Below are positions 1-64,000 of a stretch of 64,000 nucleotides of DNA, piece after piece. Within the stretch, counting starts at the first letter, position 1. Every line of letters begins with the position of its first letter. The stretch is from Spirochaetia bacterium (GTDB taxonomy: Bacteria; Spirochaetota; Spirochaetia; DSM-2461), in contig OY764216.1 of NCBI GenBank assembly GCA_963668315.1, forward strand, positions 5,408,001 through 5,472,000, written 5' to 3'. Position numbers and translations under genes: made by a program. Below the pieces are notes generated by a model, which was given only the letters and a program-made list of their open reading frames with translations, made no database searches and was not told where the DNA came from.

Positions 1-1
1 A

Positions 2-103
2 GTTGTAAAGGATATCCTGACCAATTCCTCCTTTCATCCCCACGGGATCAAAGTGCGCCTGGAGGACGGGCAGATCGGCAGGGTACAGGAAATCATCGAA
101 TAA
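2..103 (+). CDS. YwbE/DUF2196-family small protein, 3' part only (runs off the window start)
   Basis: Frame 2 reads VVKDILTNSSFHPHGIKVRLEDGQIGRVQEIIE*. HPHGIKVRLxDGxxGRV is the YwbE-family signature. Confidence 0.8.
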   Translation, partial: VVKDILTNSSFHPHGIKVRLEDGQIGRVQEIIE

Positions 104-114
104 AGGAAAATCGA

Positions 115-384
115 ATGGCCAATTACAAAATCAAGTGCGAAGTCGTCGAGATACGGCAGAATAAGTTCAAATGCTCACAGGTAGGACAAACCTTCCTACT
201 TGGCGCCCGTACCCCCGAAGGGATGTGCGCCAAGGCATACGCCTCCATCTACCCCCAGGCCCTGGCGATGCGTTTTTCCGACAAGATGGCCTGGGAAGAT
301 GAATCGGGGGTTATCAATATTACCTGTCCCGACCGGGATGTGGTCTACCGCTTATCCAGAATCAAAGACGAACAGACGTCCTAA
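115..384 (+). CDS. TIGR04076-family small protein
   Basis: 89 aa with C..VGQTF...TPEGMC..AY..IYP and CPD..VVYRL motifs; AAGGA RBS upstream. Confidence 0.75.
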   Translation: MANYKIKCEVVEIRQNKFKCSQVGQTFLLGARTPEGMCAKAYASIYPQALAMRFSDKMAWEDESGVINITCPDRDVVYRLSRIKDEQTS

Positions 385-1037
385 ACAAAATAGTTTTCCA
401 GACCTCCGAAATCATTCAGGTCGGCCGTGAGGTTGCTGAGGATCAGCTCCGAATCCTTGTTTTTCAGACCGGCGATGATTTCCGCGTGGTGCTTCGTATC
501 GGCGGAGAGGAGCTTAATATCGCTTGTGCTCTTGTAGAACTGGGCATAGGCTCTCTTCAGCCGGTTCATACAGCGTTCCAGTTCTTCCTTGGCATACCGG
601 CTGCCGCATGACTCGACGAGCTTCAGATGAAATTCCACATTGTGGGCCCAGTGGGTCCAGACGTCTGAACAGTCCCTCTGGCAGCGCTCGTCAATCTCCT
701 CCAGTTCAGCTATCTGAGCCGGGGAAAACCGGTCGAAATGCATTTTCAGCATGCCCCTCTCAAGGATCAGCCGGAACTGGATCATTTCGGAAATATCTTC
801 CTTTGTCAGCCGGATGACCTCGTAACCGTAACGGGGTATATTGCGCAGAACATTCTCGGCGCAGAGAGTCATCAGAGCTTCCCGGACGGGGGATTTACTG
901 CATTCATACTTCTCTATGAGACTTCTCTCGTTCAGTATATCGCCGGGCTGGTACTCCAGAGAAATGATATCTTCCAAGATCGCATTGTATACTTTGTCCT
1001 TTAAACTCATCTCTTTCCCCGCCGGGTTATCACTCAT
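381..1037 (-). CDS. GntR-family transcriptional regulator (FCD C-terminal domain)
   Basis: N-terminal wHTH (VYNAILEDII...PGD.LNE..L...YECSKSPVREAL) and FCD-like NVEFH...HH motifs. Confidence 0.9.
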   Translation of the reverse strand: MSDNPAGKEMSLKDKVYNAILEDIISLEYQPGDILNERSLIEKYECSKSPVREALMTLCAENVLRNIPRYGYEVIRLTKEDISEMIQFRLILERGMLKMHFDRFSPAQIAELEEIDERCQRDCSDVWTHWAHNVEFHLKLVESCGSRYAKEELERCMNRLKRAYAQFYKSTSDIKLLSADTKHHAEIIAGLKNKDSELILSNLTADLNDFGGLENYFV

Positions 1038-1110
1038 TTTTCCACTCTCTTCCGATGATTGAAGGGCATTTTACCATAGATCGGGGTGAAGTGAAAGGGA
1101 AACTCCGGAG

Positions 1111-1139
1111 TTGACACCTGATATGATTACTGGTATTAT
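1111..1139 (+). promoter_or_regulatory. sigma70-type promoter for the cysteine desulfidase gene
   Basis: TTGACA (1111-1116), 17-bp spacer, TATTAT (1134-1139); GAGGTG RBS before the ATG at 1174. Confidence 0.75.
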
Positions 1140-1162
1140 CAGTAGTATTACCAGTAATCATA
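1122..1162. promoter_or_regulatory. Perfect 14-bp inverted repeat, probable GntR operator
   Basis: TATGATTACTGGTA (1122-1135) and TACCAGTAATCATA (1149-1162) with a 13-bp spacer; overlaps the -10 box; lies between divergent gntR and its likely target. Confidence 0.7.
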
Positions 1163-1173
1163 CGAGGTGATTT

Positions 1174-2463
1174 ATGAATACAGTTAAAGAGCAGTTCTAC
1201 CTGGATATATTAAACAAAGAGCTTGTCCCCGCCCTGGGATGCACCGAGCCCATCGCCATTGCCTACGCGTCTGCTAAAGCGCGGCAGGTGCTGGGAGAAT
1301 CTCCGGAAAAAATCGATATCTGCTGCAGCGGAAACATTATAAAGAACGTGGCGGGTGTAAAAGTCCCCCACTCGGGCGGACTGAAGGGAGTCGGCGTCGC
1401 AGCCATTCTCGGTGTTCTGGGGGGTGATGCCGACAGGGAGCTGGAAGTGCTGGAAGGAGTCACCGACGGACACAGGGAACAGACGAAAGAGCTTCTGAAT
1501 AATGGATACTTCTCCTGCAAACTTCAGGAGGATGTGGAAAACCTTTATATCATCGCCACCGTATGGAAAGGGGCCCATTCGGCCAGCGTCACCATCATCA
1601 ACCGCCATACGCTGATCACGGAAATCAGGAAAGACGGAGAAGTCATCTACCAGGCTCAGGGGGAAAGCGGAGTCAAGGGAGAGGCCGATTCCTGGGATGT
1701 GACGATCAGGGAAATCCTGGACTTCGCCGAAAAGGCGGATCTGGAGAAAGTGAGAGGGCTGCTCGACCGGCAGATTCAGATGAACTCCGCCATCGCCCGG
1801 ACGGGAATGGAGAGCGATTACGGAGCCCAGGTGGGAAAAACTCTCCTCGAAACCTCAGGAGAAGACGTGAGGACCCGGGCAAGGGCCTTTGCCTCGGCGG
1901 GGTCGGATGCCCGGATGGGGGGCTGCAGCCTTCCCGTCGTGATTGTGTCGGGCAGCGGCAACCAGGGAATGACCGTATCTCTCCCCGTGCTGGAATACGC
2001 GAAAGAGTGGAATGTTCCCCCGGAAAAACTATACCGGGCCCTGATTATCAGCAATCTGACTTCGGTCCATCTGAAGCACTATATCGGCAGCCTCTCGGCC
2101 TTCTGCGGAGCCGTCACGGCGGCCTGCGGCGCGGGAGCGGCCATAACCTACCTGGACAACGGGACCTATCAGAATATCTCCCACACCATCATCAATACCC
2201 TGGCCAATGTGGGAGGCATCGTATGCGACGGAGCCAAGGCGTCCTGCGCCGCGAAAATATCCTCCGCCGTGGATGCCGCCATCCTGGGGTACCAGCTGAG
2301 CATGAAAGACCGTTTCTTCGAATCCGGGGAGGGCATCATAAAGGAAGACCTGGAAAGCACGATCCAGAGCATGGGCTATGTGGGGCGGGTGGGAATGAAA
2401 GCCACCGATATCGAAATCCTCAATGTCATGATGGACCAGGTCGATTACCGGGCGGGAGCCTAA
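1174..2463 (+). CDS. L-cysteine desulfidase / serine dehydratase alpha-like protein (CyuA/YhaM family)
   Basis: PALGCTEPIAIA, SGNIIKN, SDARMGG, SGSGNQG, SAFCG and CDGAKASCAAK motifs. Confidence 0.9.
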   Translation: MNTVKEQFYLDILNKELVPALGCTEPIAIAYASAKARQVLGESPEKIDICCSGNIIKNVAGVKVPHSGGLKGVGVAAILGVLGGDADRELEVLEGVTDGHREQTKELLNNGYFSCKLQEDVENLYIIATVWKGAHSASVTIINRHTLITEIRKDGEVIYQAQGESGVKGEADSWDVTIREILDFAEKADLEKVRGLLDRQIQMNSAIARTGMESDYGAQVGKTLLETSGEDVRTRARAFASAGSDARMGGCSLPVVIVSGSGNQGMTVSLPVLEYAKEWNVPPEKLYRALIISNLTSVHLKHYIGSLSAFCGAVTAACGAGAAITYLDNGTYQNISHTIINTLANVGGIVCDGAKASCAAKISSAVDAAILGYQLSMKDRFFESGEGIIKEDLESTIQSMGYVGRVGMKATDIEILNVMMDQVDYRAGA

Positions 2464-2464
2464 A

Positions 2465-3202
2465 CTAAATCACGTTGTCCACAACGAGCATATTAAGCTT
2501 TTGGGAAGTACGCAGTTCCCCCTTCGTCAGGAGGAGCTGCTCTTTCAGCTCATCGGAATACTTATGGGGCGTCAGCGTCACAAGACACTTGAAGGCGCAG
2601 GGCCTCATATCGGAGGATGAAATCCCGCATAGCATTCCATAGGTGCTCTCCCTCAGCTCCAGGGGATTGAAAATATACAAAAGGTCCTCCTCCAGAGTGT
2701 TATACTGATTGATAAAGGAAAAACGGATAAGCCTGTCGCTGTAGGTGACAGAACCGAGGTAGTAGATTTCGCTGCTCCTCCCGTTGGGAGTCACGACACT
2801 GATGGTAAGGGCGGCTTTCTGCTGATTCCCCTCCCTCCCGGGAAATATATCGATCACCCCGTCCTTAAGCCTTTTATAGCGGCCGTCATAAAAATAGAAA
2901 TACAGCCGGGAGGCATTATGGAATGTTTTCATCACCGTTCCTCCGGTCTGACCTCCGCCTGCGCCGGGAATCTGATAGTCGATAAGCTGATTGGGGGAGA
3001 CCTGGAGAGCCGCAGCTATATGAAAAAGCGTCGTCAGATCCAGTGAGATCTCACCGGTTTCATATTTTGAAACGGTGGAGCGGCTCTTATGTATCCGATC
3101 GGCCAGATCCTGAATCGTCATACCCCGGATTTTCCGGTTCTTTCTGATGCGGTCGCCCACATGGCGGTTGACCTCTTCATAAAGACAGGATGCACTTTCC
3201 AT
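2465..3202 (-). CDS. XRE-family HTH regulator with an uncharacterised C-terminal domain
   Basis: IRKNRKIRGMTIQDLADRIHKSRSTVSKYETG HTH_3 motif; start placed at ATG 3202 behind a GGGGAGG RBS. Confidence 0.85.
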   Translation of the reverse strand: MESASCLYEEVNRHVGDRIRKNRKIRGMTIQDLADRIHKSRSTVSKYETGEISLDLTTLFHIAAALQVSPNQLIDYQIPGAGGGQTGGTVMKTFHNASRLYFYFYDGRYKRLKDGVIDIFPGREGNQQKAALTISVVTPNGRSSEIYYLGSVTYSDRLIRFSFINQYNTLEEDLLYIFNPLELRESTYGMLCGISSSDMRPCAFKCLVTLTPHKYSDELKEQLLLTKGELRTSQKLNMLVVDNVI

Positions 3203-3451
3203 AAACAATCCCTCCCCTTGTTGAACCCGGAGTTTCCTCAAACGGTACAATGGCATGTTTTTTTCCTATAAAAGGCCCTATATGTCGCTAATCTAACATA
3301 AAAAGGCGTAGAATTCTATTCTCAGGAAATTTTTACCCTTATACTTCTATTCTAACGAAACTTATACAATTTGTCTCTTCCCCGGTCTTTTCTGTATACT
3401 GAAAAGAAGAATGCGCCGCCCTTCGCTGTGCGGTGCAGAGGGAGAAAGAAT

Positions 3452-4378
3452 ATGAAGATAGCGATTATAGGAGCGGGGGCCATGGGATGCCTTTACGGCG
3501 CCCACCTGAGTGAAAAGAACGATGTAACCATGATTGATGCCCTTCCGGACCAGGTGGAAGCCATCAACAGCAAGGGAATAACCATGGTGGATACATCGGG
3601 CAGGGAAAAAAACTTCCCTGAGGTAAAGGCCTCCCTTTCCGGAGAATGGCGGGACGATATGGATGTGGTGATCATCTTCGTCAAATCGACCTACACGGAA
3701 CAGGCCCTTGAACAGAACCGCGGCCTTCTGGGAGATTCCACCCTGGTCATGACCCTTCAGAACGGAGCGGGCAACGACAGGAAAATAGAAAAGTATGTGA
3801 AAAGGGAAAACGTCATCATAGGCACAAGCAAGCACAACGCCATCAATCTGGGCAGGGGTAAAATCCGCCACGGCGGGCCGGGAGAGACGACCATCGGCAG
3901 TAATTATCAGGCGACCGGTGCGGTTGAAACCATTTCCCGAATGCTTTCCGAAGCGGGATTCGAGGTAAATGCCACCGACGATATCCAGCGGATCATCTGG
4001 AGCAAACTGCTCGTGAATCTCTCGGTCAATACGTTTACAGCGATAACTCTGACCCCCATCGGATACATGATTAAAAACCAGCATGCCTGGGATTTCGCGA
4101 AAAGGCTTGTGTATGAGGCCATAGAAGTGGCCGAGGCCGACGGCACCTATTTCGACAGGCGGGAGGCGCTTAATATGGTAAGAGGCGTCTGTGAAACGGC
4201 GGGAGAGGGGTATTCATCCATGTATCAGGATAGAAAGCGCAGGATCCCCATGGAAATCGACGCCATAAACGGGGCTATCGTGGAACAGGCGAAGCTTTAC
4301 GGGGTCCCCACCCCCTACAATACGCTCATCGTCGACCTGATCCACGCCATAGAAGGGGCTTACGATCTCTATGAGTAG
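3452..4378 (+). CDS. panE: 2-dehydropantoate 2-reductase (ketopantoate reductase)
   Basis: MKIAIIGAGAMG Rossmann motif, VKS, LQNG, WSKLLVN, SSMYQD and EIDAING motifs. Confidence 0.92.
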   Translation: MKIAIIGAGAMGCLYGAHLSEKNDVTMIDALPDQVEAINSKGITMVDTSGREKNFPEVKASLSGEWRDDMDVVIIFVKSTYTEQALEQNRGLLGDSTLVMTLQNGAGNDRKIEKYVKRENVIIGTSKHNAINLGRGKIRHGGPGETTIGSNYQATGAVETISRMLSEAGFEVNATDDIQRIIWSKLLVNLSVNTFTAITLTPIGYMIKNQHAWDFAKRLVYEAIEVAEADGTYFDRREALNMVRGVCETAGEGYSSMYQDRKRRIPMEIDAINGAIVEQAKLYGVPTPYNTLIVDLIHAIEGAYDLYE

Positions 4379-4396
4379 CCCTTCAGGGTATGGGAA

Positions 4397-4416
4397 AGGC
4401 CCCCTTTCGGGGGCCT
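4397..4416. terminator. Stem-loop between convergent genes (probable bidirectional terminator)
   Basis: AGGCCCCC-TTTC-GGGGGCCT, a perfect 8-bp stem between the stops at 4378 and 4421. Confidence 0.65.
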
Positions 4417-4420
4417 CTCA

Positions 4421-4642
4421 TTACTTCCACCAGATTGCTTTCTTTCTGGGGTTGCCGAAGGACTCAAAGGAGTCCCCCGATTCATTCAGGACAGCCATGA
4501 ACTCATCCAGAGTAAAATCATAACCGTCTTCATTCGCCATGTTAACAAAGTTTTCCTTGCTTTCAACCACATCGTACTTGAGTCGGAGATCGTTATCCGA
4601 ACCTCCGGCAATTAAAAATTCTTCAACATTTTTCTTGGACAT
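4421..4642 (-). CDS. Nif11-like leader peptide family protein
   Basis: MSKKNVEEFL...D.DLR.K.....SKENFV..A..DGYDFT.DE matches the Nif11 leader pattern; GGAGG RBS. Confidence 0.7.
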   Translation of the reverse strand: MSKKNVEEFLIAGGSDNDLRLKYDVVESKENFVNMANEDGYDFTLDEFMAVLNESGDSFESFGNPRKKAIWWK

Positions 4643-4719
4643 TTTTATTCCTCCAACCTTTTGGTCAGATAATAAAAAAAGATTTAAACTCTGTCAATCT
4701 AAGGAAAAGCGTGCTCTCT

Positions 4720-5847
4720 CTATAAAAGATCGGACATAACACGGTTCTTTCCGGCCTCTTTTCCCTGGTAGAGAAGCTGGTCAGCCCGTTCAAAGAGAGA
4801 GGCTTTGGTATCTCCCGGACGGTAGTGGGCCACACCGATGGTAAGGGTGACATGCAAAGAAAGGCCGGAACATTCCACCGGTTCCGCCGTGGTCTTAATC
4901 CTTATGCGCTCCATGGTCTCGCAAGCCTGCAGTTCCGTTGAGTCCCTGAGTATGAAAAGAAACTCCTCCCCTCCCCAGCGCCCCAGGAAATCGTAGGCTC
5001 TGATAGAACGGCTGAACCGGGAAGCCATCTCTTTCAGAACCTCGTCACCGATTTTATGGCCGTACTCGTCATTGACTCTCTTGAAATTATCCAGATCTCC
5101 CACCGCTAGGGAGATATTCCGAATTTCCCTGTCGGGAAAGGGCTCGTTCAGCACCAGCTCAAGTTCGCCTTCCACACTCCTTCGGTTGGGAAGATTCGTC
5201 AGAGCATCGGTATGGGCCATACGTCTGATTTTCCCATGGTATAATTTCAGCTCCTCCTCGGCATTCTTCAGAGTCATACCGAAGCGGAAGAAGCTCAGGG
5301 CCATGATTGTAAAGGTCAATATAATGTTCACTTCGTGAAAAACAAAGAGAGTTCTTTCCGGAATGGCATAAAGAGATCTGCCGTCTCCATAGATAAGAAT
5401 TATGGTCAGATAGGCAGCCACGATGGTCATCGACAGAGGAAAGGTAATGCGCTTTCTCGTATTTACATTCAGAGAAAGCAGAACATTGGCTGACAGAAGA
5501 TAGTAGTGTACCCCGAAATGAATACCAAAGAAATTCACATAGATAAATGTATTCACAAAGAGAGTTATCAGTCCCAGATAAAAGGCGAGAACGTATTTTT
5601 CCCTTCGTGAAAGATACGAGGCAGTCCCGAAGCAGGCCATAATGAGAATGCTGATATAAAAAGGTTTCATCAGGCCGGCAAGAAAATAGTAGATTGAGTA
5701 AAGTAATATCGACGTCACAGCCAATAGATAAATTGTCGTCTGAAAGGTGTAGATGGGGTTGTACGCCTTCTCTTCATCCATGCTTTCCATAAGTTTAAGT
5801 ATAGGTGCGGTAAATACGAAATCAAGAGGCGACCATTCCTTCATCAA
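4720..5847 (-). CDS. Membrane-bound diguanylate cyclase
   Basis: Multiple N-terminal TM segments; DALTNLPNRR, DLDNFKRVNDEYGH, I-site RAYD and intact GGEEF. Confidence 0.92.
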   Translation of the reverse strand: MMKEWSPLDFVFTAPILKLMESMDEEKAYNPIYTFQTTIYLLAVTSILLYSIYYFLAGLMKPFYISILIMACFGTASYLSRREKYVLAFYLGLITLFVNTFIYVNFFGIHFGVHYYLLSANVLLSLNVNTRKRITFPLSMTIVAAYLTIILIYGDGRSLYAIPERTLFVFHEVNIILTFTIMALSFFRFGMTLKNAEEELKLYHGKIRRMAHTDALTNLPNRRSVEGELELVLNEPFPDREIRNISLAVGDLDNFKRVNDEYGHKIGDEVLKEMASRFSRSIRAYDFLGRWGGEEFLFILRDSTELQACETMERIRIKTTAEPVECSGLSLHVTLTIGVAHYRPGDTKASLFERADQLLYQGKEAGKNRVMSDLL

Positions 5848-5902
5848 GGGAACAGGAGAAAGAAATTTGCTATCATCTCCTTTCCGATGTAAATTTAGAA
5901 GT

Positions 5903-7474
5903 ATGGACAGCCGGGGTGGAAGTGAACATGAGGAACTCTATCTTCTCCTTTCTTCGAAAAGCGAAAAGCTTCTGGAGATTGCCAACGATCTTCTGACCCA
6001 TGGCATGAAGGCCCGATCCTCCCAGGGATTTTTCAATTATCTCATATACCTGACCTCGGACCTGACCACGGCGATGGAGGACCACCGGGTTTTCGGCAAT
6101 GAAGACTGGCGGCCCTACTACCAGCTGACTCTGGAAACGAACAGCCTCTGCTCCATCATAAAAGAGATCATATCCCTGGAGAAAATCAATCACGGCCTTA
6201 CCGGTAATATTCCGGAGGAGAAACTCAGGAAGGACAATGAGAAGCTTAAGCTCATGGCCCGCGACCTTCTCCTGAATATCTGCGGCGCGCTCGTCAGGGA
6301 ATCGATGAAACTGCCTCTGAAATGCAGGATAGGCATGGCGGACGCCACCCTGTACCGGGACGACATCATCTACGATGTGCTGCCCCAGACATCCGGGGGT
6401 CGCAGCGAAATTCTGGAGGATGACAGGATTGTCTACCTGGCGGAAAGATTTCTGAACCTGGCCGGGGAATACCGCTATCTGAAACCGCCCGATCTGAAGG
6501 ATAAGGAGCGGGTCAATGGTTATATCCGGGCCCGGCTCAACGAAGAGAAGCTGGACTCCCTGGAGACCAAATCAATCCATCTGAAAAAGCTCTTTGAGAA
6601 ATATACCGATTTCAAGATAACCGCGTCCCATGGGGAAGACCTGCAGGAACTGCACCGCTACATCTCATCGGTCAGCAGCCTGATCAGGCTCGCCTACCTC
6701 ATCATCGATTTCAACAGGAGCCACTCCTTCCTTATGAGCATCTCCCATGTGGGAACCTATACGGCCAAGGACAACGGATTTTCCCCGGAGGATTTCACCT
6801 GGTTCATCATATCCTACGCCTTCTATTACATAGATCTTCTCTTCAAGGAGGGGGCGGCCCTCTGCCGGAGCATATTGAAGGATTACCTGACAATCTCAGA
6901 GGAGCCCCTTCCCGTACCGCCCTACCGCGGTTTTCATGTCCGGCCCTCCACCCTCGTCTCCCGAATTATACGGCATTACGGATCGGATATGACCATGGTC
7001 CTGGACGGGGAAGAGTACAACCCGGCCAGTCCTCTGGACCTGTTCCGGGCGAATGAGACAATCAACCGCAAGGCCCGGAGAGCTCTCAAGGAAGAGCTTA
7101 TCCAATACCTGACGGACAGAGGAGAGAGAGAAGGGGACAGCAGCGAAGAGCTTTTCAGAGCGGGTGTCTCCTTTTTATATAACCGGGGCCGAATTTTCAT
7201 CAAGGATATGGATGTATTTCTGGAAGCCCCCGCTGAGGGCTCAGCGGACTGGAGCCGGGAAGAGCGGATAAACGAGACGGCGGCCAGGGTGGACAGGCTG
7301 ATTATGGAAGAGAAGATTCATCTTCTCCTCACGGAAAGGGTGGTTTTCCGGGGGGATGCCCGGGTTCTGGAAGATCTCCGGACACTGGCCGATGGGGGGT
7401 ACGGAGAGGACCGGGAGGGCGGCAATATTCCCCTGCCTCCGGAACTTTCCTATCTCCGGCGCGAGTGGCAGTAG
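5903..7474 (+). CDS. Large HPr-domain protein (helical N-terminus plus HPr-like C-terminus)
   Basis: GFHVRPSTLVSRII resembles the HPr His15 motif (GLHARP). The start is uncertain; 5903 avoids overlap with the divergent gene. Confidence 0.7.
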   Translation: MDSRGGSEHEELYLLLSSKSEKLLEIANDLLTHGMKARSSQGFFNYLIYLTSDLTTAMEDHRVFGNEDWRPYYQLTLETNSLCSIIKEIISLEKINHGLTGNIPEEKLRKDNEKLKLMARDLLLNICGALVRESMKLPLKCRIGMADATLYRDDIIYDVLPQTSGGRSEILEDDRIVYLAERFLNLAGEYRYLKPPDLKDKERVNGYIRARLNEEKLDSLETKSIHLKKLFEKYTDFKITASHGEDLQELHRYISSVSSLIRLAYLIIDFNRSHSFLMSISHVGTYTAKDNGFSPEDFTWFIISYAFYYIDLLFKEGAALCRSILKDYLTISEEPLPVPPYRGFHVRPSTLVSRIIRHYGSDMTMVLDGEEYNPASPLDLFRANETINRKARRALKEELIQYLTDRGEREGDSSEELFRAGVSFLYNRGRIFIKDMDVFLEAPAEGSADWSREERINETAARVDRLIMEEKIHLLLTERVVFRGDARVLEDLRTLADGGYGEDREGGNIPLPPELSYLRREWQ

Positions 7475-7480
7475 GCAGGA

Positions 7481-8446
7481 TTAAGCGACAAGCCCGGGAC
7501 CGGATGAGTGCAGCGCCGAAAGGATCTCGCCGCCGGAGGGCAGCCTTTTTACATTCCCCGAGGCATCAAACTCGGTCAGTCTTTTCAGAACGGGCAATTC
7601 ATGGCGCCTGAGCAGGATCCACTGCTCACCCCTTTCCGAATAAGGATGGTACCGCTCCCTCATCCGGGGAAAGCTGAAGAGGCCGTCCCCGTGATCCAGA
7701 GCCGGATAGAACTCATCCCTCACGCGGTTCAGCAGGGAAGGATTAACCGCCGTATTGACCAGAAAAGCCCAGATGTTATCCGTCACAGCCAGATAGACAC
7801 CGGGGAAACTGAGCCGGAAAGAGAGTAGTTCAAAGTGCTTTTCCGTACGGGGCAGCTGGTAGGGAGGCAGAAAAAGATAGTTCTTCTCCCTGCTCTTTCG
7901 GAAGGACAAGCGGCGCATATCCAGGGGGGCTTCCATATCGGTAAAGAGTTCGCTTTCCTCCCTGTCCGATCGGCTGACCGCGGTATAGAGCTCCTCCCAC
8001 CCGGGGAAAAAGGCGAACCTCTCGCCGATAAGCCCATAGGTTTTCTCCAGCCAGATCAGTCTCTCCGTGTTGAAGGGGATCAGGGAGGCGGAACAGTTCT
8101 CATCAAAGGCGTCGATGTACCAGCAGTTATGGGCATCATAGGATTTGCAGATCAGGCTCTGGCGGGCTTCTCCGTGAATGCCGCATTTCCCGTCCCTCCT
8201 GTCGAGGAAACGGCAGTCCCGCCGCAGATACACAGTCCACTCCCCCGTGCTTTTCAACGCAGGGAAAAGCCCCTCATAACAGGAAATGAGAAGCAGATTG
8301 ACAAAGTCCCTCTGACTGTCGAGCGTCAGGGGCGCCATAGGCAGATTCCGGCAGCAGGGAGTATCGCGGCAATGGGAGCAGGGCGATTCACCCCAGGCCT
8401 CCTGCCGGACTTTCAGATCTCCCGAAGCGGTTAATTTATCTTTCAT
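7481..8446 (-). CDS. YkgJ-like cysteine-cluster protein (putative Zn/Fe-S binding)
   Basis: CSHCRDTPCC, CRFLD...CGIH and ICKSYD...C pattern. Confidence 0.65.
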   Translation of the reverse strand: MKDKLTASGDLKVRQEAWGESPCSHCRDTPCCRNLPMAPLTLDSQRDFVNLLLISCYEGLFPALKSTGEWTVYLRRDCRFLDRRDGKCGIHGEARQSLICKSYDAHNCWYIDAFDENCSASLIPFNTERLIWLEKTYGLIGERFAFFPGWEELYTAVSRSDREESELFTDMEAPLDMRRLSFRKSREKNYLFLPPYQLPRTEKHFELLSFRLSFPGVYLAVTDNIWAFLVNTAVNPSLLNRVRDEFYPALDHGDGLFSFPRMRERYHPYSERGEQWILLRRHELPVLKRLTEFDASGNVKRLPSGGEILSALHSSGPGLVA

Positions 8447-8529
8447 GACCCGGCATTCTCCTTAATCAAGAAAGATATACAGAGTAAAATGATTTATGTA
8501 AAGCCGGAAGACTCCGGGAGGTCTGTTTT

Positions 8530-9516
8530 TTACCAGTTATGATGCACGTCGTCCCTGATATACTCGTCATAAACCTTCCTGACGGCTCTCATCTGGTCAT
8601 CGGTGAGCCCGGGAGCGTCGGATACGGAGACATTCGACTCCACCTGGGAAGGACGGCTGGCACCGGGTATGATACAGCTTACCTGCTCATGCATGAGAAT
8701 CCACTTCAAGGCCGGCTCAACCAGAAGATCCTGACCGGGGAAAATCTCCCTCAGTTTTTCCACAGCCTCCAGACCCTTTTCATAGGGAATCCCCGCAAAG
8801 GTCTCTCCCTTGTCAAAGGCTTCCCCGTTCCTGTTGAAATTCCTGTGATCACTCTTCTCAAAGGTCGTTTCCTTCCTGAATTTCCCCGTTAGAAGTCCGC
8901 TGGCCAGAGGGACGCGTACGATGATGCCGATATCCTTCCTTTCCGCTTCCCGGAAAAAAAGTTCGGCCGGACGCTGTCTGAACATATTGAAAATGATCTG
9001 CACCGTCTCCACCCCGGGATACTCGATGGCCTTGAGCGCTTCCTCCACTCTTTCCACGCTGACCCCGTAATGGCGGATTTTCCCGGCTTTTTTCATGCGG
9101 TCCAGACTCTGGAACAGTTCCGGATGATAGTAGACATCGGTGGGAGGACAGTGAAGCTGCAGGAGATCCAGGGAGTCCCTGGCGGTATTTCTGAGGCTGT
9201 CATCGACAAACCCCTCTATGTTCTCCCCCGTATATCCTGAGGCGATATGGGGATTGAGCCTTCTGCCCGCCTTGGTGGCGAGTACGATCTCTTCCTTCCG
9301 CTCCCTTATGACCCTTCCCACAGCCTTTTCGCTGAGTCCGTTGCTGTAGACATCGGCCGTATCGAGAAAATTGATCCCCCTGTCGATGGCCAGATTAAGG
9401 GTTTGGTAGGCCGTTTCCTCATCGAAAGGCTTTCCCCATCCGCCTCCAAGCTGCCATGTTCCCAGAGAGATTTCCGAAATTTCATAACCCGTTTTTCCTA
9501 ACTTTCTATATTTCAT
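8530..9516 (-). CDS. Aldo/keto reductase
   Basis: LGTWQLGG, DTADVYS.G.SE, ATKAG, DLLQLH, PLASGLL and IPGAS motifs. Confidence 0.95.
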   Translation of the reverse strand: MKYRKLGKTGYEISEISLGTWQLGGGWGKPFDEETAYQTLNLAIDRGINFLDTADVYSNGLSEKAVGRVIRERKEEIVLATKAGRRLNPHIASGYTGENIEGFVDDSLRNTARDSLDLLQLHCPPTDVYYHPELFQSLDRMKKAGKIRHYGVSVERVEEALKAIEYPGVETVQIIFNMFRQRPAELFFREAERKDIGIIVRVPLASGLLTGKFRKETTFEKSDHRNFNRNGEAFDKGETFAGIPYEKGLEAVEKLREIFPGQDLLVEPALKWILMHEQVSCIIPGASRPSQVESNVSVSDAPGLTDDQMRAVRKVYDEYIRDDVHHNW

Positions 9517-9598
9517 ATAGTAAATATAACGATTCCGGTTGGGAAAAGCCAGAAATTACGGAGGAGCCCTGTGATCATTTCCGTTCCGAAAGGCCTCT

Positions 9599-10039
9599 TT
9601 ATTTGTGAAGCCCCTTTTCCACCTGCCTGATGATCGTGTTGACAGCCAGTCCCGGGAGTGTCCCTGACGCCTGATGGGCGATGGCCAGGCGGTCCGAAAG
9701 GGAGATATGGTAGACGCACTTGTCGCCGGAAAACTTGTAGGTACAGACGCTCCGGACATGAATCGTCCTGCCCTCATAACTCCCTTCATACACATGCTGA
9801 TAGATGGCGCTGTCCCCCTCAACGAGAATCCCTACGCCGTCGTCATAGAAACGGACATTGGCCAGAACGTTTTTCATCCATTTCAGGTAGGACTCGATCT
9901 CCCCTTTTCCCCGGAACGTCCCCTCATTGGTGATCCATTCGCAATCATCGGCAAAGAAGGACAGAGCCCCGTCCACCTCTCCCGATTCAAGATTATGAAT
10001 GAAATCCCGAATTGCCTTTTCCTTAGCATTCGCGGCCAT
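9599..10039 (-). CDS. SnoaL/NTF2-like protein
   Basis: ALSFFADDCEW....GTFRGK.EI pattern; ATG at 10039 behind GGAGGAGG. Confidence 0.8.
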   Translation of the reverse strand: MAANAKEKAIRDFIHNLESGEVDGALSFFADDCEWITNEGTFRGKGEIESYLKWMKNVLANVRFYDDGVGILVEGDSAIYQHVYEGSYEGRTIHVRSVCTYKFSGDKCVYHISLSDRLAIAHQASGTLPGLAVNTIIRQVEKGLHK

Positions 10040-10090
10040 GGTAACCTCCTCCCATAATACAAATATCTCCCCCAAGGGGGCTCCTCTCTT

Positions 10091-13024
10091 CTACCGGTCC
10101 GACGGAACATCCTCCAGCCCGGCGAAATACTCAGCCAGGACAGCAACGGATTTCTTCTCATCCTGCCGCCATTCCGGGACATCCCACGTCTCCCATCGGT
10201 AGACGGGACCGTCTCCCCCGGATGGATCATCGGGGATACGGGCCAGAATATCTCCCCCCTCCCCGGCGATGAGAGCGTAGATCCGGATTCCCCCGCTCCG
10301 GGCTGTTTCGAGTACATCCCTCTCCGGGTAGGCCCGGTAGGCCCGGCCGTCGTCCAGAACGGTTCCCTCCGAGGGATCGCTCACGTTCAGCAGAGTCCAG
10401 GGAATCCGGAGGGTGAGCCCCGAATCATCCAGATAGAACGAGCGCCCCGCCTCATCGAGAGGGCCGTATTTAAGGATGCTCCAGTTCGTATAATAGGCGG
10501 GGATCTCCTCCCCCCCTTCGGTGCGAGAAGCCCGGTTGGTCAGAATTTCCACCGGCAGGAACGACTGCCCTTCCCTCCCGGAACTCCTGAAGGAGAGGGT
10601 GGAGAGATTGTAGTCCTCCGCCGTCAGAAGGCGGGCGCTCCTCTCTTCGGGCCGGACGACAGCCAGGCACTCCATTCCCGTGGGGACCGCAGCACCCCCC
10701 TTGCCGGGAAAGGTACGGATTCCCCCCTCCCTGTCGTATGTATCAAATCCCAGGTAAACGGTTCCTTCCCATGTCTCCCGTCCGGACATATGGAGGTAAA
10801 GATGGGATTCGGAACCCCAGACCTCAAGGGACACCCCCGCGGGAGAGTCATAACGGGACCGGCCCTTCTCCGAAACGCCCTTCATGGCCATGACGCCGTA
10901 ATTCTGCTCCGGGTCCATCACGTTCCGCCAGAGGGCCTGCCGGTCATAGGGAATCATGAAAGGCTCGGTCGTCCAGGTTTTCTTGGCCCACTCGTCTATC
11001 CACTCGAAGACCAGGCCCCCCGCGTATCCTTCCCGCCTTATCGCTTCGGTCATACGGATGATTCCCCGGGCCTGCTCCTCTTCCGAGAGGCCGCCGTGAT
11101 GATAACCGTCAGGACTGTAATGGGCCATGGCGGCGCTGGTGGAGATACCGTATTCGGCGACCAGGGCCGGGTACTTTCCGTGAATCCCCATGAAGTCCCG
11201 CAGATAGCCCCCGTAGCGGAAGAAACCCTCTTCGTCTTCGTATTCCCCGTAGGAACTCTGATTGTTCATAAAATCGGGATAGTTGGGATAGATATGATAG
11301 GCGCCGAAAAATCCGCCGAAGGACGAATCCTCCAGTACGATCCGGTTGATATCGACGGAAACCCTGTCATTGACCGGTTCCCTGCCCGCCAGCTCGGGAT
11401 CGTTCCACTCCACCTCATGATGGAGGGCGTCCAGGATAGGCCAGCTGACGATTCCCACCGGACGGGACACTCCGTATCTCTCCGTTTCATAAACGACGGC
11501 TCTGTCGCAGGAGGCGGCCAGCCAGGACTCCACGGCCGGCCCTTCCGGAGCTGAGATGTAACGGCCTTTGTACACGTAATCCCCGTTCCGTTCATTCGTG
11601 GTTTCCACCTCCTGGGGCTCCATTTCCCGCCCCACCAGCCAGGCGAGGATCCAGGGACTCACGTCGGCGGTGTATACGCCCCAGGCGCGCCCTTCCCTTG
11701 CTTCAACAGTCCGGTTGCCGTGAAGGGCGTCGACGGTAAGGTCAATCTCCTCCCCGTAGGTCCGGTTATAATCGTCCCCCAGATAGTCGTTCCCCTCCGG
11801 ATGCTCCTCCGGCCAGATTTCGTGGATCAGATAGAGGGGATCTTCCCGGTTGTTCCGGTTGAATTCACGAAAAGCGCGGTAGAAGGAGGGCGGGAACAGG
11901 GTATAGATCCTTAGCGTATTCATATTCATCTCTTTCATCCGGGTAAACCACCGGTAGTAGAGATGCTCGTCCTCGGGAAACTGGGTGAACCAGGTCCCGG
12001 GAAGAGCCGCTCCCAGGTTCACTCCCTTGATAAAAAAGGGCTCCCCCTCTCCCCCGTCGCGGGAAAGATAGAAATCCTGCCCCTCAATGGAAAAGACAGG
12101 ATTCGCCCCGATCCCGGAGGAACCGGTCTGAGCCGCGCGGCTCTTCTCTGTCACGCCGTTGATCCAGGGCTGGTATATCCGCCAGTATAACGCGTCATTT
12201 CCCTCTTCGGGAAACAGGGCGAAGCGGGATTTAAAAAGATCTTTCCCCGCTATTTTATAAGACTCGCCCAGAATCGTCCGGGGGGGCAGGTCGGCGGCAA
12301 AAAAACCGGTGCGGACCAGGGGGCTCACCCCTTCTATGATAAGGGGGACGGAGAGGGGAATCCCTGCCTCGCTCATCTTCCGCCTCCCCTCTTCTGTCAG
12401 TCCCAGCTCCAGCAGGGAGGCGGCCTGAGCATCACCGGCAGCCCGGTAGACGGGGACCCAGGTATAGACCGGGGCGGATTTCCCCCCCAGGGAGGCCTTC
12501 GGCGGTTTCCCCGAGAAATCCGTCCCCCCCCTCAGAACGACATCCTCACGGCCGTCCCGGGAGAAGACCAGCCGGGCTTCTTCCTTTCTCTCATAATGGA
12601 GGACCCAGCCGGTGCGCTCTATCTGAAGGAAGGTTTCCAGTCTGTTCCGGAACAGGGAGTGGACCCTCTCGGTCAGGGTATAGCCGTCGCAGAGAAAACT
12701 GCGGCTGTCCAGGGCGGATTTTTTCACCCCGTCCACCGCGAGAAGAGCCTCACCGTCGGAAAAATCCGCCGTCAGGGACCCGGCCAGAAGAGTGACATCC
12801 CCTTTCTCTCCGGAATCGCCCTCGCCAAGGATCTCGGCTTTACGGTAGAGGAAGGGCCACAGAAGCCTCTCCCTTCTCTCCTCTCCCTCGCCGGACGGAT
12901 CGGCCAGAATGACCCGGCAGGTCTCCGGTTGTTCCAGGCGCCACAGGAGAGAGGGCAGCCCTCCCCCCAGGAGAAGGATCAGGAGAAAAACCCGGGGCGG
13001 AGTGATAATCGGCCTAAGCTTCAC
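10091..13024 (-). CDS. Membrane-anchored clan GH-A-like glycoside hydrolase (type found beside GT2 polysaccharide synthases)
   Basis: N-terminal TM; FFIKGVNLG, NTLRIYT, GREMEP, YHIYPNYP, AEYG and FEWIDEW motifs. Confidence 0.7.
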   Translation of the reverse strand: MKLRPIITPPRVFLLILLLGGGLPSLLWRLEQPETCRVILADPSGEGEERRERLLWPFLYRKAEILGEGDSGEKGDVTLLAGSLTADFSDGEALLAVDGVKKSALDSRSFLCDGYTLTERVHSLFRNRLETFLQIERTGWVLHYERKEEARLVFSRDGREDVVLRGGTDFSGKPPKASLGGKSAPVYTWVPVYRAAGDAQAASLLELGLTEEGRRKMSEAGIPLSVPLIIEGVSPLVRTGFFAADLPPRTILGESYKIAGKDLFKSRFALFPEEGNDALYWRIYQPWINGVTEKSRAAQTGSSGIGANPVFSIEGQDFYLSRDGGEGEPFFIKGVNLGAALPGTWFTQFPEDEHLYYRWFTRMKEMNMNTLRIYTLFPPSFYRAFREFNRNNREDPLYLIHEIWPEEHPEGNDYLGDDYNRTYGEEIDLTVDALHGNRTVEAREGRAWGVYTADVSPWILAWLVGREMEPQEVETTNERNGDYVYKGRYISAPEGPAVESWLAASCDRAVVYETERYGVSRPVGIVSWPILDALHHEVEWNDPELAGREPVNDRVSVDINRIVLEDSSFGGFFGAYHIYPNYPDFMNNQSSYGEYEDEEGFFRYGGYLRDFMGIHGKYPALVAEYGISTSAAMAHYSPDGYHHGGLSEEEQARGIIRMTEAIRREGYAGGLVFEWIDEWAKKTWTTEPFMIPYDRQALWRNVMDPEQNYGVMAMKGVSEKGRSRYDSPAGVSLEVWGSESHLYLHMSGRETWEGTVYLGFDTYDREGGIRTFPGKGGAAVPTGMECLAVVRPEERSARLLTAEDYNLSTLSFRSSGREGQSFLPVEILTNRASRTEGGEEIPAYYTNWSILKYGPLDEAGRSFYLDDSGLTLRIPWTLLNVSDPSEGTVLDDGRAYRAYPERDVLETARSGGIRIYALIAGEGGDILARIPDDPSGGDGPVYRWETWDVPEWRQDEKKSVAVLAEYFAGLEDVPSDR

Positions 13025-15893
13025 CGGCGGCTCCCTCCTCTTCCAGGGTGAACCCCTTTCTCTTTAGCTTCTGCCATCCCTTATTGCGGAAGAGATAAGC
13101 CACAAAGGCATACACCCGGTGCATACTGATAACCTGGCGGTAGCCGAAATTCTCCTCGATGGCAGTGAACATGCTCTGGCGGAACTCTTTTCCCTTGAAG
13201 TAAAGAATGTCCCGTTCGGCCAGCAGAAGGGAGACGGAGGAGACCAGGATTCCCAGAAGGACCACCACGGTGAACATGAAGAGGAAGAACTGCCCGTGAA
13301 TAAGGCCCAGAACAAGAGAGGAGATGAGAACGACATATCCCATGAATTCCCAGAAGGGCCCCAGCAGCTCGAAAATAAAAAGATAGGGGAAGGTCAGTAG
13401 CCCGGGTGTCCCGAATTTCCTGTTGAAGAGCATTTTCCTGTGGTAGATGAGAATCTCGATCAATCCCCTGTGCCAGCGGTCGCGCTGTTTCAGAAGATCC
13501 CCCATTTTTTCGGGCACCTCGGTCCAGCAGTTGGCGTTGTGGGAGTAGTCGATGCGGAATTTCTCCCCCTTCTCGTTAAGATGCCTTATCAGCCGTACGA
13601 CAAGTTCCATGTCCTCCCCCACGGTGTCCCTCTTCAGGGAACCGGTTCCGGTCATGTACCCGCCGATATCCAGGACGTCCTTTCTCAAAAAGGCCCCGAA
13701 GGCCCCGGAGATAATCATCAGCCCGTTCAGCTTTGTCCAGCCCAGCCGGCCGGTGATGAAGGAGCGGAGATATTCGATCGTCTGATAGCGGGAATACCGG
13801 TTTGCCGGCAGGTGGATTTCGCGAATGGAGCCGTTCTTGGTCACGCATCCGTTGACGGGAATGATATTCCCGCCGATGGCCACTGTTTTCGTCTCGCTGT
13901 TGAGGATGCGGAACATCAGCTTCGTCAGAGCCTCCGGTTCAAGAAGGCTGTCCGCGTCGATGCTGCAGATGTACTCTCCCCGCGCCGCGTTCAGCCCCAC
14001 GTTCAGAGCATCCGCCTTTCCCCCGTTCACCTTATCGATAACAAGCAGATTGGGAATCCGGTCGTTTTTGTAAAGCCCCTGAACGGGGGCGGTCCTGAGC
14101 CGGCGGGAGAGGGGATAATCGACCAGTTTGAGTTCGAACTGCTCAATGAGCCTGCCGATCGTTCTGTCCCCGGAACCGTCGTTTATCACGATGACCTCCA
14201 GATTCGGATAGTTCAGGGAGAGAAGGGAATAGACGTTCTGCACGATGGTGGCTTCTTCGTTATAGGCGGGCGCCAGTATGGAAATGGACGGCATGAGCCC
14301 CCGGGTATTGAGAAACCGGCTGTCCGCCGTGCTCCACTCCCGGTACTGATCGCGGATAACCTGCCATGAAAGAAGCATGAGAAGAAGATAAACCGTGTTA
14401 ATCGATAGGGTATAGAACACAAAGATACGGTGATAGGTCATGATATAGGAGACGACGATCTCCTCTCCGGTCATGAAATTGAGAAGAGGGCCTTTGAGAA
14501 GAAGAAAAACCGCCACGGGAAGGGCCAGAACAAAGGCAATAAGCCCTACCATTATGAATCGGTCACCCGCTCCCAGCTGTATCTTCGGATTGCCGCGGAT
14601 CTCGGGAGGGGGAGGCAGATTCAGCTGGGAAATCAGATCCTTCCTGAGGAAGGACTGGCACTGGCGGAGAAAGGAGGCGTTTGATGCCAGATAGGGTCTG
14701 AGCCTTTCGAGAAGAATCTTCTCCCGAGTCAGGTTCTTGTTGGCATTGAGGAAATTGATCAAAGGGGAACTGACGCCCTGTTCGATGACATCTCCGAGCA
14801 GGCGGCCTATCTCTTCATCCTCCTCTCCGCCCAGACGCAGAATGAAATAACGGATTCTCGATGCCAGAACAGCGGCGTAGCCCTTCCGTTCCCCCTCCCC
14901 CTGCGCTTCCTTATAGCGCCGGAAAAGTTCAGGCAGAAGGCGGGGCTCGCGGCTTATCAGATCGGTCAGTCCCGCCACGACCTGGGAGTGAAACTCATCG
15001 TCGGCGAAGAGGTCGGCCGTCTCTTTCTCATCCGGATTGCGGGAGCTGCGGAAATAGTGATATACCGCTTTTCCCCGCTGTTCGGGGAGGGAGGACTTCA
15101 TAATAAAAAGCAGAGCCTCCCTGTCTCCGTAGGATTCCATGAGAACATCGGCCGCTTCCCCGGCGGCGATCTCCCCGGCGCCGGTAATCATTTCCAGAAG
15201 AAAAGGGCGGTACCATTCCCTCAGTTTCGTCCGGGCCGCCTGAATGAGTATTCTCAGGGCTTCCGGTTCCTTTCTGTCCCGGTTCACATCGGACCACTCC
15301 AGGAGCAGTTCATGATTGTCCCGAAGCATTCCCAGCACCCGGAGGTTGTAGTTTTCCCCGGCCCCCTTCATGCTGCGGCAGATAATATCCACCGCTTCGG
15401 CCCCTTTGGTTTCGCTGAGTATCTGGACGATCTTCAGCTTGAGGAGGGAGGAGGACTCTCTTTCAAGGGCCTTTTTAAGGAGCTCCGTCCCCACGTCCCT
15501 GTCCAGCATGAAAAGCAGATCCACTCCTATGGCCCTCTTTCTGAGAAAAGGGCTCTTCAGCAGCTTATCCACACGGGGCAGAATGTTCCAGTTGTATTTG
15601 AGCAGGGTCAGTGCTTTCCGGAGTGATTCGGGAATCTGGGCGGACTGCTCGGCACGGTGCCAGGCTATAAAATAGTCCAGCCGCTCCCCTTCATCTATGC
15701 CCTCCAGCCCCTCCAGCTCGCCGGTGACGATGGAACGGCTTATCAGGGCCCCCAGCCTCTCCCGCTTCCTGTATTTTCTCTTGGAGTACAGCTTGATGAC
15801 ATAGGTAGCGCCGAGGATCAGCAGATCGAGAAAGATAAGCGCCCCCATGATCAGGGTTACCACCAGCCAGCTCTCGAACATATCAGCCCTCAC
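13014..15893 (-). CDS. HEAT-repeat / GT2 processive polysaccharide synthase fusion (IcaA/PgaC/cellulose-synthase-like)
   Basis: PAYNEE, NDGS, KVNGGKADALN, DADS, GED and QRDRW (D,D,D,QxxRW); TM segments; helical N-terminus. Confidence 0.9.
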   Translation of the reverse strand: MRADMFESWLVVTLIMGALIFLDLLILGATYVIKLYSKRKYRKRERLGALISRSIVTGELEGLEGIDEGERLDYFIAWHRAEQSAQIPESLRKALTLLKYNWNILPRVDKLLKSPFLRKRAIGVDLLFMLDRDVGTELLKKALERESSSLLKLKIVQILSETKGAEAVDIICRSMKGAGENYNLRVLGMLRDNHELLLEWSDVNRDRKEPEALRILIQAARTKLREWYRPFLLEMITGAGEIAAGEAADVLMESYGDREALLFIMKSSLPEQRGKAVYHYFRSSRNPDEKETADLFADDEFHSQVVAGLTDLISREPRLLPELFRRYKEAQGEGERKGYAAVLASRIRYFILRLGGEEDEEIGRLLGDVIEQGVSSPLINFLNANKNLTREKILLERLRPYLASNASFLRQCQSFLRKDLISQLNLPPPPEIRGNPKIQLGAGDRFIMVGLIAFVLALPVAVFLLLKGPLLNFMTGEEIVVSYIMTYHRIFVFYTLSINTVYLLLMLLSWQVIRDQYREWSTADSRFLNTRGLMPSISILAPAYNEEATIVQNVYSLLSLNYPNLEVIVINDGSGDRTIGRLIEQFELKLVDYPLSRRLRTAPVQGLYKNDRIPNLLVIDKVNGGKADALNVGLNAARGEYICSIDADSLLEPEALTKLMFRILNSETKTVAIGGNIIPVNGCVTKNGSIREIHLPANRYSRYQTIEYLRSFITGRLGWTKLNGLMIISGAFGAFLRKDVLDIGGYMTGTGSLKRDTVGEDMELVVRLIRHLNEKGEKFRIDYSHNANCWTEVPEKMGDLLKQRDRWHRGLIEILIYHRKMLFNRKFGTPGLLTFPYLFIFELLGPFWEFMGYVVLISSLVLGLIHGQFFLFMFTVVVLLGILVSSVSLLLAERDILYFKGKEFRQSMFTAIEENFGYRQVISMHRVYAFVAYLFRNKGWQKLKRKGFTLEEEGAAGEA

Positions 15894-17550
15894 CCCTTAT
15901 TCTGAAGCGGATGATTCCCAGCAATTCTGTGAGCATCACCGGTTTTTTAAAATAGTGGTAGACCCCCAGTTTCTGAGCCCTCTCCACGGTGTCCTCCGAT
16001 TTCAGATGGGAAAGGAAAATAAAGGGAATATTTCTGAGATCCCGTGACTGCCGCATCAGTTCTCTTATGCGGAATCCGTCCAGCTGGGGAATCATCGTTT
16101 CGGAGATGATCATATCCGGACGGTACAGGTCGATGAGATGAAGCGCCTCTCCTCCTTCATGGCTGTAATGGACGGTGAAACCGCGGCTTGTCAGAAAATC
16201 ATGAAGAAGCCGAGAGCATACGGGATCGGCATCGAAAATCAGGATCGTTCTGTTTTTGTCAGTCTCCTCCTCTATGTCGGAGGAGGAACAGATGGCATTG
16301 TCGCCGAGGGAATCCAGAAGCTGAAGCCGGTTTCTTATCAGCCGTATAATCTGCTCCTCCCTGTTCTCCGATGTTTCCGGAACCTCATCGATATGGGCCA
16401 GAGCCACGCTGCAGGTCATATCCTGAATAAAATCCTGGGACTCGCGCACCCGGTTCTGCATCTCCTCGATGATACGGAGCGGGTCCGTTCCCTCAGGCCG
16501 GGGCAGCATCAGAATAACAATAGGCCCTGCTTCCCTGAAAAGGTAGGCGTCCTCCGGCCTGCTTCCCTGAAGAAGATGGGCGAATGTGGCTATGACCCGG
16601 TCTCCCTCCTGAAATCCGTAAAGATTATTAAAGACTTTCATGCCGTCAATCCGGAAAAAAGCCAAGACGCCCCCCGGATTCAGCCTGATGAACTCGGGCA
16701 GAAAATTATGGTAGAAAGCGGCGTTATAGAGGCCCGTAACGGGATCGAGCATTTTACCGTCCATGGACAGGACCAGTTCTTCATTCAGGTCAAAACTGAT
16801 TTTTTCCCAGTCCGCGTCTTTTCCGGCGAGCTCTCCGGAGGGTTTCTCCTTCTCCGCTCCCGCCCCCCCGAGAAAGGCAATATAGCGATCGGTCTTTTTA
16901 GCGATGATGCAGCCGTGCTGGGGGCAGATGGTTCCGATCTCCCTCGATGAGAGCATCTCCGCCGTTTCTCCGATCTCCCCGGGGGAAGAGAAAAATTCGC
17001 TGATAAAGGAGGTCATGCCCGCGAAATGGGCGTCATCGGCGAAGATGTCGTATCTCTCGCCGAAACTCTCGAAGAGATGGGAGGAGAAAAGAGTCCCCGT
17101 CCTGCGGTCCAGGGAGAGAAGAAGACCGGGGGCCGTCTGATAGGAGAGGGGAATCATTTCCAGATCGGGAAAAAGGGGAAGGCTGCCGTTTTCCCCCTCT
17201 TTCACCGGACTCAGAGGGGAGAGCAGGCCATAGGCCTTCAGTATCGGTTCCGTCCGGCTGTTGCAGAGGATTCTTCCCTGGAATCCTGCCTCCTCCCAGG
17301 AGGGCAGACTGGAGCAGACATCGGGATCCTGCCCCGAAATCAGCAGGGCCCGGACCTCTTCAAGGGGAGCGATCTCCCTGAGGGCCGCGAGTGTCTCCCT
17401 GAATACGGAACGCGGACCGGGATCGATGATGATTCCCTGTCCTCTTCTGTAGATCAGATAGATATTAGTCTGCCGGGAGTCGGTATTATCCACGGAACCG
17501 AGCCAATAGGTCGAATCGGCGATAAGCCGGGGGGCGTTATGACGGGGCAT
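15883..17550 (-). CDS. MBL-fold (ODP/FprA-like) + degenerate GGDEF + receiver domain protein
   Basis: IIDPG, QDPDV, CPQHG; DPVTGLYN...NNLYGFQEGD; C-terminal REC. The ATG at 17550 overlaps the upstream stop (TGATG). Confidence 0.8.
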   Translation of the reverse strand: MPRHNAPRLIADSTYWLGSVDNTDSRQTNIYLIYRRGQGIIIDPGPRSVFRETLAALREIAPLEEVRALLISGQDPDVCSSLPSWEEAGFQGRILCNSRTEPILKAYGLLSPLSPVKEGENGSLPLFPDLEMIPLSYQTAPGLLLSLDRRTGTLFSSHLFESFGERYDIFADDAHFAGMTSFISEFFSSPGEIGETAEMLSSREIGTICPQHGCIIAKKTDRYIAFLGGAGAEKEKPSGELAGKDADWEKISFDLNEELVLSMDGKMLDPVTGLYNAAFYHNFLPEFIRLNPGGVLAFFRIDGMKVFNNLYGFQEGDRVIATFAHLLQGSRPEDAYLFREAGPIVILMLPRPEGTDPLRIIEEMQNRVRESQDFIQDMTCSVALAHIDEVPETSENREEQIIRLIRNRLQLLDSLGDNAICSSSDIEEETDKNRTILIFDADPVCSRLLHDFLTSRGFTVHYSHEGGEALHLIDLYRPDMIISETMIPQLDGFRIRELMRQSRDLRNIPFIFLSHLKSEDTVERAQKLGVYHYFKKPVMLTELLGIIRFRIRGEG

Positions 17551-19106
17551 CAGGCGAACTCCTTTAACATAATCAGCTTTTTGCAGTTTCCCTTTCCCTG
17601 GAGGAGCAGACTGGAATCGGTTCCCCTGTGTATGAGATAGGAACCGTAGCCGTTCTCCCGGTACTCCTCCGGCTCGGGAGGTATGTCGGCAAACCACTCG
17701 TAATCGGGCCCGGAAAAGGAAATGGAAACCTCGGCCCGGCCGGCGTAAAGCTTCCACCCCACGGTAAGGGGGCCCTCGGTATAGGAGATCCCGTTGGCGC
17801 AGGCCTCCAGGAGGGCGATAGTCAGTTTTGTGGAAGCTTCCAGCTGATCCTCCCCATAGGCGCTGTTCAGTCCGGCGGCGAAATCCTCCCGGACGGCCTC
17901 CAGATCGATGCTGTCCCTATCGGAAAATTCATACCGTCTTTCCGACAGGGGAGCCGCCCTTCCTTCGGTGATCCTCACCGCCACGGCCGTCACATCATCG
18001 TCGAAGGTTCCTGCGGCATAGAAGAAAACGACATTCAGAACTTTCTTGAGCAGCTCATCGGGGGAGAGGCTGCCGTGCCCCTTCACAAGCTGCCTGATTC
18101 TCTCATGGCCGAACATCTCTCCTTCCGAATCCTTGACTTCGGAAATTCCATCGGAGTAGAAGAAAAAGAGATCCCTACGGTCAAAGGGCAGCTGGAAGGC
18201 TCGATAATTCTGGGAAGGGGAAAATCCCAGGGGCATGTTCGCCCCTTTCAGGCTCCAGCAGCTGTCATCCGCTCCGTCATAGTAGATGAAACTGGTATGC
18301 CCCGCATCAATATAGCTCAGGAGGGATTTCTTCGTATTCAGGCGGCAGTAATAGAGGGTCAGGAATTTTTTCAGATCGATGAGGTTTCTGCTGATAAGGG
18401 AATCGATCATCTGCAGGACATCCCGGATATCCGAATCCTCTCCCCTGGCCAGTCCTTCGGTTATGAGAGATTTGTAATAGGAGGCCTTCACTCCGGCGGC
18501 CAGCAGGGCGGCGGGGACCCCCTTTCCCATGACGTCTCCGATAATGAAATCGGTGATACCCGGGGCCAAAGGCAGAAATTCATAAAAATCCCCGTCTACC
18601 TCGCGGGACGGGATAGTTTCGGCGGCGACCTCGAGGCCGGTCAGATCATCGGAGACAGCCCCGGTAAGGAGGATTTTCTGAATCCGCGCACTGATCTCTA
18701 TTTCATGATCCCTCGCCTGAAGGGCTTCTTTCTTATAGTCCGAATCACCGCTGAAGACTTCCGCCGATCCGAGACGCAGTATCGCACCGTCCTCTCCGTT
18801 CAGAAGCCGGCCAAAGCGGAGGGTAATGAGGACCTTCTCTTCGGAAAGGATGAAGGGAAGAGTCAGAAGACCGTTGTCCCCCTTACCGGCCAGGGCGGAT
18901 AACCTTTCATCAAGAACCTCAGGAGGCCATTCAACCATCTCCATCCAGAATCGGGGGTCCCGGTCAATTTCCTCCCGGGATACCTGGAATAGCTCCCTTG
19001 TTTTCTCTGAAACATGGGACCAGCAGGTAAGGGATTCGTCACAGGCGAAAAAGGAATAATTCAGTTCGTCCGCAGCTGTCTTCAGCTCTCCTGCCCAGGT
19101 ATTCAC
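17550..19106 (-). CDS. SpoIIE/RsbU-type PP2C phosphatase fused to an RsbW-like HATPase
   Basis: VDGDFY, DVMGKGVPAAL, DAGH, YSDGISE and DDVT, then EACANG...ENGYG. Confidence 0.88.
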   Translation of the reverse strand: MNTWAGELKTAADELNYSFFACDESLTCWSHVSEKTRELFQVSREEIDRDPRFWMEMVEWPPEVLDERLSALAGKGDNGLLTLPFILSEEKVLITLRFGRLLNGEDGAILRLGSAEVFSGDSDYKKEALQARDHEIEISARIQKILLTGAVSDDLTGLEVAAETIPSREVDGDFYEFLPLAPGITDFIIGDVMGKGVPAALLAAGVKASYYKSLITEGLARGEDSDIRDVLQMIDSLISRNLIDLKKFLTLYYCRLNTKKSLLSYIDAGHTSFIYYDGADDSCWSLKGANMPLGFSPSQNYRAFQLPFDRRDLFFFYSDGISEVKDSEGEMFGHERIRQLVKGHGSLSPDELLKKVLNVVFFYAAGTFDDDVTAVAVRITEGRAAPLSERRYEFSDRDSIDLEAVREDFAAGLNSAYGEDQLEASTKLTIALLEACANGISYTEGPLTVGWKLYAGRAEVSISFSGPDYEWFADIPPEPEEYRENGYGSYLIHRGTDSSLLLQGKGNCKKLIMLKEFA

Positions 19107-19117
19107 ACAGCATTCCT

Positions 19118-19450
19118 CTAACGGGACAGAGCTTCGACGGCTTCATCCCTGGTCGTATATATGGACGCGATCTGGGAGAGACGGACCATATCGAAAAGGA
19201 CCTTGACCGCCGGCATGGCCTGGCAGAGGACCATCCGCCCTTTTTTCTCATTTATCGTCCTCAGGGCGGAAACAATAATCCCCAGTCCGGTGGAATCCAT
19301 AAAATTCACATTCGCCAGATCCAGAACGACCTTGTTCCTATCGGCAAGAAAGGCTTCCAGATCAGAGCTGAACCGGGGAGAATTATTTACATCAATCTGA
19401 CGTAACTCGGGTACGAGAATGGCCACATCCTGTTTTTCTTCTAACTTCAT
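19118..19450 (-). CDS. STAS anti-anti-sigma factor (RsbV/SpoIIAA type)
   Basis: VVLDLANVNFMDSTGLG with the conserved phosphoacceptor Ser. Confidence 0.92.
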   Translation of the reverse strand: MKLEEKQDVAILVPELRQIDVNNSPRFSSDLEAFLADRNKVVLDLANVNFMDSTGLGIIVSALRTINEKKGRMVLCQAMPAVKVLFDMVRLSQIASIYTTRDEAVEALSR

Positions 19451-19487
19451 ATTAAGAAGTATTAGGGGTGGTCAGGAAAAAATCAAT

Positions 19488-20180
19488 TTATTTTTCATAG
19501 GAGAATTTGTGAATTACCACGTCCATACCTCCGTCTTCCATGGGAGAGTCCCCCCGGAAGAGCCAGAGATTCAGATGTACCCGGCTTTTCGTATCCCGGG
19601 GGATGTCATCCCCTTCGTAGGTCCAGTGCCTAATCCTTTGTCCCTCCCCGTCGGTCAGAACGAAGTCGATCTCCTCCGCGCCCCAGACGATACGGCAGCG
19701 GTAGTCCCCCCGGGTCGGGGAGTCGAAGACAAGGGAATTTCCCTCCTTCCCGTAGGGCTGTACGGAAAAGGAGCAGGGAAAGGTCCCGGGAATCCCCCAC
19801 CGGGAGATTTCAAAGTCTATCTCATTGTATTGGGGCGGGGCCTCGTCGTTATAGAGGAAGAAACCGAACACGCACTGAGAGTCGAGGGGAACGGGAAGGG
19901 AGAAATCCAGCGTAAAGGTACCGTAGGAGAAGTATTCCCGGCTGAACACTTCCGAACTGGTCCAGGACCTCCTCCCCGGTAGTATGGCCAGGCCTATGCC
20001 GTCGCCATTCCGGGAGATGCTGTCACCGGAAAATCGGTTCGGCCCGGGACCTGTGGGACGGCGGCTCTCTTTGACAATCCAGTCGTATCCGCTGAAGGAA
20101 AGGGTGTCTTCCTGATCTTCCGAAAAGAGCCATAGAGCCATAAGGGCTGTAAAACCGCATAGAAAAATTTTCCTTTTCAT
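19488..20180 (-). CDS. Secreted GH16-family glycoside hydrolase
   Basis: Signal peptide; EIDFE catalytic motif; YGTF and HLNLW. Confidence 0.82.
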   Translation of the reverse strand: MKRKIFLCGFTALMALWLFSEDQEDTLSFSGYDWIVKESRRPTGPGPNRFSGDSISRNGDGIGLAILPGRRSWTSSEVFSREYFSYGTFTLDFSLPVPLDSQCVFGFFLYNDEAPPQYNEIDFEISRWGIPGTFPCSFSVQPYGKEGNSLVFDSPTRGDYRCRIVWGAEEIDFVLTDGEGQRIRHWTYEGDDIPRDTKSRVHLNLWLFRGDSPMEDGGMDVVIHKFSYEK

Positions 20181-20234
20181 GTCCTGTGAATTATAATGGA
20201 AGAAATGTGAAAATGAAAATTTTAGGAGTATTTT

Positions 20235-20912
20235 ATGAAAAAGGCGGCCCTGTTTTTAATTCTGATCACCGGTTTCCTTTATTCAGAGGAGAGGACTCTT
20301 CTGTTTCTGCCGAGAGAGGATCATCCCTTTTTCCTGAATTCGACGGCCGGACAGTTCCATATGGAAGAGTCCGACGGAATGTGGCCCGCTACCATGAAGA
20401 TAAGCACGGACGGAGACGGGGGGAATGTTCAGGTGGTGGCCCACGACATTACTCCCTTCAGTCTGGAAAATAAAAATCTGGTTATCTGGATCAAAGGGAA
20501 TAACATGAAAGCCCTCAGGGAGTTCTGGCTGTACGCCTCGGACAGCAACGATTTCTCCAACCGGATAGTCTTCATGCCCAGCAATGATCCCACCCAGCTG
20601 AGAGAGGGGGTATGGAGCCGCCTGAGCCTGCCCCTCTCGGCCGGTGAGATCTGGGGCACTCCCGATCTTTCCCGTCTCTCAGCCCTTCAGTTCTGGCTCA
20701 ACGACAGGGGCTCATCCCCCCTCTCCCTGGAACTGGGCCCGGTATATCTGGAAAGTTCCCTTCCCCCGTCGGCCGTTATCCTCACCTTTGACGACGGCTG
20801 GAAATCCCAGATAGAAACCGCCGCTCCCGTCATGGCGGAGCAGGGTCTTACCGGAACGGCCTATATTATCCCGGAGCTTATAGGCAGCCCGGGTTATATG
20901 ACGGAGGAAGAC
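20235..20912 (+). CDS. Secreted polysaccharide deacetylase (NodB/CE4), truncated at the junction
   Basis: Signal peptide, a beta-rich domain, then ILTFDDG...GTAYII...GYMTEED; the sequence changes character before the expected H(S/T)xxH motif. Confidence 0.75.
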
Positions 20913-21749
20913 CACTCACTCATCACAGCGCCGAACGGCACCCTCGTCGCCACCTTGATTCGCTATGCGAACGAAAAATGGGAGAAGAAACTGCCGCCGG
21001 TCTACTTTCTCAGCCATGACCATGGGCACACTTGGGAGGGACCTTGCGACTTCGACAAATCCGCCACTGTCGACGATATTGCCTTCACGATGAACACTTC
21101 CTTTGTCCGTGACGGCGAGATCTTCATTCTGTTTCGAGGCGGAAAGTCGAACATGACGCCGGGCGGACCGCAGACGCTGTGGGTTTCCGGTGACAACGGG
21201 GAGTCGTTCAGCCAACGGAGCACCCTGCCCTTCGACACGGACTGCTACTACTGGGCCGCCGGGGCGCTCGATGACGGCAAGATCATCGTCTATACCTATG
21301 ACGCCCATCTCCAGAGAGAGGACCGAACGGCGGAACAGAACCTTCCCTACGTGATCAGCAAGGATGGCGGACGCACCTGGTCGGACATACAGACCACGCA
21401 CTTTGCCAAGGGCATCCGCAACATGCAGCTCTCCGGAAAACTGGGTGAATTCTACTTCATTCAGGGGCGAAGCGGCAGCTATCCGCGGGACCTGGTCGGC
21501 GACGACCCCGGTCCGGACAATTTCGTGCTTTACTCGTCGCGGGACGGCATCCACTGGGACGAAGGCATCGTGCTGATGAGCAGGCTTCAGACTCCCGGCG
21601 GGGGCGACTGCTATTCCGCCAACGAGGTCATCGGCAAGTATGACCCCGCGACGCCGGAGAAGCTCTTGATCCATGGCGACGTCAGCTATTCGGGGGCCAA
21701 GACAAACATGCACCAATGGTGGGTTTCGCTGTCTCCTTGTCGTGAGTGA
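20913..21749 (+). CDS. C-terminal part of a sialidase/BNR (Asp-box) protein, in frame with the deacetylase fragment
   Basis: Asp-boxes SHDHGHTW, SGDNGESF, SKDGGRTW and SRDGIHW. Confidence 0.75.
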   Translation, partial: HSLITAPNGTLVATLIRYANEKWEKKLPPVYFLSHDHGHTWEGPCDFDKSATVDDIAFTMNTSFVRDGEIFILFRGGKSNMTPGGPQTLWVSGDNGESFSQRSTLPFDTDCYYWAAGALDDGKIIVYTYDAHLQREDRTAEQNLPYVISKDGGRTWSDIQTTHFAKGIRNMQLSGKLGEFYFIQGRSGSYPRDLVGDDPGPDNFVLYSSRDGIHWDEGIVLMSRLQTPGGGDCYSANEVIGKYDPATPEKLLIHGDVSYSGAKTNMHQWWVSLSPCRE

Positions 21750-21772
21750 TCCGAGGCGAGGGAAACCGAGCC

Positions 21773-24700
21773 TCATTTGGAGGGGGCATCCGCCTTGGAT
21801 TCCAAACGAGTGTTCGACGCGGATGCGCTGACACGAAGGACCTGAAACGCCTTGCCCTGCCCGCCAAGCTGGACCTGCTGCTCCGAGCCGAAGTACTGTT
21901 TCGAAAGCCTGGGGACCTGGCCGGCGGCGTAGCTGAACCACTCCAACACATCGGCGACTCCACGAGCGGCGGCGGGTCGGAGCGGACGTTCGATCAGCGG
22001 GCCGGTTTCGGCGGCATGGGCAGCCGCGAGAAGAGCGTAGGTCAGCAGACCGTGCCCCAGATCGTCTACCTCCTGGGCTTCGGCGTTGGAGCCAACGGCA
22101 GCCAGGGTGAAGGTGCCGCCCGACTTGCCAAGCTGTTCGATGGCGCCTCGAAACGCGAAAGGATCGTTTCCCTGGCGGTTCAGGCGGATGGCTCCGCCTG
22201 ACGCGCAGGTGTCGAAGATCAGGAGACGTTGCCTGGCAGGCACCTGCGATACGGCGTCGCCAAGCCGGTCGGCAGCCAGACCCTGGTCGCGGATATCGTC
22301 GGCGATTTGTCCGGCCCCAGCCTTAAATTCATGGGGCAGGAAGAAATAACGCTGGCCGACCATGGTTCCGTGTCCGGCCAGGAAGACGGCGAGCGTGTCT
22401 TCGGGCTTCGCCTTGGCGGCCACCGCCTCGACGGCGTCGAGGATATGCTGGCGGGTGGCTGCATGATTCAGCAGGACCGTGACCTGAACGTCTGCGAATA
22501 CGACCCGACTGCGTTCTTCGAGCAAGGCGGCAATTGCCTGCGCATCGGGAGCGGCATAGCGGAGGTTCAAGGACGATTGCTCGTAGTCGTTGATGCCGGC
22601 GGCCACGACATAGAGCGTGTTGCCTTGCGCCCCCTCGGCTTGCGGCTCAACCGATTGTTTCGTTTCGCGGGTGCCGGGCGGCGGGTCGACCTTTACGACC
22701 TCACTCGCGTGTGGCTTGCCGTCGGAGACGATTGGAAGGACGGGGAACGTCATTCCGGAACTGCTGTACTGGACGTCAGGCGACTGGCCGAAGTAGCGGC
22801 GTCCGAGTTCGCGGGTGTGGGAGGAGGCGAAGCTGAAGAGTTCCATCGCGTGGGCCACCTTGTCGCTTCCGGACGGCTGGACCCATTGTTCGACGAGCGG
22901 GCCGTCGTCGACCGCCTTGAGCCCGGCGAGAAGGGAATAGGCCAGGATTCCGTGGCCCAGCTCTTCCACTTCCCGGGCCTGCTCCGCAACGGAGGAGGAC
23001 GCGATCGTGAAGGCTCCCTGGGCTCGGCTGAGCCGTTCCACGGCCCCGCGGAACGCGAAGGGATTGCGGGACGACTTCTGTACGGGCAGGGCTCCACCGG
23101 ACTGGCCCGTGTCGAACACGATCATACGTTTCAGGGCGGGCACCTGGGCCAGGGCGTCGCCCAGGTTGGCGGCAGGAAGCCCCTTGCGGCGAATGGCGTC
23201 TTCCAGAGAATCGTCGCCTCGGCGGAAATCCTGAGGGAGGAAGTAGAAGGTCTGGTCGACGAGCGAGCCGTGGCCGGCGAGGAAGACGACGACCGTATCC
23301 TGGGGCCGGGCCTGTTCCGCGAGCGAGGCAATCGCCCCGAGAATACCGGCCGAGGTGGCGGCCTCGTTCTGCAGCGACACGACCTGCACGTCTTCGTAAA
23401 GGGCTCCGCCACGCTGGGCGAAGACCTGGGCGATCCGGTCGGCATCGTGGACGGGGAAGCTCATGGCCAGCGACGGTTCGGCGTAGTTTTCGATGCCCAC
23501 GACGAGCACGTGGAGCCGGGATTTCGGCAAGGGCTTGCTGTAGCGAAGGGTGAGGCGAGCCGGTTCGCTTTCAAAGCTGCCGTCGGCGCTGGCGGAGACG
23601 ACTTCGAGGACGTTTTCGCCCTGAATCAGTTCGACGGCGAAGGTGCGGCGGATGCCGCCTTCGATTCGTTCGGTGGAGTGGACCGCGCCGATGAGCCGGG
23701 CGCCGTTGTGCTTGAGGGAGGGGCCTTTGATGCCGCCGCCCTGGTCCTTAGCGGTCACGGTGAGGGTGAGCCGGTTCTGTTCCACATCGCCACCCGCCTG
23801 GGGCGAGTCGATCACCAGCAGCGGCGGCAGTTCCTCACCGAGGACGACATCGGGTTTGGGCCGTTCGCCGCGCCAGATAGCGGCCAGCAGTCCGGGATAG
23901 TAGAAGTCCTGGAAGAAACGATCGACGGGGACGACGTTCAGTCCGTCGCCGATGCGGAAGAGGACTTTCTGCCGAGCATTGTAGCTGCCGTCGAAGAGAC
24001 CTTCGGGGGTGACGACGAGCCAGTCGGCGGTCGTTCGCAGGCTGGTGTCTTCGGAAATACGGAATCGGCTAAGGGTAACCATTCGGCAGATCTCTTCGAG
24101 GGTCTGCTGATCGCGGACACGGACCCAGCCGTCGCCGTCGACGGTGACGAGAAGCCCTTCGTGCGAGGGCAGCACCACGCTTCGAACGCCTTCCATTTCG
24201 CGGAAGGCGCGGCTTTTTCCAGTTTCCAGATCGACGATACCGATGCCATGGTCGCCCGCATATGCGGCCAGTTTTCGGCGGGGGTCGATGCTTACGGAAC
24301 GAGCGTTTTTCCATGCTCGTGGAAAGAGGCGTACTTGATCAGTGGCGAAATCCCAGCGTTTGTATCCCCACTCCCCATAGAGCCAGGCCGAGTCTTCGTC
24401 GGCGAAGACCGCTCCCAGCCCCCCGCAGTTCGGGTCCCACCGGTTGGGATGAACGTCGTCGTCGGACGAAGCGACTTCCTTCCAAGTCGTAGTATTCCAG
24501 AGGCGGAGCGAGAAATCCGTTACGGTCAGCAACTTCTTGCCGGACGGAGAGAAAGCGATGCCGACCACGTCGTACGTTGTGGTGGAATCCCCAGTCACGT
24601 TTCCGAACAAAGGCGTGATCTGCCGTCCGGCCTGCGTGTCGTAAACACGAGTGACATGATATGTGCCATATTCGAGGCTTCTTTCATTCTCTTCTGCGTT

Positions 24701-26635
24701 TGACAAGAAGTCTGCAACGGCGAGGAGTTTGCCGTCGGGGCTGAACGATGCGGCGGCGCAGTGGTCCTGGAAATCCTCGAGTCTTGCGATTTCGTGACCA
24801 GAGACCAGATCAATCAACCGACCGTGATAAGCACGATCAGTGTCAGAATTCCACGCGCCGCGTTCATGGCTTGGGACAAAGGCAGTCGTGCCGTCTGGTG
24901 ATACATGAAGCTCGTTTGTGTCGGCACCGCTATCCGAAACAGAAAATCTCATGTCTCCGGGAATGACGGCGTCCAGAATTCCACGTTTCATATCCCAGAC
25001 CGAAGCGAGTCCCCAATGCTTCTCGTCGTCATCATCATTGCCACCCAAAGCACCAACGAAGAGCAGGTCATTGTCTTTCAATCCAGTTGCAGCCACTGGA
25101 TCGTTCACGGCATCATTCCAGCGGACCTCCGACAGGAGTTTGCCGGTCACGCTCCAGACCTGCGCGGCACCGCCTGAGGCCTCCCCTAGGGGGCTGTGTC
25201 CGCGAGTTCGCAGAAGAGCTTGTCCGCCGTCGACGTAGGCAAGGGAACGCGTTCCAAGCTTGTCGCGTGTGTCGAATTTCTTGACAAGTTTGCCTTCAGG
25301 CACGGAGAATAGGTGGACGAAATACCTGTCGTCTGGAACGTGTCCGGTGAAGAGGTTGACTTGGTAATGGCGGGTGACGCCCACCGCAAGTTCCTTGCCA
25401 TCGTCCCGGAACGCAATGCATGTCGGTTCCGGGGCGGGAAGGGGGCCGAACATGCCTTTATGCTGCTCGCCGACCAGCAGACCGATTTGTTCCTGCGTTC
25501 TGGCATCCCAGAGTTCGCATCGTTCGGGTTCGTCCGTGCAGCACCCGGTGAGTGCCAAGCAGGAACCATCGTACGACAGCAGGAGTTCTCGCAGACTCAT
25601 CTTGTGGTGCGCCCTGCTGATCTGTTTGCCGTCGCGGTCGAATACGGCCACTTCGTGCTTGAAGCGACCGGAGCGGGAACGCTTGCGGGCCAAGCCGTTG
25701 GACCGCAGGACGAAGGAGCTGCTGTCACCCGCAAAGGCGCGGGAGGCCGCGGCCAACTCAAGACCCTCCAGTTGCGACAGAATCTGCCCCGACGTCGTGT
25801 CGATCAAGAACGTGTTCTTATGGTGGTAGGCCAGGAGTCGTGTCCCATCCGGCGAGAACTCGACAATGTCGGGGGAGTCAGGCATGTCCACATGTCGTTC
25901 GACCTTGGTATGAAGATCGCAGAGAAGAAGGCTCTTCTCGGCGTGTAAGCAAAGATAGCGGCCATCGGGCGAGAATACTCGCTGAAAGAGCTGCTCGCAA
26001 TCTTCATCGTAGTTGAACTGATGTGCCTCGAATTGCTTGACCACTCGCCCTTTGGCAACGTCAAAGAGCTTGGAGGACGGCCCTTTCGACACGAGCACGT
26101 ATCGGCCGTCTGGTGATAATACGGGCGGCTCGCAACCGCCTTTGGGCATTGGGATAGTGCGCAACCGGTGGCCTCGGCGCACATCCCAGAGAATCATCTG
26201 GTAGTTATACGAAAAGTCGTCATACGTTGCCAGGAAGCGTGCGTTGCGGTCGTGCGAAATTGTGCCGTCGAAATCGCCCGGGTGACCGACATTGATGATG
26301 ATCTCCGGTTTCGCGGGTGCAGTGCCGGTTGCGCCGGGTGAGCCCGTCGGGGCGACTGCTGCCGGGAGGGAGATTACCGTGCGGTCGATCCAGCCGTTCA
26401 AACTCTGATCACCAATCTCGAAGGTCCCGCGGAGCCACGTGTCATCGGCCGCTTCGATGCGGAACCGGGTTCCCACGGGCACAGTTGCGATGACGTCGTC
26501 GCCGGAGTACAGGTCCGCATCGCGCTGCGTCGTGACCGTTTGTCCGACCTTGACCGTTTCCTGGGACCATGCGGAGGTCACAACGGCAAGACCGATGATC
26601 CATGCCGCCATGGCTCTGGTGTGGCTGCGTTTCAT
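21773..26635 (-). CDS. Secreted SH3-like + WD40 propeller + Ig-like + tandem caspase (C14) protein
   Basis: Signal peptide (AWS|QE); many (F/L)SPDG WD40 repeats; WLVVTPEG; caspase 1 AGHG/DTGQSG; caspase 2 AGHG/DTCASG. Confidence 0.88.
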   Translation of the reverse strand: MKRSHTRAMAAWIIGLAVVTSAWSQETVKVGQTVTTQRDADLYSGDDVIATVPVGTRFRIEAADDTWLRGTFEIGDQSLNGWIDRTVISLPAAVAPTGSPGATGTAPAKPEIIINVGHPGDFDGTISHDRNARFLATYDDFSYNYQMILWDVRRGHRLRTIPMPKGGCEPPVLSPDGRYVLVSKGPSSKLFDVAKGRVVKQFEAHQFNYDEDCEQLFQRVFSPDGRYLCLHAEKSLLLCDLHTKVERHVDMPDSPDIVEFSPDGTRLLAYHHKNTFLIDTTSGQILSQLEGLELAAASRAFAGDSSSFVLRSNGLARKRSRSGRFKHEVAVFDRDGKQISRAHHKMSLRELLLSYDGSCLALTGCCTDEPERCELWDARTQEQIGLLVGEQHKGMFGPLPAPEPTCIAFRDDGKELAVGVTRHYQVNLFTGHVPDDRYFVHLFSVPEGKLVKKFDTRDKLGTRSLAYVDGGQALLRTRGHSPLGEASGGAAQVWSVTGKLLSEVRWNDAVNDPVAATGLKDNDLLFVGALGGNDDDDEKHWGLASVWDMKRGILDAVIPGDMRFSVSDSGADTNELHVSPDGTTAFVPSHERGAWNSDTDRAYHGRLIDLVSGHEIARLEDFQDHCAAASFSPDGKLLAVADFLSNAEENERSLEYGTYHVTRVYDTQAGRQITPLFGNVTGDSTTTYDVVGIAFSPSGKKLLTVTDFSLRLWNTTTWKEVASSDDDVHPNRWDPNCGGLGAVFADEDSAWLYGEWGYKRWDFATDQVRLFPRAWKNARSVSIDPRRKLAAYAGDHGIGIVDLETGKSRAFREMEGVRSVVLPSHEGLLVTVDGDGWVRVRDQQTLEEICRMVTLSRFRISEDTSLRTTADWLVVTPEGLFDGSYNARQKVLFRIGDGLNVVPVDRFFQDFYYPGLLAAIWRGERPKPDVVLGEELPPLLVIDSPQAGGDVEQNRLTLTVTAKDQGGGIKGPSLKHNGARLIGAVHSTERIEGGIRRTFAVELIQGENVLEVVSASADGSFESEPARLTLRYSKPLPKSRLHVLVVGIENYAEPSLAMSFPVHDADRIAQVFAQRGGALYEDVQVVSLQNEAATSAGILGAIASLAEQARPQDTVVVFLAGHGSLVDQTFYFLPQDFRRGDDSLEDAIRRKGLPAANLGDALAQVPALKRMIVFDTGQSGGALPVQKSSRNPFAFRGAVERLSRAQGAFTIASSSVAEQAREVEELGHGILAYSLLAGLKAVDDGPLVEQWVQPSGSDKVAHAMELFSFASSHTRELGRRYFGQSPDVQYSSSGMTFPVLPIVSDGKPHASEVVKVDPPPGTRETKQSVEPQAEGAQGNTLYVVAAGINDYEQSSLNLRYAAPDAQAIAALLEERSRVVFADVQVTVLLNHAATRQHILDAVEAVAAKAKPEDTLAVFLAGHGTMVGQRYFFLPHEFKAGAGQIADDIRDQGLAADRLGDAVSQVPARQRLLIFDTCASGGAIRLNRQGNDPFAFRGAIEQLGKSGGTFTLAAVGSNAEAQEVDDLGHGLLTYALLAAAHAAETGPLIERPLRPAAARGVADVLEWFSYAAGQVPRLSKQYFGSEQQVQLGGQGKAFQVLRVSASASNTRLESKADAPSK

Positions 26636-26701
26636 GGGAACACCTCGTCCGATTTTCGTCCAAAGCCATACTTCGACGCGATCTGCTTCAGGGAAACGGC
26701 C

Positions 26702-28741
26702 TCACTCTTCCAGCAAGCGATCCAACTCGCGTTCGTCGACGTAGCGGATGTTGATCACGCCGAGGAGGCGCCCGGCGTTGAAGTTCTCGCATTTCAACTC
26801 GCGAGCTTCCTCGGGACCTTCTCCCGAACCGAGCGCGCGGCCTCGTTCGGCATAGAAGGCTGCGGTGATCATGCCGATCGAGTCGCCGAAGTTCTGTCGC
26901 ATCGCCACCGAGTCGGCCACGTCGACGAAACGGAAGCGTTTCATGGCAAAGTCACTCGGATCGCCCGACGCCGTGACTTCGCCCTTCGGAAGATACCAGC
27001 CTTCGAAGGTGTGGGTGCATGGCTGTTCCGGATCGTCCGACGGCTCGAGGAGCCAGGACCATGCCTTGCCCAGGCGTTCCCGTTTCTGACCGAGGATGTT
27101 GATCCCGTCGACGAGAACGGTTGCCGCCGCTTTCTCGCGATAGTGATTCTGGATGCGAATCTCGAACAGCTCGTTTTCGCTCGCGGCAATCAACAACTCG
27201 CGGGTGATCTTGCCGTCTGCGGTGGTGGGCCGCTGGGATGTGACGACGAAGTCCTTCCGTTTGCGGGGAGTGTTCTTGGTGATTCGCTTCTCGTCTTCGG
27301 CCAGAACGGACCAGACCTCGACCTGAAAGGGAAACGCATCCTCGCCCCGAAGCAGCATGGGATGGTCCCGGTCGGACTGGGCGTGGTTGACGACTTCGAC
27401 GTTGTAGGGGCCTCCTTCGGGTCGACCGCTTGTGGTGAAGCTGCCGCCGCAGTCGCCCACGAGGTCTTCGCTCAGGGGGAGCACGCCGCTGGGGGTCGCG
27501 AGACTGGCGCCGTCCTCGGTCGAAACGAGGTCGCACTGGACGTTCATGTTCGTTCCGCGGCGCCGCAAGACGCCCGTGATCAATGCATCGATGCCCTCGT
27601 CCCGGCGAAGTGGTTCCATGCGAGCCGGGTTGCCGAGGGCCTCGACCTGAAGCCCCTTCGCGGCCTTCGACAGGGAATCGGTCGACAGGACGCAATAGGC
27701 ATCGTCGGCGAGTTTCTTCAATTCCACGTGGACCCGTTCGGCGCAGTAGGCCGGCAGATTGGCGGCGGCCAGGGCTTCTGTTCTGCCCATGGGTTGGAGG
27801 AATTCCAGGACACCGACCTTTCCGAGTTTGCGGCGGCGGATCTCCAGGTCGAGGTGTTCCGCGAGGCGCCGGCAGAGCGTTTCGGGCGGTTCCGGGCGAA
27901 GTGTGAGCACGACGGGAAAGCCGCTGTCGAGCGGATACATGGCGGGATTCTGTTGAAATCCGAAGACCTGGGCGGCCGTACTGGAGACGCGTTCGTAGGT
28001 GTACTTGTAAACCTCGTCGGCGGTCACGCGCCCGTTGCCGTCGCCGTCGGCGCCGCCTTCGAGGGCGCGGCAGAGCCAGTAGGTGAAGATGCCGTTCCGC
28101 CGTTCGGCCCACTCGTAGCTCTTCTCGTCTGCACGGCAGCTTGCCAGGACCATGCAGCCGGTGACGGGCTCGGGCAGAATGGCCTTGGCCACGGCTGCCG
28201 CGTCCAGGCCGGAGGGTTCCACCGATTTCGAGTTACCCGCGTGACAGCAGTCGAGGATGAGGAATTTGGTGGCGGCCCGGCACTCGGTGAGGAAGTTCCG
28301 CATCTCCTCGGCGGGAAGGGCCGACTCCTCGATGGAATTGACGTCGAAGTCCCTGGGAATCAGATACGTCTTTCCATTTGAGGGATGCCCGTGTCCGCTG
28401 AAATAGACGAGCACGTGATCCTCCGGGCCCGCTTTGCTGAGCAGTTTGGGAATCTCGCGGCGCAGGTTCGCCAGGGTGGGTTTCAGCGAATCGGCGGACT
28501 GGTCGGTCATCAGCAAGAGATGGTCTTCGGGGATCCCGGCACGCTGTATCAGGATCTCTGCCGTATCGCCGGCGTCACTGCCGGTGAAACGCAGGTCCCA
28601 GCGGTGGTCGTCGTGTTGTTGGACGCTGATGACGACAGCCCATTGCTCACCGATCTCGGCTCTCGCGGCGGAAGTCGTTCCATGGGCCAGGGCGACGAGG
28701 ACGCATATCGCGATCGTTGAACAGCGTAGGAGATACTGCAT
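26702..28741 (-). CDS. Secreted caspase (C14) protein with a FlgO/CsgG-like middle domain and an uncharacterised C-terminal beta domain
   Basis: Signal peptide; YFSGHG, ILDCCHAG, LASCRADEKSYE and GIFTYWL. Confidence 0.85.
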   Translation of the reverse strand: MQYLLRCSTIAICVLVALAHGTTSAARAEIGEQWAVVISVQQHDDHRWDLRFTGSDAGDTAEILIQRAGIPEDHLLLMTDQSADSLKPTLANLRREIPKLLSKAGPEDHVLVYFSGHGHPSNGKTYLIPRDFDVNSIEESALPAEEMRNFLTECRAATKFLILDCCHAGNSKSVEPSGLDAAAVAKAILPEPVTGCMVLASCRADEKSYEWAERRNGIFTYWLCRALEGGADGDGNGRVTADEVYKYTYERVSSTAAQVFGFQQNPAMYPLDSGFPVVLTLRPEPPETLCRRLAEHLDLEIRRRKLGKVGVLEFLQPMGRTEALAAANLPAYCAERVHVELKKLADDAYCVLSTDSLSKAAKGLQVEALGNPARMEPLRRDEGIDALITGVLRRRGTNMNVQCDLVSTEDGASLATPSGVLPLSEDLVGDCGGSFTTSGRPEGGPYNVEVVNHAQSDRDHPMLLRGEDAFPFQVEVWSVLAEDEKRITKNTPRKRKDFVVTSQRPTTADGKITRELLIAASENELFEIRIQNHYREKAAATVLVDGINILGQKRERLGKAWSWLLEPSDDPEQPCTHTFEGWYLPKGEVTASGDPSDFAMKRFRFVDVADSVAMRQNFGDSIGMITAAFYAERGRALGSGEGPEEARELKCENFNAGRLLGVINIRYVDERELDRLLEE

Positions 28742-28805
28742 GATGAACTCCGGGAGAGGATTGCGTCAAAGGTGCAACGGCGATGCGGGGTCAGGCCGGG
28801 CCTGT

Positions 28806-31800
28806 TCAGGGAAGCACGGCGAGATTCACTTCGCTCACGGACATGGGTTTGTGGGCCGTGGGGTTCTGTTCGTTTCCGGTCATCCTTCGAACGCGAGTCT
28901 TCACGGACAGTTCGAGCTCGGTGAAGTTGAGCGTCCCATCGCCGTCGACGTCCGCCTCGGGAGCACTGAGTGTATCGAGGATTGCCTGGGTGAAGGCCCC
29001 GTGCTGCCAGGCGTTGCTTTCGATGCTGAGTTCCGAACTCATGGACGAGGCAAAAATGAGGGTCCCGGTTCCCTGCCAGTGTTCTCTTCCCATGGGGGCC
29101 ACAACTTCGAGCCCCTTGGTGCCCTTGATTCCGCCCGAGTGGCAGGTATCGACGAACATGATCACGTTGGTTCTCAACTCGCGCTCGATCCAATCGGTCA
29201 GCGTGCTGCGGGAGATCGTGGTATTGCGCAGGTCGTCGGGATCGAAATCGTGGGGGATCAGGTGCCACAGGCCGGAGTTGAAGGCTCCATGGCCGGAGAG
29301 CTGGATGAGCACGACATCCTTGCCGGGCTCGACGTTCTTGCTGACCCAGTCCATGGCTTTGCGGATATTGTCGGCGGTGGCGTCTTCATCGGTGAGGACG
29401 CGTGTGTGAACCTGCCGATACATTTTTCCTTCCTGGGACTTCCAGGCGTCGGCGAAGTCGATGGCGTCGCGATGGGCGAATTCCAGGTTGTATTTGGATT
29501 TCATGTACCTGGAGATGCCGATCGCGAGCACATAGAGGTTGGGCAATTCGGATGGTTTCAGAATTTCCGGCTGCGTGACGCGGCGATTGACGAGAAGCAC
29601 GCGTGAGGCGGACAGCGACTTGTAGTTCACGGCGGTGAAGACGATTTGGTTCTCGCCGGGGGTGAGATCCACGGTTTGGGTGCATTTTTTCCAGACCAGG
29701 TCGCCGTCGGTTCGCGAATCTGTCTCGATGTAGGGATCGACGGGTCGGCCGTTGATGCGGAGGCTGACTTCCTTGAGGCCGACCTGGGGGATGCTGCCAA
29801 CCTCGGCTTGAATTGTCAGGGAGGGGTTGTCGGTGGTCATTTCCATGCGGGGTTCGACGAAACGGATTCGGGGAGGGCGGTTTTCGTCGAATTCCTTGCG
29901 ATCGGTGAAGTTGATCGGCGCCGGCGGTTTCACGGACTGCCGTTTCAGGGATTGGTTGGCCATGGCCAGCGCGTTTTCGCAGTTGCCCTGTCGACGACTT
30001 CGGAAATCACATCCGGCCTGTAGAGGACGGGGGCGAATTGATCGACGCTGTAGAAATCCGCGGGCATTTCCCGCTCCTGGTTGACATGCCATCCGACGTA
30101 TTGGCCGCCACGGGAGGAGGCGTCGTAGAATCCGCCACGCGTCCAGGCGACCCATTCTCCGTCCTCGGCGAAGAAGAGACTGAGGATGGGTTCGAGGATG
30201 TCCGGGCGTTTCGCAAGTCTTACGTTGATCGTTTTGGTTGCCGTTCCTGCGAAGACCCAGGCGAAACGCTCCTTGCGACGAATTCGGAGTTCGACCATCT
30301 GGCCCTCCCGGAATTCCCCGCGCATCATTCGGGGCACGCGTGAGTAGTAGGGCTGTCCTGCAAATGACACGATTTCATCTTTGGCCTGGAGACCGGCCGC
30401 CTCTCCATAGCTTCCAGGGGGAACGCTGTACACACGATTTCCGTCCATGATCACGTCCAGGTCGGCCAGATCTCGATTCGATGTGATCGGCCAGATCCGA
30501 ATTGTTCCATCGAGTGACGAGGTGGCCAGCAAGGTCTTATCGGGCGACTCCTCGATGGCAGTGATGGTGTTGAGGTGGCCCAGATACTCCTTGGCGATTC
30601 CCCAGGCGTTCGCGTTTTGGGGGCCAGGAACTCCGAGCATAGCCAGCCTGCCGGTCTCGCTTCCGATGAAGACGGGACACAGTTTGCCGTCCAGGAGCGT
30701 ATCGTTGCCGAAAATGAAACTGTAGGGATTGCCGAACCCGAAAGTACGAAACGACTTGAATTCACGACCGTCGCGCAAGACCGACAGGTTCATGATTCCG
30801 TTGACGACATTTCCGTCGTCGTCGGTGGCCGGAGTCCGGTCGAAGGAAAGTCGACTGTTGTCCCACGGGGATCGCCTGGTGGGATAGGCGGGTTTGTCCG
30901 GTGCGGCTTGGACGTCGGCCTCGTGGCGACGTAACAAGTCGAAACGCTTGTCGGTCGGCCCACAGCGGTTGTAGTTGTATTGTTCCTGGCCATAGGCCTC
31001 ATCGGCAAACTGAAGCGACTTACCGTCATCGCTCCAAGCCACCCCATAGATGGGACGGCTCTTGGGACGGAAGTGATGGAGTTGTTTTCCCGTTCTCGCG
31101 TTCCACACATGGATTTCACCGATCGCATCGGCACTGGCGGCCAAACCGTCTCCTCCATTCGCGTCCTCATTGAGCGACACAGCGGTGGGCAGATAGCAGT
31201 GTTTGGTGTAGAGGGTTGCGGGTCGCGAAGAGCCTTGTCTCCACAATCCGATCCAGTAGTTGGTCGGCTGCAGCGGGTTTTGTGTCATCCCGCCCCGGGC
31301 ATATCGATAGTAGCCGTCATTCTGGATCTTGCCGGGCGTGGTGAATTGAGGCATCGTTTGCGTGTTGGCCAACCGAATGCGATCTTCCTCCTTTTCGAGG
31401 TTCCGGATTGAGGCGGGCCATTGGTCCATGTTGTCTGCACTGATGAGGCCCTTGTCACGGAGGGAAACGACTAATTTGTCGGTGCAGGGCGAACGCAGAA
31501 CGAGCCAGTTTTCGTCGACGGGAAAGCCGAAATAGCTGTAGGGGATGTTGTCGACCTGCATTCCCTTCCCGAAGATGTCTGGAACATCAAGAAACGCTCT
31601 TGCGTCGCCCTCTTCCTCCAACCATTCGAAGATGTAAATGTGTCCGTCGCAGCCGTAGGTTGCGAGTTTCGTGCCATCGGGGGAGAATTCGACACCGAGC
31701 GTGCAACCGGTGTGTCCGGGCAGCAGTTTGTGGATGCGAGTCAGATCGTCCATGGCGTAGACGCGGGTCGATCCCAACTCCGTGCTGTCGCTGATGCCGA

Positions 31801-32128
31801 CCAACAGGAAACGGCCACACGGGGAAAACGCCACGTCGTTGACTCTGCCAAGCTTGTGAGCTCCCGGTTCTTGGTAGCCTCGCAGGGATGTGTGGAGCAT
31901 GCCAGTCGTCAGGTTCCAGATACGAGCCTGCTTTCCGCCGACGGCCGCCAACCACTTTCCGTCAGGGCTGATCGAAAGCGCCTTGACGGGCACGCCGGAG
32001 AATCCCTGGGCATCGACGACCAATTGGGGGTCTGGCGTGGGGATGAGTTTGGTGTCGTCGGAGGCATGGAGGGTCGTATTGGTCAGGCCAACACATAGCC
32101 CGAGGACTGAAATCAAGACGGATCGCAT
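28806..32128 (-). CDS. Secreted WD40 + PDZ + Ig-like + caspase (C14) protein, split by one frameshift near 29,990
   Basis: ATG 32128 with GAGGAG RBS and signal peptide; WD40 repeats; PDZ-like VPPGSYGEAAGLQAKDEI; EWVAWT..GFYDAS; after the frame change LSGHG and DTCHSG. Confidence 0.82.
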
Positions 32129-32273
32129 CGCTATTCTCCTCAAGATAACGCCTTCCTGCTGACTGTTGGAATGCGACAGTCGAAGGGTGTGTAGCTCGCC
32201 ATGATACATAAAGCCCGCCGGGGTGTTGAGGCCCGTCTTCCCCTCTACCAAGGGAGATGTGCTCTGTGAGCGT

Positions 32274-32330
32274 AAAACAGAACAGGCCAACCCGACAAGC
32301 CGTGTGAGGAGGCATTGCCGGGTTGGCCTG
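32274..32330 (-). terminator. Probable intrinsic terminator after the coiled-coil gene
   Basis: Perfect 12-bp inverted repeat CAGGCCAACCCG / CGGGTTGGCCTG (32283-32330) followed on the minus strand by TTCTGTTTT. Confidence 0.6.
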
Positions 32331-32340
32331 GTGGTCGCGT

Positions 32341-33291
32341 TTACTTCTGAGACACGGACTGTTTGAAGATCGGGGTGTTCTCAGTCACCTCGATCGTGAC
32401 GGGCTCGGCATTCTTCTTGGCTGTCCGAGCCGGCGGGCGAGGGGCCGGGGGAACTTCGGCCCGCTCGGGCTGCTTGTCGTCGATCTTGGGGCTGTTGCTC
32501 CGATTGGTGGATTGGGGCGCCGGGGGCAAGTTTGCCTCGACGATCTTGGTTTCTTCCCGGACTTCGACGACACAAGCGGCCACGATCGCTGTGGCGACTT
32601 GCTCTGGCTCCGCGGCGAGGTATTCCTCGACCTTTCGCTTGCTTGCCTCGTCGTGGGTGTCATCCTCGATCTCCCAGGAAGGACGCACAGGGCTGCACGC
32701 GACGGCCTGAGCGTTCTCGATCATCAGTTGGTCGACCTCTGCCAGCAACTCCTGCCCCTCGACCGTCAGATCCTGTAGCCGGATCAACTCGCGTTTTGTG
32801 GCCAGTATTGCCAGTTGCGACTCGGTCTTGCCGATCTGTACGGCGTACTGCTCCATCTGCTGCTCCCCGCGAGCCAAAGTCGCCGCGAGTTCCTCCTGCG
32901 ACTGCCGGTAGCCTTCTGCCTCGGCCAGCAACAGGCTGACCTGAGAAAACATTTGGGCCTTCGTGTAGGCACAATCGTGAACAACCGCTGCGTCCTGGCC
33001 GGACTGCTCCAACTCTTGGTAGGCAACGCGGAAGTCATTGGCCAGAGATCGGGCTCGCTGGACCTTGGCCGACAGCTTGGAATTCTGGGCCGAGAGCCTT
33101 TCGACCTCGGTACCCAGTCGGAATCGGGCCTTGTTCATGGTTTCCAGGTCCTGGGCCAGCCTCGACTCCACGTAACGGACATAGGCAACCGGGTGGCGGT
33201 CTTTGACCTGCCCCAGGACCCAGGGGTACCCCACGTAGCTTGTAACGCCAAACACGAACACAGCCATCGTTGTAACAACCAACTTCTTCAT
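32341..33291 (-). CDS. Exported or membrane-anchored coiled-coil protein with a disordered tail ending QSVSQK
   Basis: MKKLVV hydrophobic N-terminus; long heptad-like helical region; AGGAG RBS. Confidence 0.75.
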   Translation of the reverse strand: MKKLVVTTMAVFVFGVTSYVGYPWVLGQVKDRHPVAYVRYVESRLAQDLETMNKARFRLGTEVERLSAQNSKLSAKVQRARSLANDFRVAYQELEQSGQDAAVVHDCAYTKAQMFSQVSLLLAEAEGYRQSQEELAATLARGEQQMEQYAVQIGKTESQLAILATKRELIRLQDLTVEGQELLAEVDQLMIENAQAVACSPVRPSWEIEDDTHDEASKRKVEEYLAAEPEQVATAIVAACVVEVREETKIVEANLPPAPQSTNRSNSPKIDDKQPERAEVPPAPRPPARTAKKNAEPVTIEVTENTPIFKQSVSQK

Positions 33292-33372
33292 CGTTCTTCT
33301 CCTGACAAGCATGCGATTTGTGAAGACTGCCTTCCAGAGCATTCGAGACGAGGTTTCCTTCCTCTGTAGCTC

Positions 33373-33402
33373 ATGGTCTCCCGGGGGCCGCGGATTGCGC
33401 GC
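33373..33402 (-). promoter_or_regulatory. Candidate ECF promoter, copy 1
   Basis: Minus strand GCGCGCAA-N16-GACCAT, about 80 nt upstream of the ATG at 33291. Confidence 0.55.
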
Positions 33403-33658
33403 CGAGCGGATAAGATCTTCGATGGACCGAGAATGACAACTACGTTAGTCATCTTACTGCCCTATGTCGCCTAATTGACATCGAGGGGTCGTTGCACGCA
33501 GAATGCGGGCCTTGTGAAATTGGGGCTTTTCGTATCCGGACGGGGACGCCGGGGTGCCGCGTTCGTGCCTGACCCCCTCGCCCGAGCGACTGCTAGAATG
33601 ACGCCTGTCACATGACGCTGCATCACAACTCACTTCCCGTGTATCTGGAACGACTTCC

Positions 33659-35130
33659 ATGAGAATTCCCCTTGCCGTCGCTTTCGTTGCCCTGACGAGT
33701 GCTCTCACTTCCGCAACCGAGCTACCCCGAAGCACTCCGGAGATGCAGGGCGTGTCGTCTCAGGCCGTTCTCGAATTCGTGAACGCGGCCGACAAGAAGC
33801 TCGATTCGCTACACAGTTTCATGCTGCTGCGCCATGGCCATGTGGTGGCGGAGGGCTGGTGGGCGCCCTATCGGGCGGAAGCCCCCCATTCTCTCTATTC
33901 GCTGAGCAAGAGCTTCACCTCCACGGCCGTGGGATTGGCGATCGCCGAGGGCAAGCTCAGTGTGGATGACGAACTGATCAAGTTCTTTCCAGAGGACGCC
34001 CCGGCGAACCCAGCAAGAATCTCAGGTCGATGCGGATCAGCGACCTGCTCCGCATGTCAACAGGCCACCAGACCGAGCCACCGCGCACGTCGACGGAGCC
34101 CTGGACCAAGACCTTCCTGAACCACCCGGTTCCGTTCAAACCGGGAACGCATTTCCTTTACAACACTTCGGCCACCTACATGCTGTCGGCGGTCGTTCAG
34201 AAGGCAACGGGAGAGGTCCTTCTGGACTACCTGAAGCCCCGTCTATTTCAACCGCTGGGCATTGAAAACCCTACGTGGGAAACGAGCCCTCAAGGCATTT
34301 CTACCGGCGGTTACGGGCTGAGCGTTCGCACGGAGGACATCGCCCGCTTTGGGCAACTCTACCTGCAGAAAGGCAAGTGGCAAGGCAAGCAGCTTGTGCC
34401 GGAGGCGTGGATCGAGGCGGCAACATCCCGACAGACCTCGAACGGCAGCAATCCGGCAAGCGATTGGGACCAGGGCTACGGCTACCAGTTCTGGCGTTGC
34501 CGCCACGGTGTCTTCCGGGGCGACGGAGCGTTCGGCCAATACTGCATCGTACTGCCCGAACAAGACGCCGTGATCGCCATCACCAGTGGCCTGGGAGACA
34601 TGCAGGCCGTGCTGAACGTGGTATGGGACGAGCTTCTACCGGCTTTGAAATCGGGACCTCTTGACGCTGACGAACAGGCAGCGAAGACGTTGGCGGAACG
34701 GCTGAACGGATTGGCGCTACCGGTGCAGGAAGACGTCGCTTCGCCCACGGAGCCTTTGGGTGGAAAGTACGCCTTCCCGGAGAACGAGAACAAGCTGGAA
34801 TCGATCGCGTTGGAGAGCGGTGACAGCAACAGTCGGGTGACCCTTGTGGCACGGATTGACGGCACGGACCAGCGGATCGTCTTCGGTCGCGGCAAATGGG
34901 TGACGGGCAAGGCCGCCTGGATCTCGACGGCCGAGCAGCCCGTGGCGGCGAGTGGCGGCTGGACCACAAACGATACGTTCACGGGGAAGATCTGTTTCTA
35001 CGAAACACCTTATGTCGTCACGGTAAGCCTGAAGCACGCAGGCAGTGAACTCCGCTGCAGCTCGACATGGAACGTCCGGTTCGGCGGTGCAAAACATATT
35101 GAGTTGCAGGGGAAGGCCCAGGACCAATAG
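33659..35130 (+). CDS. Serine hydrolase of the beta-lactamase class C family, with a 1-bp frameshift near 34,010
   Basis: Signal peptide; SLSK (SxxK), FLYNT (YxN), GYGYQFW and GDGAFGQ; two overlapping ORFs 33659-34120 and 34030-35130. Confidence 0.88.
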
Positions 35131-35674
35131 CGGGGCCGGCTCCTACAGCATTCCGGACTTCTCATTGCGAGTTCACTTCTGAGCCGTCCGGGTTCGTTTC
35201 GCACCGATTCCGGAATGTTTGGCCGCCGGTGAAAGGCCTTGGCGAGCAGCCCCCCGACACAGGGAGAACATTGCCCCAGATTCACAACAATAGGCAAAAT
35301 GCCCTTTTTTTCCGGCATGCGATATCAAATCGGGCAAGAGAACCTCCTGTTCGTTAGATGGAAGTGAAGAGTCCGGGCCATTAATAGGGACAGAGAAGCA
35401 CTTGGAACTCTGCTTCTGGGCGAAGTCTGGGTATCTCGCACGATTTCTGCCTTTCTGGGCCACTTGTTTTCCGGAGTTTTTTTGATCAGACTAAGGCTCC
35501 CTTTCTAAGCCGTTATGCTGTTGGCCCACCGTTGCGTGGCCATGCAGACCTCGACGGGACGAATTAGAAAACGGGGCAGGATCTGGTTGTTTTCTTTTTC
35601 CTAGGGGAGGAGTACCTCCTCCTCCTTCTAGATATCCGGATTGCGTGTGCCATTTTTGGCATTTTGGTCGTTCC

Positions 35675-35704
35675 GCGCGCAACTCGTGTCTTCGCGGGGA
35701 CTAT
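35675..35704 (+). promoter_or_regulatory. Candidate ECF promoter, copy 2
   Basis: GCGCGCAA-N16-GACTAT, about 60 nt upstream of the ATG at 35763. Confidence 0.55.
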
Positions 35705-35762
35705 CTCTTCCGGGCAGTGAAGAAAATCCAGTTTCCTAACCACCTGAAAGAGGAGATGTGTC

Positions 35763-36095
35763 ATGTCGATCCGCAGGAGCATGCTGTTGCCGTTGGCCGT
35801 CCTGATGCTTGGCCTGGTCCCCGTTGGGACGACCCTGGCCGGTACGGGGACGAAGGCTCCCCAATCGCAGAGCCAGAAGCAGCAGGCGCCGAAGAAGGCG
35901 CCCCAGAAGGCCAAACGTCCTACCCAAACCGTGGTGAAGCATCACGGCGCGCACCGCTACGTGTGGGTCCGAGTGACGCCCGCCACGGTCAAGTATGAAG
36001 GCGACAGCCCGAAGTCTCAGCAGCCGACCGCGAAGCCGAGCAAGCGTACTCAGCAGAGCACGCAGCAGAGCGTTTCGCAGAAGCCCGGCAAGTGA
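35763..36095 (+). CDS. Small secreted Gln/Lys-rich protein
   Basis: GAGGAG RBS; signal peptide ending TLA; by hand count 14 Q and 13 K in about 84 mature residues; ends QSVSQKPGK. Confidence 0.8.
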   Translation: MSIRRSMLLPLAVLMLGLVPVGTTLAGTGTKAPQSQSQKQQAPKKAPQKAKRPTQTVVKHHGAHRYVWVRVTPATVKYEGDSPKSQQPTAKPSKRTQQSTQQSVSQKPGK

Positions 36096-36345
36096 CCCCA
36101 GTCGGCGATTCCTTGACGGAACGGTCATGAGGTACCGACCGTTTCGTCGGGGCATGCCATTGAGCGACATTTGGAGGCGCGGGGGCTCGTGAGATTTCGG
36201 GCCCCCCGCCATTACCGCCGTACGCGACTCTACCAAGGAGTCATAAGAAAGATGCAGGGACTTACGATTGATACTGTCGACAACTGTCCGGACTGGGTTC
36301 GGGAATCATCCCCGGTTGCAGCCTTGGGATGAAGGTTGCCGCAAG

Positions 36346-37254
36346 ATGGACAAGCGTTTGCACTCATGGCGCCGCGAGTATTCGTCCAGCGTGTGCGACC
36401 AGGTCTTCGCGGGTGACTGCGAGGACAGCCGCGTGCTTTTTCAACGCCACTGGGAGTGTTGGATTCACCACTGGCAGACGGCGGGGCAGGAGGTTGACGG
36501 CGAGACCGTTGCCGAATCGATCGAGAAGGGCGTGGGCTACGTGGGCGGGGGCGACCTGGGGGGCAACCCCTTGTTTGACCTGGTGCTGGCCCTGGCCGTC
36601 ACTCGCCGGCATAGCAGAGCGGCGTCCCGCTTCCAGGACGAGTTCTTCGAGGAGGCCAAGTGCCACGCACGCAAGCTCGCGGCGGTTTTTTCACGGGAAG
36701 ATCCGCTGGAATGGTGGACCGAGTTCTTCGACGAACTGGGCGGCTTCAGCGGGCGCCCGGCGAAGCTCGATCGCTATAACGGTCGGACCTCGCTCCGCCG
36801 ATGGGTGCCAATTGTCCTGTGGAATTATCTGCGAAATCTGCTGAGGAAGCGGGGGAGGCGAAACGCCAAGGAAGGCACACTGCCCGATACGGTACGAGAC
36901 GCGAAACAGGAGGAGATCCCCGTGGAGGAGCAAGAGAACTTCGCAACGCTTTCGGCCATTTTTCGGTCCGCGTACGAGCAATTGTCTTCGGAAGACGCCA
37001 GCCTGCTTTCTCTGTACTACGACGAGGGATTATCGAATCTGGAGGTCGCCTCTCTGCTGGCGATCAATCCCGGTACGGCGACGCGGCGACGCAAGCGTGC
37101 CGAACAGAGGTTTCGCGAACTGCTTCTTCAAGAGGCCGAACAGCGGAACGAGTCGCTTCAATCCTTGCAGGAGCGAATTGCCTCGGCGGGGGTCGACTTC
37201 GCCAGCCTGCTGTTCAGCGTCGTCGAGAACCGAGACGAGGAGGTGACGTCATGA
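36346..37254 (+). CDS. ECF-type RNA polymerase sigma factor (resembles the myxobacterial TIGR03001-like type)
   Basis: DLVLALA...A...F and KLDRYNGRTSLRRW (region 2); LSSEDASLLSLYYDEGLSNLEVASLLAINPGTATRR (region 4). Start uncertain. Confidence 0.85.
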   Translation: MDKRLHSWRREYSSSVCDQVFAGDCEDSRVLFQRHWECWIHHWQTAGQEVDGETVAESIEKGVGYVGGGDLGGNPLFDLVLALAVTRRHSRAASRFQDEFFEEAKCHARKLAAVFSREDPLEWWTEFFDELGGFSGRPAKLDRYNGRTSLRRWVPIVLWNYLRNLLRKRGRRNAKEGTLPDTVRDAKQEEIPVEEQENFATLSAIFRSAYEQLSSEDASLLSLYYDEGLSNLEVASLLAINPGTATRRRKRAEQRFRELLLQEAEQRNESLQSLQERIASAGVDFASLLFSVVENRDEEVTS

Positions 37255-38411
37255 CCGAGCGGCAAACACTCGAAGAACTTGTCCGCCAGGCCTTTCGCAG
37301 CGGGCTGCAGACTTCCCACGATTCCGGGGGCTACCATCCGGTTGATGATGACGACTTTCTCATCGACCTGTCGATCGGTGGCACTTCGGATGCGAAGCGT
37401 GCCGAATTCGTCGACCACCTGGCGCGCTGTTCCTATTGCCGGCACGAAATCGCGCGGATGATCCAGGCGGGGGTGCTTCAGTTGCCGGAAGTCGCGGCCG
37501 AGGAGCCGCCTCAGGCAATCTCGTTGCCGCCGCGGAACGCATCGCGTTGGCACTCCGCCCGAATCCTGCTTGCGGCAGCTGCCGCGATCCTGATCGTCGT
37601 GGGAGTCTCCATACTCTTCATGCCGGGAACGAGCGAATTGGCGCTGGCCCGGAACGACTTGAAGGCCGATCGATACCTTTCGGCCCTGGAACACGCGGAG
37701 GCCTACCTGGATTCGTCGGCGGACGACGCTTCCGGGAGAGAGGAAGCGAAGCAGATTCTCAGCGACGCGGGGTACCGGCAGTCGCTCGAATCGTTGAAGA
37801 AGAGCGACTTCGAGCTCGTGAAGGAATTGGGAAGCCGGGTCGAAGACCTTGCGGGGCGATCGCCGCGGATGACCAATCTGAAGCTGCAGGCGATGCGGAA
37901 ACAAACCGGCTCGTCTGCGTGGCCTGGTCGGGGTGAGTTGACCGAATACGGCTATCGTCTTGACGGCCATTCCTATGCCAAGCCTTTGCCGGTCTTCGAC
38001 GAGAACGTGAAGGCGATTCTCTCGGGATACGAACGTGCCGTAGCCGAGTTCCCCGACGATTCCGAACTGCGACTGAATTACGGGCAGTATCTCCTGGAGC
38101 AGGACGATCCGGAGGGGGCGCGAGCCCAGTTCCTGGAGGCGCAGCGATTGGCCCCGAATGCACTCGAAACGCAGATGGCCCTGGGAATCGTCGCCTTCCA
38201 GCAGAAGCACTTCGATGCGGCCATCGGGTATTTTCGCTCTGTTTTGAACGGTCAGCCCGACAACACGCAGGCCATGCTGAACCTTGCCGTTTGCCATGCC
38301 CGGCTTGGCCAGAAGGCCGAGGCCGTGTCGTGGTTCGAGAAAGTCCGCGACCATCTCGCTCCCGGCCCTCGCCGCGACGAAGTGGACCGTGCCATCAACG
38401 ATCTGAAGTGA
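37251..38411 (+). CDS. Zinc-binding anti-sigma factor (ZAS) with one TM helix and extracytoplasmic TPRs
   Basis: ATGA overlap with the sigma stop; HLARCSYC (HxxxCxxC); TM ILLAAAAAILIVVGVSIL; C-terminal TPRs. Confidence 0.88.
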   Translation: MTERQTLEELVRQAFRSGLQTSHDSGGYHPVDDDDFLIDLSIGGTSDAKRAEFVDHLARCSYCRHEIARMIQAGVLQLPEVAAEEPPQAISLPPRNASRWHSARILLAAAAAILIVVGVSILFMPGTSELALARNDLKADRYLSALEHAEAYLDSSADDASGREEAKQILSDAGYRQSLESLKKSDFELVKELGSRVEDLAGRSPRMTNLKLQAMRKQTGSSAWPGRGELTEYGYRLDGHSYAKPLPVFDENVKAILSGYERAVAEFPDDSELRLNYGQYLLEQDDPEGARAQFLEAQRLAPNALETQMALGIVAFQQKHFDAAIGYFRSVLNGQPDNTQAMLNLAVCHARLGQKAEAVSWFEKVRDHLAPGPRRDEVDRAINDLK

Positions 38412-38463
38412 CCCTTTGAAGAACCATCTGGCTATCTCTGGACAACCCAATCGAGGTGAAACG

Positions 38464-40059
38464 ATGACAACGCAACGCCAGCTCCTGCCCATCACGCTCG
38501 CCGCTATCCTTGTGGTCGCAACGCTGGTTCCCGCCCGGGCCCAATCGGGCCGGACGCTCAATAACTTCCTTGCCCCCCAAACCAAGGCGGAGAACTCGAA
38601 CGAGAGTCCTGCGGCCGAGGACGCCGCTCATCCGGCCTTCTTCGTCAACCTGGACGTAGATCGGGACGATCGCCTCTACGAGGAGGGAGAGCTGATTCGG
38701 GCCACGGTCAAGTCGGAACGAGCCGGTTACCTGTACGTCTTCGTCGTCTCCGGCGACGGCACGGCCCTTTGCCTGTTTCCGAACAACTACGACCGCAACA
38801 ACCGGATTCCGGCCAACCGGGAGATCGTGGTTCCCAGCCCCGAGGCGCCTTTCAAACTGAGGGTTACGGCTCCGTTCGGAGAGGAGGGCCTTGTGGCGAT
38901 GGTGTCGGAGGAGGAGATCAAGCCCGAGTTGCTGGGGGCCAAGTCGCTCACGGAGAAGCCTGCGACGGAGGTTTCATGGTCGAAGGCGATTGAAGTGGTA
39001 CCCAAGTACGACTGTGCGGATGACATGGTGGTCATTCGGACGGTGAAGTCGCGGGCAGAGGCACGTCCGGCGGGCGAGGGTGCTCGCCCTGGGGCCGCCG
39101 AGCGAGAAGAGGGCCGGGCCGAAGCCACCGGGACGTCGTCCGTACGCCGGGTCGGCCTCTTTGTGGGAATAACCAAGCATCTGCACATAACCGACAACGA
39201 CATGCCTTCCATTTCGCACAGCGTTGACCTCGTAGCGGCCGCCATGCATGACTTCGGTCACCTGGACGAGATCATCCTCGTGCGAGATGACAAGGCTTCT
39301 CACGACGGGATTGAAGCCGCCTTCGCGAAACTCGTCAAAATGACCAATCCGGGCGATGAGGTCTTCATCTACTGGGTCGGTCACGGATGCGCCTATGACT
39401 TTGCGGACGGCCGCCATGAGAATCTCCTGTGCGTCTACGATTCGGACGTTGTCGCCGATGAAAACGATCACCCCTGCCCCACAAACTACGTGCTTGAGAC
39501 AGAGTTCACCAAGTGGGTTCGAAACCTGGAGAAACGCCGCATTGCCATCGTTGTGGATTCGTGTCATTCCGGGGGGCTGCTGGATGCTGAACCGACGGAC
39601 ACGGTTCGGTGGGCGGAGTCACTGGAGCGTTCGGGCAACGAGTCGCTCACGAGCGTGATGTCGGGCGTCAAGGTCGGCGACATGACGAAAACGCTCACCG
39701 ATCTTCGCGACAAGACCCAAACGCCCGACGACGACGGACCGCTCTTCCTGATCGATGCCCTGCGGCGACTCAAGGGAATCGGCGAAGGGGACGCGGCCGT
39801 GATCCTGTCTTCCGCCGAGGATCAAGCATCATTCGGCGGGCTCTTGTTTAATGGAAAAGAGTACGGTCTGGCATCGTTCTGCTTCGCGGCAGCGATTATC
39901 GACGCCCCCTTGCTCTACGCCGGAACCGACCGACAACTCACATTTGCCGAAGCCTGGCTGTTCATGAAGACCCATGTCACCGCGATCAGCCTGGAATTAG
40001 AGCGGTACCAAACCCCGGTCTATTACAACCCGATCGGTGAGATCATTGTGAGGCCTTGA
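38464..40059 (+). CDS. Secreted DUF4384-like + caspase (C14) protein
   Basis: Signal peptide (ARA|Q); DR..RLY.EGE...GYLYVF...LFPN.YD.NNRI; YWVGHG and VDSCHSG. Confidence 0.85.
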   Translation: MTTQRQLLPITLAAILVVATLVPARAQSGRTLNNFLAPQTKAENSNESPAAEDAAHPAFFVNLDVDRDDRLYEEGELIRATVKSERAGYLYVFVVSGDGTALCLFPNNYDRNNRIPANREIVVPSPEAPFKLRVTAPFGEEGLVAMVSEEEIKPELLGAKSLTEKPATEVSWSKAIEVVPKYDCADDMVVIRTVKSRAEARPAGEGARPGAAEREEGRAEATGTSSVRRVGLFVGITKHLHITDNDMPSISHSVDLVAAAMHDFGHLDEIILVRDDKASHDGIEAAFAKLVKMTNPGDEVFIYWVGHGCAYDFADGRHENLLCVYDSDVVADENDHPCPTNYVLETEFTKWVRNLEKRRIAIVVDSCHSGGLLDAEPTDTVRWAESLERSGNESLTSVMSGVKVGDMTKTLTDLRDKTQTPDDDGPLFLIDALRRLKGIGEGDAAVILSSAEDQASFGGLLFNGKEYGLASFCFAAAIIDAPLLYAGTDRQLTFAEAWLFMKTHVTAISLELERYQTPVYYNPIGEIIVRP

Positions 40060-40134
40060 AGAAGGGCAGGGAGCCGCCCTGCTGAATAAAACGGTGGTCT
40101 GCCAGCGATTCGGTGAGCTAACAGGAGGGGACCG

Positions 40135-43100
40135 ATGAGTTGCCGATTTTTGATGAACGTGATATTGGCCCTGGTGCTGGCCGTGTTCGCCGATCCGGGC
40201 CGAGCCCTCGGTGACGATTTAGACGACTTTCTCCGCCTGTCGGAGGAGTGCAAGAAGCAGTCGGATGCGGGCGAGTTTGATCGCGCGGAGAAGACAGCGC
40301 TTGCACTCCAGCGGCTGGCTGACGGGGCGTTGGCAGAACTCCCGCTTGCCAGGCTGGGGGCGGCTCGCACGCTGGGGACGATCTACTTCCGCCAAAGACG
40401 CTACGACGAAGCGGAACCGGTTCTGAAGCGAGCCTTGGCGATCAGCAAGGAGGCCTTCGGGAACGACGAGATGGCGGTGGGGGCGTGCCTCAACAGTCTG
40501 GCTCTCGTGTACCACAGCCAGGGACGGTACGACGACGCGAAGCCGCTCTACGAGCAGTCGCTGGCGATTGCCGAGAAGCAGCTAGGAAAGACTCATCCGA
40601 GTGTCGCGGCTGCACTCGGGAGCCTGGCGGAACTACACAGCGAGCAAGGTCGCCTCTCCGACGCGGAGCCGATGCTCGAGCGAGCCCTGGCGATCAACGA
40701 GCAGACTCTCGGCAAGGATCATCCGCAGACCGCCCTCTCTCTCCACAACCTGGCGAAGCTGCACGAAAAGCAGGGACACTTCGCCGAGGCGGAACCACTC
40801 CACCGGCGCGCCTTGTCGATCCTGGAGAAAGCTCTTGGGGAGGATCATCCCTACCTGGCGACGAGCTTGACCAGCCTGGCGAATATGTACTGCGCCCAAC
40901 AGCGGTTCACCGAGGCGGAGCCTCTGTTGAAGCGAGCCCTGACGATATCGGAGGCGGCCTTCGGACGTGACAACCCGGGGGTGGCCTCCGCCCTCAACAG
41001 CCTGGCCCTGCTGTATCAGAGTCAGGGCCGGTACGACGAAGCCAAGGCTTTCCACGAGCGGGCACTGGCCATCGCCAAGAAGACATTCGACGAGAACCAT
41101 CCGAATGTGGCCACGAGCCTCGACAGTCTGGCAGGCCTCTATCACAAGCAACGCCGCTATTCCGAGGCGGAGCCGCTCTACAAGCAGGCCCTGGCGATTC
41201 GCGAGAAGGCCTTTGGCCCCGACCATTCTGACGTGGGCCGGAGCCTCGACAACCTGGCCAGCTTGTACGCGGACCTGGGACGATATGCCGAAGCGCAGCC
41301 GCTTTACGAACGGGCCCTGGCGATCAAGGAAGAAGCTCTGGGCGCGGACCATCCCAGCGTGGCGACCAGCCTGAACAACCTGGCACTGCTGCTGGCGGAA
41401 CGGGCCAACTACGCCGAAGCGGAGCAACTCTTCGATCGATCCATAGCGATCCAGGAGAAGTGCTATGGCAGTGACGGGCTCGGCGTGCTGACCACCTTGA
41501 ACAACCGGGCCACACTGTGTGTCGATCAGGGACGCTATGCCGAGGCGGAGGGGCTTTATCGACGTGCACTGGCCATTGTGGAAGAAAACGTCACGAACGA
41601 TCATCCTGCCGTGGTGTCGTGCCTCAACTATCTGGCGGTCTTGTACCGGCTCCAGGGCCGCTCCTCTGAGGCGAAGGAGCTTTTCCTGCGAGCGCTCGCG
41701 ATCCAGAAGAAGTTGTTCGGGGAGGACAGTTGTGAATCTGCGGAAACACTCGGCAACTTGGCGGGCTTGTATTCGAAACAAGGCCGGTACGCGGAGGCGG
41801 AGCCGCTGTTCCTGCGCGCCATCGCCATTCAGGAGAAGTTCCTCGGCAAGGAACACATTCAATTGGCGATGAACCTCGAGAATCTGGCATTGCTGTATTA
41901 CAATCAAGGCCGTTTTGAGGACGCCGTACTGCTGGTGAAGAGGTCGCTGGCCATCCGCGAGAAGCTGTTTGACGGTACGCACCCCAGCGTGGCCGACAGT
42001 CTCGGCAGTATGGCCGTGCTTCTCAGCACCGTGAATGCCGACACCGAGGCGGAGCGTCTTTATCAGCGATCCCTGGAATTGCACGAAAGCGTTTTGGGAC
42101 CATCGCATCCGCGCGTGGCGGAAGGGCTGGTCAATCTGGCCGGTCTGTATGTGAAGCAGGAACGTTTCGCGGAGGCGGAACCGCTGCTCCGTCGATCGCT
42201 CAAGCTCTGGGAAGAGTCGTTTGGACCAGAACATCCGAACGTAGCTCAGTCGCTCATCTCGCTTGTCGATCTGCATTTGAAGCAGGGACGCGGCCGTGAC
42301 GCGGAACCGCTCGCCGATCGCGCCGTTGCGATCACAAACCGCGAGGGAATTGCCGAAGGGGAACGCGCGGCCAGCTATGCCCGCCGCGCAGAAGCACGTT
42401 GGGCTCTTGAGAAACGGGAAGACGCTGTGGCGGACCTCCGCGAAGCAATGCGTCTGGCCACCCGGATACGCAGGCAAGCGTCGGGGATCGAGCAGCAGCG
42501 GTCCGGCGCGTTTGCGATGCACCTTCATCTGTTTGAGCGGATGGTCTTCTGGCAAACCGAGTTGCACGATTTTGACAAGGCTTTGGAGGCGATGGAGCAA
42601 TCCCGTGCCCAAGGTCTGCAGGACCTGATGCGGGCAAACGGGGTCGATATGCTCGAAGGCCTTCCCGAGGAGACTGCATCGCGTCTGAACAAGGCGGAAG
42701 GCCTGGCTCAAGCGGATGTCGTCTCCTTGCAGAAGCGATTCAAAACGCTGCAAGATCGAACGGACATGGAATCGGATGAAAAGGCCGAAGAAGGCAAGCG
42801 GCTTCTGGAGGAGCTTGCCGCGGCCCGGGAACGGCTGGTTCAGGCCTGGTCGAATATCAAGAACGCCAGCCCCGCTTATCGGCTCCTGCTCGCTGAGGAC
42901 CGACAGCCCGTGCGGATCGAAACCATGGGCAAGGAGTTGGCCGAATCGGACACGCTTGCCCTGCAATATCTGCTCGGTTCGGAGCACGGATTTCTGCTTG
43001 CCTACGGCGGCGGAATCGAACCGATCCTCGTGGAACTGAAACTCAACGACACGCAGGCCTCACTTCTGAACAGCGAAGCGGGACCGCTCACCGCGATTCG

Positions 43101-44175
43101 CGCCCGGGAGATTCTCTTCGGCCAACGCGATCGTGACGGCTTGTTGCACGGATTGACGAGTCACGAGGCCATCGGCGAGGACGCCGGCCCGGATTCAGGC
43201 ACGGTCGACCAATTGAATGTCCTCTGGACCGTCCTGATCCCCGACGAGCGGCTTCGCGAGCAACTCGTCGACGGCGAGACCTTTCGCAGGCTCCTGATCA
43301 TTCCCGACGGCGCACTTGCCCGATTGCCCTTTGAGACGCTTGTCGTCGATGGTCATCGCGTCGATCCCACCTACCTCCTGGACGCCGGTCCGCCGACCAT
43401 GTACGCTCCTTCGGCCACCGTGTTTCACAACCTCAAGCATCGAGAGGTCTCTGCTTCCAAGGGCGAGACGCTGACTGTCGGCGATCCGAGCTACGGTTCG
43501 ACGGACGAGTCCGGGGATCGCGGAACGGTTCCGGGGGAACTTGAAATTGCCAGCCGCTTCGCCCAGCTTGGACGGCTTGCGGATTTGCCTTGGACCGGTG
43601 ACGAGAGCTGCTGGATCAAGGAATCCTGCGAGGACAAGCATGTGCCGGTGGTCCAGTTCACGAAAGAGAAGGCGACCGAGGAGAACGTTCGCAACAGCAT
43701 TCGAGGCCGGTCGCTGGTCCATTTCGCCTGCCATGGGCTGGCGGACGACGAGTGTGGGAACCTGTTCGGGGCCCTGGCCTTTACACCGGTCGATGCGGGC
43801 AATCCGTCGAACGACGGCTTTCTGACCGTAGCCGAGATGTTCGATCTGGACCTGCACGCCTGCGAGTTGGCGATCCTGAGCGCCTGCGATACGAACATCG
43901 GTCCCAATCAGCGTGGGGAAGGCACGTGGTCGATGTGCCGGGGAATGTTGACATCGGGCGCCCGGCGTGTCGTCACCACCGACTGGCAGGTGGCCGACGA
44001 GGCTTCGGCTCACCTGGTGTATGCATTCGTCTATTACCTTCACGAGTGTGAGTCGGGCGAGCCGGACTACACCGAGTGCCTGCGGGATGCCCGGCTTTCG
44101 ATTCGGAACCATGATAATCGGCAATGGCGGCACCCGTATTTCTGGGCGCCGTTTGTGTTGATGGGACCGGAGTAG
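40135..44175 (+). CDS. Secreted TPR-CHAT protease, copy 1
   Basis: Signal peptide; many 42-aa TPRs (G.DHP.VA.SLNNLA); PDG.L..LPFE, HFACHG, LSACDT and HPYFWAPF. Confidence 0.93.
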   Translation: MSCRFLMNVILALVLAVFADPGRALGDDLDDFLRLSEECKKQSDAGEFDRAEKTALALQRLADGALAELPLARLGAARTLGTIYFRQRRYDEAEPVLKRALAISKEAFGNDEMAVGACLNSLALVYHSQGRYDDAKPLYEQSLAIAEKQLGKTHPSVAAALGSLAELHSEQGRLSDAEPMLERALAINEQTLGKDHPQTALSLHNLAKLHEKQGHFAEAEPLHRRALSILEKALGEDHPYLATSLTSLANMYCAQQRFTEAEPLLKRALTISEAAFGRDNPGVASALNSLALLYQSQGRYDEAKAFHERALAIAKKTFDENHPNVATSLDSLAGLYHKQRRYSEAEPLYKQALAIREKAFGPDHSDVGRSLDNLASLYADLGRYAEAQPLYERALAIKEEALGADHPSVATSLNNLALLLAERANYAEAEQLFDRSIAIQEKCYGSDGLGVLTTLNNRATLCVDQGRYAEAEGLYRRALAIVEENVTNDHPAVVSCLNYLAVLYRLQGRSSEAKELFLRALAIQKKLFGEDSCESAETLGNLAGLYSKQGRYAEAEPLFLRAIAIQEKFLGKEHIQLAMNLENLALLYYNQGRFEDAVLLVKRSLAIREKLFDGTHPSVADSLGSMAVLLSTVNADTEAERLYQRSLELHESVLGPSHPRVAEGLVNLAGLYVKQERFAEAEPLLRRSLKLWEESFGPEHPNVAQSLISLVDLHLKQGRGRDAEPLADRAVAITNREGIAEGERAASYARRAEARWALEKREDAVADLREAMRLATRIRRQASGIEQQRSGAFAMHLHLFERMVFWQTELHDFDKALEAMEQSRAQGLQDLMRANGVDMLEGLPEETASRLNKAEGLAQADVVSLQKRFKTLQDRTDMESDEKAEEGKRLLEELAAARERLVQAWSNIKNASPAYRLLLAEDRQPVRIETMGKELAESDTLALQYLLGSEHGFLLAYGGGIEPILVELKLNDTQASLLNSEAGPLTAIRAREILFGQRDRDGLLHGLTSHEAIGEDAGPDSGTVDQLNVLWTVLIPDERLREQLVDGETFRRLLIIPDGALARLPFETLVVDGHRVDPTYLLDAGPPTMYAPSATVFHNLKHREVSASKGETLTVGDPSYGSTDESGDRGTVPGELEIASRFAQLGRLADLPWTGDESCWIKESCEDKHVPVVQFTKEKATEENVRNSIRGRSLVHFACHGLADDECGNLFGALAFTPVDAGNPSNDGFLTVAEMFDLDLHACELAILSACDTNIGPNQRGEGTWSMCRGMLTSGARRVVTTDWQVADEASAHLVYAFVYYLHECESGEPDYTECLRDARLSIRNHDNRQWRHPYFWAPFVLMGPE

Positions 44176-44216
44176 GCTCTGCTCTGGCATTTATACATTA
44201 CCGGAGGGATGCTACG

Positions 44217-47200
44217 GTGAAAGCGATTTGCGTTGGCACTGCCTTACAAGTGATCGTGTTCTTGAACTTCGTTTCGCCGCTCGCGGGAGCCGAGTGGGAG
44301 ACGTTGAACGAACAGGCGTTGGAGCTGCGTGCGAAGGGCAAGTACGCGAAGGGCCTCGACGTGGCTGACAAGGCTGTCAAGAGTGCGAGAAGAGCATTCG
44401 GCGGCGATAGTCCGGAATACGCGATTTCTGTGAACACGCTTGCCATGCTCCACCTCTCCCAGAAACAGTACGCGCAAGCAGAGAGGCTTTTCAAGGATTG
44501 TCTTTCAGTCTTGGAGAACAGTCTAGGCAGGAGCCACCCGGAGCGAATGAACGTTCTGGTGAATCTGGCAGGTTCCTACGTCGAGCAGCGTCGCTATGAT
44601 GAAGCGGAACCGCTCTACCGGGAGGCGATCGACACATGCATACGGAACAAGCATCCGTTCGCGGAGCAAGCCACATTAGGGCTCGCGTGGCTGCGATTCG
44701 TACGAGGTCAATACGATGAGGCCATACGCGAGTACGAACGGGCCAAAGGCCTTCGTTCGGCTCGGCTTGGACCAGATCATTCTGACGTCAAGGCGATCGA
44801 AATGTCCATTGCGGGAGTGCGTGACAAGGCGAAGAACGCAGAGAAGATGTCGGGTGGAATTGCGGCATACAAACGTTTGGAACGTGAGTATATGCAGTAT
44901 CGTGACCGAGGAGAGTTTGAGAAAGCGCTTGATGTTGCCGCAAAGGTGCAGAAGCTGGCCGAGAACGACTTGAAGAGTCAGCCCGCCTATTTCGGCACTG
45001 CGCTTATGATGCGAGCGATGGCAAACGGTGCTCTTCGTCGTCAGGGAGATGCCTTGAAGCTGTACGAAGAGGCCCAGCCGATTCTGGAAGAATCGCTCGG
45101 ACCGGACCACGGCTACGTCTTGACTTGTGTTGACGCCCGTCTTTCTTACTACATACAGCACGGTCGCGAGGCCGACGCTGTGTCGCTGTGCGATAGGGTG
45201 GTGTCGTTGATTGAGGACGCCTACGGACCAGATGATCAACGATTGGGAAGCCTCCTCTGCCGTCTGGCAGGTCTACACATCCAACAGGATCGGCTTGCCC
45301 AGGCCGAAGAGGTTTACGGGCGTGTGGTGAATCTCTTCGACGAACTGTCTCCAGAAGACCCGCTCATCGTGGCTTCCGCGTTGCGCGGCCTTGCAAGCGT
45401 TGCCAGGCGTCAGTGGCATTTTGATGATGCGGAAGCCCACTTGCGGCGTGCGTCCAGGTTACTGGCCGAGGCGGTTCCCGAACCCAAATGGGATATCGCG
45501 GCCAACACGGAGTCTTTGGGAGCGCTTTTCGCGGAACAAGGGCGTTACACCGAGGCTGACGATTGCTACCAACAGGCCCTGGCGATCATCGAGGAGGTCA
45601 ACGGGCCGGACGACATCCTCATGGCCCCGCCACTTGCCAGGCTTGCAGATACGAACATCCTTCGCGGCCGATATGGGAAAGCTGAGAGCTTCTGCCAGCA
45701 GGCTCTCGCAATCAACCTCAAGGTGCTCGGGCCCAAACATGCAAATACAGCCAAGTGTGTTGGAACATTGGCACAAATTTACGCAGATCAGGGTCTGTAT
45801 GCAGATGCGGAATCGCTCTATCGGCGTTGTCTGCCGGTATTGCAGGCGGAACTGGGACCGCGCCATGCCGACGTGATATCGGCACAAGTGAATCTTACGC
45901 TGCTTTATTGGGCGCAAGGAAGACACGAAAAGGCAGAGGAGATGTTGGGGGAACTACGCGATGTGCCCGACACTTTCGAGACGCATACCGGGTTAATTCA
46001 CGCCATGAGCCTTGTGTCTTCGAGCCAAGGACGCTATGCCGAAGGCACCAAGCACGCGCAGCAGGCACTCACCATGTGCCGAGAGGCGCTGCCACGCGAA
46101 CACCCGCGCGTGGCAACAAACCTTCAGACCTTGGGTATGATCCTTCAGCGTCAGGGGCGATATGTCGAAGCTGAACGGTTTGTACGCGAAGCTCTGGAAA
46201 TCCAAGAGGGTGTCTTTGGGAGGGGCAACCATATGATTGCCGCAGAACTCGTAAACCTGTCGCTCGTTCTCACTGGTTTGCAGCGTTACGACGAGGCGGA
46301 ATCGCTGTTGGATCGCGCCGTGAGATTCGTCGATGAAAGTGACTCTATGAGCGCCGATGTCGCGGCCTACGTGCTCAAGAGTCGTGCGCACTTGTACTGG
46401 AAGACGGGACGACAAAAGAAGGCAGTCACTGATCTGCGGCGAGGTATTCAGTTCATCTTCCAGATGCGAGGACAGGCATCGGGATCAGAACAGGAGCGTG
46501 CGACGACTTTCTCAAGATCGGCTAGTGCATTTGAGACGATGCTTTCATGGCAAACTCAGCTTCAAAACCTGCCGGAAGCGTTTGCAGCGATTGAGGGTTT
46601 CCGCGCACAAGGCCTCCAGGACTTGATGCAATCCAACGGCACGGACCTCCTCGAAGGTCTGCCCGACGAGACGGCGGCGAGTCTGCGCCTGGCCGAACTG
46701 GATGCGCAGGCCGAGGTGGCATCGCTGCAGAAGCAACTCGAAGTCCTGCAAATCCGCGCCGACATGGACTCTGAAGACAAGGTGCGGGAAGGAAAGCGGC
46801 TGATTGAGGCTCTTGGGGAGGCGCGCCAGGGTCTCGTGCAGGCCTGGGCGGATATCAAGAACGCCAGCCCCGCCTACCGGATGGTCGTGACGGAGGATCG
46901 AGAACCGGTGCGGTTCGAGGCGTTCCAGCAGGAACTTGGAAACTCCGATACGGTTGCACTGCAATACTTGCTCGGTGGAGAAAACGGTTTTCTGCTTGCC
47001 TACGGCGGCGGAATCGAACCGGCACTGATCACGTTGGAGATCACTGACACTCAGTCCGAGGTGTACGGCTGCGATGCCGGGCCGCTGACGGCTGCTCGCT
47101 TTCGGCAGGTTCTTCTGGGCAGCAAGGATCGGCCGGGACTTCTCCGTGACTTGACGAACTTTGGGGAGGTGAGTGATGAAGGTGTGCCGTCGAAGGATGC

Positions 47201-48173
47201 CCTTGACGCGTTAAGAACGATGTGGGCTGTTCTCGTGCCCGATGAGACGCTGCGTGAGAAGCTCGTGGATGGTAAGAGCCTCAAACGCCTGTTGATTCTT
47301 CCGGACGGCGTCCTTGCCCGATTGCCTTTCGAAGCCCTGGTCGTGAACGACGATCCGCAAGCTCCGGAGTATCTTCTCGACAACGGTCCGCCGACCATGT
47401 ACGCTCCTTCGGCCACCGTGTTTCACAACCTCAAGCATCGAGAGGTGTCTGATTCCAAGGGCGAGACGCTGACCGTGGGCGATCCGAGCTACGGTTCGAC
47501 GGACGAGTCCGGGGATCGTGGAACGGTTCTGGAGGAACTTCAGATTGCCAGTCGCTTCGCCCATCTTGGACGGCTTGCCGACCTGCCTTGGACCGGTGAC
47601 GAGAGCTGCTGGATCAAGGAATCCTGCGAGGACAAGCATCTGCCGGTGGTCCAGTTGACAAAAGAGAAGGCGACCGAGGAGAACGTTCGCAATAACGTTC
47701 GAGGCCGTTCGCTGGTTCACTTCGCCTGCCATGGTCTGGCGGACAACGAGTATGGGAACCTGTTCGGGGCCCTGGCCTTGGCGCCGGTCGATGCAGGTGA
47801 TCCGTCGAACGACGGCTTCCTGACCGTGGCCGAGATGTTCGATCTGGACCTGCACGCCTGCGAGCTGGCGATCCTGAGCGCCTGCGACACGAACATCGGC
47901 CCCAATCAGCGTGGGGAAGGCACATGGTCGATGTGCCGCGGCATGCTCACATCGGGAGCCCGGCGTGTGGTCACCACCGACTGGCAGGTGGCCGACGAGG
48001 CTTCGGCTCACCTGGTGTATGCATTTGTCTATTACCTGCACGACTCCGAATCGGACGGACGTGACTACGCCGAATGTCTGCGTAACGCCCGGCTTTCGAT
48101 TCGGAACCACGACACTCGCCAGTGGCGGCACCCGTATTTCTGGGCGCCGTTTGTGTTGATGGGACCGGAGTAG
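44217..48173 (+). CDS. Secreted TPR-CHAT protease, copy 2
   Basis: GTG start after GGAGG; signal peptide (AGA|E); TPR array; HFACHG/LSACDT dyad. Confidence 0.92.
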   Translation: MKAICVGTALQVIVFLNFVSPLAGAEWETLNEQALELRAKGKYAKGLDVADKAVKSARRAFGGDSPEYAISVNTLAMLHLSQKQYAQAERLFKDCLSVLENSLGRSHPERMNVLVNLAGSYVEQRRYDEAEPLYREAIDTCIRNKHPFAEQATLGLAWLRFVRGQYDEAIREYERAKGLRSARLGPDHSDVKAIEMSIAGVRDKAKNAEKMSGGIAAYKRLEREYMQYRDRGEFEKALDVAAKVQKLAENDLKSQPAYFGTALMMRAMANGALRRQGDALKLYEEAQPILEESLGPDHGYVLTCVDARLSYYIQHGREADAVSLCDRVVSLIEDAYGPDDQRLGSLLCRLAGLHIQQDRLAQAEEVYGRVVNLFDELSPEDPLIVASALRGLASVARRQWHFDDAEAHLRRASRLLAEAVPEPKWDIAANTESLGALFAEQGRYTEADDCYQQALAIIEEVNGPDDILMAPPLARLADTNILRGRYGKAESFCQQALAINLKVLGPKHANTAKCVGTLAQIYADQGLYADAESLYRRCLPVLQAELGPRHADVISAQVNLTLLYWAQGRHEKAEEMLGELRDVPDTFETHTGLIHAMSLVSSSQGRYAEGTKHAQQALTMCREALPREHPRVATNLQTLGMILQRQGRYVEAERFVREALEIQEGVFGRGNHMIAAELVNLSLVLTGLQRYDEAESLLDRAVRFVDESDSMSADVAAYVLKSRAHLYWKTGRQKKAVTDLRRGIQFIFQMRGQASGSEQERATTFSRSASAFETMLSWQTQLQNLPEAFAAIEGFRAQGLQDLMQSNGTDLLEGLPDETAASLRLAELDAQAEVASLQKQLEVLQIRADMDSEDKVREGKRLIEALGEARQGLVQAWADIKNASPAYRMVVTEDREPVRFEAFQQELGNSDTVALQYLLGGENGFLLAYGGGIEPALITLEITDTQSEVYGCDAGPLTAARFRQVLLGSKDRPGLLRDLTNFGEVSDEGVPSKDALDALRTMWAVLVPDETLREKLVDGKSLKRLLILPDGVLARLPFEALVVNDDPQAPEYLLDNGPPTMYAPSATVFHNLKHREVSDSKGETLTVGDPSYGSTDESGDRGTVLEELQIASRFAHLGRLADLPWTGDESCWIKESCEDKHLPVVQLTKEKATEENVRNNVRGRSLVHFACHGLADNEYGNLFGALALAPVDAGDPSNDGFLTVAEMFDLDLHACELAILSACDTNIGPNQRGEGTWSMCRGMLTSGARRVVTTDWQVADEASAHLVYAFVYYLHDSESDGRDYAECLRNARLSIRNHDTRQWRHPYFWAPFVLMGPE
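46836..48173 (+). repeat. Near-identical ~1.34-kb CHAT-coding repeat; partner at 54645-55982, with partial matches in copies 1 and 3
   Basis: Both start GTGCAGGCCTGGGCGGATATCAAGAAC and end GGACCGGAGTAG, with the same 7,809-bp offset at both ends. Confidence 0.9.
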
Positions 48174-48244
48174 GGCTCCTGCCGCGACTATTGCGTTCCA
48201 GACCATTCGCTCACGGAAATCCGATAACAAGAAGGAAGGCCACA

Positions 48245-51200
48245 GTGTTGTACAAATACCGTTCGCGATGTTTGGCATCGATTGGGATGTTGCTCCTGCT
48301 TCTGTGCCAAGACCGTAGTGCTCGCGGCGATGACCTCAAGGAATGGAATCGCCTTTTCGCGCTTTGTGTGAAACAGACCGCAACGGGGCGCTTTGACGAG
48401 GCAGAGCGGAGCGTTTTCAAGCTCAAGGAGATTGCCGAAGGGCCGTTTTCCGACGAGCCGGCATGCATGGGGCATGTCCTCAGCCTTCGTGGCAATATCA
48501 ATCTCTGCCGTGGTGACTATGCAACAGCCGAGTCGTTTTTTGCACGCTCTTTGGAGATCTTTTCGTCTTCGCTCGGGAAGAGTCACCCGAATGTAGCCCT
48601 GGCGCACATGAATCTTGGAGTGACTTATCGCAAGCAGGGCAAGGAAACGGCGGCAGGACGCTCCTACGAACGTGCCCTGGCAATTCAGGAAGAGCTTATC
48701 AAGGAAGACGCAAGCGCAGAGAGCATCGAGCGGTCGGGCATTATTGACACACTGTCAAATCTGGGAGTGCTTCGCCAGTTGCAGGGGCGCGACGCCGAGG
48801 CGGTACGAGTTCTCGAACGTGCGCTGACCTACAGCAGCGAATGCGGAAACGAAACGTCGTCAGCAGAAGCGGGGGCACACAGCAACCTTGGGGGACTCCT
48901 CAACAAACTGGAACGCTATTCGGAGGCCATTGCCCATTTTGAGCAGGCCCTTGCCATTCGCAAGAAGATCCATGGCCAGGAGAACATCGACTATGCCCTG
49001 ACCCTGAACAACCTTGCGGCGGCCCATTTCTATCAAGAGCAGTACGACAAGGCGGAGCCGCTGTACCTTCAGGCACTGACCATTTGCGACAAACTGCCGC
49101 CGACGCCCGAGTCGGAGAGGATCACCACGACCTGGTCCGACAAACTCGCATCGATCTGCGAAGCGCAAGGCCGCTTTGCCGACGCGGAATCGCTCCACCG
49201 GCGTTTGCTGGCTCATTACGAGCGAGCCGACAAGCGTGACAACACGGCCGTTGCCATGAGCTTGAACAACGTCGGGTACTGCTGTTACATGCAGGCAGAG
49301 TACGACGACGCCGAGCAGATGTACAAACGCGCCCTGGCCCTTCGTGAGCGGATACACGGGAAAGACCATCCGGAAGTCGCAACCGTCGTCGGAAATCTCG
49401 GAACACTCTATTCGGCGCAGGGACGACTGGCCGACGCCGAGGAGTTCCACAAGCGGGCCCTACGCATCCAAGAAGACACGCTGCCCCGAAACGACCCTCG
49501 GATCGCCCTAAGCCTGAACAACCTGGCTGATGTCTATCGCATCCTGGCGCAGTACAGGAAAGCGGAACCGCTCTATGAGCGGGCACGCTCGATCTTCGAG
49601 CGATCGCCCGGAAGAAACAGCTTCGAATACGCCATGGCTCTGAACAATCTCGGCGTCCTCCATTCCGAAGTTGGGAACTATGCAACGGCGGCCGACTTTC
49701 ATCAGCAAGCCTTGAAGATCCGAGAGAAGCTTCAGGGAGCATCTCACCCGGATGTCGCGTTGAGTTCGCATAACCTGGCCACCGTGTATCTGGACGAGGG
49801 ACGTGACCTCGAGGCGAAGAAGCTCTTTGAACGCGCCCTGAAGATCTATCGGGACGCCGGACAAGGCGCACATCCGAATATCGCCCCCGTTCTCGATCTC
49901 CTGGGGAACGTCTACGTACATTTGGGACAATATGCCGATGCCGAAGCGCTTCTTCGGGAAGCGTTTGTGATCCGCCAGAGTGCGTTGGACCCCGGCCATA
50001 TCCAAGTGGCCACAAGCTACAACAATCTAGCCACAATCGCCACTCTGAGTGGCCGTTACGAGGACGCGTGCGCCCTGTCGGAGAAAGCTCTGGCAATCCA
50101 AGAGGATGTTCTCGGCGGCGATCACCCGGAAATCGCACGGACCCTGAATGCAATTGGCGGGACACATTTCGCCCGTGGCAGCTTTGCCGAGGCCGAGCCC
50201 TATCTTACGCGAGCCCTTTCGATTCGGGAGAAGGCCGGCTCCGATGAGCAGATCGCAGAAAGCCTCAATAATCTGGGAACGCTTCATGGTGACCTGGGGC
50301 ATTTCGAGGATGCGATTCGATTGCATGAACGAGCATTGAGTATTCGCAGAAACGCCGGCGGAGGTGCGTCCGAGTATGTTGGCCAGAGCCTGGTGAATCT
50401 CGCCATCGTGTATCGCGATCAGAAACAGTATGCCGCGGCAGAGCCGCTCATCGACGAAGCGATAACACTCTTCGATGACTTCCAGGCGAAGAGTGGCTGG
50501 AAGAACACCGCTCATCTGGTGCGTTCGGATATTCGGATGCGGCAGGGACGCCCGGACGCGGCATTGGCCGATATCCGAACCGCTATGCAACAGGCCAACG
50601 AGGTGCGGAAACAGATGCCCGGCGTCGCTCACCAGCGAGCGACCGCCTTCGGCCAGTTCGCCAGTGCATTCGAGAAAATGGTGGAATTCCAGACGGACGT
50701 GGAGGATTTGCCACAAGCCTTTGCCGCGATCGAGAGCTTCCGTGCCCAAAGCCTCCAGGATTTGATGCACTCCGCCGGCGTCGCTCTTCTCGAGGGTGTG
50801 CCCGAAGACAATGCGACTCGCTTGCTTCGAGCCGAATCTGATGCCAAAGCGGAAGTGGCGGCACTGCAGAAGCAACTTGACGTGATGCGTATCCGCTCCG
50901 ACATGGACGATGGAGAGAAGGTCCAGGAGACGAGACGACTTGCCCAGGCCTTGGAAGAGGCCCACGGGCGTCTTGTGCAGGCCTGGGCCGATATCAAGAA
51001 TGCCAGCCCGGCCTACCGGATGATTGTGACGGAAGACCGAGAACCGGTGAAGTTGGAGGTCTTCCAGGAAGAACTGAGCGGATCCGGCACCCTCGCTTTG
51101 CAGTACATGCTCGGCCAAGACAACGGTTTCCTCCTTGCCTACGGCGGCGGAATCGAACCGGTGCTCAGCAAATTGGACGTCAAGGAAGCCCAAGCCACGA

Positions 51201-52312
51201 CGCTCGGCTGCAAAGCAGGCCCACTCACTGCGGCCCAAGTTCGGCAGATTCTATTGGGCAACGACGACCGCCCCGGACTCCTCCAAGAGCTGACAAATCG
51301 GAATCAGATTGAGGACGACGGCCTTCCGTCAGAAGAGATAATCAAGCAACTCAACACGCTCTGGACGGTCCTTGTTCCTGACGAAACGCTCCGGGAGAAA
51401 CTGGCTGACGGTGAGGCCCTTCAACGTCTGTTGATTTTGCCGGACGGGATTCTGGCTCGGCTGCCCTTCGAAGCTCTGGTCGTCAACGACGATCCCGTTA
51501 ACCCGGAATACCTGATCGACAACGGGCCGGCGACCATGTATGCTCCCTCGGCCACAGTCTTCTACAACCTCAAGCATCGCAAGCTTGCCTCTTCGGAGGG
51601 CGAGACCCTCACCGTGGGCAACCCGCGATATGGAGGCGACGGCGAACCGGGCGATCGTGGAGACGTTCTCGACGAGTTGAAGACGGCTAGCCGGTTTGCC
51701 CATCTGGGTACGCTTGCCGAACTGCCGTGGACTGGGGATGAAAGCCGTTGGATCAAGGAGTCATGCGACGCCAAGGGCTTGCCGGTTGTCCAACTGACTC
51801 AGGAATCGGCCACCGAGGCCAAAGTCCGCCAAAACGTGGCCGGCCGATCACTCGTCCATCTCGCCAGCCACGGCATGGCCGATGGTTCGCACGGCAACCT
51901 GTTCGGTGCATTGGCACTCACCCCCGTCGATGCCGGAGACACCTCGAACGACGGATTCCTGACCGTAGCCGAGATGTTCGATCTGGACCTGCACGCCTGC
52001 GAGCTGGCGATCCTGAGTGCCTGCGACACGAACATCGGCCCCAATCAGCGTGGGGAAGGCACGTGGTCGATGTGCCGGGGAATGTTGACATCGGGCGCGC
52101 GGCGTGTGGTCACCACCGACTGGCAGGTGGCCGACGAGGCTTCGGCTCACCTGGTGTATGCATTCGTCTATTACCTGCACGATTCCGAATCGCAGGCACG
52201 CGACCACGCCGAATGTCTGCGTAACGCCCGGCTTTCGATTCGGAACCATGACACTCGCCAATGGCGGCACCCGTATTTCTGGGCGCCGTTCGTGTTGACG
52301 GGACCGGAGTAG
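48245..52312 (+). CDS. Secreted TPR-CHAT protease, copy 3
   Basis: GTG start after AAGGAAGG; signal peptide (ARG|DD); TPR array; HLASHG/LSACDT dyad. Confidence 0.92.
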   Translation: MLYKYRSRCLASIGMLLLLLCQDRSARGDDLKEWNRLFALCVKQTATGRFDEAERSVFKLKEIAEGPFSDEPACMGHVLSLRGNINLCRGDYATAESFFARSLEIFSSSLGKSHPNVALAHMNLGVTYRKQGKETAAGRSYERALAIQEELIKEDASAESIERSGIIDTLSNLGVLRQLQGRDAEAVRVLERALTYSSECGNETSSAEAGAHSNLGGLLNKLERYSEAIAHFEQALAIRKKIHGQENIDYALTLNNLAAAHFYQEQYDKAEPLYLQALTICDKLPPTPESERITTTWSDKLASICEAQGRFADAESLHRRLLAHYERADKRDNTAVAMSLNNVGYCCYMQAEYDDAEQMYKRALALRERIHGKDHPEVATVVGNLGTLYSAQGRLADAEEFHKRALRIQEDTLPRNDPRIALSLNNLADVYRILAQYRKAEPLYERARSIFERSPGRNSFEYAMALNNLGVLHSEVGNYATAADFHQQALKIREKLQGASHPDVALSSHNLATVYLDEGRDLEAKKLFERALKIYRDAGQGAHPNIAPVLDLLGNVYVHLGQYADAEALLREAFVIRQSALDPGHIQVATSYNNLATIATLSGRYEDACALSEKALAIQEDVLGGDHPEIARTLNAIGGTHFARGSFAEAEPYLTRALSIREKAGSDEQIAESLNNLGTLHGDLGHFEDAIRLHERALSIRRNAGGGASEYVGQSLVNLAIVYRDQKQYAAAEPLIDEAITLFDDFQAKSGWKNTAHLVRSDIRMRQGRPDAALADIRTAMQQANEVRKQMPGVAHQRATAFGQFASAFEKMVEFQTDVEDLPQAFAAIESFRAQSLQDLMHSAGVALLEGVPEDNATRLLRAESDAKAEVAALQKQLDVMRIRSDMDDGEKVQETRRLAQALEEAHGRLVQAWADIKNASPAYRMIVTEDREPVKLEVFQEELSGSGTLALQYMLGQDNGFLLAYGGGIEPVLSKLDVKEAQATTLGCKAGPLTAAQVRQILLGNDDRPGLLQELTNRNQIEDDGLPSEEIIKQLNTLWTVLVPDETLREKLADGEALQRLLILPDGILARLPFEALVVNDDPVNPEYLIDNGPATMYAPSATVFYNLKHRKLASSEGETLTVGNPRYGGDGEPGDRGDVLDELKTASRFAHLGTLAELPWTGDESRWIKESCDAKGLPVVQLTQESATEAKVRQNVAGRSLVHLASHGMADGSHGNLFGALALTPVDAGDTSNDGFLTVAEMFDLDLHACELAILSACDTNIGPNQRGEGTWSMCRGMLTSGARRVVTTDWQVADEASAHLVYAFVYYLHDSESQARDHAECLRNARLSIRNHDTRQWRHPYFWAPFVLTGPE

Positions 52313-52346
52313 TGGTCACAAGACTCATCTCGACTCGGAGAGCACC

Positions 52347-55300
52347 GTGCGACCGATCCTATCGCTCTTTCTCGCTATTTCAGTCACGCTTGTTTCAGGC
52401 TCCCTTGCTTCTGCTCAGTCGCTGAAGTCCTTCTGCGCCGATGCGGAACGTGCAAGGCAGTTCATTTCTTCCGGGCAGTACGCAGAGGCTGACCGGCTTA
52501 CGGCCGAACTCGTTGCCGCCGCACAGAAGCGTTTTGCTGCGGAGGAACGGGCATCGACCGAACTCAACAACATCGGATTGGCGTATTTCCGCCGAGGCCG
52601 TTACGATCGTGCTCGACGCGCATTCATGCCTGCGTTGACGATCTCCGAAAATATCGATGCGAAGAGTCTTGATACGGGGATCATTCTGGACAATCTGGGA
52701 GTGATTGCGAGCAAGCAGGGGCGATACCAGGATGCAGAACGATACGAGCAGAGGGCTTTGGCAATCCGTGAAAAGGCATTGCCGGGAGACAGTCCACTTG
52801 TTGCCTTGTCCCACAATAATCTCGGGACATTGTATCAAAGGCAGAATCGATATTCCGAGGCCGAACAGCATCTCAAGGACGCAATAGATATCTACCGAAA
52901 GAAGACGGACAAGTCATTGGATCTCGCGCGTAGCCTTGACAACCTCGGCACCGTGTACGAGAGGCTCGGGCGATATTCCGAATCTGAAGCCCTGTACAAG
53001 GAGGCACTGAAGATACGCGAAGCTCAGCTCGATCCCATGCATGTCAGTCTCGCCTCCACACTCAATAACCTCGGTGTATTGTACAAGGCAACGGGACGGT
53101 ATACCGAGGCAGAACCGCTTTATGAGCGGGCGATTCGAATCTGGGAGCACCAAGACCACCCCAGTCGCGCCTGGGGTCTGGACAATCTGGCTACGTTGCG
53201 TGACGTGCTCGGTCATTATTCAGAGGCCGAAGAGCCCTGCCGGCGAGCCCTCAACCTGAGATTGAGGACATTTGGGGAAGGCCATCCTGAGGTCGCAACG
53301 AGCTATAACAACTTGGCGTTAATTCTGGATCACCAAGGAAAGCACGCTGAAGCGGAGGACCTCTACAGACGGGCACTGGAGGCGGCAACGGCACAAACCG
53401 GCGATGATCCGGATACGGCGACTCGGCTCAACAACCTCGGCTCCCTCCTGCGAGATCTCGGCAAATTCGACGAAGCGGAGCCTCTGCTGAAACGTGCGGT
53501 GGAGATCCAGGAAAGCAGGGGCAACGGGGAGCCGTCGGCACTCGGATACAAGTTGAGTAACCTCGCGGTGCTCTACGATCTTCTTGGACAACACGCTCAA
53601 GCAGAGAAGCTGCACTTGCGCGCCTTGAATGTCTACGAGAGTGGTTGTCCATCGGGACACCCGGACATTGCGACCGGACTACATTGCCTTGCCTTTCACT
53701 ACTCTGAACAACGCCGGTACGAAAAGGCAGAGCCCCTGTTGCGCAAGGCCATGGAGATATGGGAAGCAAGGGAAATGACGGGGCATCCGGCGTATGCAGC
53801 CTGCCTCAACACGCTGGGAACACTTCTTGATGATCAAGGCCGCAACGCTGAGGCCGAGGAGGTCCTTCTCAAGGCACTGGAGGCGAACGAGAAGGTATTC
53901 GGAGAGAATCACCTCAATGTGGCGATAAATCTTCAGAATCTGGCTGGTGTCTACTGGGACCTGGACCGAAATTCTGATGCGGAACCACTCTTCCGGCGTT
54001 CCCTCAGGATCTTCGGACAAAAACTGGGAACAGATCATCCCACGTACGCGACAGCTCTCACACGGCTTGCCGGCCTGGCCAGATTCGAGGGACGCGCTTC
54101 CGAGGCCGAATCGCTATGCAGTCAAGCGGTAGAGACGGTGCGCAAGACGGGCGTATGTGCCCCACGATTCGCCGTGGAGTGTTTTGTCAACCGGGCACAG
54201 CTCTATTGGGCGCTTGGGCGAGAAGAGGAGGCAATTGACGATTTGGAAGAGGCTATGACGTACGCCGGCCAGGTGCGTGAGCACGCTTCAGGGGGCGATG
54301 TTCATAGGTCGATGACCTTCGCGAGCTATGTCGGGGTCTTTGAGGTAATGCTCGACTGGCAGGCGAAACTCGGCGAGTTGACCGTGGCGTTCCAGACGAT
54401 CGAACGCTGTCGTGCCCAGGGCCTTCAGGATCTTATGCAGTCCAACGGGATGGACCTGCTTGAAGGCGTGCCGGAACAGACCGCCTCCGAATTGCGGGAA
54501 GCGGCACACGTTGCACAGGCCGAAGTAGCCTCGCTGCTCAAACAGATCGAGGTGCTTCATGAACGTACGGACTTGGCGTCGAAAAAGAAAGCCAAGAAGA
54601 CGGAAGATCTCGTCGATCTTCTCGACAACGCCCGCGAATCACTAGTGCAGGCCTGGGCGGATATCAAGAACGCCAGCCCCGCCTACCGGATGGTCGTGAC
54701 GGAGAATCGAGAACCGGTGCCGTTCGAGGCGTTCCAGCAGGAACTTGGGAAGTCCGATACGGTTGCACTGCAATACTTGCTCGGTGAGAAGAACGGTTTC
54801 CTCCTTGCCTACGGCGGCGGAATCGAACCGGCACTGATCACGTTGGAGATCAGTGACACTCAGTCCGAGGTGTTCGGCTGCGATGCCGGCCCGCTAACGG
54901 CTGCTCGCTTTCGGCAGGTTCTTCTGGGCAACAAGGATCGGCCGGGACTTCTCCGCGATTTGACGACCCTCGGGGAGGTGACTGACGAAGGTCTGCCATC
55001 GAAAGAGACCCTCAATGCCTTACGTACTCTGTGGGCTGTTCTCGTGCCCGATGAGACGCTGCGTGAGAAGCTCGTCGACGGGGAGAGCTTCAAACGCCTG
55101 TTGATTCTTCCGGACGGCGTCCTTGCCCGATTGCCCTTCGAAGCCCTGGTCGTGAACGACGATCCGCAAGCTCCGGAGTACCTTCTCGACAACGGGCCGC
55201 CGACCATGTACGCTCCTTCGGCCACCGTGTTTCACAACCTCAAGCAGCGAGAGGTCTCTGCTTCCAAGGGTGAGACGCTGACGGTCGGCAATCCGAGCTA

Positions 55301-55982
55301 CGGTTCGACAGCCCAACCGGGAGATCGCGGAACGGTTCTGGAAGAACTTCAGATTGCCAGTCGCTTCGCCCATCTCGGACGGCTTGCCGACCTGCCTTGG
55401 ACCGGTGATGAGAGCTGCTGGATCAAGGAATCCTGCGAGGACAAGCATCTGCCGGTGGTCCAGTTGACAAAAGAGAAGGCGACCGAGGAGAACGTTCGCA
55501 ATAACGTTCGAGGCCGTTCGCTGGTTCACTTCGCCTGCCATGGTCTGGCGGACAACGAGTATGGGAATCTGTTCGGGGCCCTGGCCTTGGCGCCGGTCGA
55601 TGCGGGCGATCCGTCGAACGACGGCTTCCTGACCGTGGCCGAGATGTTCGATCTGGACCTGCACGCCTGCGAGCTGGCGATCCTGAGCGCCTGCGACACG
55701 AACATTGGCCCCAATCAGCGTGGGGAAGGCACGTGGTCGATGTGCCGGGGGATATTGACGTCGGGCGCCCGGCGTGTGGTCACCACCGACTGGCAGGTGG
55801 CTGACGAGGCTTCGGCTCACCTGGTATATGCATTCGTCTACTACTTGCACGATTCCGAATCGCAGGCACGCGACTACGCCGAATGTCTGCGTAACGCCCG
55901 GCTTTCGATTCGGAACCATGATAATCGGCAATGGCGGCATCCGTATTTCTGGGCGCCGTTTGTGTTGATGGGACCGGAGTAG
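52347..55982 (+). CDS. Secreted TPR-CHAT protease, copy 4
   Basis: GTG start after GGAGAG; signal peptide (ASA|Q); TPR array; HFACHG/LSACDT dyad. Confidence 0.93.
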   Translation: MRPILSLFLAISVTLVSGSLASAQSLKSFCADAERARQFISSGQYAEADRLTAELVAAAQKRFAAEERASTELNNIGLAYFRRGRYDRARRAFMPALTISENIDAKSLDTGIILDNLGVIASKQGRYQDAERYEQRALAIREKALPGDSPLVALSHNNLGTLYQRQNRYSEAEQHLKDAIDIYRKKTDKSLDLARSLDNLGTVYERLGRYSESEALYKEALKIREAQLDPMHVSLASTLNNLGVLYKATGRYTEAEPLYERAIRIWEHQDHPSRAWGLDNLATLRDVLGHYSEAEEPCRRALNLRLRTFGEGHPEVATSYNNLALILDHQGKHAEAEDLYRRALEAATAQTGDDPDTATRLNNLGSLLRDLGKFDEAEPLLKRAVEIQESRGNGEPSALGYKLSNLAVLYDLLGQHAQAEKLHLRALNVYESGCPSGHPDIATGLHCLAFHYSEQRRYEKAEPLLRKAMEIWEAREMTGHPAYAACLNTLGTLLDDQGRNAEAEEVLLKALEANEKVFGENHLNVAINLQNLAGVYWDLDRNSDAEPLFRRSLRIFGQKLGTDHPTYATALTRLAGLARFEGRASEAESLCSQAVETVRKTGVCAPRFAVECFVNRAQLYWALGREEEAIDDLEEAMTYAGQVREHASGGDVHRSMTFASYVGVFEVMLDWQAKLGELTVAFQTIERCRAQGLQDLMQSNGMDLLEGVPEQTASELREAAHVAQAEVASLLKQIEVLHERTDLASKKKAKKTEDLVDLLDNARESLVQAWADIKNASPAYRMVVTENREPVPFEAFQQELGKSDTVALQYLLGEKNGFLLAYGGGIEPALITLEISDTQSEVFGCDAGPLTAARFRQVLLGNKDRPGLLRDLTTLGEVTDEGLPSKETLNALRTLWAVLVPDETLREKLVDGESFKRLLILPDGVLARLPFEALVVNDDPQAPEYLLDNGPPTMYAPSATVFHNLKQREVSASKGETLTVGNPSYGSTAQPGDRGTVLEELQIASRFAHLGRLADLPWTGDESCWIKESCEDKHLPVVQLTKEKATEENVRNNVRGRSLVHFACHGLADNEYGNLFGALALAPVDAGDPSNDGFLTVAEMFDLDLHACELAILSACDTNIGPNQRGEGTWSMCRGILTSGARRVVTTDWQVADEASAHLVYAFVYYLHDSESQARDYAECLRNARLSIRNHDNRQWRHPYFWAPFVLMGPE
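54645..55982 (+). repeat. Near-identical ~1.34-kb CHAT-coding repeat; partner at 46836-48173
   Basis: Colinear with 46836-48173; I saw only scattered substitutions. Confidence 0.9.
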
Positions 55983-56107
55983 GTTGGATTACCGCGTTTG
56001 TTGGAGATCCTGATTGACACTTTGCCCTTTCCGTTGTTTTCGAACCCCAAGCGGCAAGGAGGCTGCAACGAGAGGCTTCGACCCTGAATCTCTGGAGAAG
56101 AACATTG

Positions 56108-57226
56108 ATGCGACCTCGACAAATACAGGGAACCTTCTGGATCGTAATCCTGGGCGTTTTGGCGGGACCGGTCGCGGGCCAGATTGCGGTGGCTCCGCCG
56201 ATGCCCGACCATGCTTCGGTCGGCAAGACGTGGGTGGTTGCGATCGGCGTCGGCAAGTATGAGCACTTGCAGTCATTGGCTTATACGTTGGCTGATGCCA
56301 AGGCATTTGCCGACGCCTTCGAGGAGGTGGGATTGGTCAACCGACGGCAAGTGCGGCGGGTGACCGACGGCGATGCCGCGATTTCGGACGCCAAGGCGCT
56401 CCTCAGGCTGCTCGAAGGGCAAATGGGCAACGCCGGTTCACAGGACACCTTCGTCCTCTTCTACGCCGGTCATGGCTACAGTTCCGAAGACGGAAAGGCC
56501 TTTCTGGCGCCGGCGGGATTCGATTTGGATCGGCCGGCTGAGACGGGGATTTCGATGGAACGCCTCCGTGAGGTATTGGACGCGTGCCCCGCTCGTGTGA
56601 AGTGCGTCATCCTCGACGCGTGTTACAGCGGCGGGTTCAGCACGGACCGGCAGTTCGACGGGCAGGCCGCCGTGGATTTGCTCAAGAGCGCTCGCGGCAC
56701 GGTCGCGATATGCAGCAGCACCGACCGGCAGCCGAGCCTGGAATCGGCAGAACTCGAGCACGGTGTGTTCACGTATTGGCTGGTTCGCGGACTTCGCGGA
56801 GACGCCAATTCGCAGATCGACACGGTCATCGATGCGGCGGAACTGTTTCGCTACGTCAAGGACCGGGTGGCCAAGACGGCGGACGAAGCGGGAGGTCTCG
56901 TGCAGCAGCCGACCTGGGGCCTGGACCGCATGCCCGAGATCCCCACGGTGATCGAATTGCGACGTCCCGACCGGCCGAGTGTGCTGGTGCCGATGAAGGC
57001 CGCGCCGCTTCCTCCGGATCCGAAGGTACTCTCCGTTTTCCTGGACAGCATCGAACATTTCCCGCACGCCAATGCCCGAAATGCGATCGGCATCTCGAAA
57101 TGGGTGCTGGCGAACGCTCCTCCCGGCTCCAGTCTCGCAAGGCGAGCCCAAGCGCATATCGACAAGCTCGACAAGATGATCCTGGAAGGCACGCTGCGTC
57201 TGCCGCCGCCGGGAGAGGAGGAATAG
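56108..57226 (+). CDS. Secreted caspase (C14) protein with a short helical C-terminal domain
   Basis: Signal peptide; FYAGHG, ILDACYSG and HGVFTYWL. Confidence 0.88.
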   Translation: MRPRQIQGTFWIVILGVLAGPVAGQIAVAPPMPDHASVGKTWVVAIGVGKYEHLQSLAYTLADAKAFADAFEEVGLVNRRQVRRVTDGDAAISDAKALLRLLEGQMGNAGSQDTFVLFYAGHGYSSEDGKAFLAPAGFDLDRPAETGISMERLREVLDACPARVKCVILDACYSGGFSTDRQFDGQAAVDLLKSARGTVAICSSTDRQPSLESAELEHGVFTYWLVRGLRGDANSQIDTVIDAAELFRYVKDRVAKTADEAGGLVQQPTWGLDRMPEIPTVIELRRPDRPSVLVPMKAAPLPPDPKVLSVFLDSIEHFPHANARNAIGISKWVLANAPPGSSLARRAQAHIDKLDKMILEGTLRLPPPGEEE

Positions 57227-57324
57227 AGGCGTTTTTCCCACGCGTTCGACTTTTTGGGATGCCTCCGACGCGTGCCGGGACGGGACGCCCCCCCCGATGG
57301 CGTGAAACGGGGACTGAAGATTCT

Positions 57325-57353
57325 CGCGCAATCCAGGCGGATGGTAGGTGTAT
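57325..57353 (+). promoter_or_regulatory. Candidate ECF promoter, copy 3
   Basis: CGCGCAA-N16-GTGTAT, about 50 nt upstream of the ATG at 57404. Confidence 0.45.
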
Positions 57354-57403
57354 TGCTGACAGTATTGGAATGGCTTTTTTTTCCCGAATATGGAGAAATC
57401 ACG

Positions 57404-57865
57404 ATGAGAGACAGATGGTTGTTTGTGGCTGCCGGACTCCTTTTGGTCGCTTGCCTGGGATGTTCGTCCGAACCGCCGGCGGACTCGAAGACGGGGCAGA
57501 AGCCCGACCCCCCTGCCCAGGAGCAAGCAGTTCCCTCCGCGCCTGGTGACGAGCAAGGCCAGGTCGACCTGAAGCAGGCTCCCGTGGCTGTGCCCAGCAA
57601 GACGGGCCAGGAGCAGTCGGAGGTTCCTCCCGCACCAGGTGACGGACAAGAACAGGTTAGTCAGAAACAGGCTCCCGTGGCTGCGTCTGCCAAGGCAGGT
57701 TCGGATCAGCTGAAGATCCCTGCTGCACCTGGTGACGGGCAAGGTCAGGTTAGTCAGAAACAGGCTCCCGTGGCTGCGCCCGGCAAGTCCGCCCCGGAAA
57801 AATCAGAAGCTCAGCCCGCGCCGGGCGACCAGTCGGGGGCAGCGAACGAGAAGCAGACGCAGTAA
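57404..57865 (+). CDS. Lipoprotein with 31-aa Gln/Lys/Pro-rich repeats
   Basis: GGAG RBS; lipobox-like LVACLG|C; repeats of P.APGD.Q.QV..KQAPVA. Confidence 0.8.
   Translation: MRDRWLFVAAGLLLVACLGCSSEPPADSKTGQKPDPPAQEQAVPSAPGDEQGQVDLKQAPVAVPSKTGQEQSEVPPAPGDGQEQVSQKQAPVAASAKAGSDQLKIPAAPGDGQGQVSQKQAPVAAPGKSAPEKSEAQPAPGDQSGAANEKQTQ
57530..57830 (+). repeat. About 3.3 imperfect 93-bp tandem repeats inside the lipoprotein gene
   Basis: CAGGCTCCCGTGGCTG recurs at 93-bp spacing. Confidence 0.85.
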
Positions 57866-57971
57866 AGCCCGTTGCAGAAACTTGACAAATCGGCCAGGGA
57901 CGTCCACCGATGCAGTCAACTTTCCAGCCTCTGCTAGACGCAAAGACCAATAGCAACTGGAGGAAAAGACC

Positions 57972-58784
57972 ATGAAAGAAAGAAAGACAGGCCGGCTGAT
58001 GCCACTCGCGGTGGTTCTTCTGGGACTCACCGCCATGGTAACCGTCGGCGGAGAGCAACCCGACAAGCCGCTGGACAAGCTTGGGCCGGCGTGGCAGGTG
58101 GGTGATTCGTGGAAAGTGCGAGCCGTGACGATCCAATCACAAGCGGCCGACAAGAGTTCCGAGCAGCAACAGCAGGCGAAGAAACCTGTTGACTGGCAGT
58201 TCACCGTCACCGGCACGGAGAAAATCAAGAATCGCGACTGTTACCGGGTTTCGGTCACTTGCCTGACGAAGGGGCCGAACCAACCGGTCACGACTCTGTG
58301 GTTCGACGTGGAGAACCGGACGTTGACGCGAGTGGAAGCGAAGATCCTGATCAAGGGCAAATGGCGAGTCTTCACCGAGACCTACGTTTCCCAGGATGGG
58401 AAACCTTGCCCGGTCCTCGGTCCGATTCCGGCGCTTCCCTTGGACTTCCCCGTGTTCACCGAGGAAGGCGGGACAAAGAACCTCGCGTCTCAGACCTACG
58501 AGGCCATCTACGGGGACAAGGGCGTGAAGTCCATCGACGACGTCGGTTTCGCCTTCTCGGTTGATCAGAGCTTCTCTCCGGCAAAGGCCGACCACGTGAA
58601 GTCGTTGGCGCCGACCAGTGAAGGCGAGGGAGTTGTGGAAGTGGAAATCCGTGGTGCACGTCGCCGCGTGTCTCAACTCTGGCAACCCGGCGCACCTTGG
58701 CCCATCTATAGCAACAACGGCATGACGGAAGCTCGGCTCGTGGAAGTCAAGCGTGCCGGCAACGCCGAGGAGGAGGTGCAGTGA
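57972..58784 (+). CDS. Secreted beta-rich hypothetical protein
   Basis: GGAGG RBS; signal peptide; WQVGDSWKV; QQQQ tract; TGATG coupling to the next gene. Confidence 0.8.
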   Translation: MKERKTGRLMPLAVVLLGLTAMVTVGGEQPDKPLDKLGPAWQVGDSWKVRAVTIQSQAADKSSEQQQQAKKPVDWQFTVTGTEKIKNRDCYRVSVTCLTKGPNQPVTTLWFDVENRTLTRVEAKILIKGKWRVFTETYVSQDGKPCPVLGPIPALPLDFPVFTEEGGTKNLASQTYEAIYGDKGVKSIDDVGFAFSVDQSFSPAKADHVKSLAPTSEGEGVVEVEIRGARRRVSQLWQPGAPWPIYSNNGMTEARLVEVKRAGNAEEEVQ

Positions 58785-60817
58785 TGATACGCTTCACGAA
58801 ACACAATCGCCTGCCGATTGCGGCAGTTCTGCTTTCCCTGTCCGCCTGTCTTGCGGCCGTCTCTCCGAGTTGCGCCGAAGTGGAAGAGGCACGTACGGAC
58901 ACCGATCCGTGGTCCGGCTACTGGTGGCCGATCTCTCGGGGCGAAATGCTCGTTCCGCTCGGCAAATACGACGCCCTGATCGGCGCCCGTGCAGCCGCAT
59001 GGGAGCGGGCCAACAATCCTCCCGGGGCGAACGTTCCCAAGTGGTTCGGCTATTGTCACGCCTGGGCCGCCTCGTCCATCATGGAACCCGAACCGGCCGC
59101 GGCGATCCGCGTTCAGAACGTGGGACTCGGTGTGGGCGATCAGAAGGGACTGCTGGCGGCATGCCATGCCAACGATGTGGCCAATTCCTTCGGTGATCGT
59201 TTTGGCGACGGGCAAGGCAGCGAAGATCCTCACGATCTGCCTCCCGACGAGTTCTGGATGTTGCTCAAACGGCACATTCGCGAACAGGGCGTTCCCTTGA
59301 TTGCCGATATCGAAGCCGGTGACGAAGTGTGGAACTACCCGATCTTTGCGTATCGCGTCGAATACGCTCCGGCGGGTGGGACCGACCGATACCAGGGGAC
59401 GATTTCCATCTGGATGGCAGACGATGCTGTGCCCATGGACTACGTCGGGGTCAAACGGCTGTTCAAGAAGTACCTTTTCGAGGTTTCCATGCGTAACGGC
59501 AGCGTTGTCATGGGAACGGGAAAATGGCTTGGCACCAGCCGCGACAACCATCCCGACTTCGCTTGGTTTCCCTACGTCGTTCGTCCTGAGAATCCCCAAG
59601 TCGATTACGGCAAGGTGACGAAGATCCTGGGAACGCGGCCGGCCGGCGGCACCACTCCCCCGGATTCCGACACGCCAGCTTCCGCCAATACTCCGGATTC
59701 GACTCCAACGGGCACGCCTGCAGGTACGCCCAGTGGTACGCCCAGTGGTACACCCAGTGGTACACCCAGTGGTACACCCAGTGGTACACCCAGCGGTACA
59801 CCCAGCGGTACACCCAGTGGTACACCCAGTGGTACACCCAGCGGTACACCCAGTGGTACACCCAGTGGTACACCCAGTGGTACACCCAGCGGTACACCCA
59901 GCGGTGCACCCAGCGGTACACCCAGCGGTACACCCAGCGGTACACCCAGTGGTACGCCCAGTGGTACGCCCAGTGGTACGCCCAGCGGTACGCCCAGTGG
60001 TACGCCCAGCGGTACACCCAGTGGTACACCCAGTGGTACACCCAGTGGTACACCCACGCCCAGCGGCACCCCCGGCGGAACTCCGGGAGCTGCACCGAGC
60101 GGCGAACAACCTTCCCGGCCCCCGAGCGGTGTTGTCGTCCAGGCTCGTCCCGAGCCGTTGCTGCTGGATCCGATGGATCTGGTTTCGCTGATCGCCACGC
60201 GAACGTCGGACTTCGCATTGGATATCACGGTCGACCGTTTTGACGGCGGAAAGTACCGGGAAGGCGACCTGGTGTCGATTTCCGGCAAGTCAGCGAGAAG
60301 CGGTTATCTGTACCTGTTGGCCGTCGACACGGAAGGCGTTCCCTCGCTGCTCTACCCGCAGCCCGGCGACGACAACCGTATTGAAGGCGGCGTGGAGTTC
60401 GAGGTTCCGGCGCGGAAGTCCAAGTACCAGTTTCGGCTGTTTCCGCCCCTGGGCGACTACCGGATCAAGGGAATCGTTTGCGAGAAGCCGCTGGAATTCT
60501 CCGGTCTTGTGACGGGTTCCCAACAGCAGGTCGCCTCGTCACCGCAGGCGGCCCAGTCGTCGCAGACCTCCGACGGCAAGGAGGCAGAGACGTCGGACGT
60601 GGCGATTGACCAGCAGAAGTTTCGTTGGAACCCGACGCAACGCGCGCAAGTGAAACAGTTGCTCACGGAGTACAAGAGCAAGGGCAACCTGTCGCAGGAA
60701 CAGGTCGATCATGTCGACCCGCACAACGTTCTCGGTGAGTTTGCCCAGGATGAAGTGGCTTTTTACGTTGGCAAACGCGGGAAGACGCCGCTCCAATCCG
60801 GGAAGGTCCAGCGCTGA
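58784..60817 (+). CDS. Secreted GP42/TGase_elicitor-type transglutaminase domain + (GTPS)n linker + DUF4384-like domain
   Basis: PWSGYWWP, WFGYCHAWA (Cys-His), EVWNYP and HPDFAW motifs; C-terminal DR...KY.EGD...GYLYL...LYP...DNRI. Confidence 0.78.
   Translation: MIRFTKHNRLPIAAVLLSLSACLAAVSPSCAEVEEARTDTDPWSGYWWPISRGEMLVPLGKYDALIGARAAAWERANNPPGANVPKWFGYCHAWAASSIMEPEPAAAIRVQNVGLGVGDQKGLLAACHANDVANSFGDRFGDGQGSEDPHDLPPDEFWMLLKRHIREQGVPLIADIEAGDEVWNYPIFAYRVEYAPAGGTDRYQGTISIWMADDAVPMDYVGVKRLFKKYLFEVSMRNGSVVMGTGKWLGTSRDNHPDFAWFPYVVRPENPQVDYGKVTKILGTRPAGGTTPPDSDTPASANTPDSTPTGTPAGTPSGTPSGTPSGTPSGTPSGTPSGTPSGTPSGTPSGTPSGTPSGTPSGTPSGTPSGTPSGAPSGTPSGTPSGTPSGTPSGTPSGTPSGTPSGTPSGTPSGTPSGTPSGTPTPSGTPGGTPGAAPSGEQPSRPPSGVVVQARPEPLLLDPMDLVSLIATRTSDFALDITVDRFDGGKYREGDLVSISGKSARSGYLYLLAVDTEGVPSLLYPQPGDDNRIEGGVEFEVPARKSKYQFRLFPPLGDYRIKGIVCEKPLEFSGLVTGSQQQVASSPQAAQSSQTSDGKEAETSDVAIDQQKFRWNPTQRAQVKQLLTEYKSKGNLSQEQVDHVDPHNVLGEFAQDEVAFYVGKRGKTPLQSGKVQR
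59723..60055 (+). repeat. 12-bp tandem repeat GGTAC(A/G)CCCAG(T/C), about 27-28 units, encoding (GTPS)n
   Basis: Directly visible; variation is almost all at third codon positions, and one unit reads GAPS. Confidence 0.95.
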
Positions 60818-60869
60818 CCCCAAGACAATTCCATTCGATATCAACGTGAAATCAAGACTAGGAGACACA

Positions 60870-62345
60870 ATGATGAGAAGAACCGCCCTGTTTACGCTTG
60901 GAGTCGCGCTGCTGGGATGCTGCCTCGCAGTCGCCGAGGGGGCCGAGAAGCGGCGGCAAGGCCAGGCCACCGCCCGCGGCATTGCCGTTGAGGGAATTCA
61001 GAACTCGACCCCCCAGTTCTCCGTTCGCGTGAGCGTGGATCGGAAGGACCGCACCTACCGCGCAGGCGAACTGGTCGTGGTAACGGTGGAGTCGAGCCGG
61101 GCCGGGTATCTGTATCTGCTGTACTGTGATGCGGAAGAGAACGTTTACGCGGTGTTTCCGAACCAGTACCAGAAGTCGAACCGGATCGAGGCCAACCAGA
61201 AGATCGTGGTCCCGGCGGCCGGCTCGAACTTCCGGTTTCGCATCACCAATCCTTTCGGCAGCGAGATTCTGAAGGCCATCGTGACCGACGAGCCGGTCAA
61301 GGCCGCTGGACTGCCCGATCTTACCAAGAGCGATGCCACCCAGTTGGACGCCGACACACTTCGCGCAGCATTCAAGGGAATGACGGTCGAGGGGGTAGAG
61401 ACGCCTTCATCCCAGGACGAGACGCCTTCGTCCCAGGACGAGACGGACGCCGACGAGACGGACGCCGACGAGACCTGCGTCTGGGCAGAGCACTCCATTG
61501 AACTTCGCACGCTGCCAGCCAACGCCGAACGCGAGATCCACAAGCCTCGCCGTTTCGCCGTGGTGATCGGGATCAGCGATTACTTAAGCCCCGGAATTCG
61601 TGATCTCACGGTCTGCCACGAGGACGCGAAGGTGATGGGGGCCCTGTTGATGGAGAAGTGCGGCGTTGCCGAAGAGGACTGCATTATGCTTCTCAACGAA
61701 GAAGCGACGATGGAGAATGTCCGGCGGGTCTTCTGTGAGGCGTTGCCGAAGCACACGCGGGAAGGCGACGTGATCTTCATCTTCTGGTCGGGTCACGGCG
61801 GCCGCTGTGCCGACGAGGGCGGCGACGAAGCCGATGGCTACGACGAGTATCTGCCTTTGTACGACAGCAAGCGGTTCGAGATGGACACCATGCTCATGGA
61901 CGACACCTTCGGACGCTGGGTCCAGGATCTCGACGGGCGCAAGATCGTCGTCATTCTCGATGCCTGCCACAGCGGAGGCCAGACGAACAAGGCCAAGTCG
62001 CTCTCCAAAGCGATTGGTGACGACGAAAGCTCGGACTGGATGCCGTTCGACTTCGTGGGCAACGAGCTCTCCCGGGTCAAGGACATCGGCCAAGAGGACG
62101 CCGCGATCGTCGCCTCCTCCGTGTCGGCGGAAGTCTCGCACGAGCGGCTCGAGGGCGACCTCAGCGTGTTGACCTACTTCCTCGTGGAGGCGATCAACAA
62201 CGCCACCTCGCCGATAACACTCGACAAGCTGGTCGAGAAGGTCAAGCCCAAGGTCGACGCCTACGTCAAATCGCGGTTTCCCGGCGCCAAACAGTCGGTG
62301 TTCTACCAGACCGACTTGACAGAGCCGCTGATGGTGAATCCGTAG
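60870..62345 (+). CDS. Secreted DUF4384-like + caspase (C14) protein, paralog of 38464
   Basis: AGGAG RBS; signal peptide; DRKDRTYRAGE...GYLYL...FPNQY; FWSGHG and LDACHSG. Confidence 0.88.
   Translation: MMRRTALFTLGVALLGCCLAVAEGAEKRRQGQATARGIAVEGIQNSTPQFSVRVSVDRKDRTYRAGELVVVTVESSRAGYLYLLYCDAEENVYAVFPNQYQKSNRIEANQKIVVPAAGSNFRFRITNPFGSEILKAIVTDEPVKAAGLPDLTKSDATQLDADTLRAAFKGMTVEGVETPSSQDETPSSQDETDADETDADETCVWAEHSIELRTLPANAEREIHKPRRFAVVIGISDYLSPGIRDLTVCHEDAKVMGALLMEKCGVAEEDCIMLLNEEATMENVRRVFCEALPKHTREGDVIFIFWSGHGGRCADEGGDEADGYDEYLPLYDSKRFEMDTMLMDDTFGRWVQDLDGRKIVVILDACHSGGQTNKAKSLSKAIGDDESSDWMPFDFVGNELSRVKDIGQEDAAIVASSVSAEVSHERLEGDLSVLTYFLVEAINNATSPITLDKLVEKVKPKVDAYVKSRFPGAKQSVFYQTDLTEPLMVNP
61398..61475 (+). 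repeat. Nested short duplications (2x21 bp and 2x15 bp) encoding ETPSSQD-ETPSSQD-ETDAD-ETDAD-ET
   Basis: Directly visible. Confidence 0.85.
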
Positions 62346-62368
62346 GCAGAGTTCGAGTCAGGAGCGTA

Positions 62369-62407
62369 GGCAGGGCAGCATCGCCCCCGTGGCGGTGCTG
62401 CCCCGCC
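62369..62407 (+). other. GC-rich intergenic stem-loop (terminator or mRNA-stability element)
   Basis: GGCAGGGCAGCATCGCC / GGCGGTGCTGCCCCGCC, 17-bp arms with one G-U pair and one mismatch; weak U-tract. Confidence 0.5.
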
Positions 62408-62444
62408 TTGCATGTGCTGTGGAGCGGCAAGACACCTGTTGAAC

Positions 62445-64000
62445 ATGTTGAGTGCCATGGTTGCGAGCCTTGTCCAATGTCTGTTGCTGCTGCAAGTGGC
62501 CCTGTGGTGTGCGTGCGTGAGCGGCGCTGAGGCCGATCCGCCGAGCCGGTTCAGCGATGAGCTCGCAAAGGCATCGCAGTTTCTCGCACAAGGTAATCGT
62601 ATCGGGGCATTCGAGATTGCCGATGGTCTGCTAACGCGGGCCAAGTATGTTCCATCCAGAAGAACCGATCTCCCGATCGCAATGCGAGATCTTGCCAACC
62701 GGCTTATGGATTACGGATACTACAGGGAAGCGGAGCCACTGTATCGGGCTGTTCTCGAGTTTTCTGAACGAATCGCCGGTCCGGATTCCGAGGCTGTGGC
62801 AACGAGCGCCAACAACTTGGGGCTTTGCTGTCTTCAGCAAGAGCGATATTCGGATGCCGAAGCACTTCTTAAGCGCTCGCTGCAGATCAGCGAACGTCGT
62901 CTCGGACCAACTCATCGACTGACCGCCGTGCGCTGTGACAATCTGGCAGTGCTGCACCAGGCTCTGGGCCGGTTCAACGAAGCGGAAATGCTTCAGCTGC
63001 GTGCTCTTCGCATCCTGGCGTCTCTACCGAATGCGTCAAAGTGCGACGAAGCCAACGTACTTGGAAACCTTGCAAGCGTACAACAGGACAAGGGATCTGC
63101 GATTGTCGCTGAGCGTGCCTATCAGCACGCGTTGGAGGTATTTGCGCATGCGTTCGGTGAGGACGCTCCGGAGACCGCTCACTGCCTTATGAATCTGAGC
63201 GTACTGTACGAAGAGAACGATCGATACGCAGAGGCGGAGAGCGCCTGCCAAAACGCCAGGAGGGTCCTTCTCCGCACCTTCCCGGCGGATCATCCGCGGA
63301 TCGCGTCGTGCAATAACAGCCTGGGAGCGATATACTGGAAGCAAGGACGCTATCGGGAAGCAGAAGCGAACCTCAAAGCGGCTCTTAACGCTCGTCAGAA
63401 GTGTTTTGGTCCGGGCCATTCGGAAACCGCGGTCACGGCCTCGAACCTCAGTGTGGTCTACTTGGATCAAGGCAGAATCACGGAAGCGGCCAATCTGCTC
63501 GAGGAGACGGTAGAAGTGCTGGAATCCGAGGACGGACCGGTGCATCCGCTCCTCGCTGGAGTTGTGTTGAATCTGGCAACTTGCCGGGTCGCCAAAGGGG
63601 ATAGAGCGGCAGCGGAGGGGCTGTATCGCCGCGCCCTGGAGATTCGTGAGAAGTCCCTTCCGGACGGTTCTCTGTCAACAATCAGCAGCCTGGAAGCCCT
63701 TGCGGGGTTCTATCTCGATGGCAGCCGGATTGAGCAGGCCGAACCGCTGATCGAACGCGCAGTTGCCCTCATTGACCGTCATGAAGCGGCTCCACCACGA
63801 TTGGTCAAGCAAGTGTACATGTCCAGGGCTGATTTGAAGTGGAAAACCAATCGTCGCGAGGACGCCGTCAGTGATTTGGAGGTGGCCATGCAACAGGGCG
63901 ATGCACTGCGCACTCATGCCTCCGGCGTCGAGACGGATCGGGCAAGGGCATTCTCTCAACATGTAGGCGTTTATGAGCGAATGGTGGCATACCAAACACA
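62445..64000 (+). CDS. Secreted TPR protein, probably TPR-CHAT copy 5 (runs off the window end)
   Basis: Absent from the ORF track because it has no stop in the window. Reads MLSAMVASLVQCLLLLQVALWCACVSGAEA|DPP, then TPRs, and ends ...RARAFSQHVGVYERMVAYQT, matching the pre-CHAT linker of copies 1-4 (e.g. FERMVFWQT). Confidence 0.85.
   Translation, partial: MLSAMVASLVQCLLLLQVALWCACVSGAEADPPSRFSDELAKASQFLAQGNRIGAFEIADGLLTRAKYVPSRRTDLPIAMRDLANRLMDYGYYREAEPLYRAVLEFSERIAGPDSEAVATSANNLGLCCLQQERYSDAEALLKRSLQISERRLGPTHRLTAVRCDNLAVLHQALGRFNEAEMLQLRALRILASLPNASKCDEANVLGNLASVQQDKGSAIVAERAYQHALEVFAHAFGEDAPETAHCLMNLSVLYEENDRYAEAESACQNARRVLLRTFPADHPRIASCNNSLGAIYWKQGRYREAEANLKAALNARQKCFGPGHSETAVTASNLSVVYLDQGRITEAANLLEETVEVLESEDGPVHPLLAGVVLNLATCRVAKGDRAAAEGLYRRALEIREKSLPDGSLSTISSLEALAGFYLDGSRIEQAEPLIERAVALIDRHEAAPPRLVKQVYMSRADLKWKTNRREDAVSDLEVAMQQGDALRTHASGVETDRARAFSQHVGVYERMVAYQT

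What the first reader, a model, noticed from the sequence alone, without database searches (positions are those of the whole stretch)
32341..57865. The first gene behind each candidate promoter shares a VSQK peptide motif
Seen: the coiled-coil protein ends KQSVSQK*. The small secreted protein ends QQSVSQKPGK* and also has SQSQKQQAP. The lipoprotein repeats QVSQKQAP twice. The proteins are otherwise unrelated and the codons differ (TCCGTGTCTCAGAAG versus AGCGTTTCGCAGAAG), so the match is at protein level. Inference: a common tag such as a transglutaminase Gln/Lys acceptor site, a Lys-specific cleavage site or a PDZ/TPR ligand.
Basis: partly seen in the sequence, partly recalled or inferred. Interest (0 to 1): 0.8.

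Follow-up and report, generated by a model that had tools for sequence, protein, structure and literature searches.

The report
Gln-Lys tags beside a planctomycete transglutaminase
Three likely exported proteins of an uncultured planctomycete share short glutamine-lysine tails and a promoter-like motif, and sit beside a relative of the Phytophthora GP42 protein cross-linker, so they are likely its untested natural substrates in a protease-rich envelope system.

Summary
VSQK occurs in the coiled-coil protein, the small secreted protein and the lipoprotein, with different Ser codons. It beats composition shuffles (0.3% for any shared 4-mer). All three genes sit behind one promoter-like motif, GCGCAA-N16-G(A/T)(C/G)(T/C)AT. 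Three more copies beyond the window lead genes without VSQK, so the count is 3 of 6.

The literal VSQK is not conserved: orthologs read VTQK, IRQK and VAQK. What persists is x-Gln-Lys, a family-wide C-terminal P[IV]F-x-Gln motif (Gln in 57 of 62) and a second shared tag, [VI]PxAPGD.

The neighbouring enzyme is a GP42-type transglutaminase (PF16683; 3TW5, TM 0.70; Cys-His intact). In 94 related loci, QK clusters number 30 inside the system and 2 outside, but most belong to the window's own clade, and only 19 loci have any.

Best reading (0.55): Gln-donor and Lys-acceptor tags for cross-linking. Rivals are docking tags (0.17), low-complexity drift (0.17) and backbone transpeptidation (0.07). No activity was tested. 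The locus lies on planctomycete-like DNA joined to a different genome at 20913/20914.

The parts
32341..33291 (-). Coiled-coil protein (316 aa) with a hydrophobic N-terminal anchor or signal and a disordered tail; unnamed planctomycete family
   Evidence: no Pfam hit
32344..32373 (-). C-terminal tag PIFKQSVSQK: family motif P[IV]F-x-Gln-[SF] plus a lineage extension [VI]-x-Gln-Lys
32440..32457 (-). EVPPAP, a second 6-mer shared with the lipoprotein
   Evidence: PxAPGD in related coiled-coil tails and lipoproteins
33373..33400 (-). Promoter-like motif (GCGCAA-N16-GACCAT) in front of the coiled-coil gene
35677..35704 (+). Promoter-like motif (GCGCAA-N16-GACTAT) in front of the small secreted protein
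35763..36095 (+). Small secreted Gln/Lys-rich protein (110 aa; mature part 17% Q, 15% K) with SQSQKQQAP and a terminal QSVSQKPGK
   Evidence: ortholog P0124 at 57% identity keeps both segments
36346..37254 (+). ECF sigma factor (start approximate)
   Evidence: TIGR02937 above cut-off
37251..38411 (+). Likely anti-sigma factor: HxxxCxxC motif, hydrophobic segment, C-terminal TPR
   Evidence: sequence; TPR; weak antisigma model, below cut-off
21773..32290 (-). WD40 and caspase-like (C14) genes downstream of the coiled-coil gene
   Evidence: His-Cys motifs present
38416..57226 (+). DUF4384/caspase-like gene, four TPR-CHAT proteases and one caspase-like gene
57326..57353 (+). Promoter-like motif (GCGCAA-N16-GTGTAT) in front of the lipoprotein
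57404..57865 (+). Lipoprotein (153 aa, lipobox LGC) with 31-aa repeats, each holding PxAPGD and QVSQKQAP (two exact, one degenerate)
   Evidence: PxAPGD lipoproteins with QK repeats in L034, L036, L088
57972..58784 (+). Conserved partner protein, usually the gene directly upstream of the enzyme and fused to it in some genomes; weak LolA/RseB-like signal
   Evidence: single-sequence fold unusable
58781..60817 (+). GP42-type transglutaminase domain (Cys92-His93), GTPS-repeat linker, DUF4384 domain
60711..62345 (+). DUF4384 plus caspase-like gene following the enzyme

Best explanation
The shared VSQK is one instance of glutamine-lysine tails on three likely exported proteins, and these tails are likely the acyl-donor and acceptor sites of the neighbouring GP42-type enzyme, which would cross-link them into a covalent envelope meshwork. 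Shown: the motif, its looser conservation, a near-invariant Gln in the coiled-coil family tail, the GP42-like fold with intact Cys-His, the shared promoter-like motif and the genomic linkage. Inferred: export and anchoring (from signal, lipobox and hydrophobic segments), that the motif is a promoter read by the local ECF sigma, that the enzyme transamidates, and that these Gln and Lys residues react. In this model the coiled-coil would be a membrane-anchored strut, the lipoprotein a lipid-anchored partner and the small protein a soluble filler. First place in each unit would give substrate in excess of enzyme. A role of the caspase-like and CHAT proteases in switching the system on is speculative.
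For: Enzyme: PF16683 71.1 bits against a cut-off of 25. Model pLDDT 89.8. The only Foldseek hit at E<=0.001 is 3TW5 (E 5e-15, TM 0.70). Cys and His are invariant in 33 of 33 aligned homologs. Orthologs: both nearest coiled-coil relatives and the one small-protein relative keep Q-S-[VI]-x-Q-K at the end. Of 156 coiled-coil relatives, 62 have [IVFL][FY]xx in the last 16 residues and 57 of those 62 have Gln at the fourth place. Linkage: 13 of 15 genomes with a strong coiled-coil hit carry the enzyme, against 40 of 251 overall. QK clusters number 30 in 686 kb inside the system and 2 in 366 kb outside, over 94 distinct loci. QK and KQ are the most enriched of 19 dipeptides (6.4-fold); EK, KE, KK and EE are not enriched. 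A QKQxQKQ pattern matched 24 times in 251 genomes (reversed control 30, my count from the table), and 11 of the 24 lie within 7.3 kb of the enzyme gene. Small secreted Q/K-rich ORFs: 10 of 108 inside, 0 of 33 outside, 0 of 15 in the window's own planctomycete background. Co-folding of an ortholog's tail with the enzyme-DUF4384 chain and the partner gave weak support: score 0.47, best control 0.00; runs agree in at least 0% of contacts; partner pLDDT at least 44. That mark was reached by 116 of 157 solved and 2 of 215 mismatched pairs, but at 0.60 or under by only 18 solved pairs and both mismatches.
Against: No activity, expression or cross-link was measured. Only 19 of 94 loci have a QK cluster, many loci are short, and a few counted clusters are probably out of frame. 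The window's own three proteins do not reach that threshold. 13 of 16 hand-labelled QK loci fall in one clade with the window (quick tree, SH-aLRT 99), so they are close to a single origin, and they skew to low-GC loci (14 of 27 against 5 of 67). Ten of the 11 linked pattern matches come from three genomes I had already picked as positives. xQK slippage repeats also occur at unrelated genes in the same kind of genome (L179, L192). 94 of 156 coiled-coil relatives lack the hydrophobic-aromatic tail, and some carry only PxAPGD. In 65 more distant GP42-like loci there were 7 clusters in 706 kb, none clearly a dedicated protein. Three of six promoter-led genes have no tag.
Confidence: 0.55

Rival explanations
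1. The tails are non-covalent docking tags read by a DUF4384, TPR, PDZ-like or LolA/RseB-like domain, or by a protease, and serve assembly or signalling to the ECF sigma rather than cross-linking.
For: P[IV]F-x-Gln-[SF] and [VI]PxAPGD look like short linear binding motifs and are shuffled between coiled-coil tails and lipoproteins; P0156 has both. The locus is rich in DUF4384, TPR and caspase-like domains. The weak co-folding pass used a chain holding both the enzyme and DUF4384 and gave no contacts, so it cannot separate the two.
Against: The enrichment is specific for Gln next to Lys, often as long monotonous repeats of varying unit, which suits reactive side chains better than a fixed epitope (inference). 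The terminal Lys leaves nothing to cleave. The C-termini K, K and Q do not fit the PDZ rule (recalled).
Confidence: 0.17
2. The VSQK match is a by-product of polar low-complexity tails and repeat slippage in one lineage; only the coiled-coil's PIFxQ motif is functional.
For: The literal VSQK is not kept. QK clusters are largely one clade. Such repeats arise at unrelated genes. 56 other 4-mers are shared by 3 or more locus proteins.
Against: Composition-preserving shuffles give 0.29% or less. Ser codons switch class. The terminal QK is kept in 3 of 3 orthologs at 50-60% identity. Control dipeptides are not enriched. A small secreted protein ending in VSQK lies upstream of the enzyme in L020, outside the clade (a single case).
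Confidence: 0.17
3. The papain-like GP42 relative acts on the backbone: it cuts after the conserved Gln of PIFxQ and transfers the coiled-coil's new C-terminus to an amine such as a Lys of the QK-rich proteins or a wall component.
For: The conserved Gln is mostly the second-last residue. GP42 belongs to the papain-like superfamily, which includes deconjugating peptidases such as Atg4b and UfSP1 (PMC10318531, passages).
Against: The only characterised family member found is described as a transglutaminase. Internal QK repeats in lipoproteins and partner N-termini do not need a backbone cut.
Confidence: 0.07

Closest known systems
GP42 transglutaminase of Phytophthora sojae (PDB 3TW5; Pfam PF16683)
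   Same: Fold (TM 0.70), adjacent Cys-His motif and WNxP segment, likely exported (PMC10318531 passages).
   Different: 18% identity; fused to DUF4384; paired with a dedicated partner gene; embedded in an ECF, caspase-like and CHAT locus with candidate substrates. The review passage seen lists homologs only in oomycetes and Vibrio (PMC4915311).
Bacterial transglutaminase-substrate systems: Bacillus subtilis Tgl (spore coat) and Streptomyces mobaraensis transglutaminase
   Same: An enzyme cross-links the cell's own exported or coat proteins through Gln and Lys (abstracts and outlines of PMC6490927 and PMC4757070).
   Different: Different enzyme families. The abstracts describe no shared terminal Gln-Lys tags and no co-located sigma and protease regulon.
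ECF/anti-sigma systems with TPR-CHAT proteases: DdvS-DdvA of Myxococcus xanthus and type III-E Csx29-Csx30-RpoE
   Same: ECF sigma, transmembrane zinc-type anti-sigma, TPR-CHAT proteases; DUF4384 occurs in one group of Csx30 (passages of PMC11506125 and bioRxiv 10.1101/2022.08.17.504292).
   Different: The anti-sigma here has TPR but no CHAT hit. No CRISPR or CBASS gene was recognised in the window's Pfam scan. The apparent output includes a transglutaminase with tagged proteins.
Animal cornified-envelope substrates (SPRR, loricrin, involucrin)
   Same: Disordered, Pro- and Gln-rich proteins cross-linked by transglutaminases (PMC8348711 passages).
   Different: Analogy only; no homology tested or claimed.

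Membership tests
GP42 / TGase_elicitor (PF16683) | Profile score above the curated cut-off | tested here: met
   71.1 bits against 25
GP42 / TGase_elicitor (PF16683) | GP42 fold | tested here: met
   Foldseek 3tw5_A E 5e-15, TM 0.70; HMM E 6.5e-20
GP42 / TGase_elicitor (PF16683) | Adjacent catalytic Cys-His ('CH' motif) | tested here: met
   C92 and H93 invariant in 33 of 33; C invariant and H in 90% or more of 100; motif described in PMC10318531
GP42 / TGase_elicitor (PF16683) | Third catalytic Asn/Asp in place | tested here: inconclusive
   N185, D120 and D132 invariant, but active-site distances could not be read from the model
GP42 / TGase_elicitor (PF16683) | Gln-Lys transamidation activity | not testable with these tools
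   needs an assay
Transglutaminase substrate | Gln and Lys in exported low-complexity segments | tested here: met
   composition and N-terminal hydropathy; export itself is inferred
Transglutaminase substrate | Isopeptide formed at those residues | not testable with these tools
   needs mass spectrometry; co-folding gave only weak support and no contacts
PDZ ligand | Hydrophobic C-terminal residue (rule recalled) | tested here: not met
   the three proteins end in K, K and Q; some distant coiled-coil relatives end in F
ECF-dependent promoter | Bipartite motif with fixed spacer upstream of first genes, above chance | tested here: met
   motif drawn from two sites occurs 4 times against a shuffle mean of 0.0-0.2; relaxed form 6 against 0.18, 60 shuffles
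ECF-dependent promoter | Transcription depends on the local sigma | not testable with these tools
   needs transcription assays
DdvA-type anti-sigma | TPR-CHAT domain fused to the anti-sigma | tested here: not met
   TPR only; CHAT lies in separate proteins

The most novel reading that the evidence does not exclude
A bacterial clotting-like cascade: an envelope signal frees the ECF sigma, which co-induces Gln/Lys-tagged scaffold proteins, exported caspase-like and CHAT proteases, a GP42-type transglutaminase and a RiPP cluster. Proteolysis unmasks the enzyme, which welds the tagged coiled-coil, lipoprotein and small protein into a covalent patch or shield in the planctomycete envelope.
Probability: 0.2. 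Interest if true: 0.88.

Novelty: new variant of a known kind. Interest (0 to 1): 0.6.

Why it matters
The papers seen name no natural substrate for a GP42-family enzyme and no planctomycete member. This locus offers an enzyme with three co-regulated candidate substrates and defined residues to test, using short peptides. It also links exported caspase-like and CHAT proteases and DUF4384, whose roles are obscure, to a concrete output. If the cross-linking is shown, planctomycetes gain a covalent protein layer in their unusual envelope, and biotechnology gains a transglutaminase with its own tag.

Tried and rejected
Literal VSQK as the family motif: rejected. Recent DNA duplication between the three genes: rejected on codons. 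Sigma-70 scan: 2 hits (shuffle mean 0.8) and 0 hits, none in front of the three genes in the right orientation. The promoter-like motif in other loci: 14 hits against 8-19 in shuffles, so not detected outside this lineage. A close ortholog locus in genome collections: the best enzyme hit was 64% identical. A tail pattern over 401 genomes gave 27 matches, 26 with a mismatch; the 10 returned loci and 5 further places fetched gave no hit to the system's proteins. Lipoprotein orthologs by tblastn: none outside the window; relatives were recognised only by motif. A close ortholog of the lipoprotein could therefore not be examined. L045 2831-3790, first taken for a coiled-coil family member, matches only at the N-terminus and is a lipoprotein. 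Single-sequence fold of the partner: pLDDT 36.8, not used. ESM Atlas: CT021-like lead for the partner (0.93, low recognition) and unnamed clusters for the coiled-coil. No RNA holder listed. The primary GP42 structure paper is not held. Literature searches found nothing on this system: GP42+transglutaminase+Vibrio (4 papers), DUF4384+caspase (4), (listings unrelated or about other systems), ECF+Planctomycetes+caspase+anti-sigma (0), PF16683 (1), GP42+transglutaminase+Planctomycet (0), transglutaminase+Pirellula+cross-link (0). No supplements were read; they may list such loci.
Full report
1. Setting. Contigs of public runs break at window 20913/20914 and continue with other sequence on both sides (these runs may include the source sample). 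The finding therefore lies on DNA of a second organism. Its named homologs are planctomycetes. The left part looks spirochaete-like; that label is my impression and comes from no call. Two runs cover 20914-39400 or 24834-39400 with no substitutions and five single-base gaps, none inside the coiled-coil or small-protein ORFs; the lipoprotein was outside the stretch laid.

2. The observation. VSQK occurs 4 times in six frames, all in the three named ORFs. The two lipoprotein copies are one 93-nt repeat. Ser codons differ in class. Expected 0.09, observed 4; tail shuffles give any 4-mer shared by all three in 0.29% and a shared 6-mer in the last ten residues of two in 0.001% of 100,000. Against this, 56 4-mers are shared by three or more of 19 locus proteins. 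The same call showed a second 6-mer, EVPPAP, shared by the coiled-coil and the lipoprotein.

3. The promoters. Upstream alignment showed GCGCAA-N16-G(A/T)(C/G)(T/C)AT before all three genes (33400 minus, 35677, 57326). The strict form drawn from two sites occurs 4 times in the 195 kb against a shuffle mean of 0.0-0.2, and the relaxed form 6 times against 0.18 (60 shuffles). The three further sites lie beyond the window, before a caspase-like gene, a 43-aa hydrophobic ORF and a radical-SAM gene with three Cys-rich precursor copies and an ABC exporter (named by sequence inspection). None of these has VSQK. The motif was not above chance in other loci. An ECF sigma and a likely anti-sigma follow the small protein, so an ECF regulon is inferred.

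4. The enzyme. 58781-60817 has PF16683 above cut-off and DUF4384. Its model (pLDDT 89.8) matches only GP42, 3TW5, at E<=0.001. Cys92-His93 are invariant in 33 of 33. PMC10318531 (passages) describes this CH motif, and PMC4915311 (passages) describes GP42 as a cell-wall transglutaminase with homologs in oomycetes and Vibrio. The upstream gene has a homolog just before the enzyme in most planctomycete loci and is fused to it in 4 of the 33 aligned proteins. The enzyme was found in 8 of 301 genomes of the order and 40 of 251 of the family sampled around G001.

5. Conservation of the tag. The nearest coiled-coil relatives end VTQK and IRQK, and the small-protein relative ends VAQK-PGK and keeps SQSQKQQ. 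So Q-S-[VI]-x-Q-K is kept and VSQK is not. Across 156 coiled-coil relatives the tail is often Lys-rich and ends P[IV]F-x-Gln-[SF]; 62 have [IVFL][FY]xx near the end and 57 of those have Gln. Others end in PxAPGD or have no tail, and P0156 has both motifs. Thirteen of 15 genomes with a strong coiled-coil hit have the enzyme; I set aside 5 genomes with weaker hits that stop before the tail, all without the enzyme. In related loci, small secreted proteins, PxAPGD lipoproteins and partner N-termini carry xQK or poly-Gln repeats next to the enzyme or the ECF gene.

6. Controls. QK clusters: 30 inside against 2 outside in 94 distinct loci, present in 19 loci; one outside case is the lipoprotein before the ECF gene in L045. 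QK and KQ top 19 dipeptides; QT is 3.2-fold, QQ 2-fold, acidic and KK controls under 1. Genome-wide, the QKQxQKQ pattern is no commoner than its reversed control (24 against 30), but 11 of 24 matches sit within 7.3 kb of the enzyme, 10 of them in genomes I had preselected. A quick tree (careful search unfinished; loci with short matches left out) puts the window in a 23-row clade (SH-aLRT 99) holding 13 of 16 hand-labelled QK loci, so these are not independent. Similar repeats occur at unrelated genes. Distant GP42-like loci showed no clear case. Co-folding of an ortholog tail (P0126 residues 255-290) with P0003 and the window's partner gave weak support: 0.47 against a best control of 0.00, contact agreement at least 0%, partner pLDDT at least 44; 116 of 157 solved and 2 of 215 mismatched pairs reach the mark, but at 0.60 or under only 18 solved pairs and both mismatches. 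That P0003 and P0126 share a contig is inferred from equal contig length.

7. Mechanism. Transglutaminases join Gln to Lys (PMC4915311, passage). A likely exported GP42 relative, likely co-induced with three proteins whose disordered tails keep Gln beside Lys, most simply means enzyme and substrates (0.55). Docking (0.17), drift (0.17) and backbone transpeptidation (0.07) remain. Every catalytic and regulatory step is inferred.

8. Comparison and novelty. It works like Bacillus Tgl or the Streptomyces enzyme with their own substrates (abstracts seen) and is regulated like the ECF and TPR-CHAT systems (passages), but is a member of neither. The enzyme is a GP42-family member by profile, fold and motif. 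Ten literature searches found no account of this locus; PMC8195603 and PMC7826278 (passages) do not describe it. Earlier AI notes of this scan report Gln/Lys-rich proteins beside GP42 relatives in other phyla; they are unchecked leads, seen after my reading was set, and I count them as no support. Verdict: real feature, new variant of a known kind, interest 0.6.

Noticed in passing
window 20913/20914 (inside ORF 20235-21749): Junction between two organisms' DNA; the ORF is a chimera of a deacetylase-like and a BNR-like gene. About 195 kb of planctomycete-like DNA is attached to a different genome.
   Followed up: yes
window 29992, 34005, 35723, 36202, 36301: Contigs of two runs differ from the window by one base at five places, likely window errors. 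The first would explain the split between the WD40 ORF and the caspase-like ORF behind it, the second the split beta-lactamase-fold ORF.
   Followed up: partly
G000:C1 about 5486000-5490200 (window-relative 77995-82146): Radical-SAM gene, three near-identical Cys-rich precursor peptides and an ABC exporter behind the same promoter-like motif: a likely RiPP cluster in the same regulon.
   Followed up: partly
window 32440-32457, 57530-57835; L003, L034, L036, L082-L084, L088: A second tag, [VI]PxAPGD, is shared between coiled-coil tails and lipoproteins in the window's clade; its function is unexplained.
   Followed up: partly
window 28806-30155, 38416-40059, 57972-58784, 60711-62345 and homologs: Recurrent [KR]-[GSAD]-[ILM] motifs (for example RGIAVE, KAIEVV, KGLEVV, KSL), also in the linker of fused partner-enzyme proteins; possible caspase-like cleavage sites. 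No statistical test was done.
   Followed up: partly
window 57972-58784: The partner family has weak LolA-like (9 of 50) and MucB/RseB (4 of 50) hits and a CT021-like atlas lead; it could be a pro-domain, carrier or regulator.
   Followed up: partly
window 59723-60056: A 12-nt repeat (27.8 copies) encodes a GTPS linker between the enzyme and DUF4384 domains.
   Followed up: no
window 40135-55982 and beyond 62370: Four tandem TPR-CHAT paralogs with similar CHAT domains and divergent TPR arrays, and two more CHAT-type genes beyond; they may be diversifying sensors.
   Followed up: no
window 21773-26635: The WD40 protein has two caspase-like domains; the first has Gly where the catalytic Cys is expected, the second keeps Cys.
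   Followed up: no
L193 (G424), L203 (G518), L204 (G495): The coiled-coil gene occurs in three nearby copies in some genomes.
   Followed up: no
L020 216-461: An 81-aa secreted protein ending in VSQK lies upstream of a fused partner-enzyme gene outside the window's clade.
   Followed up: partly
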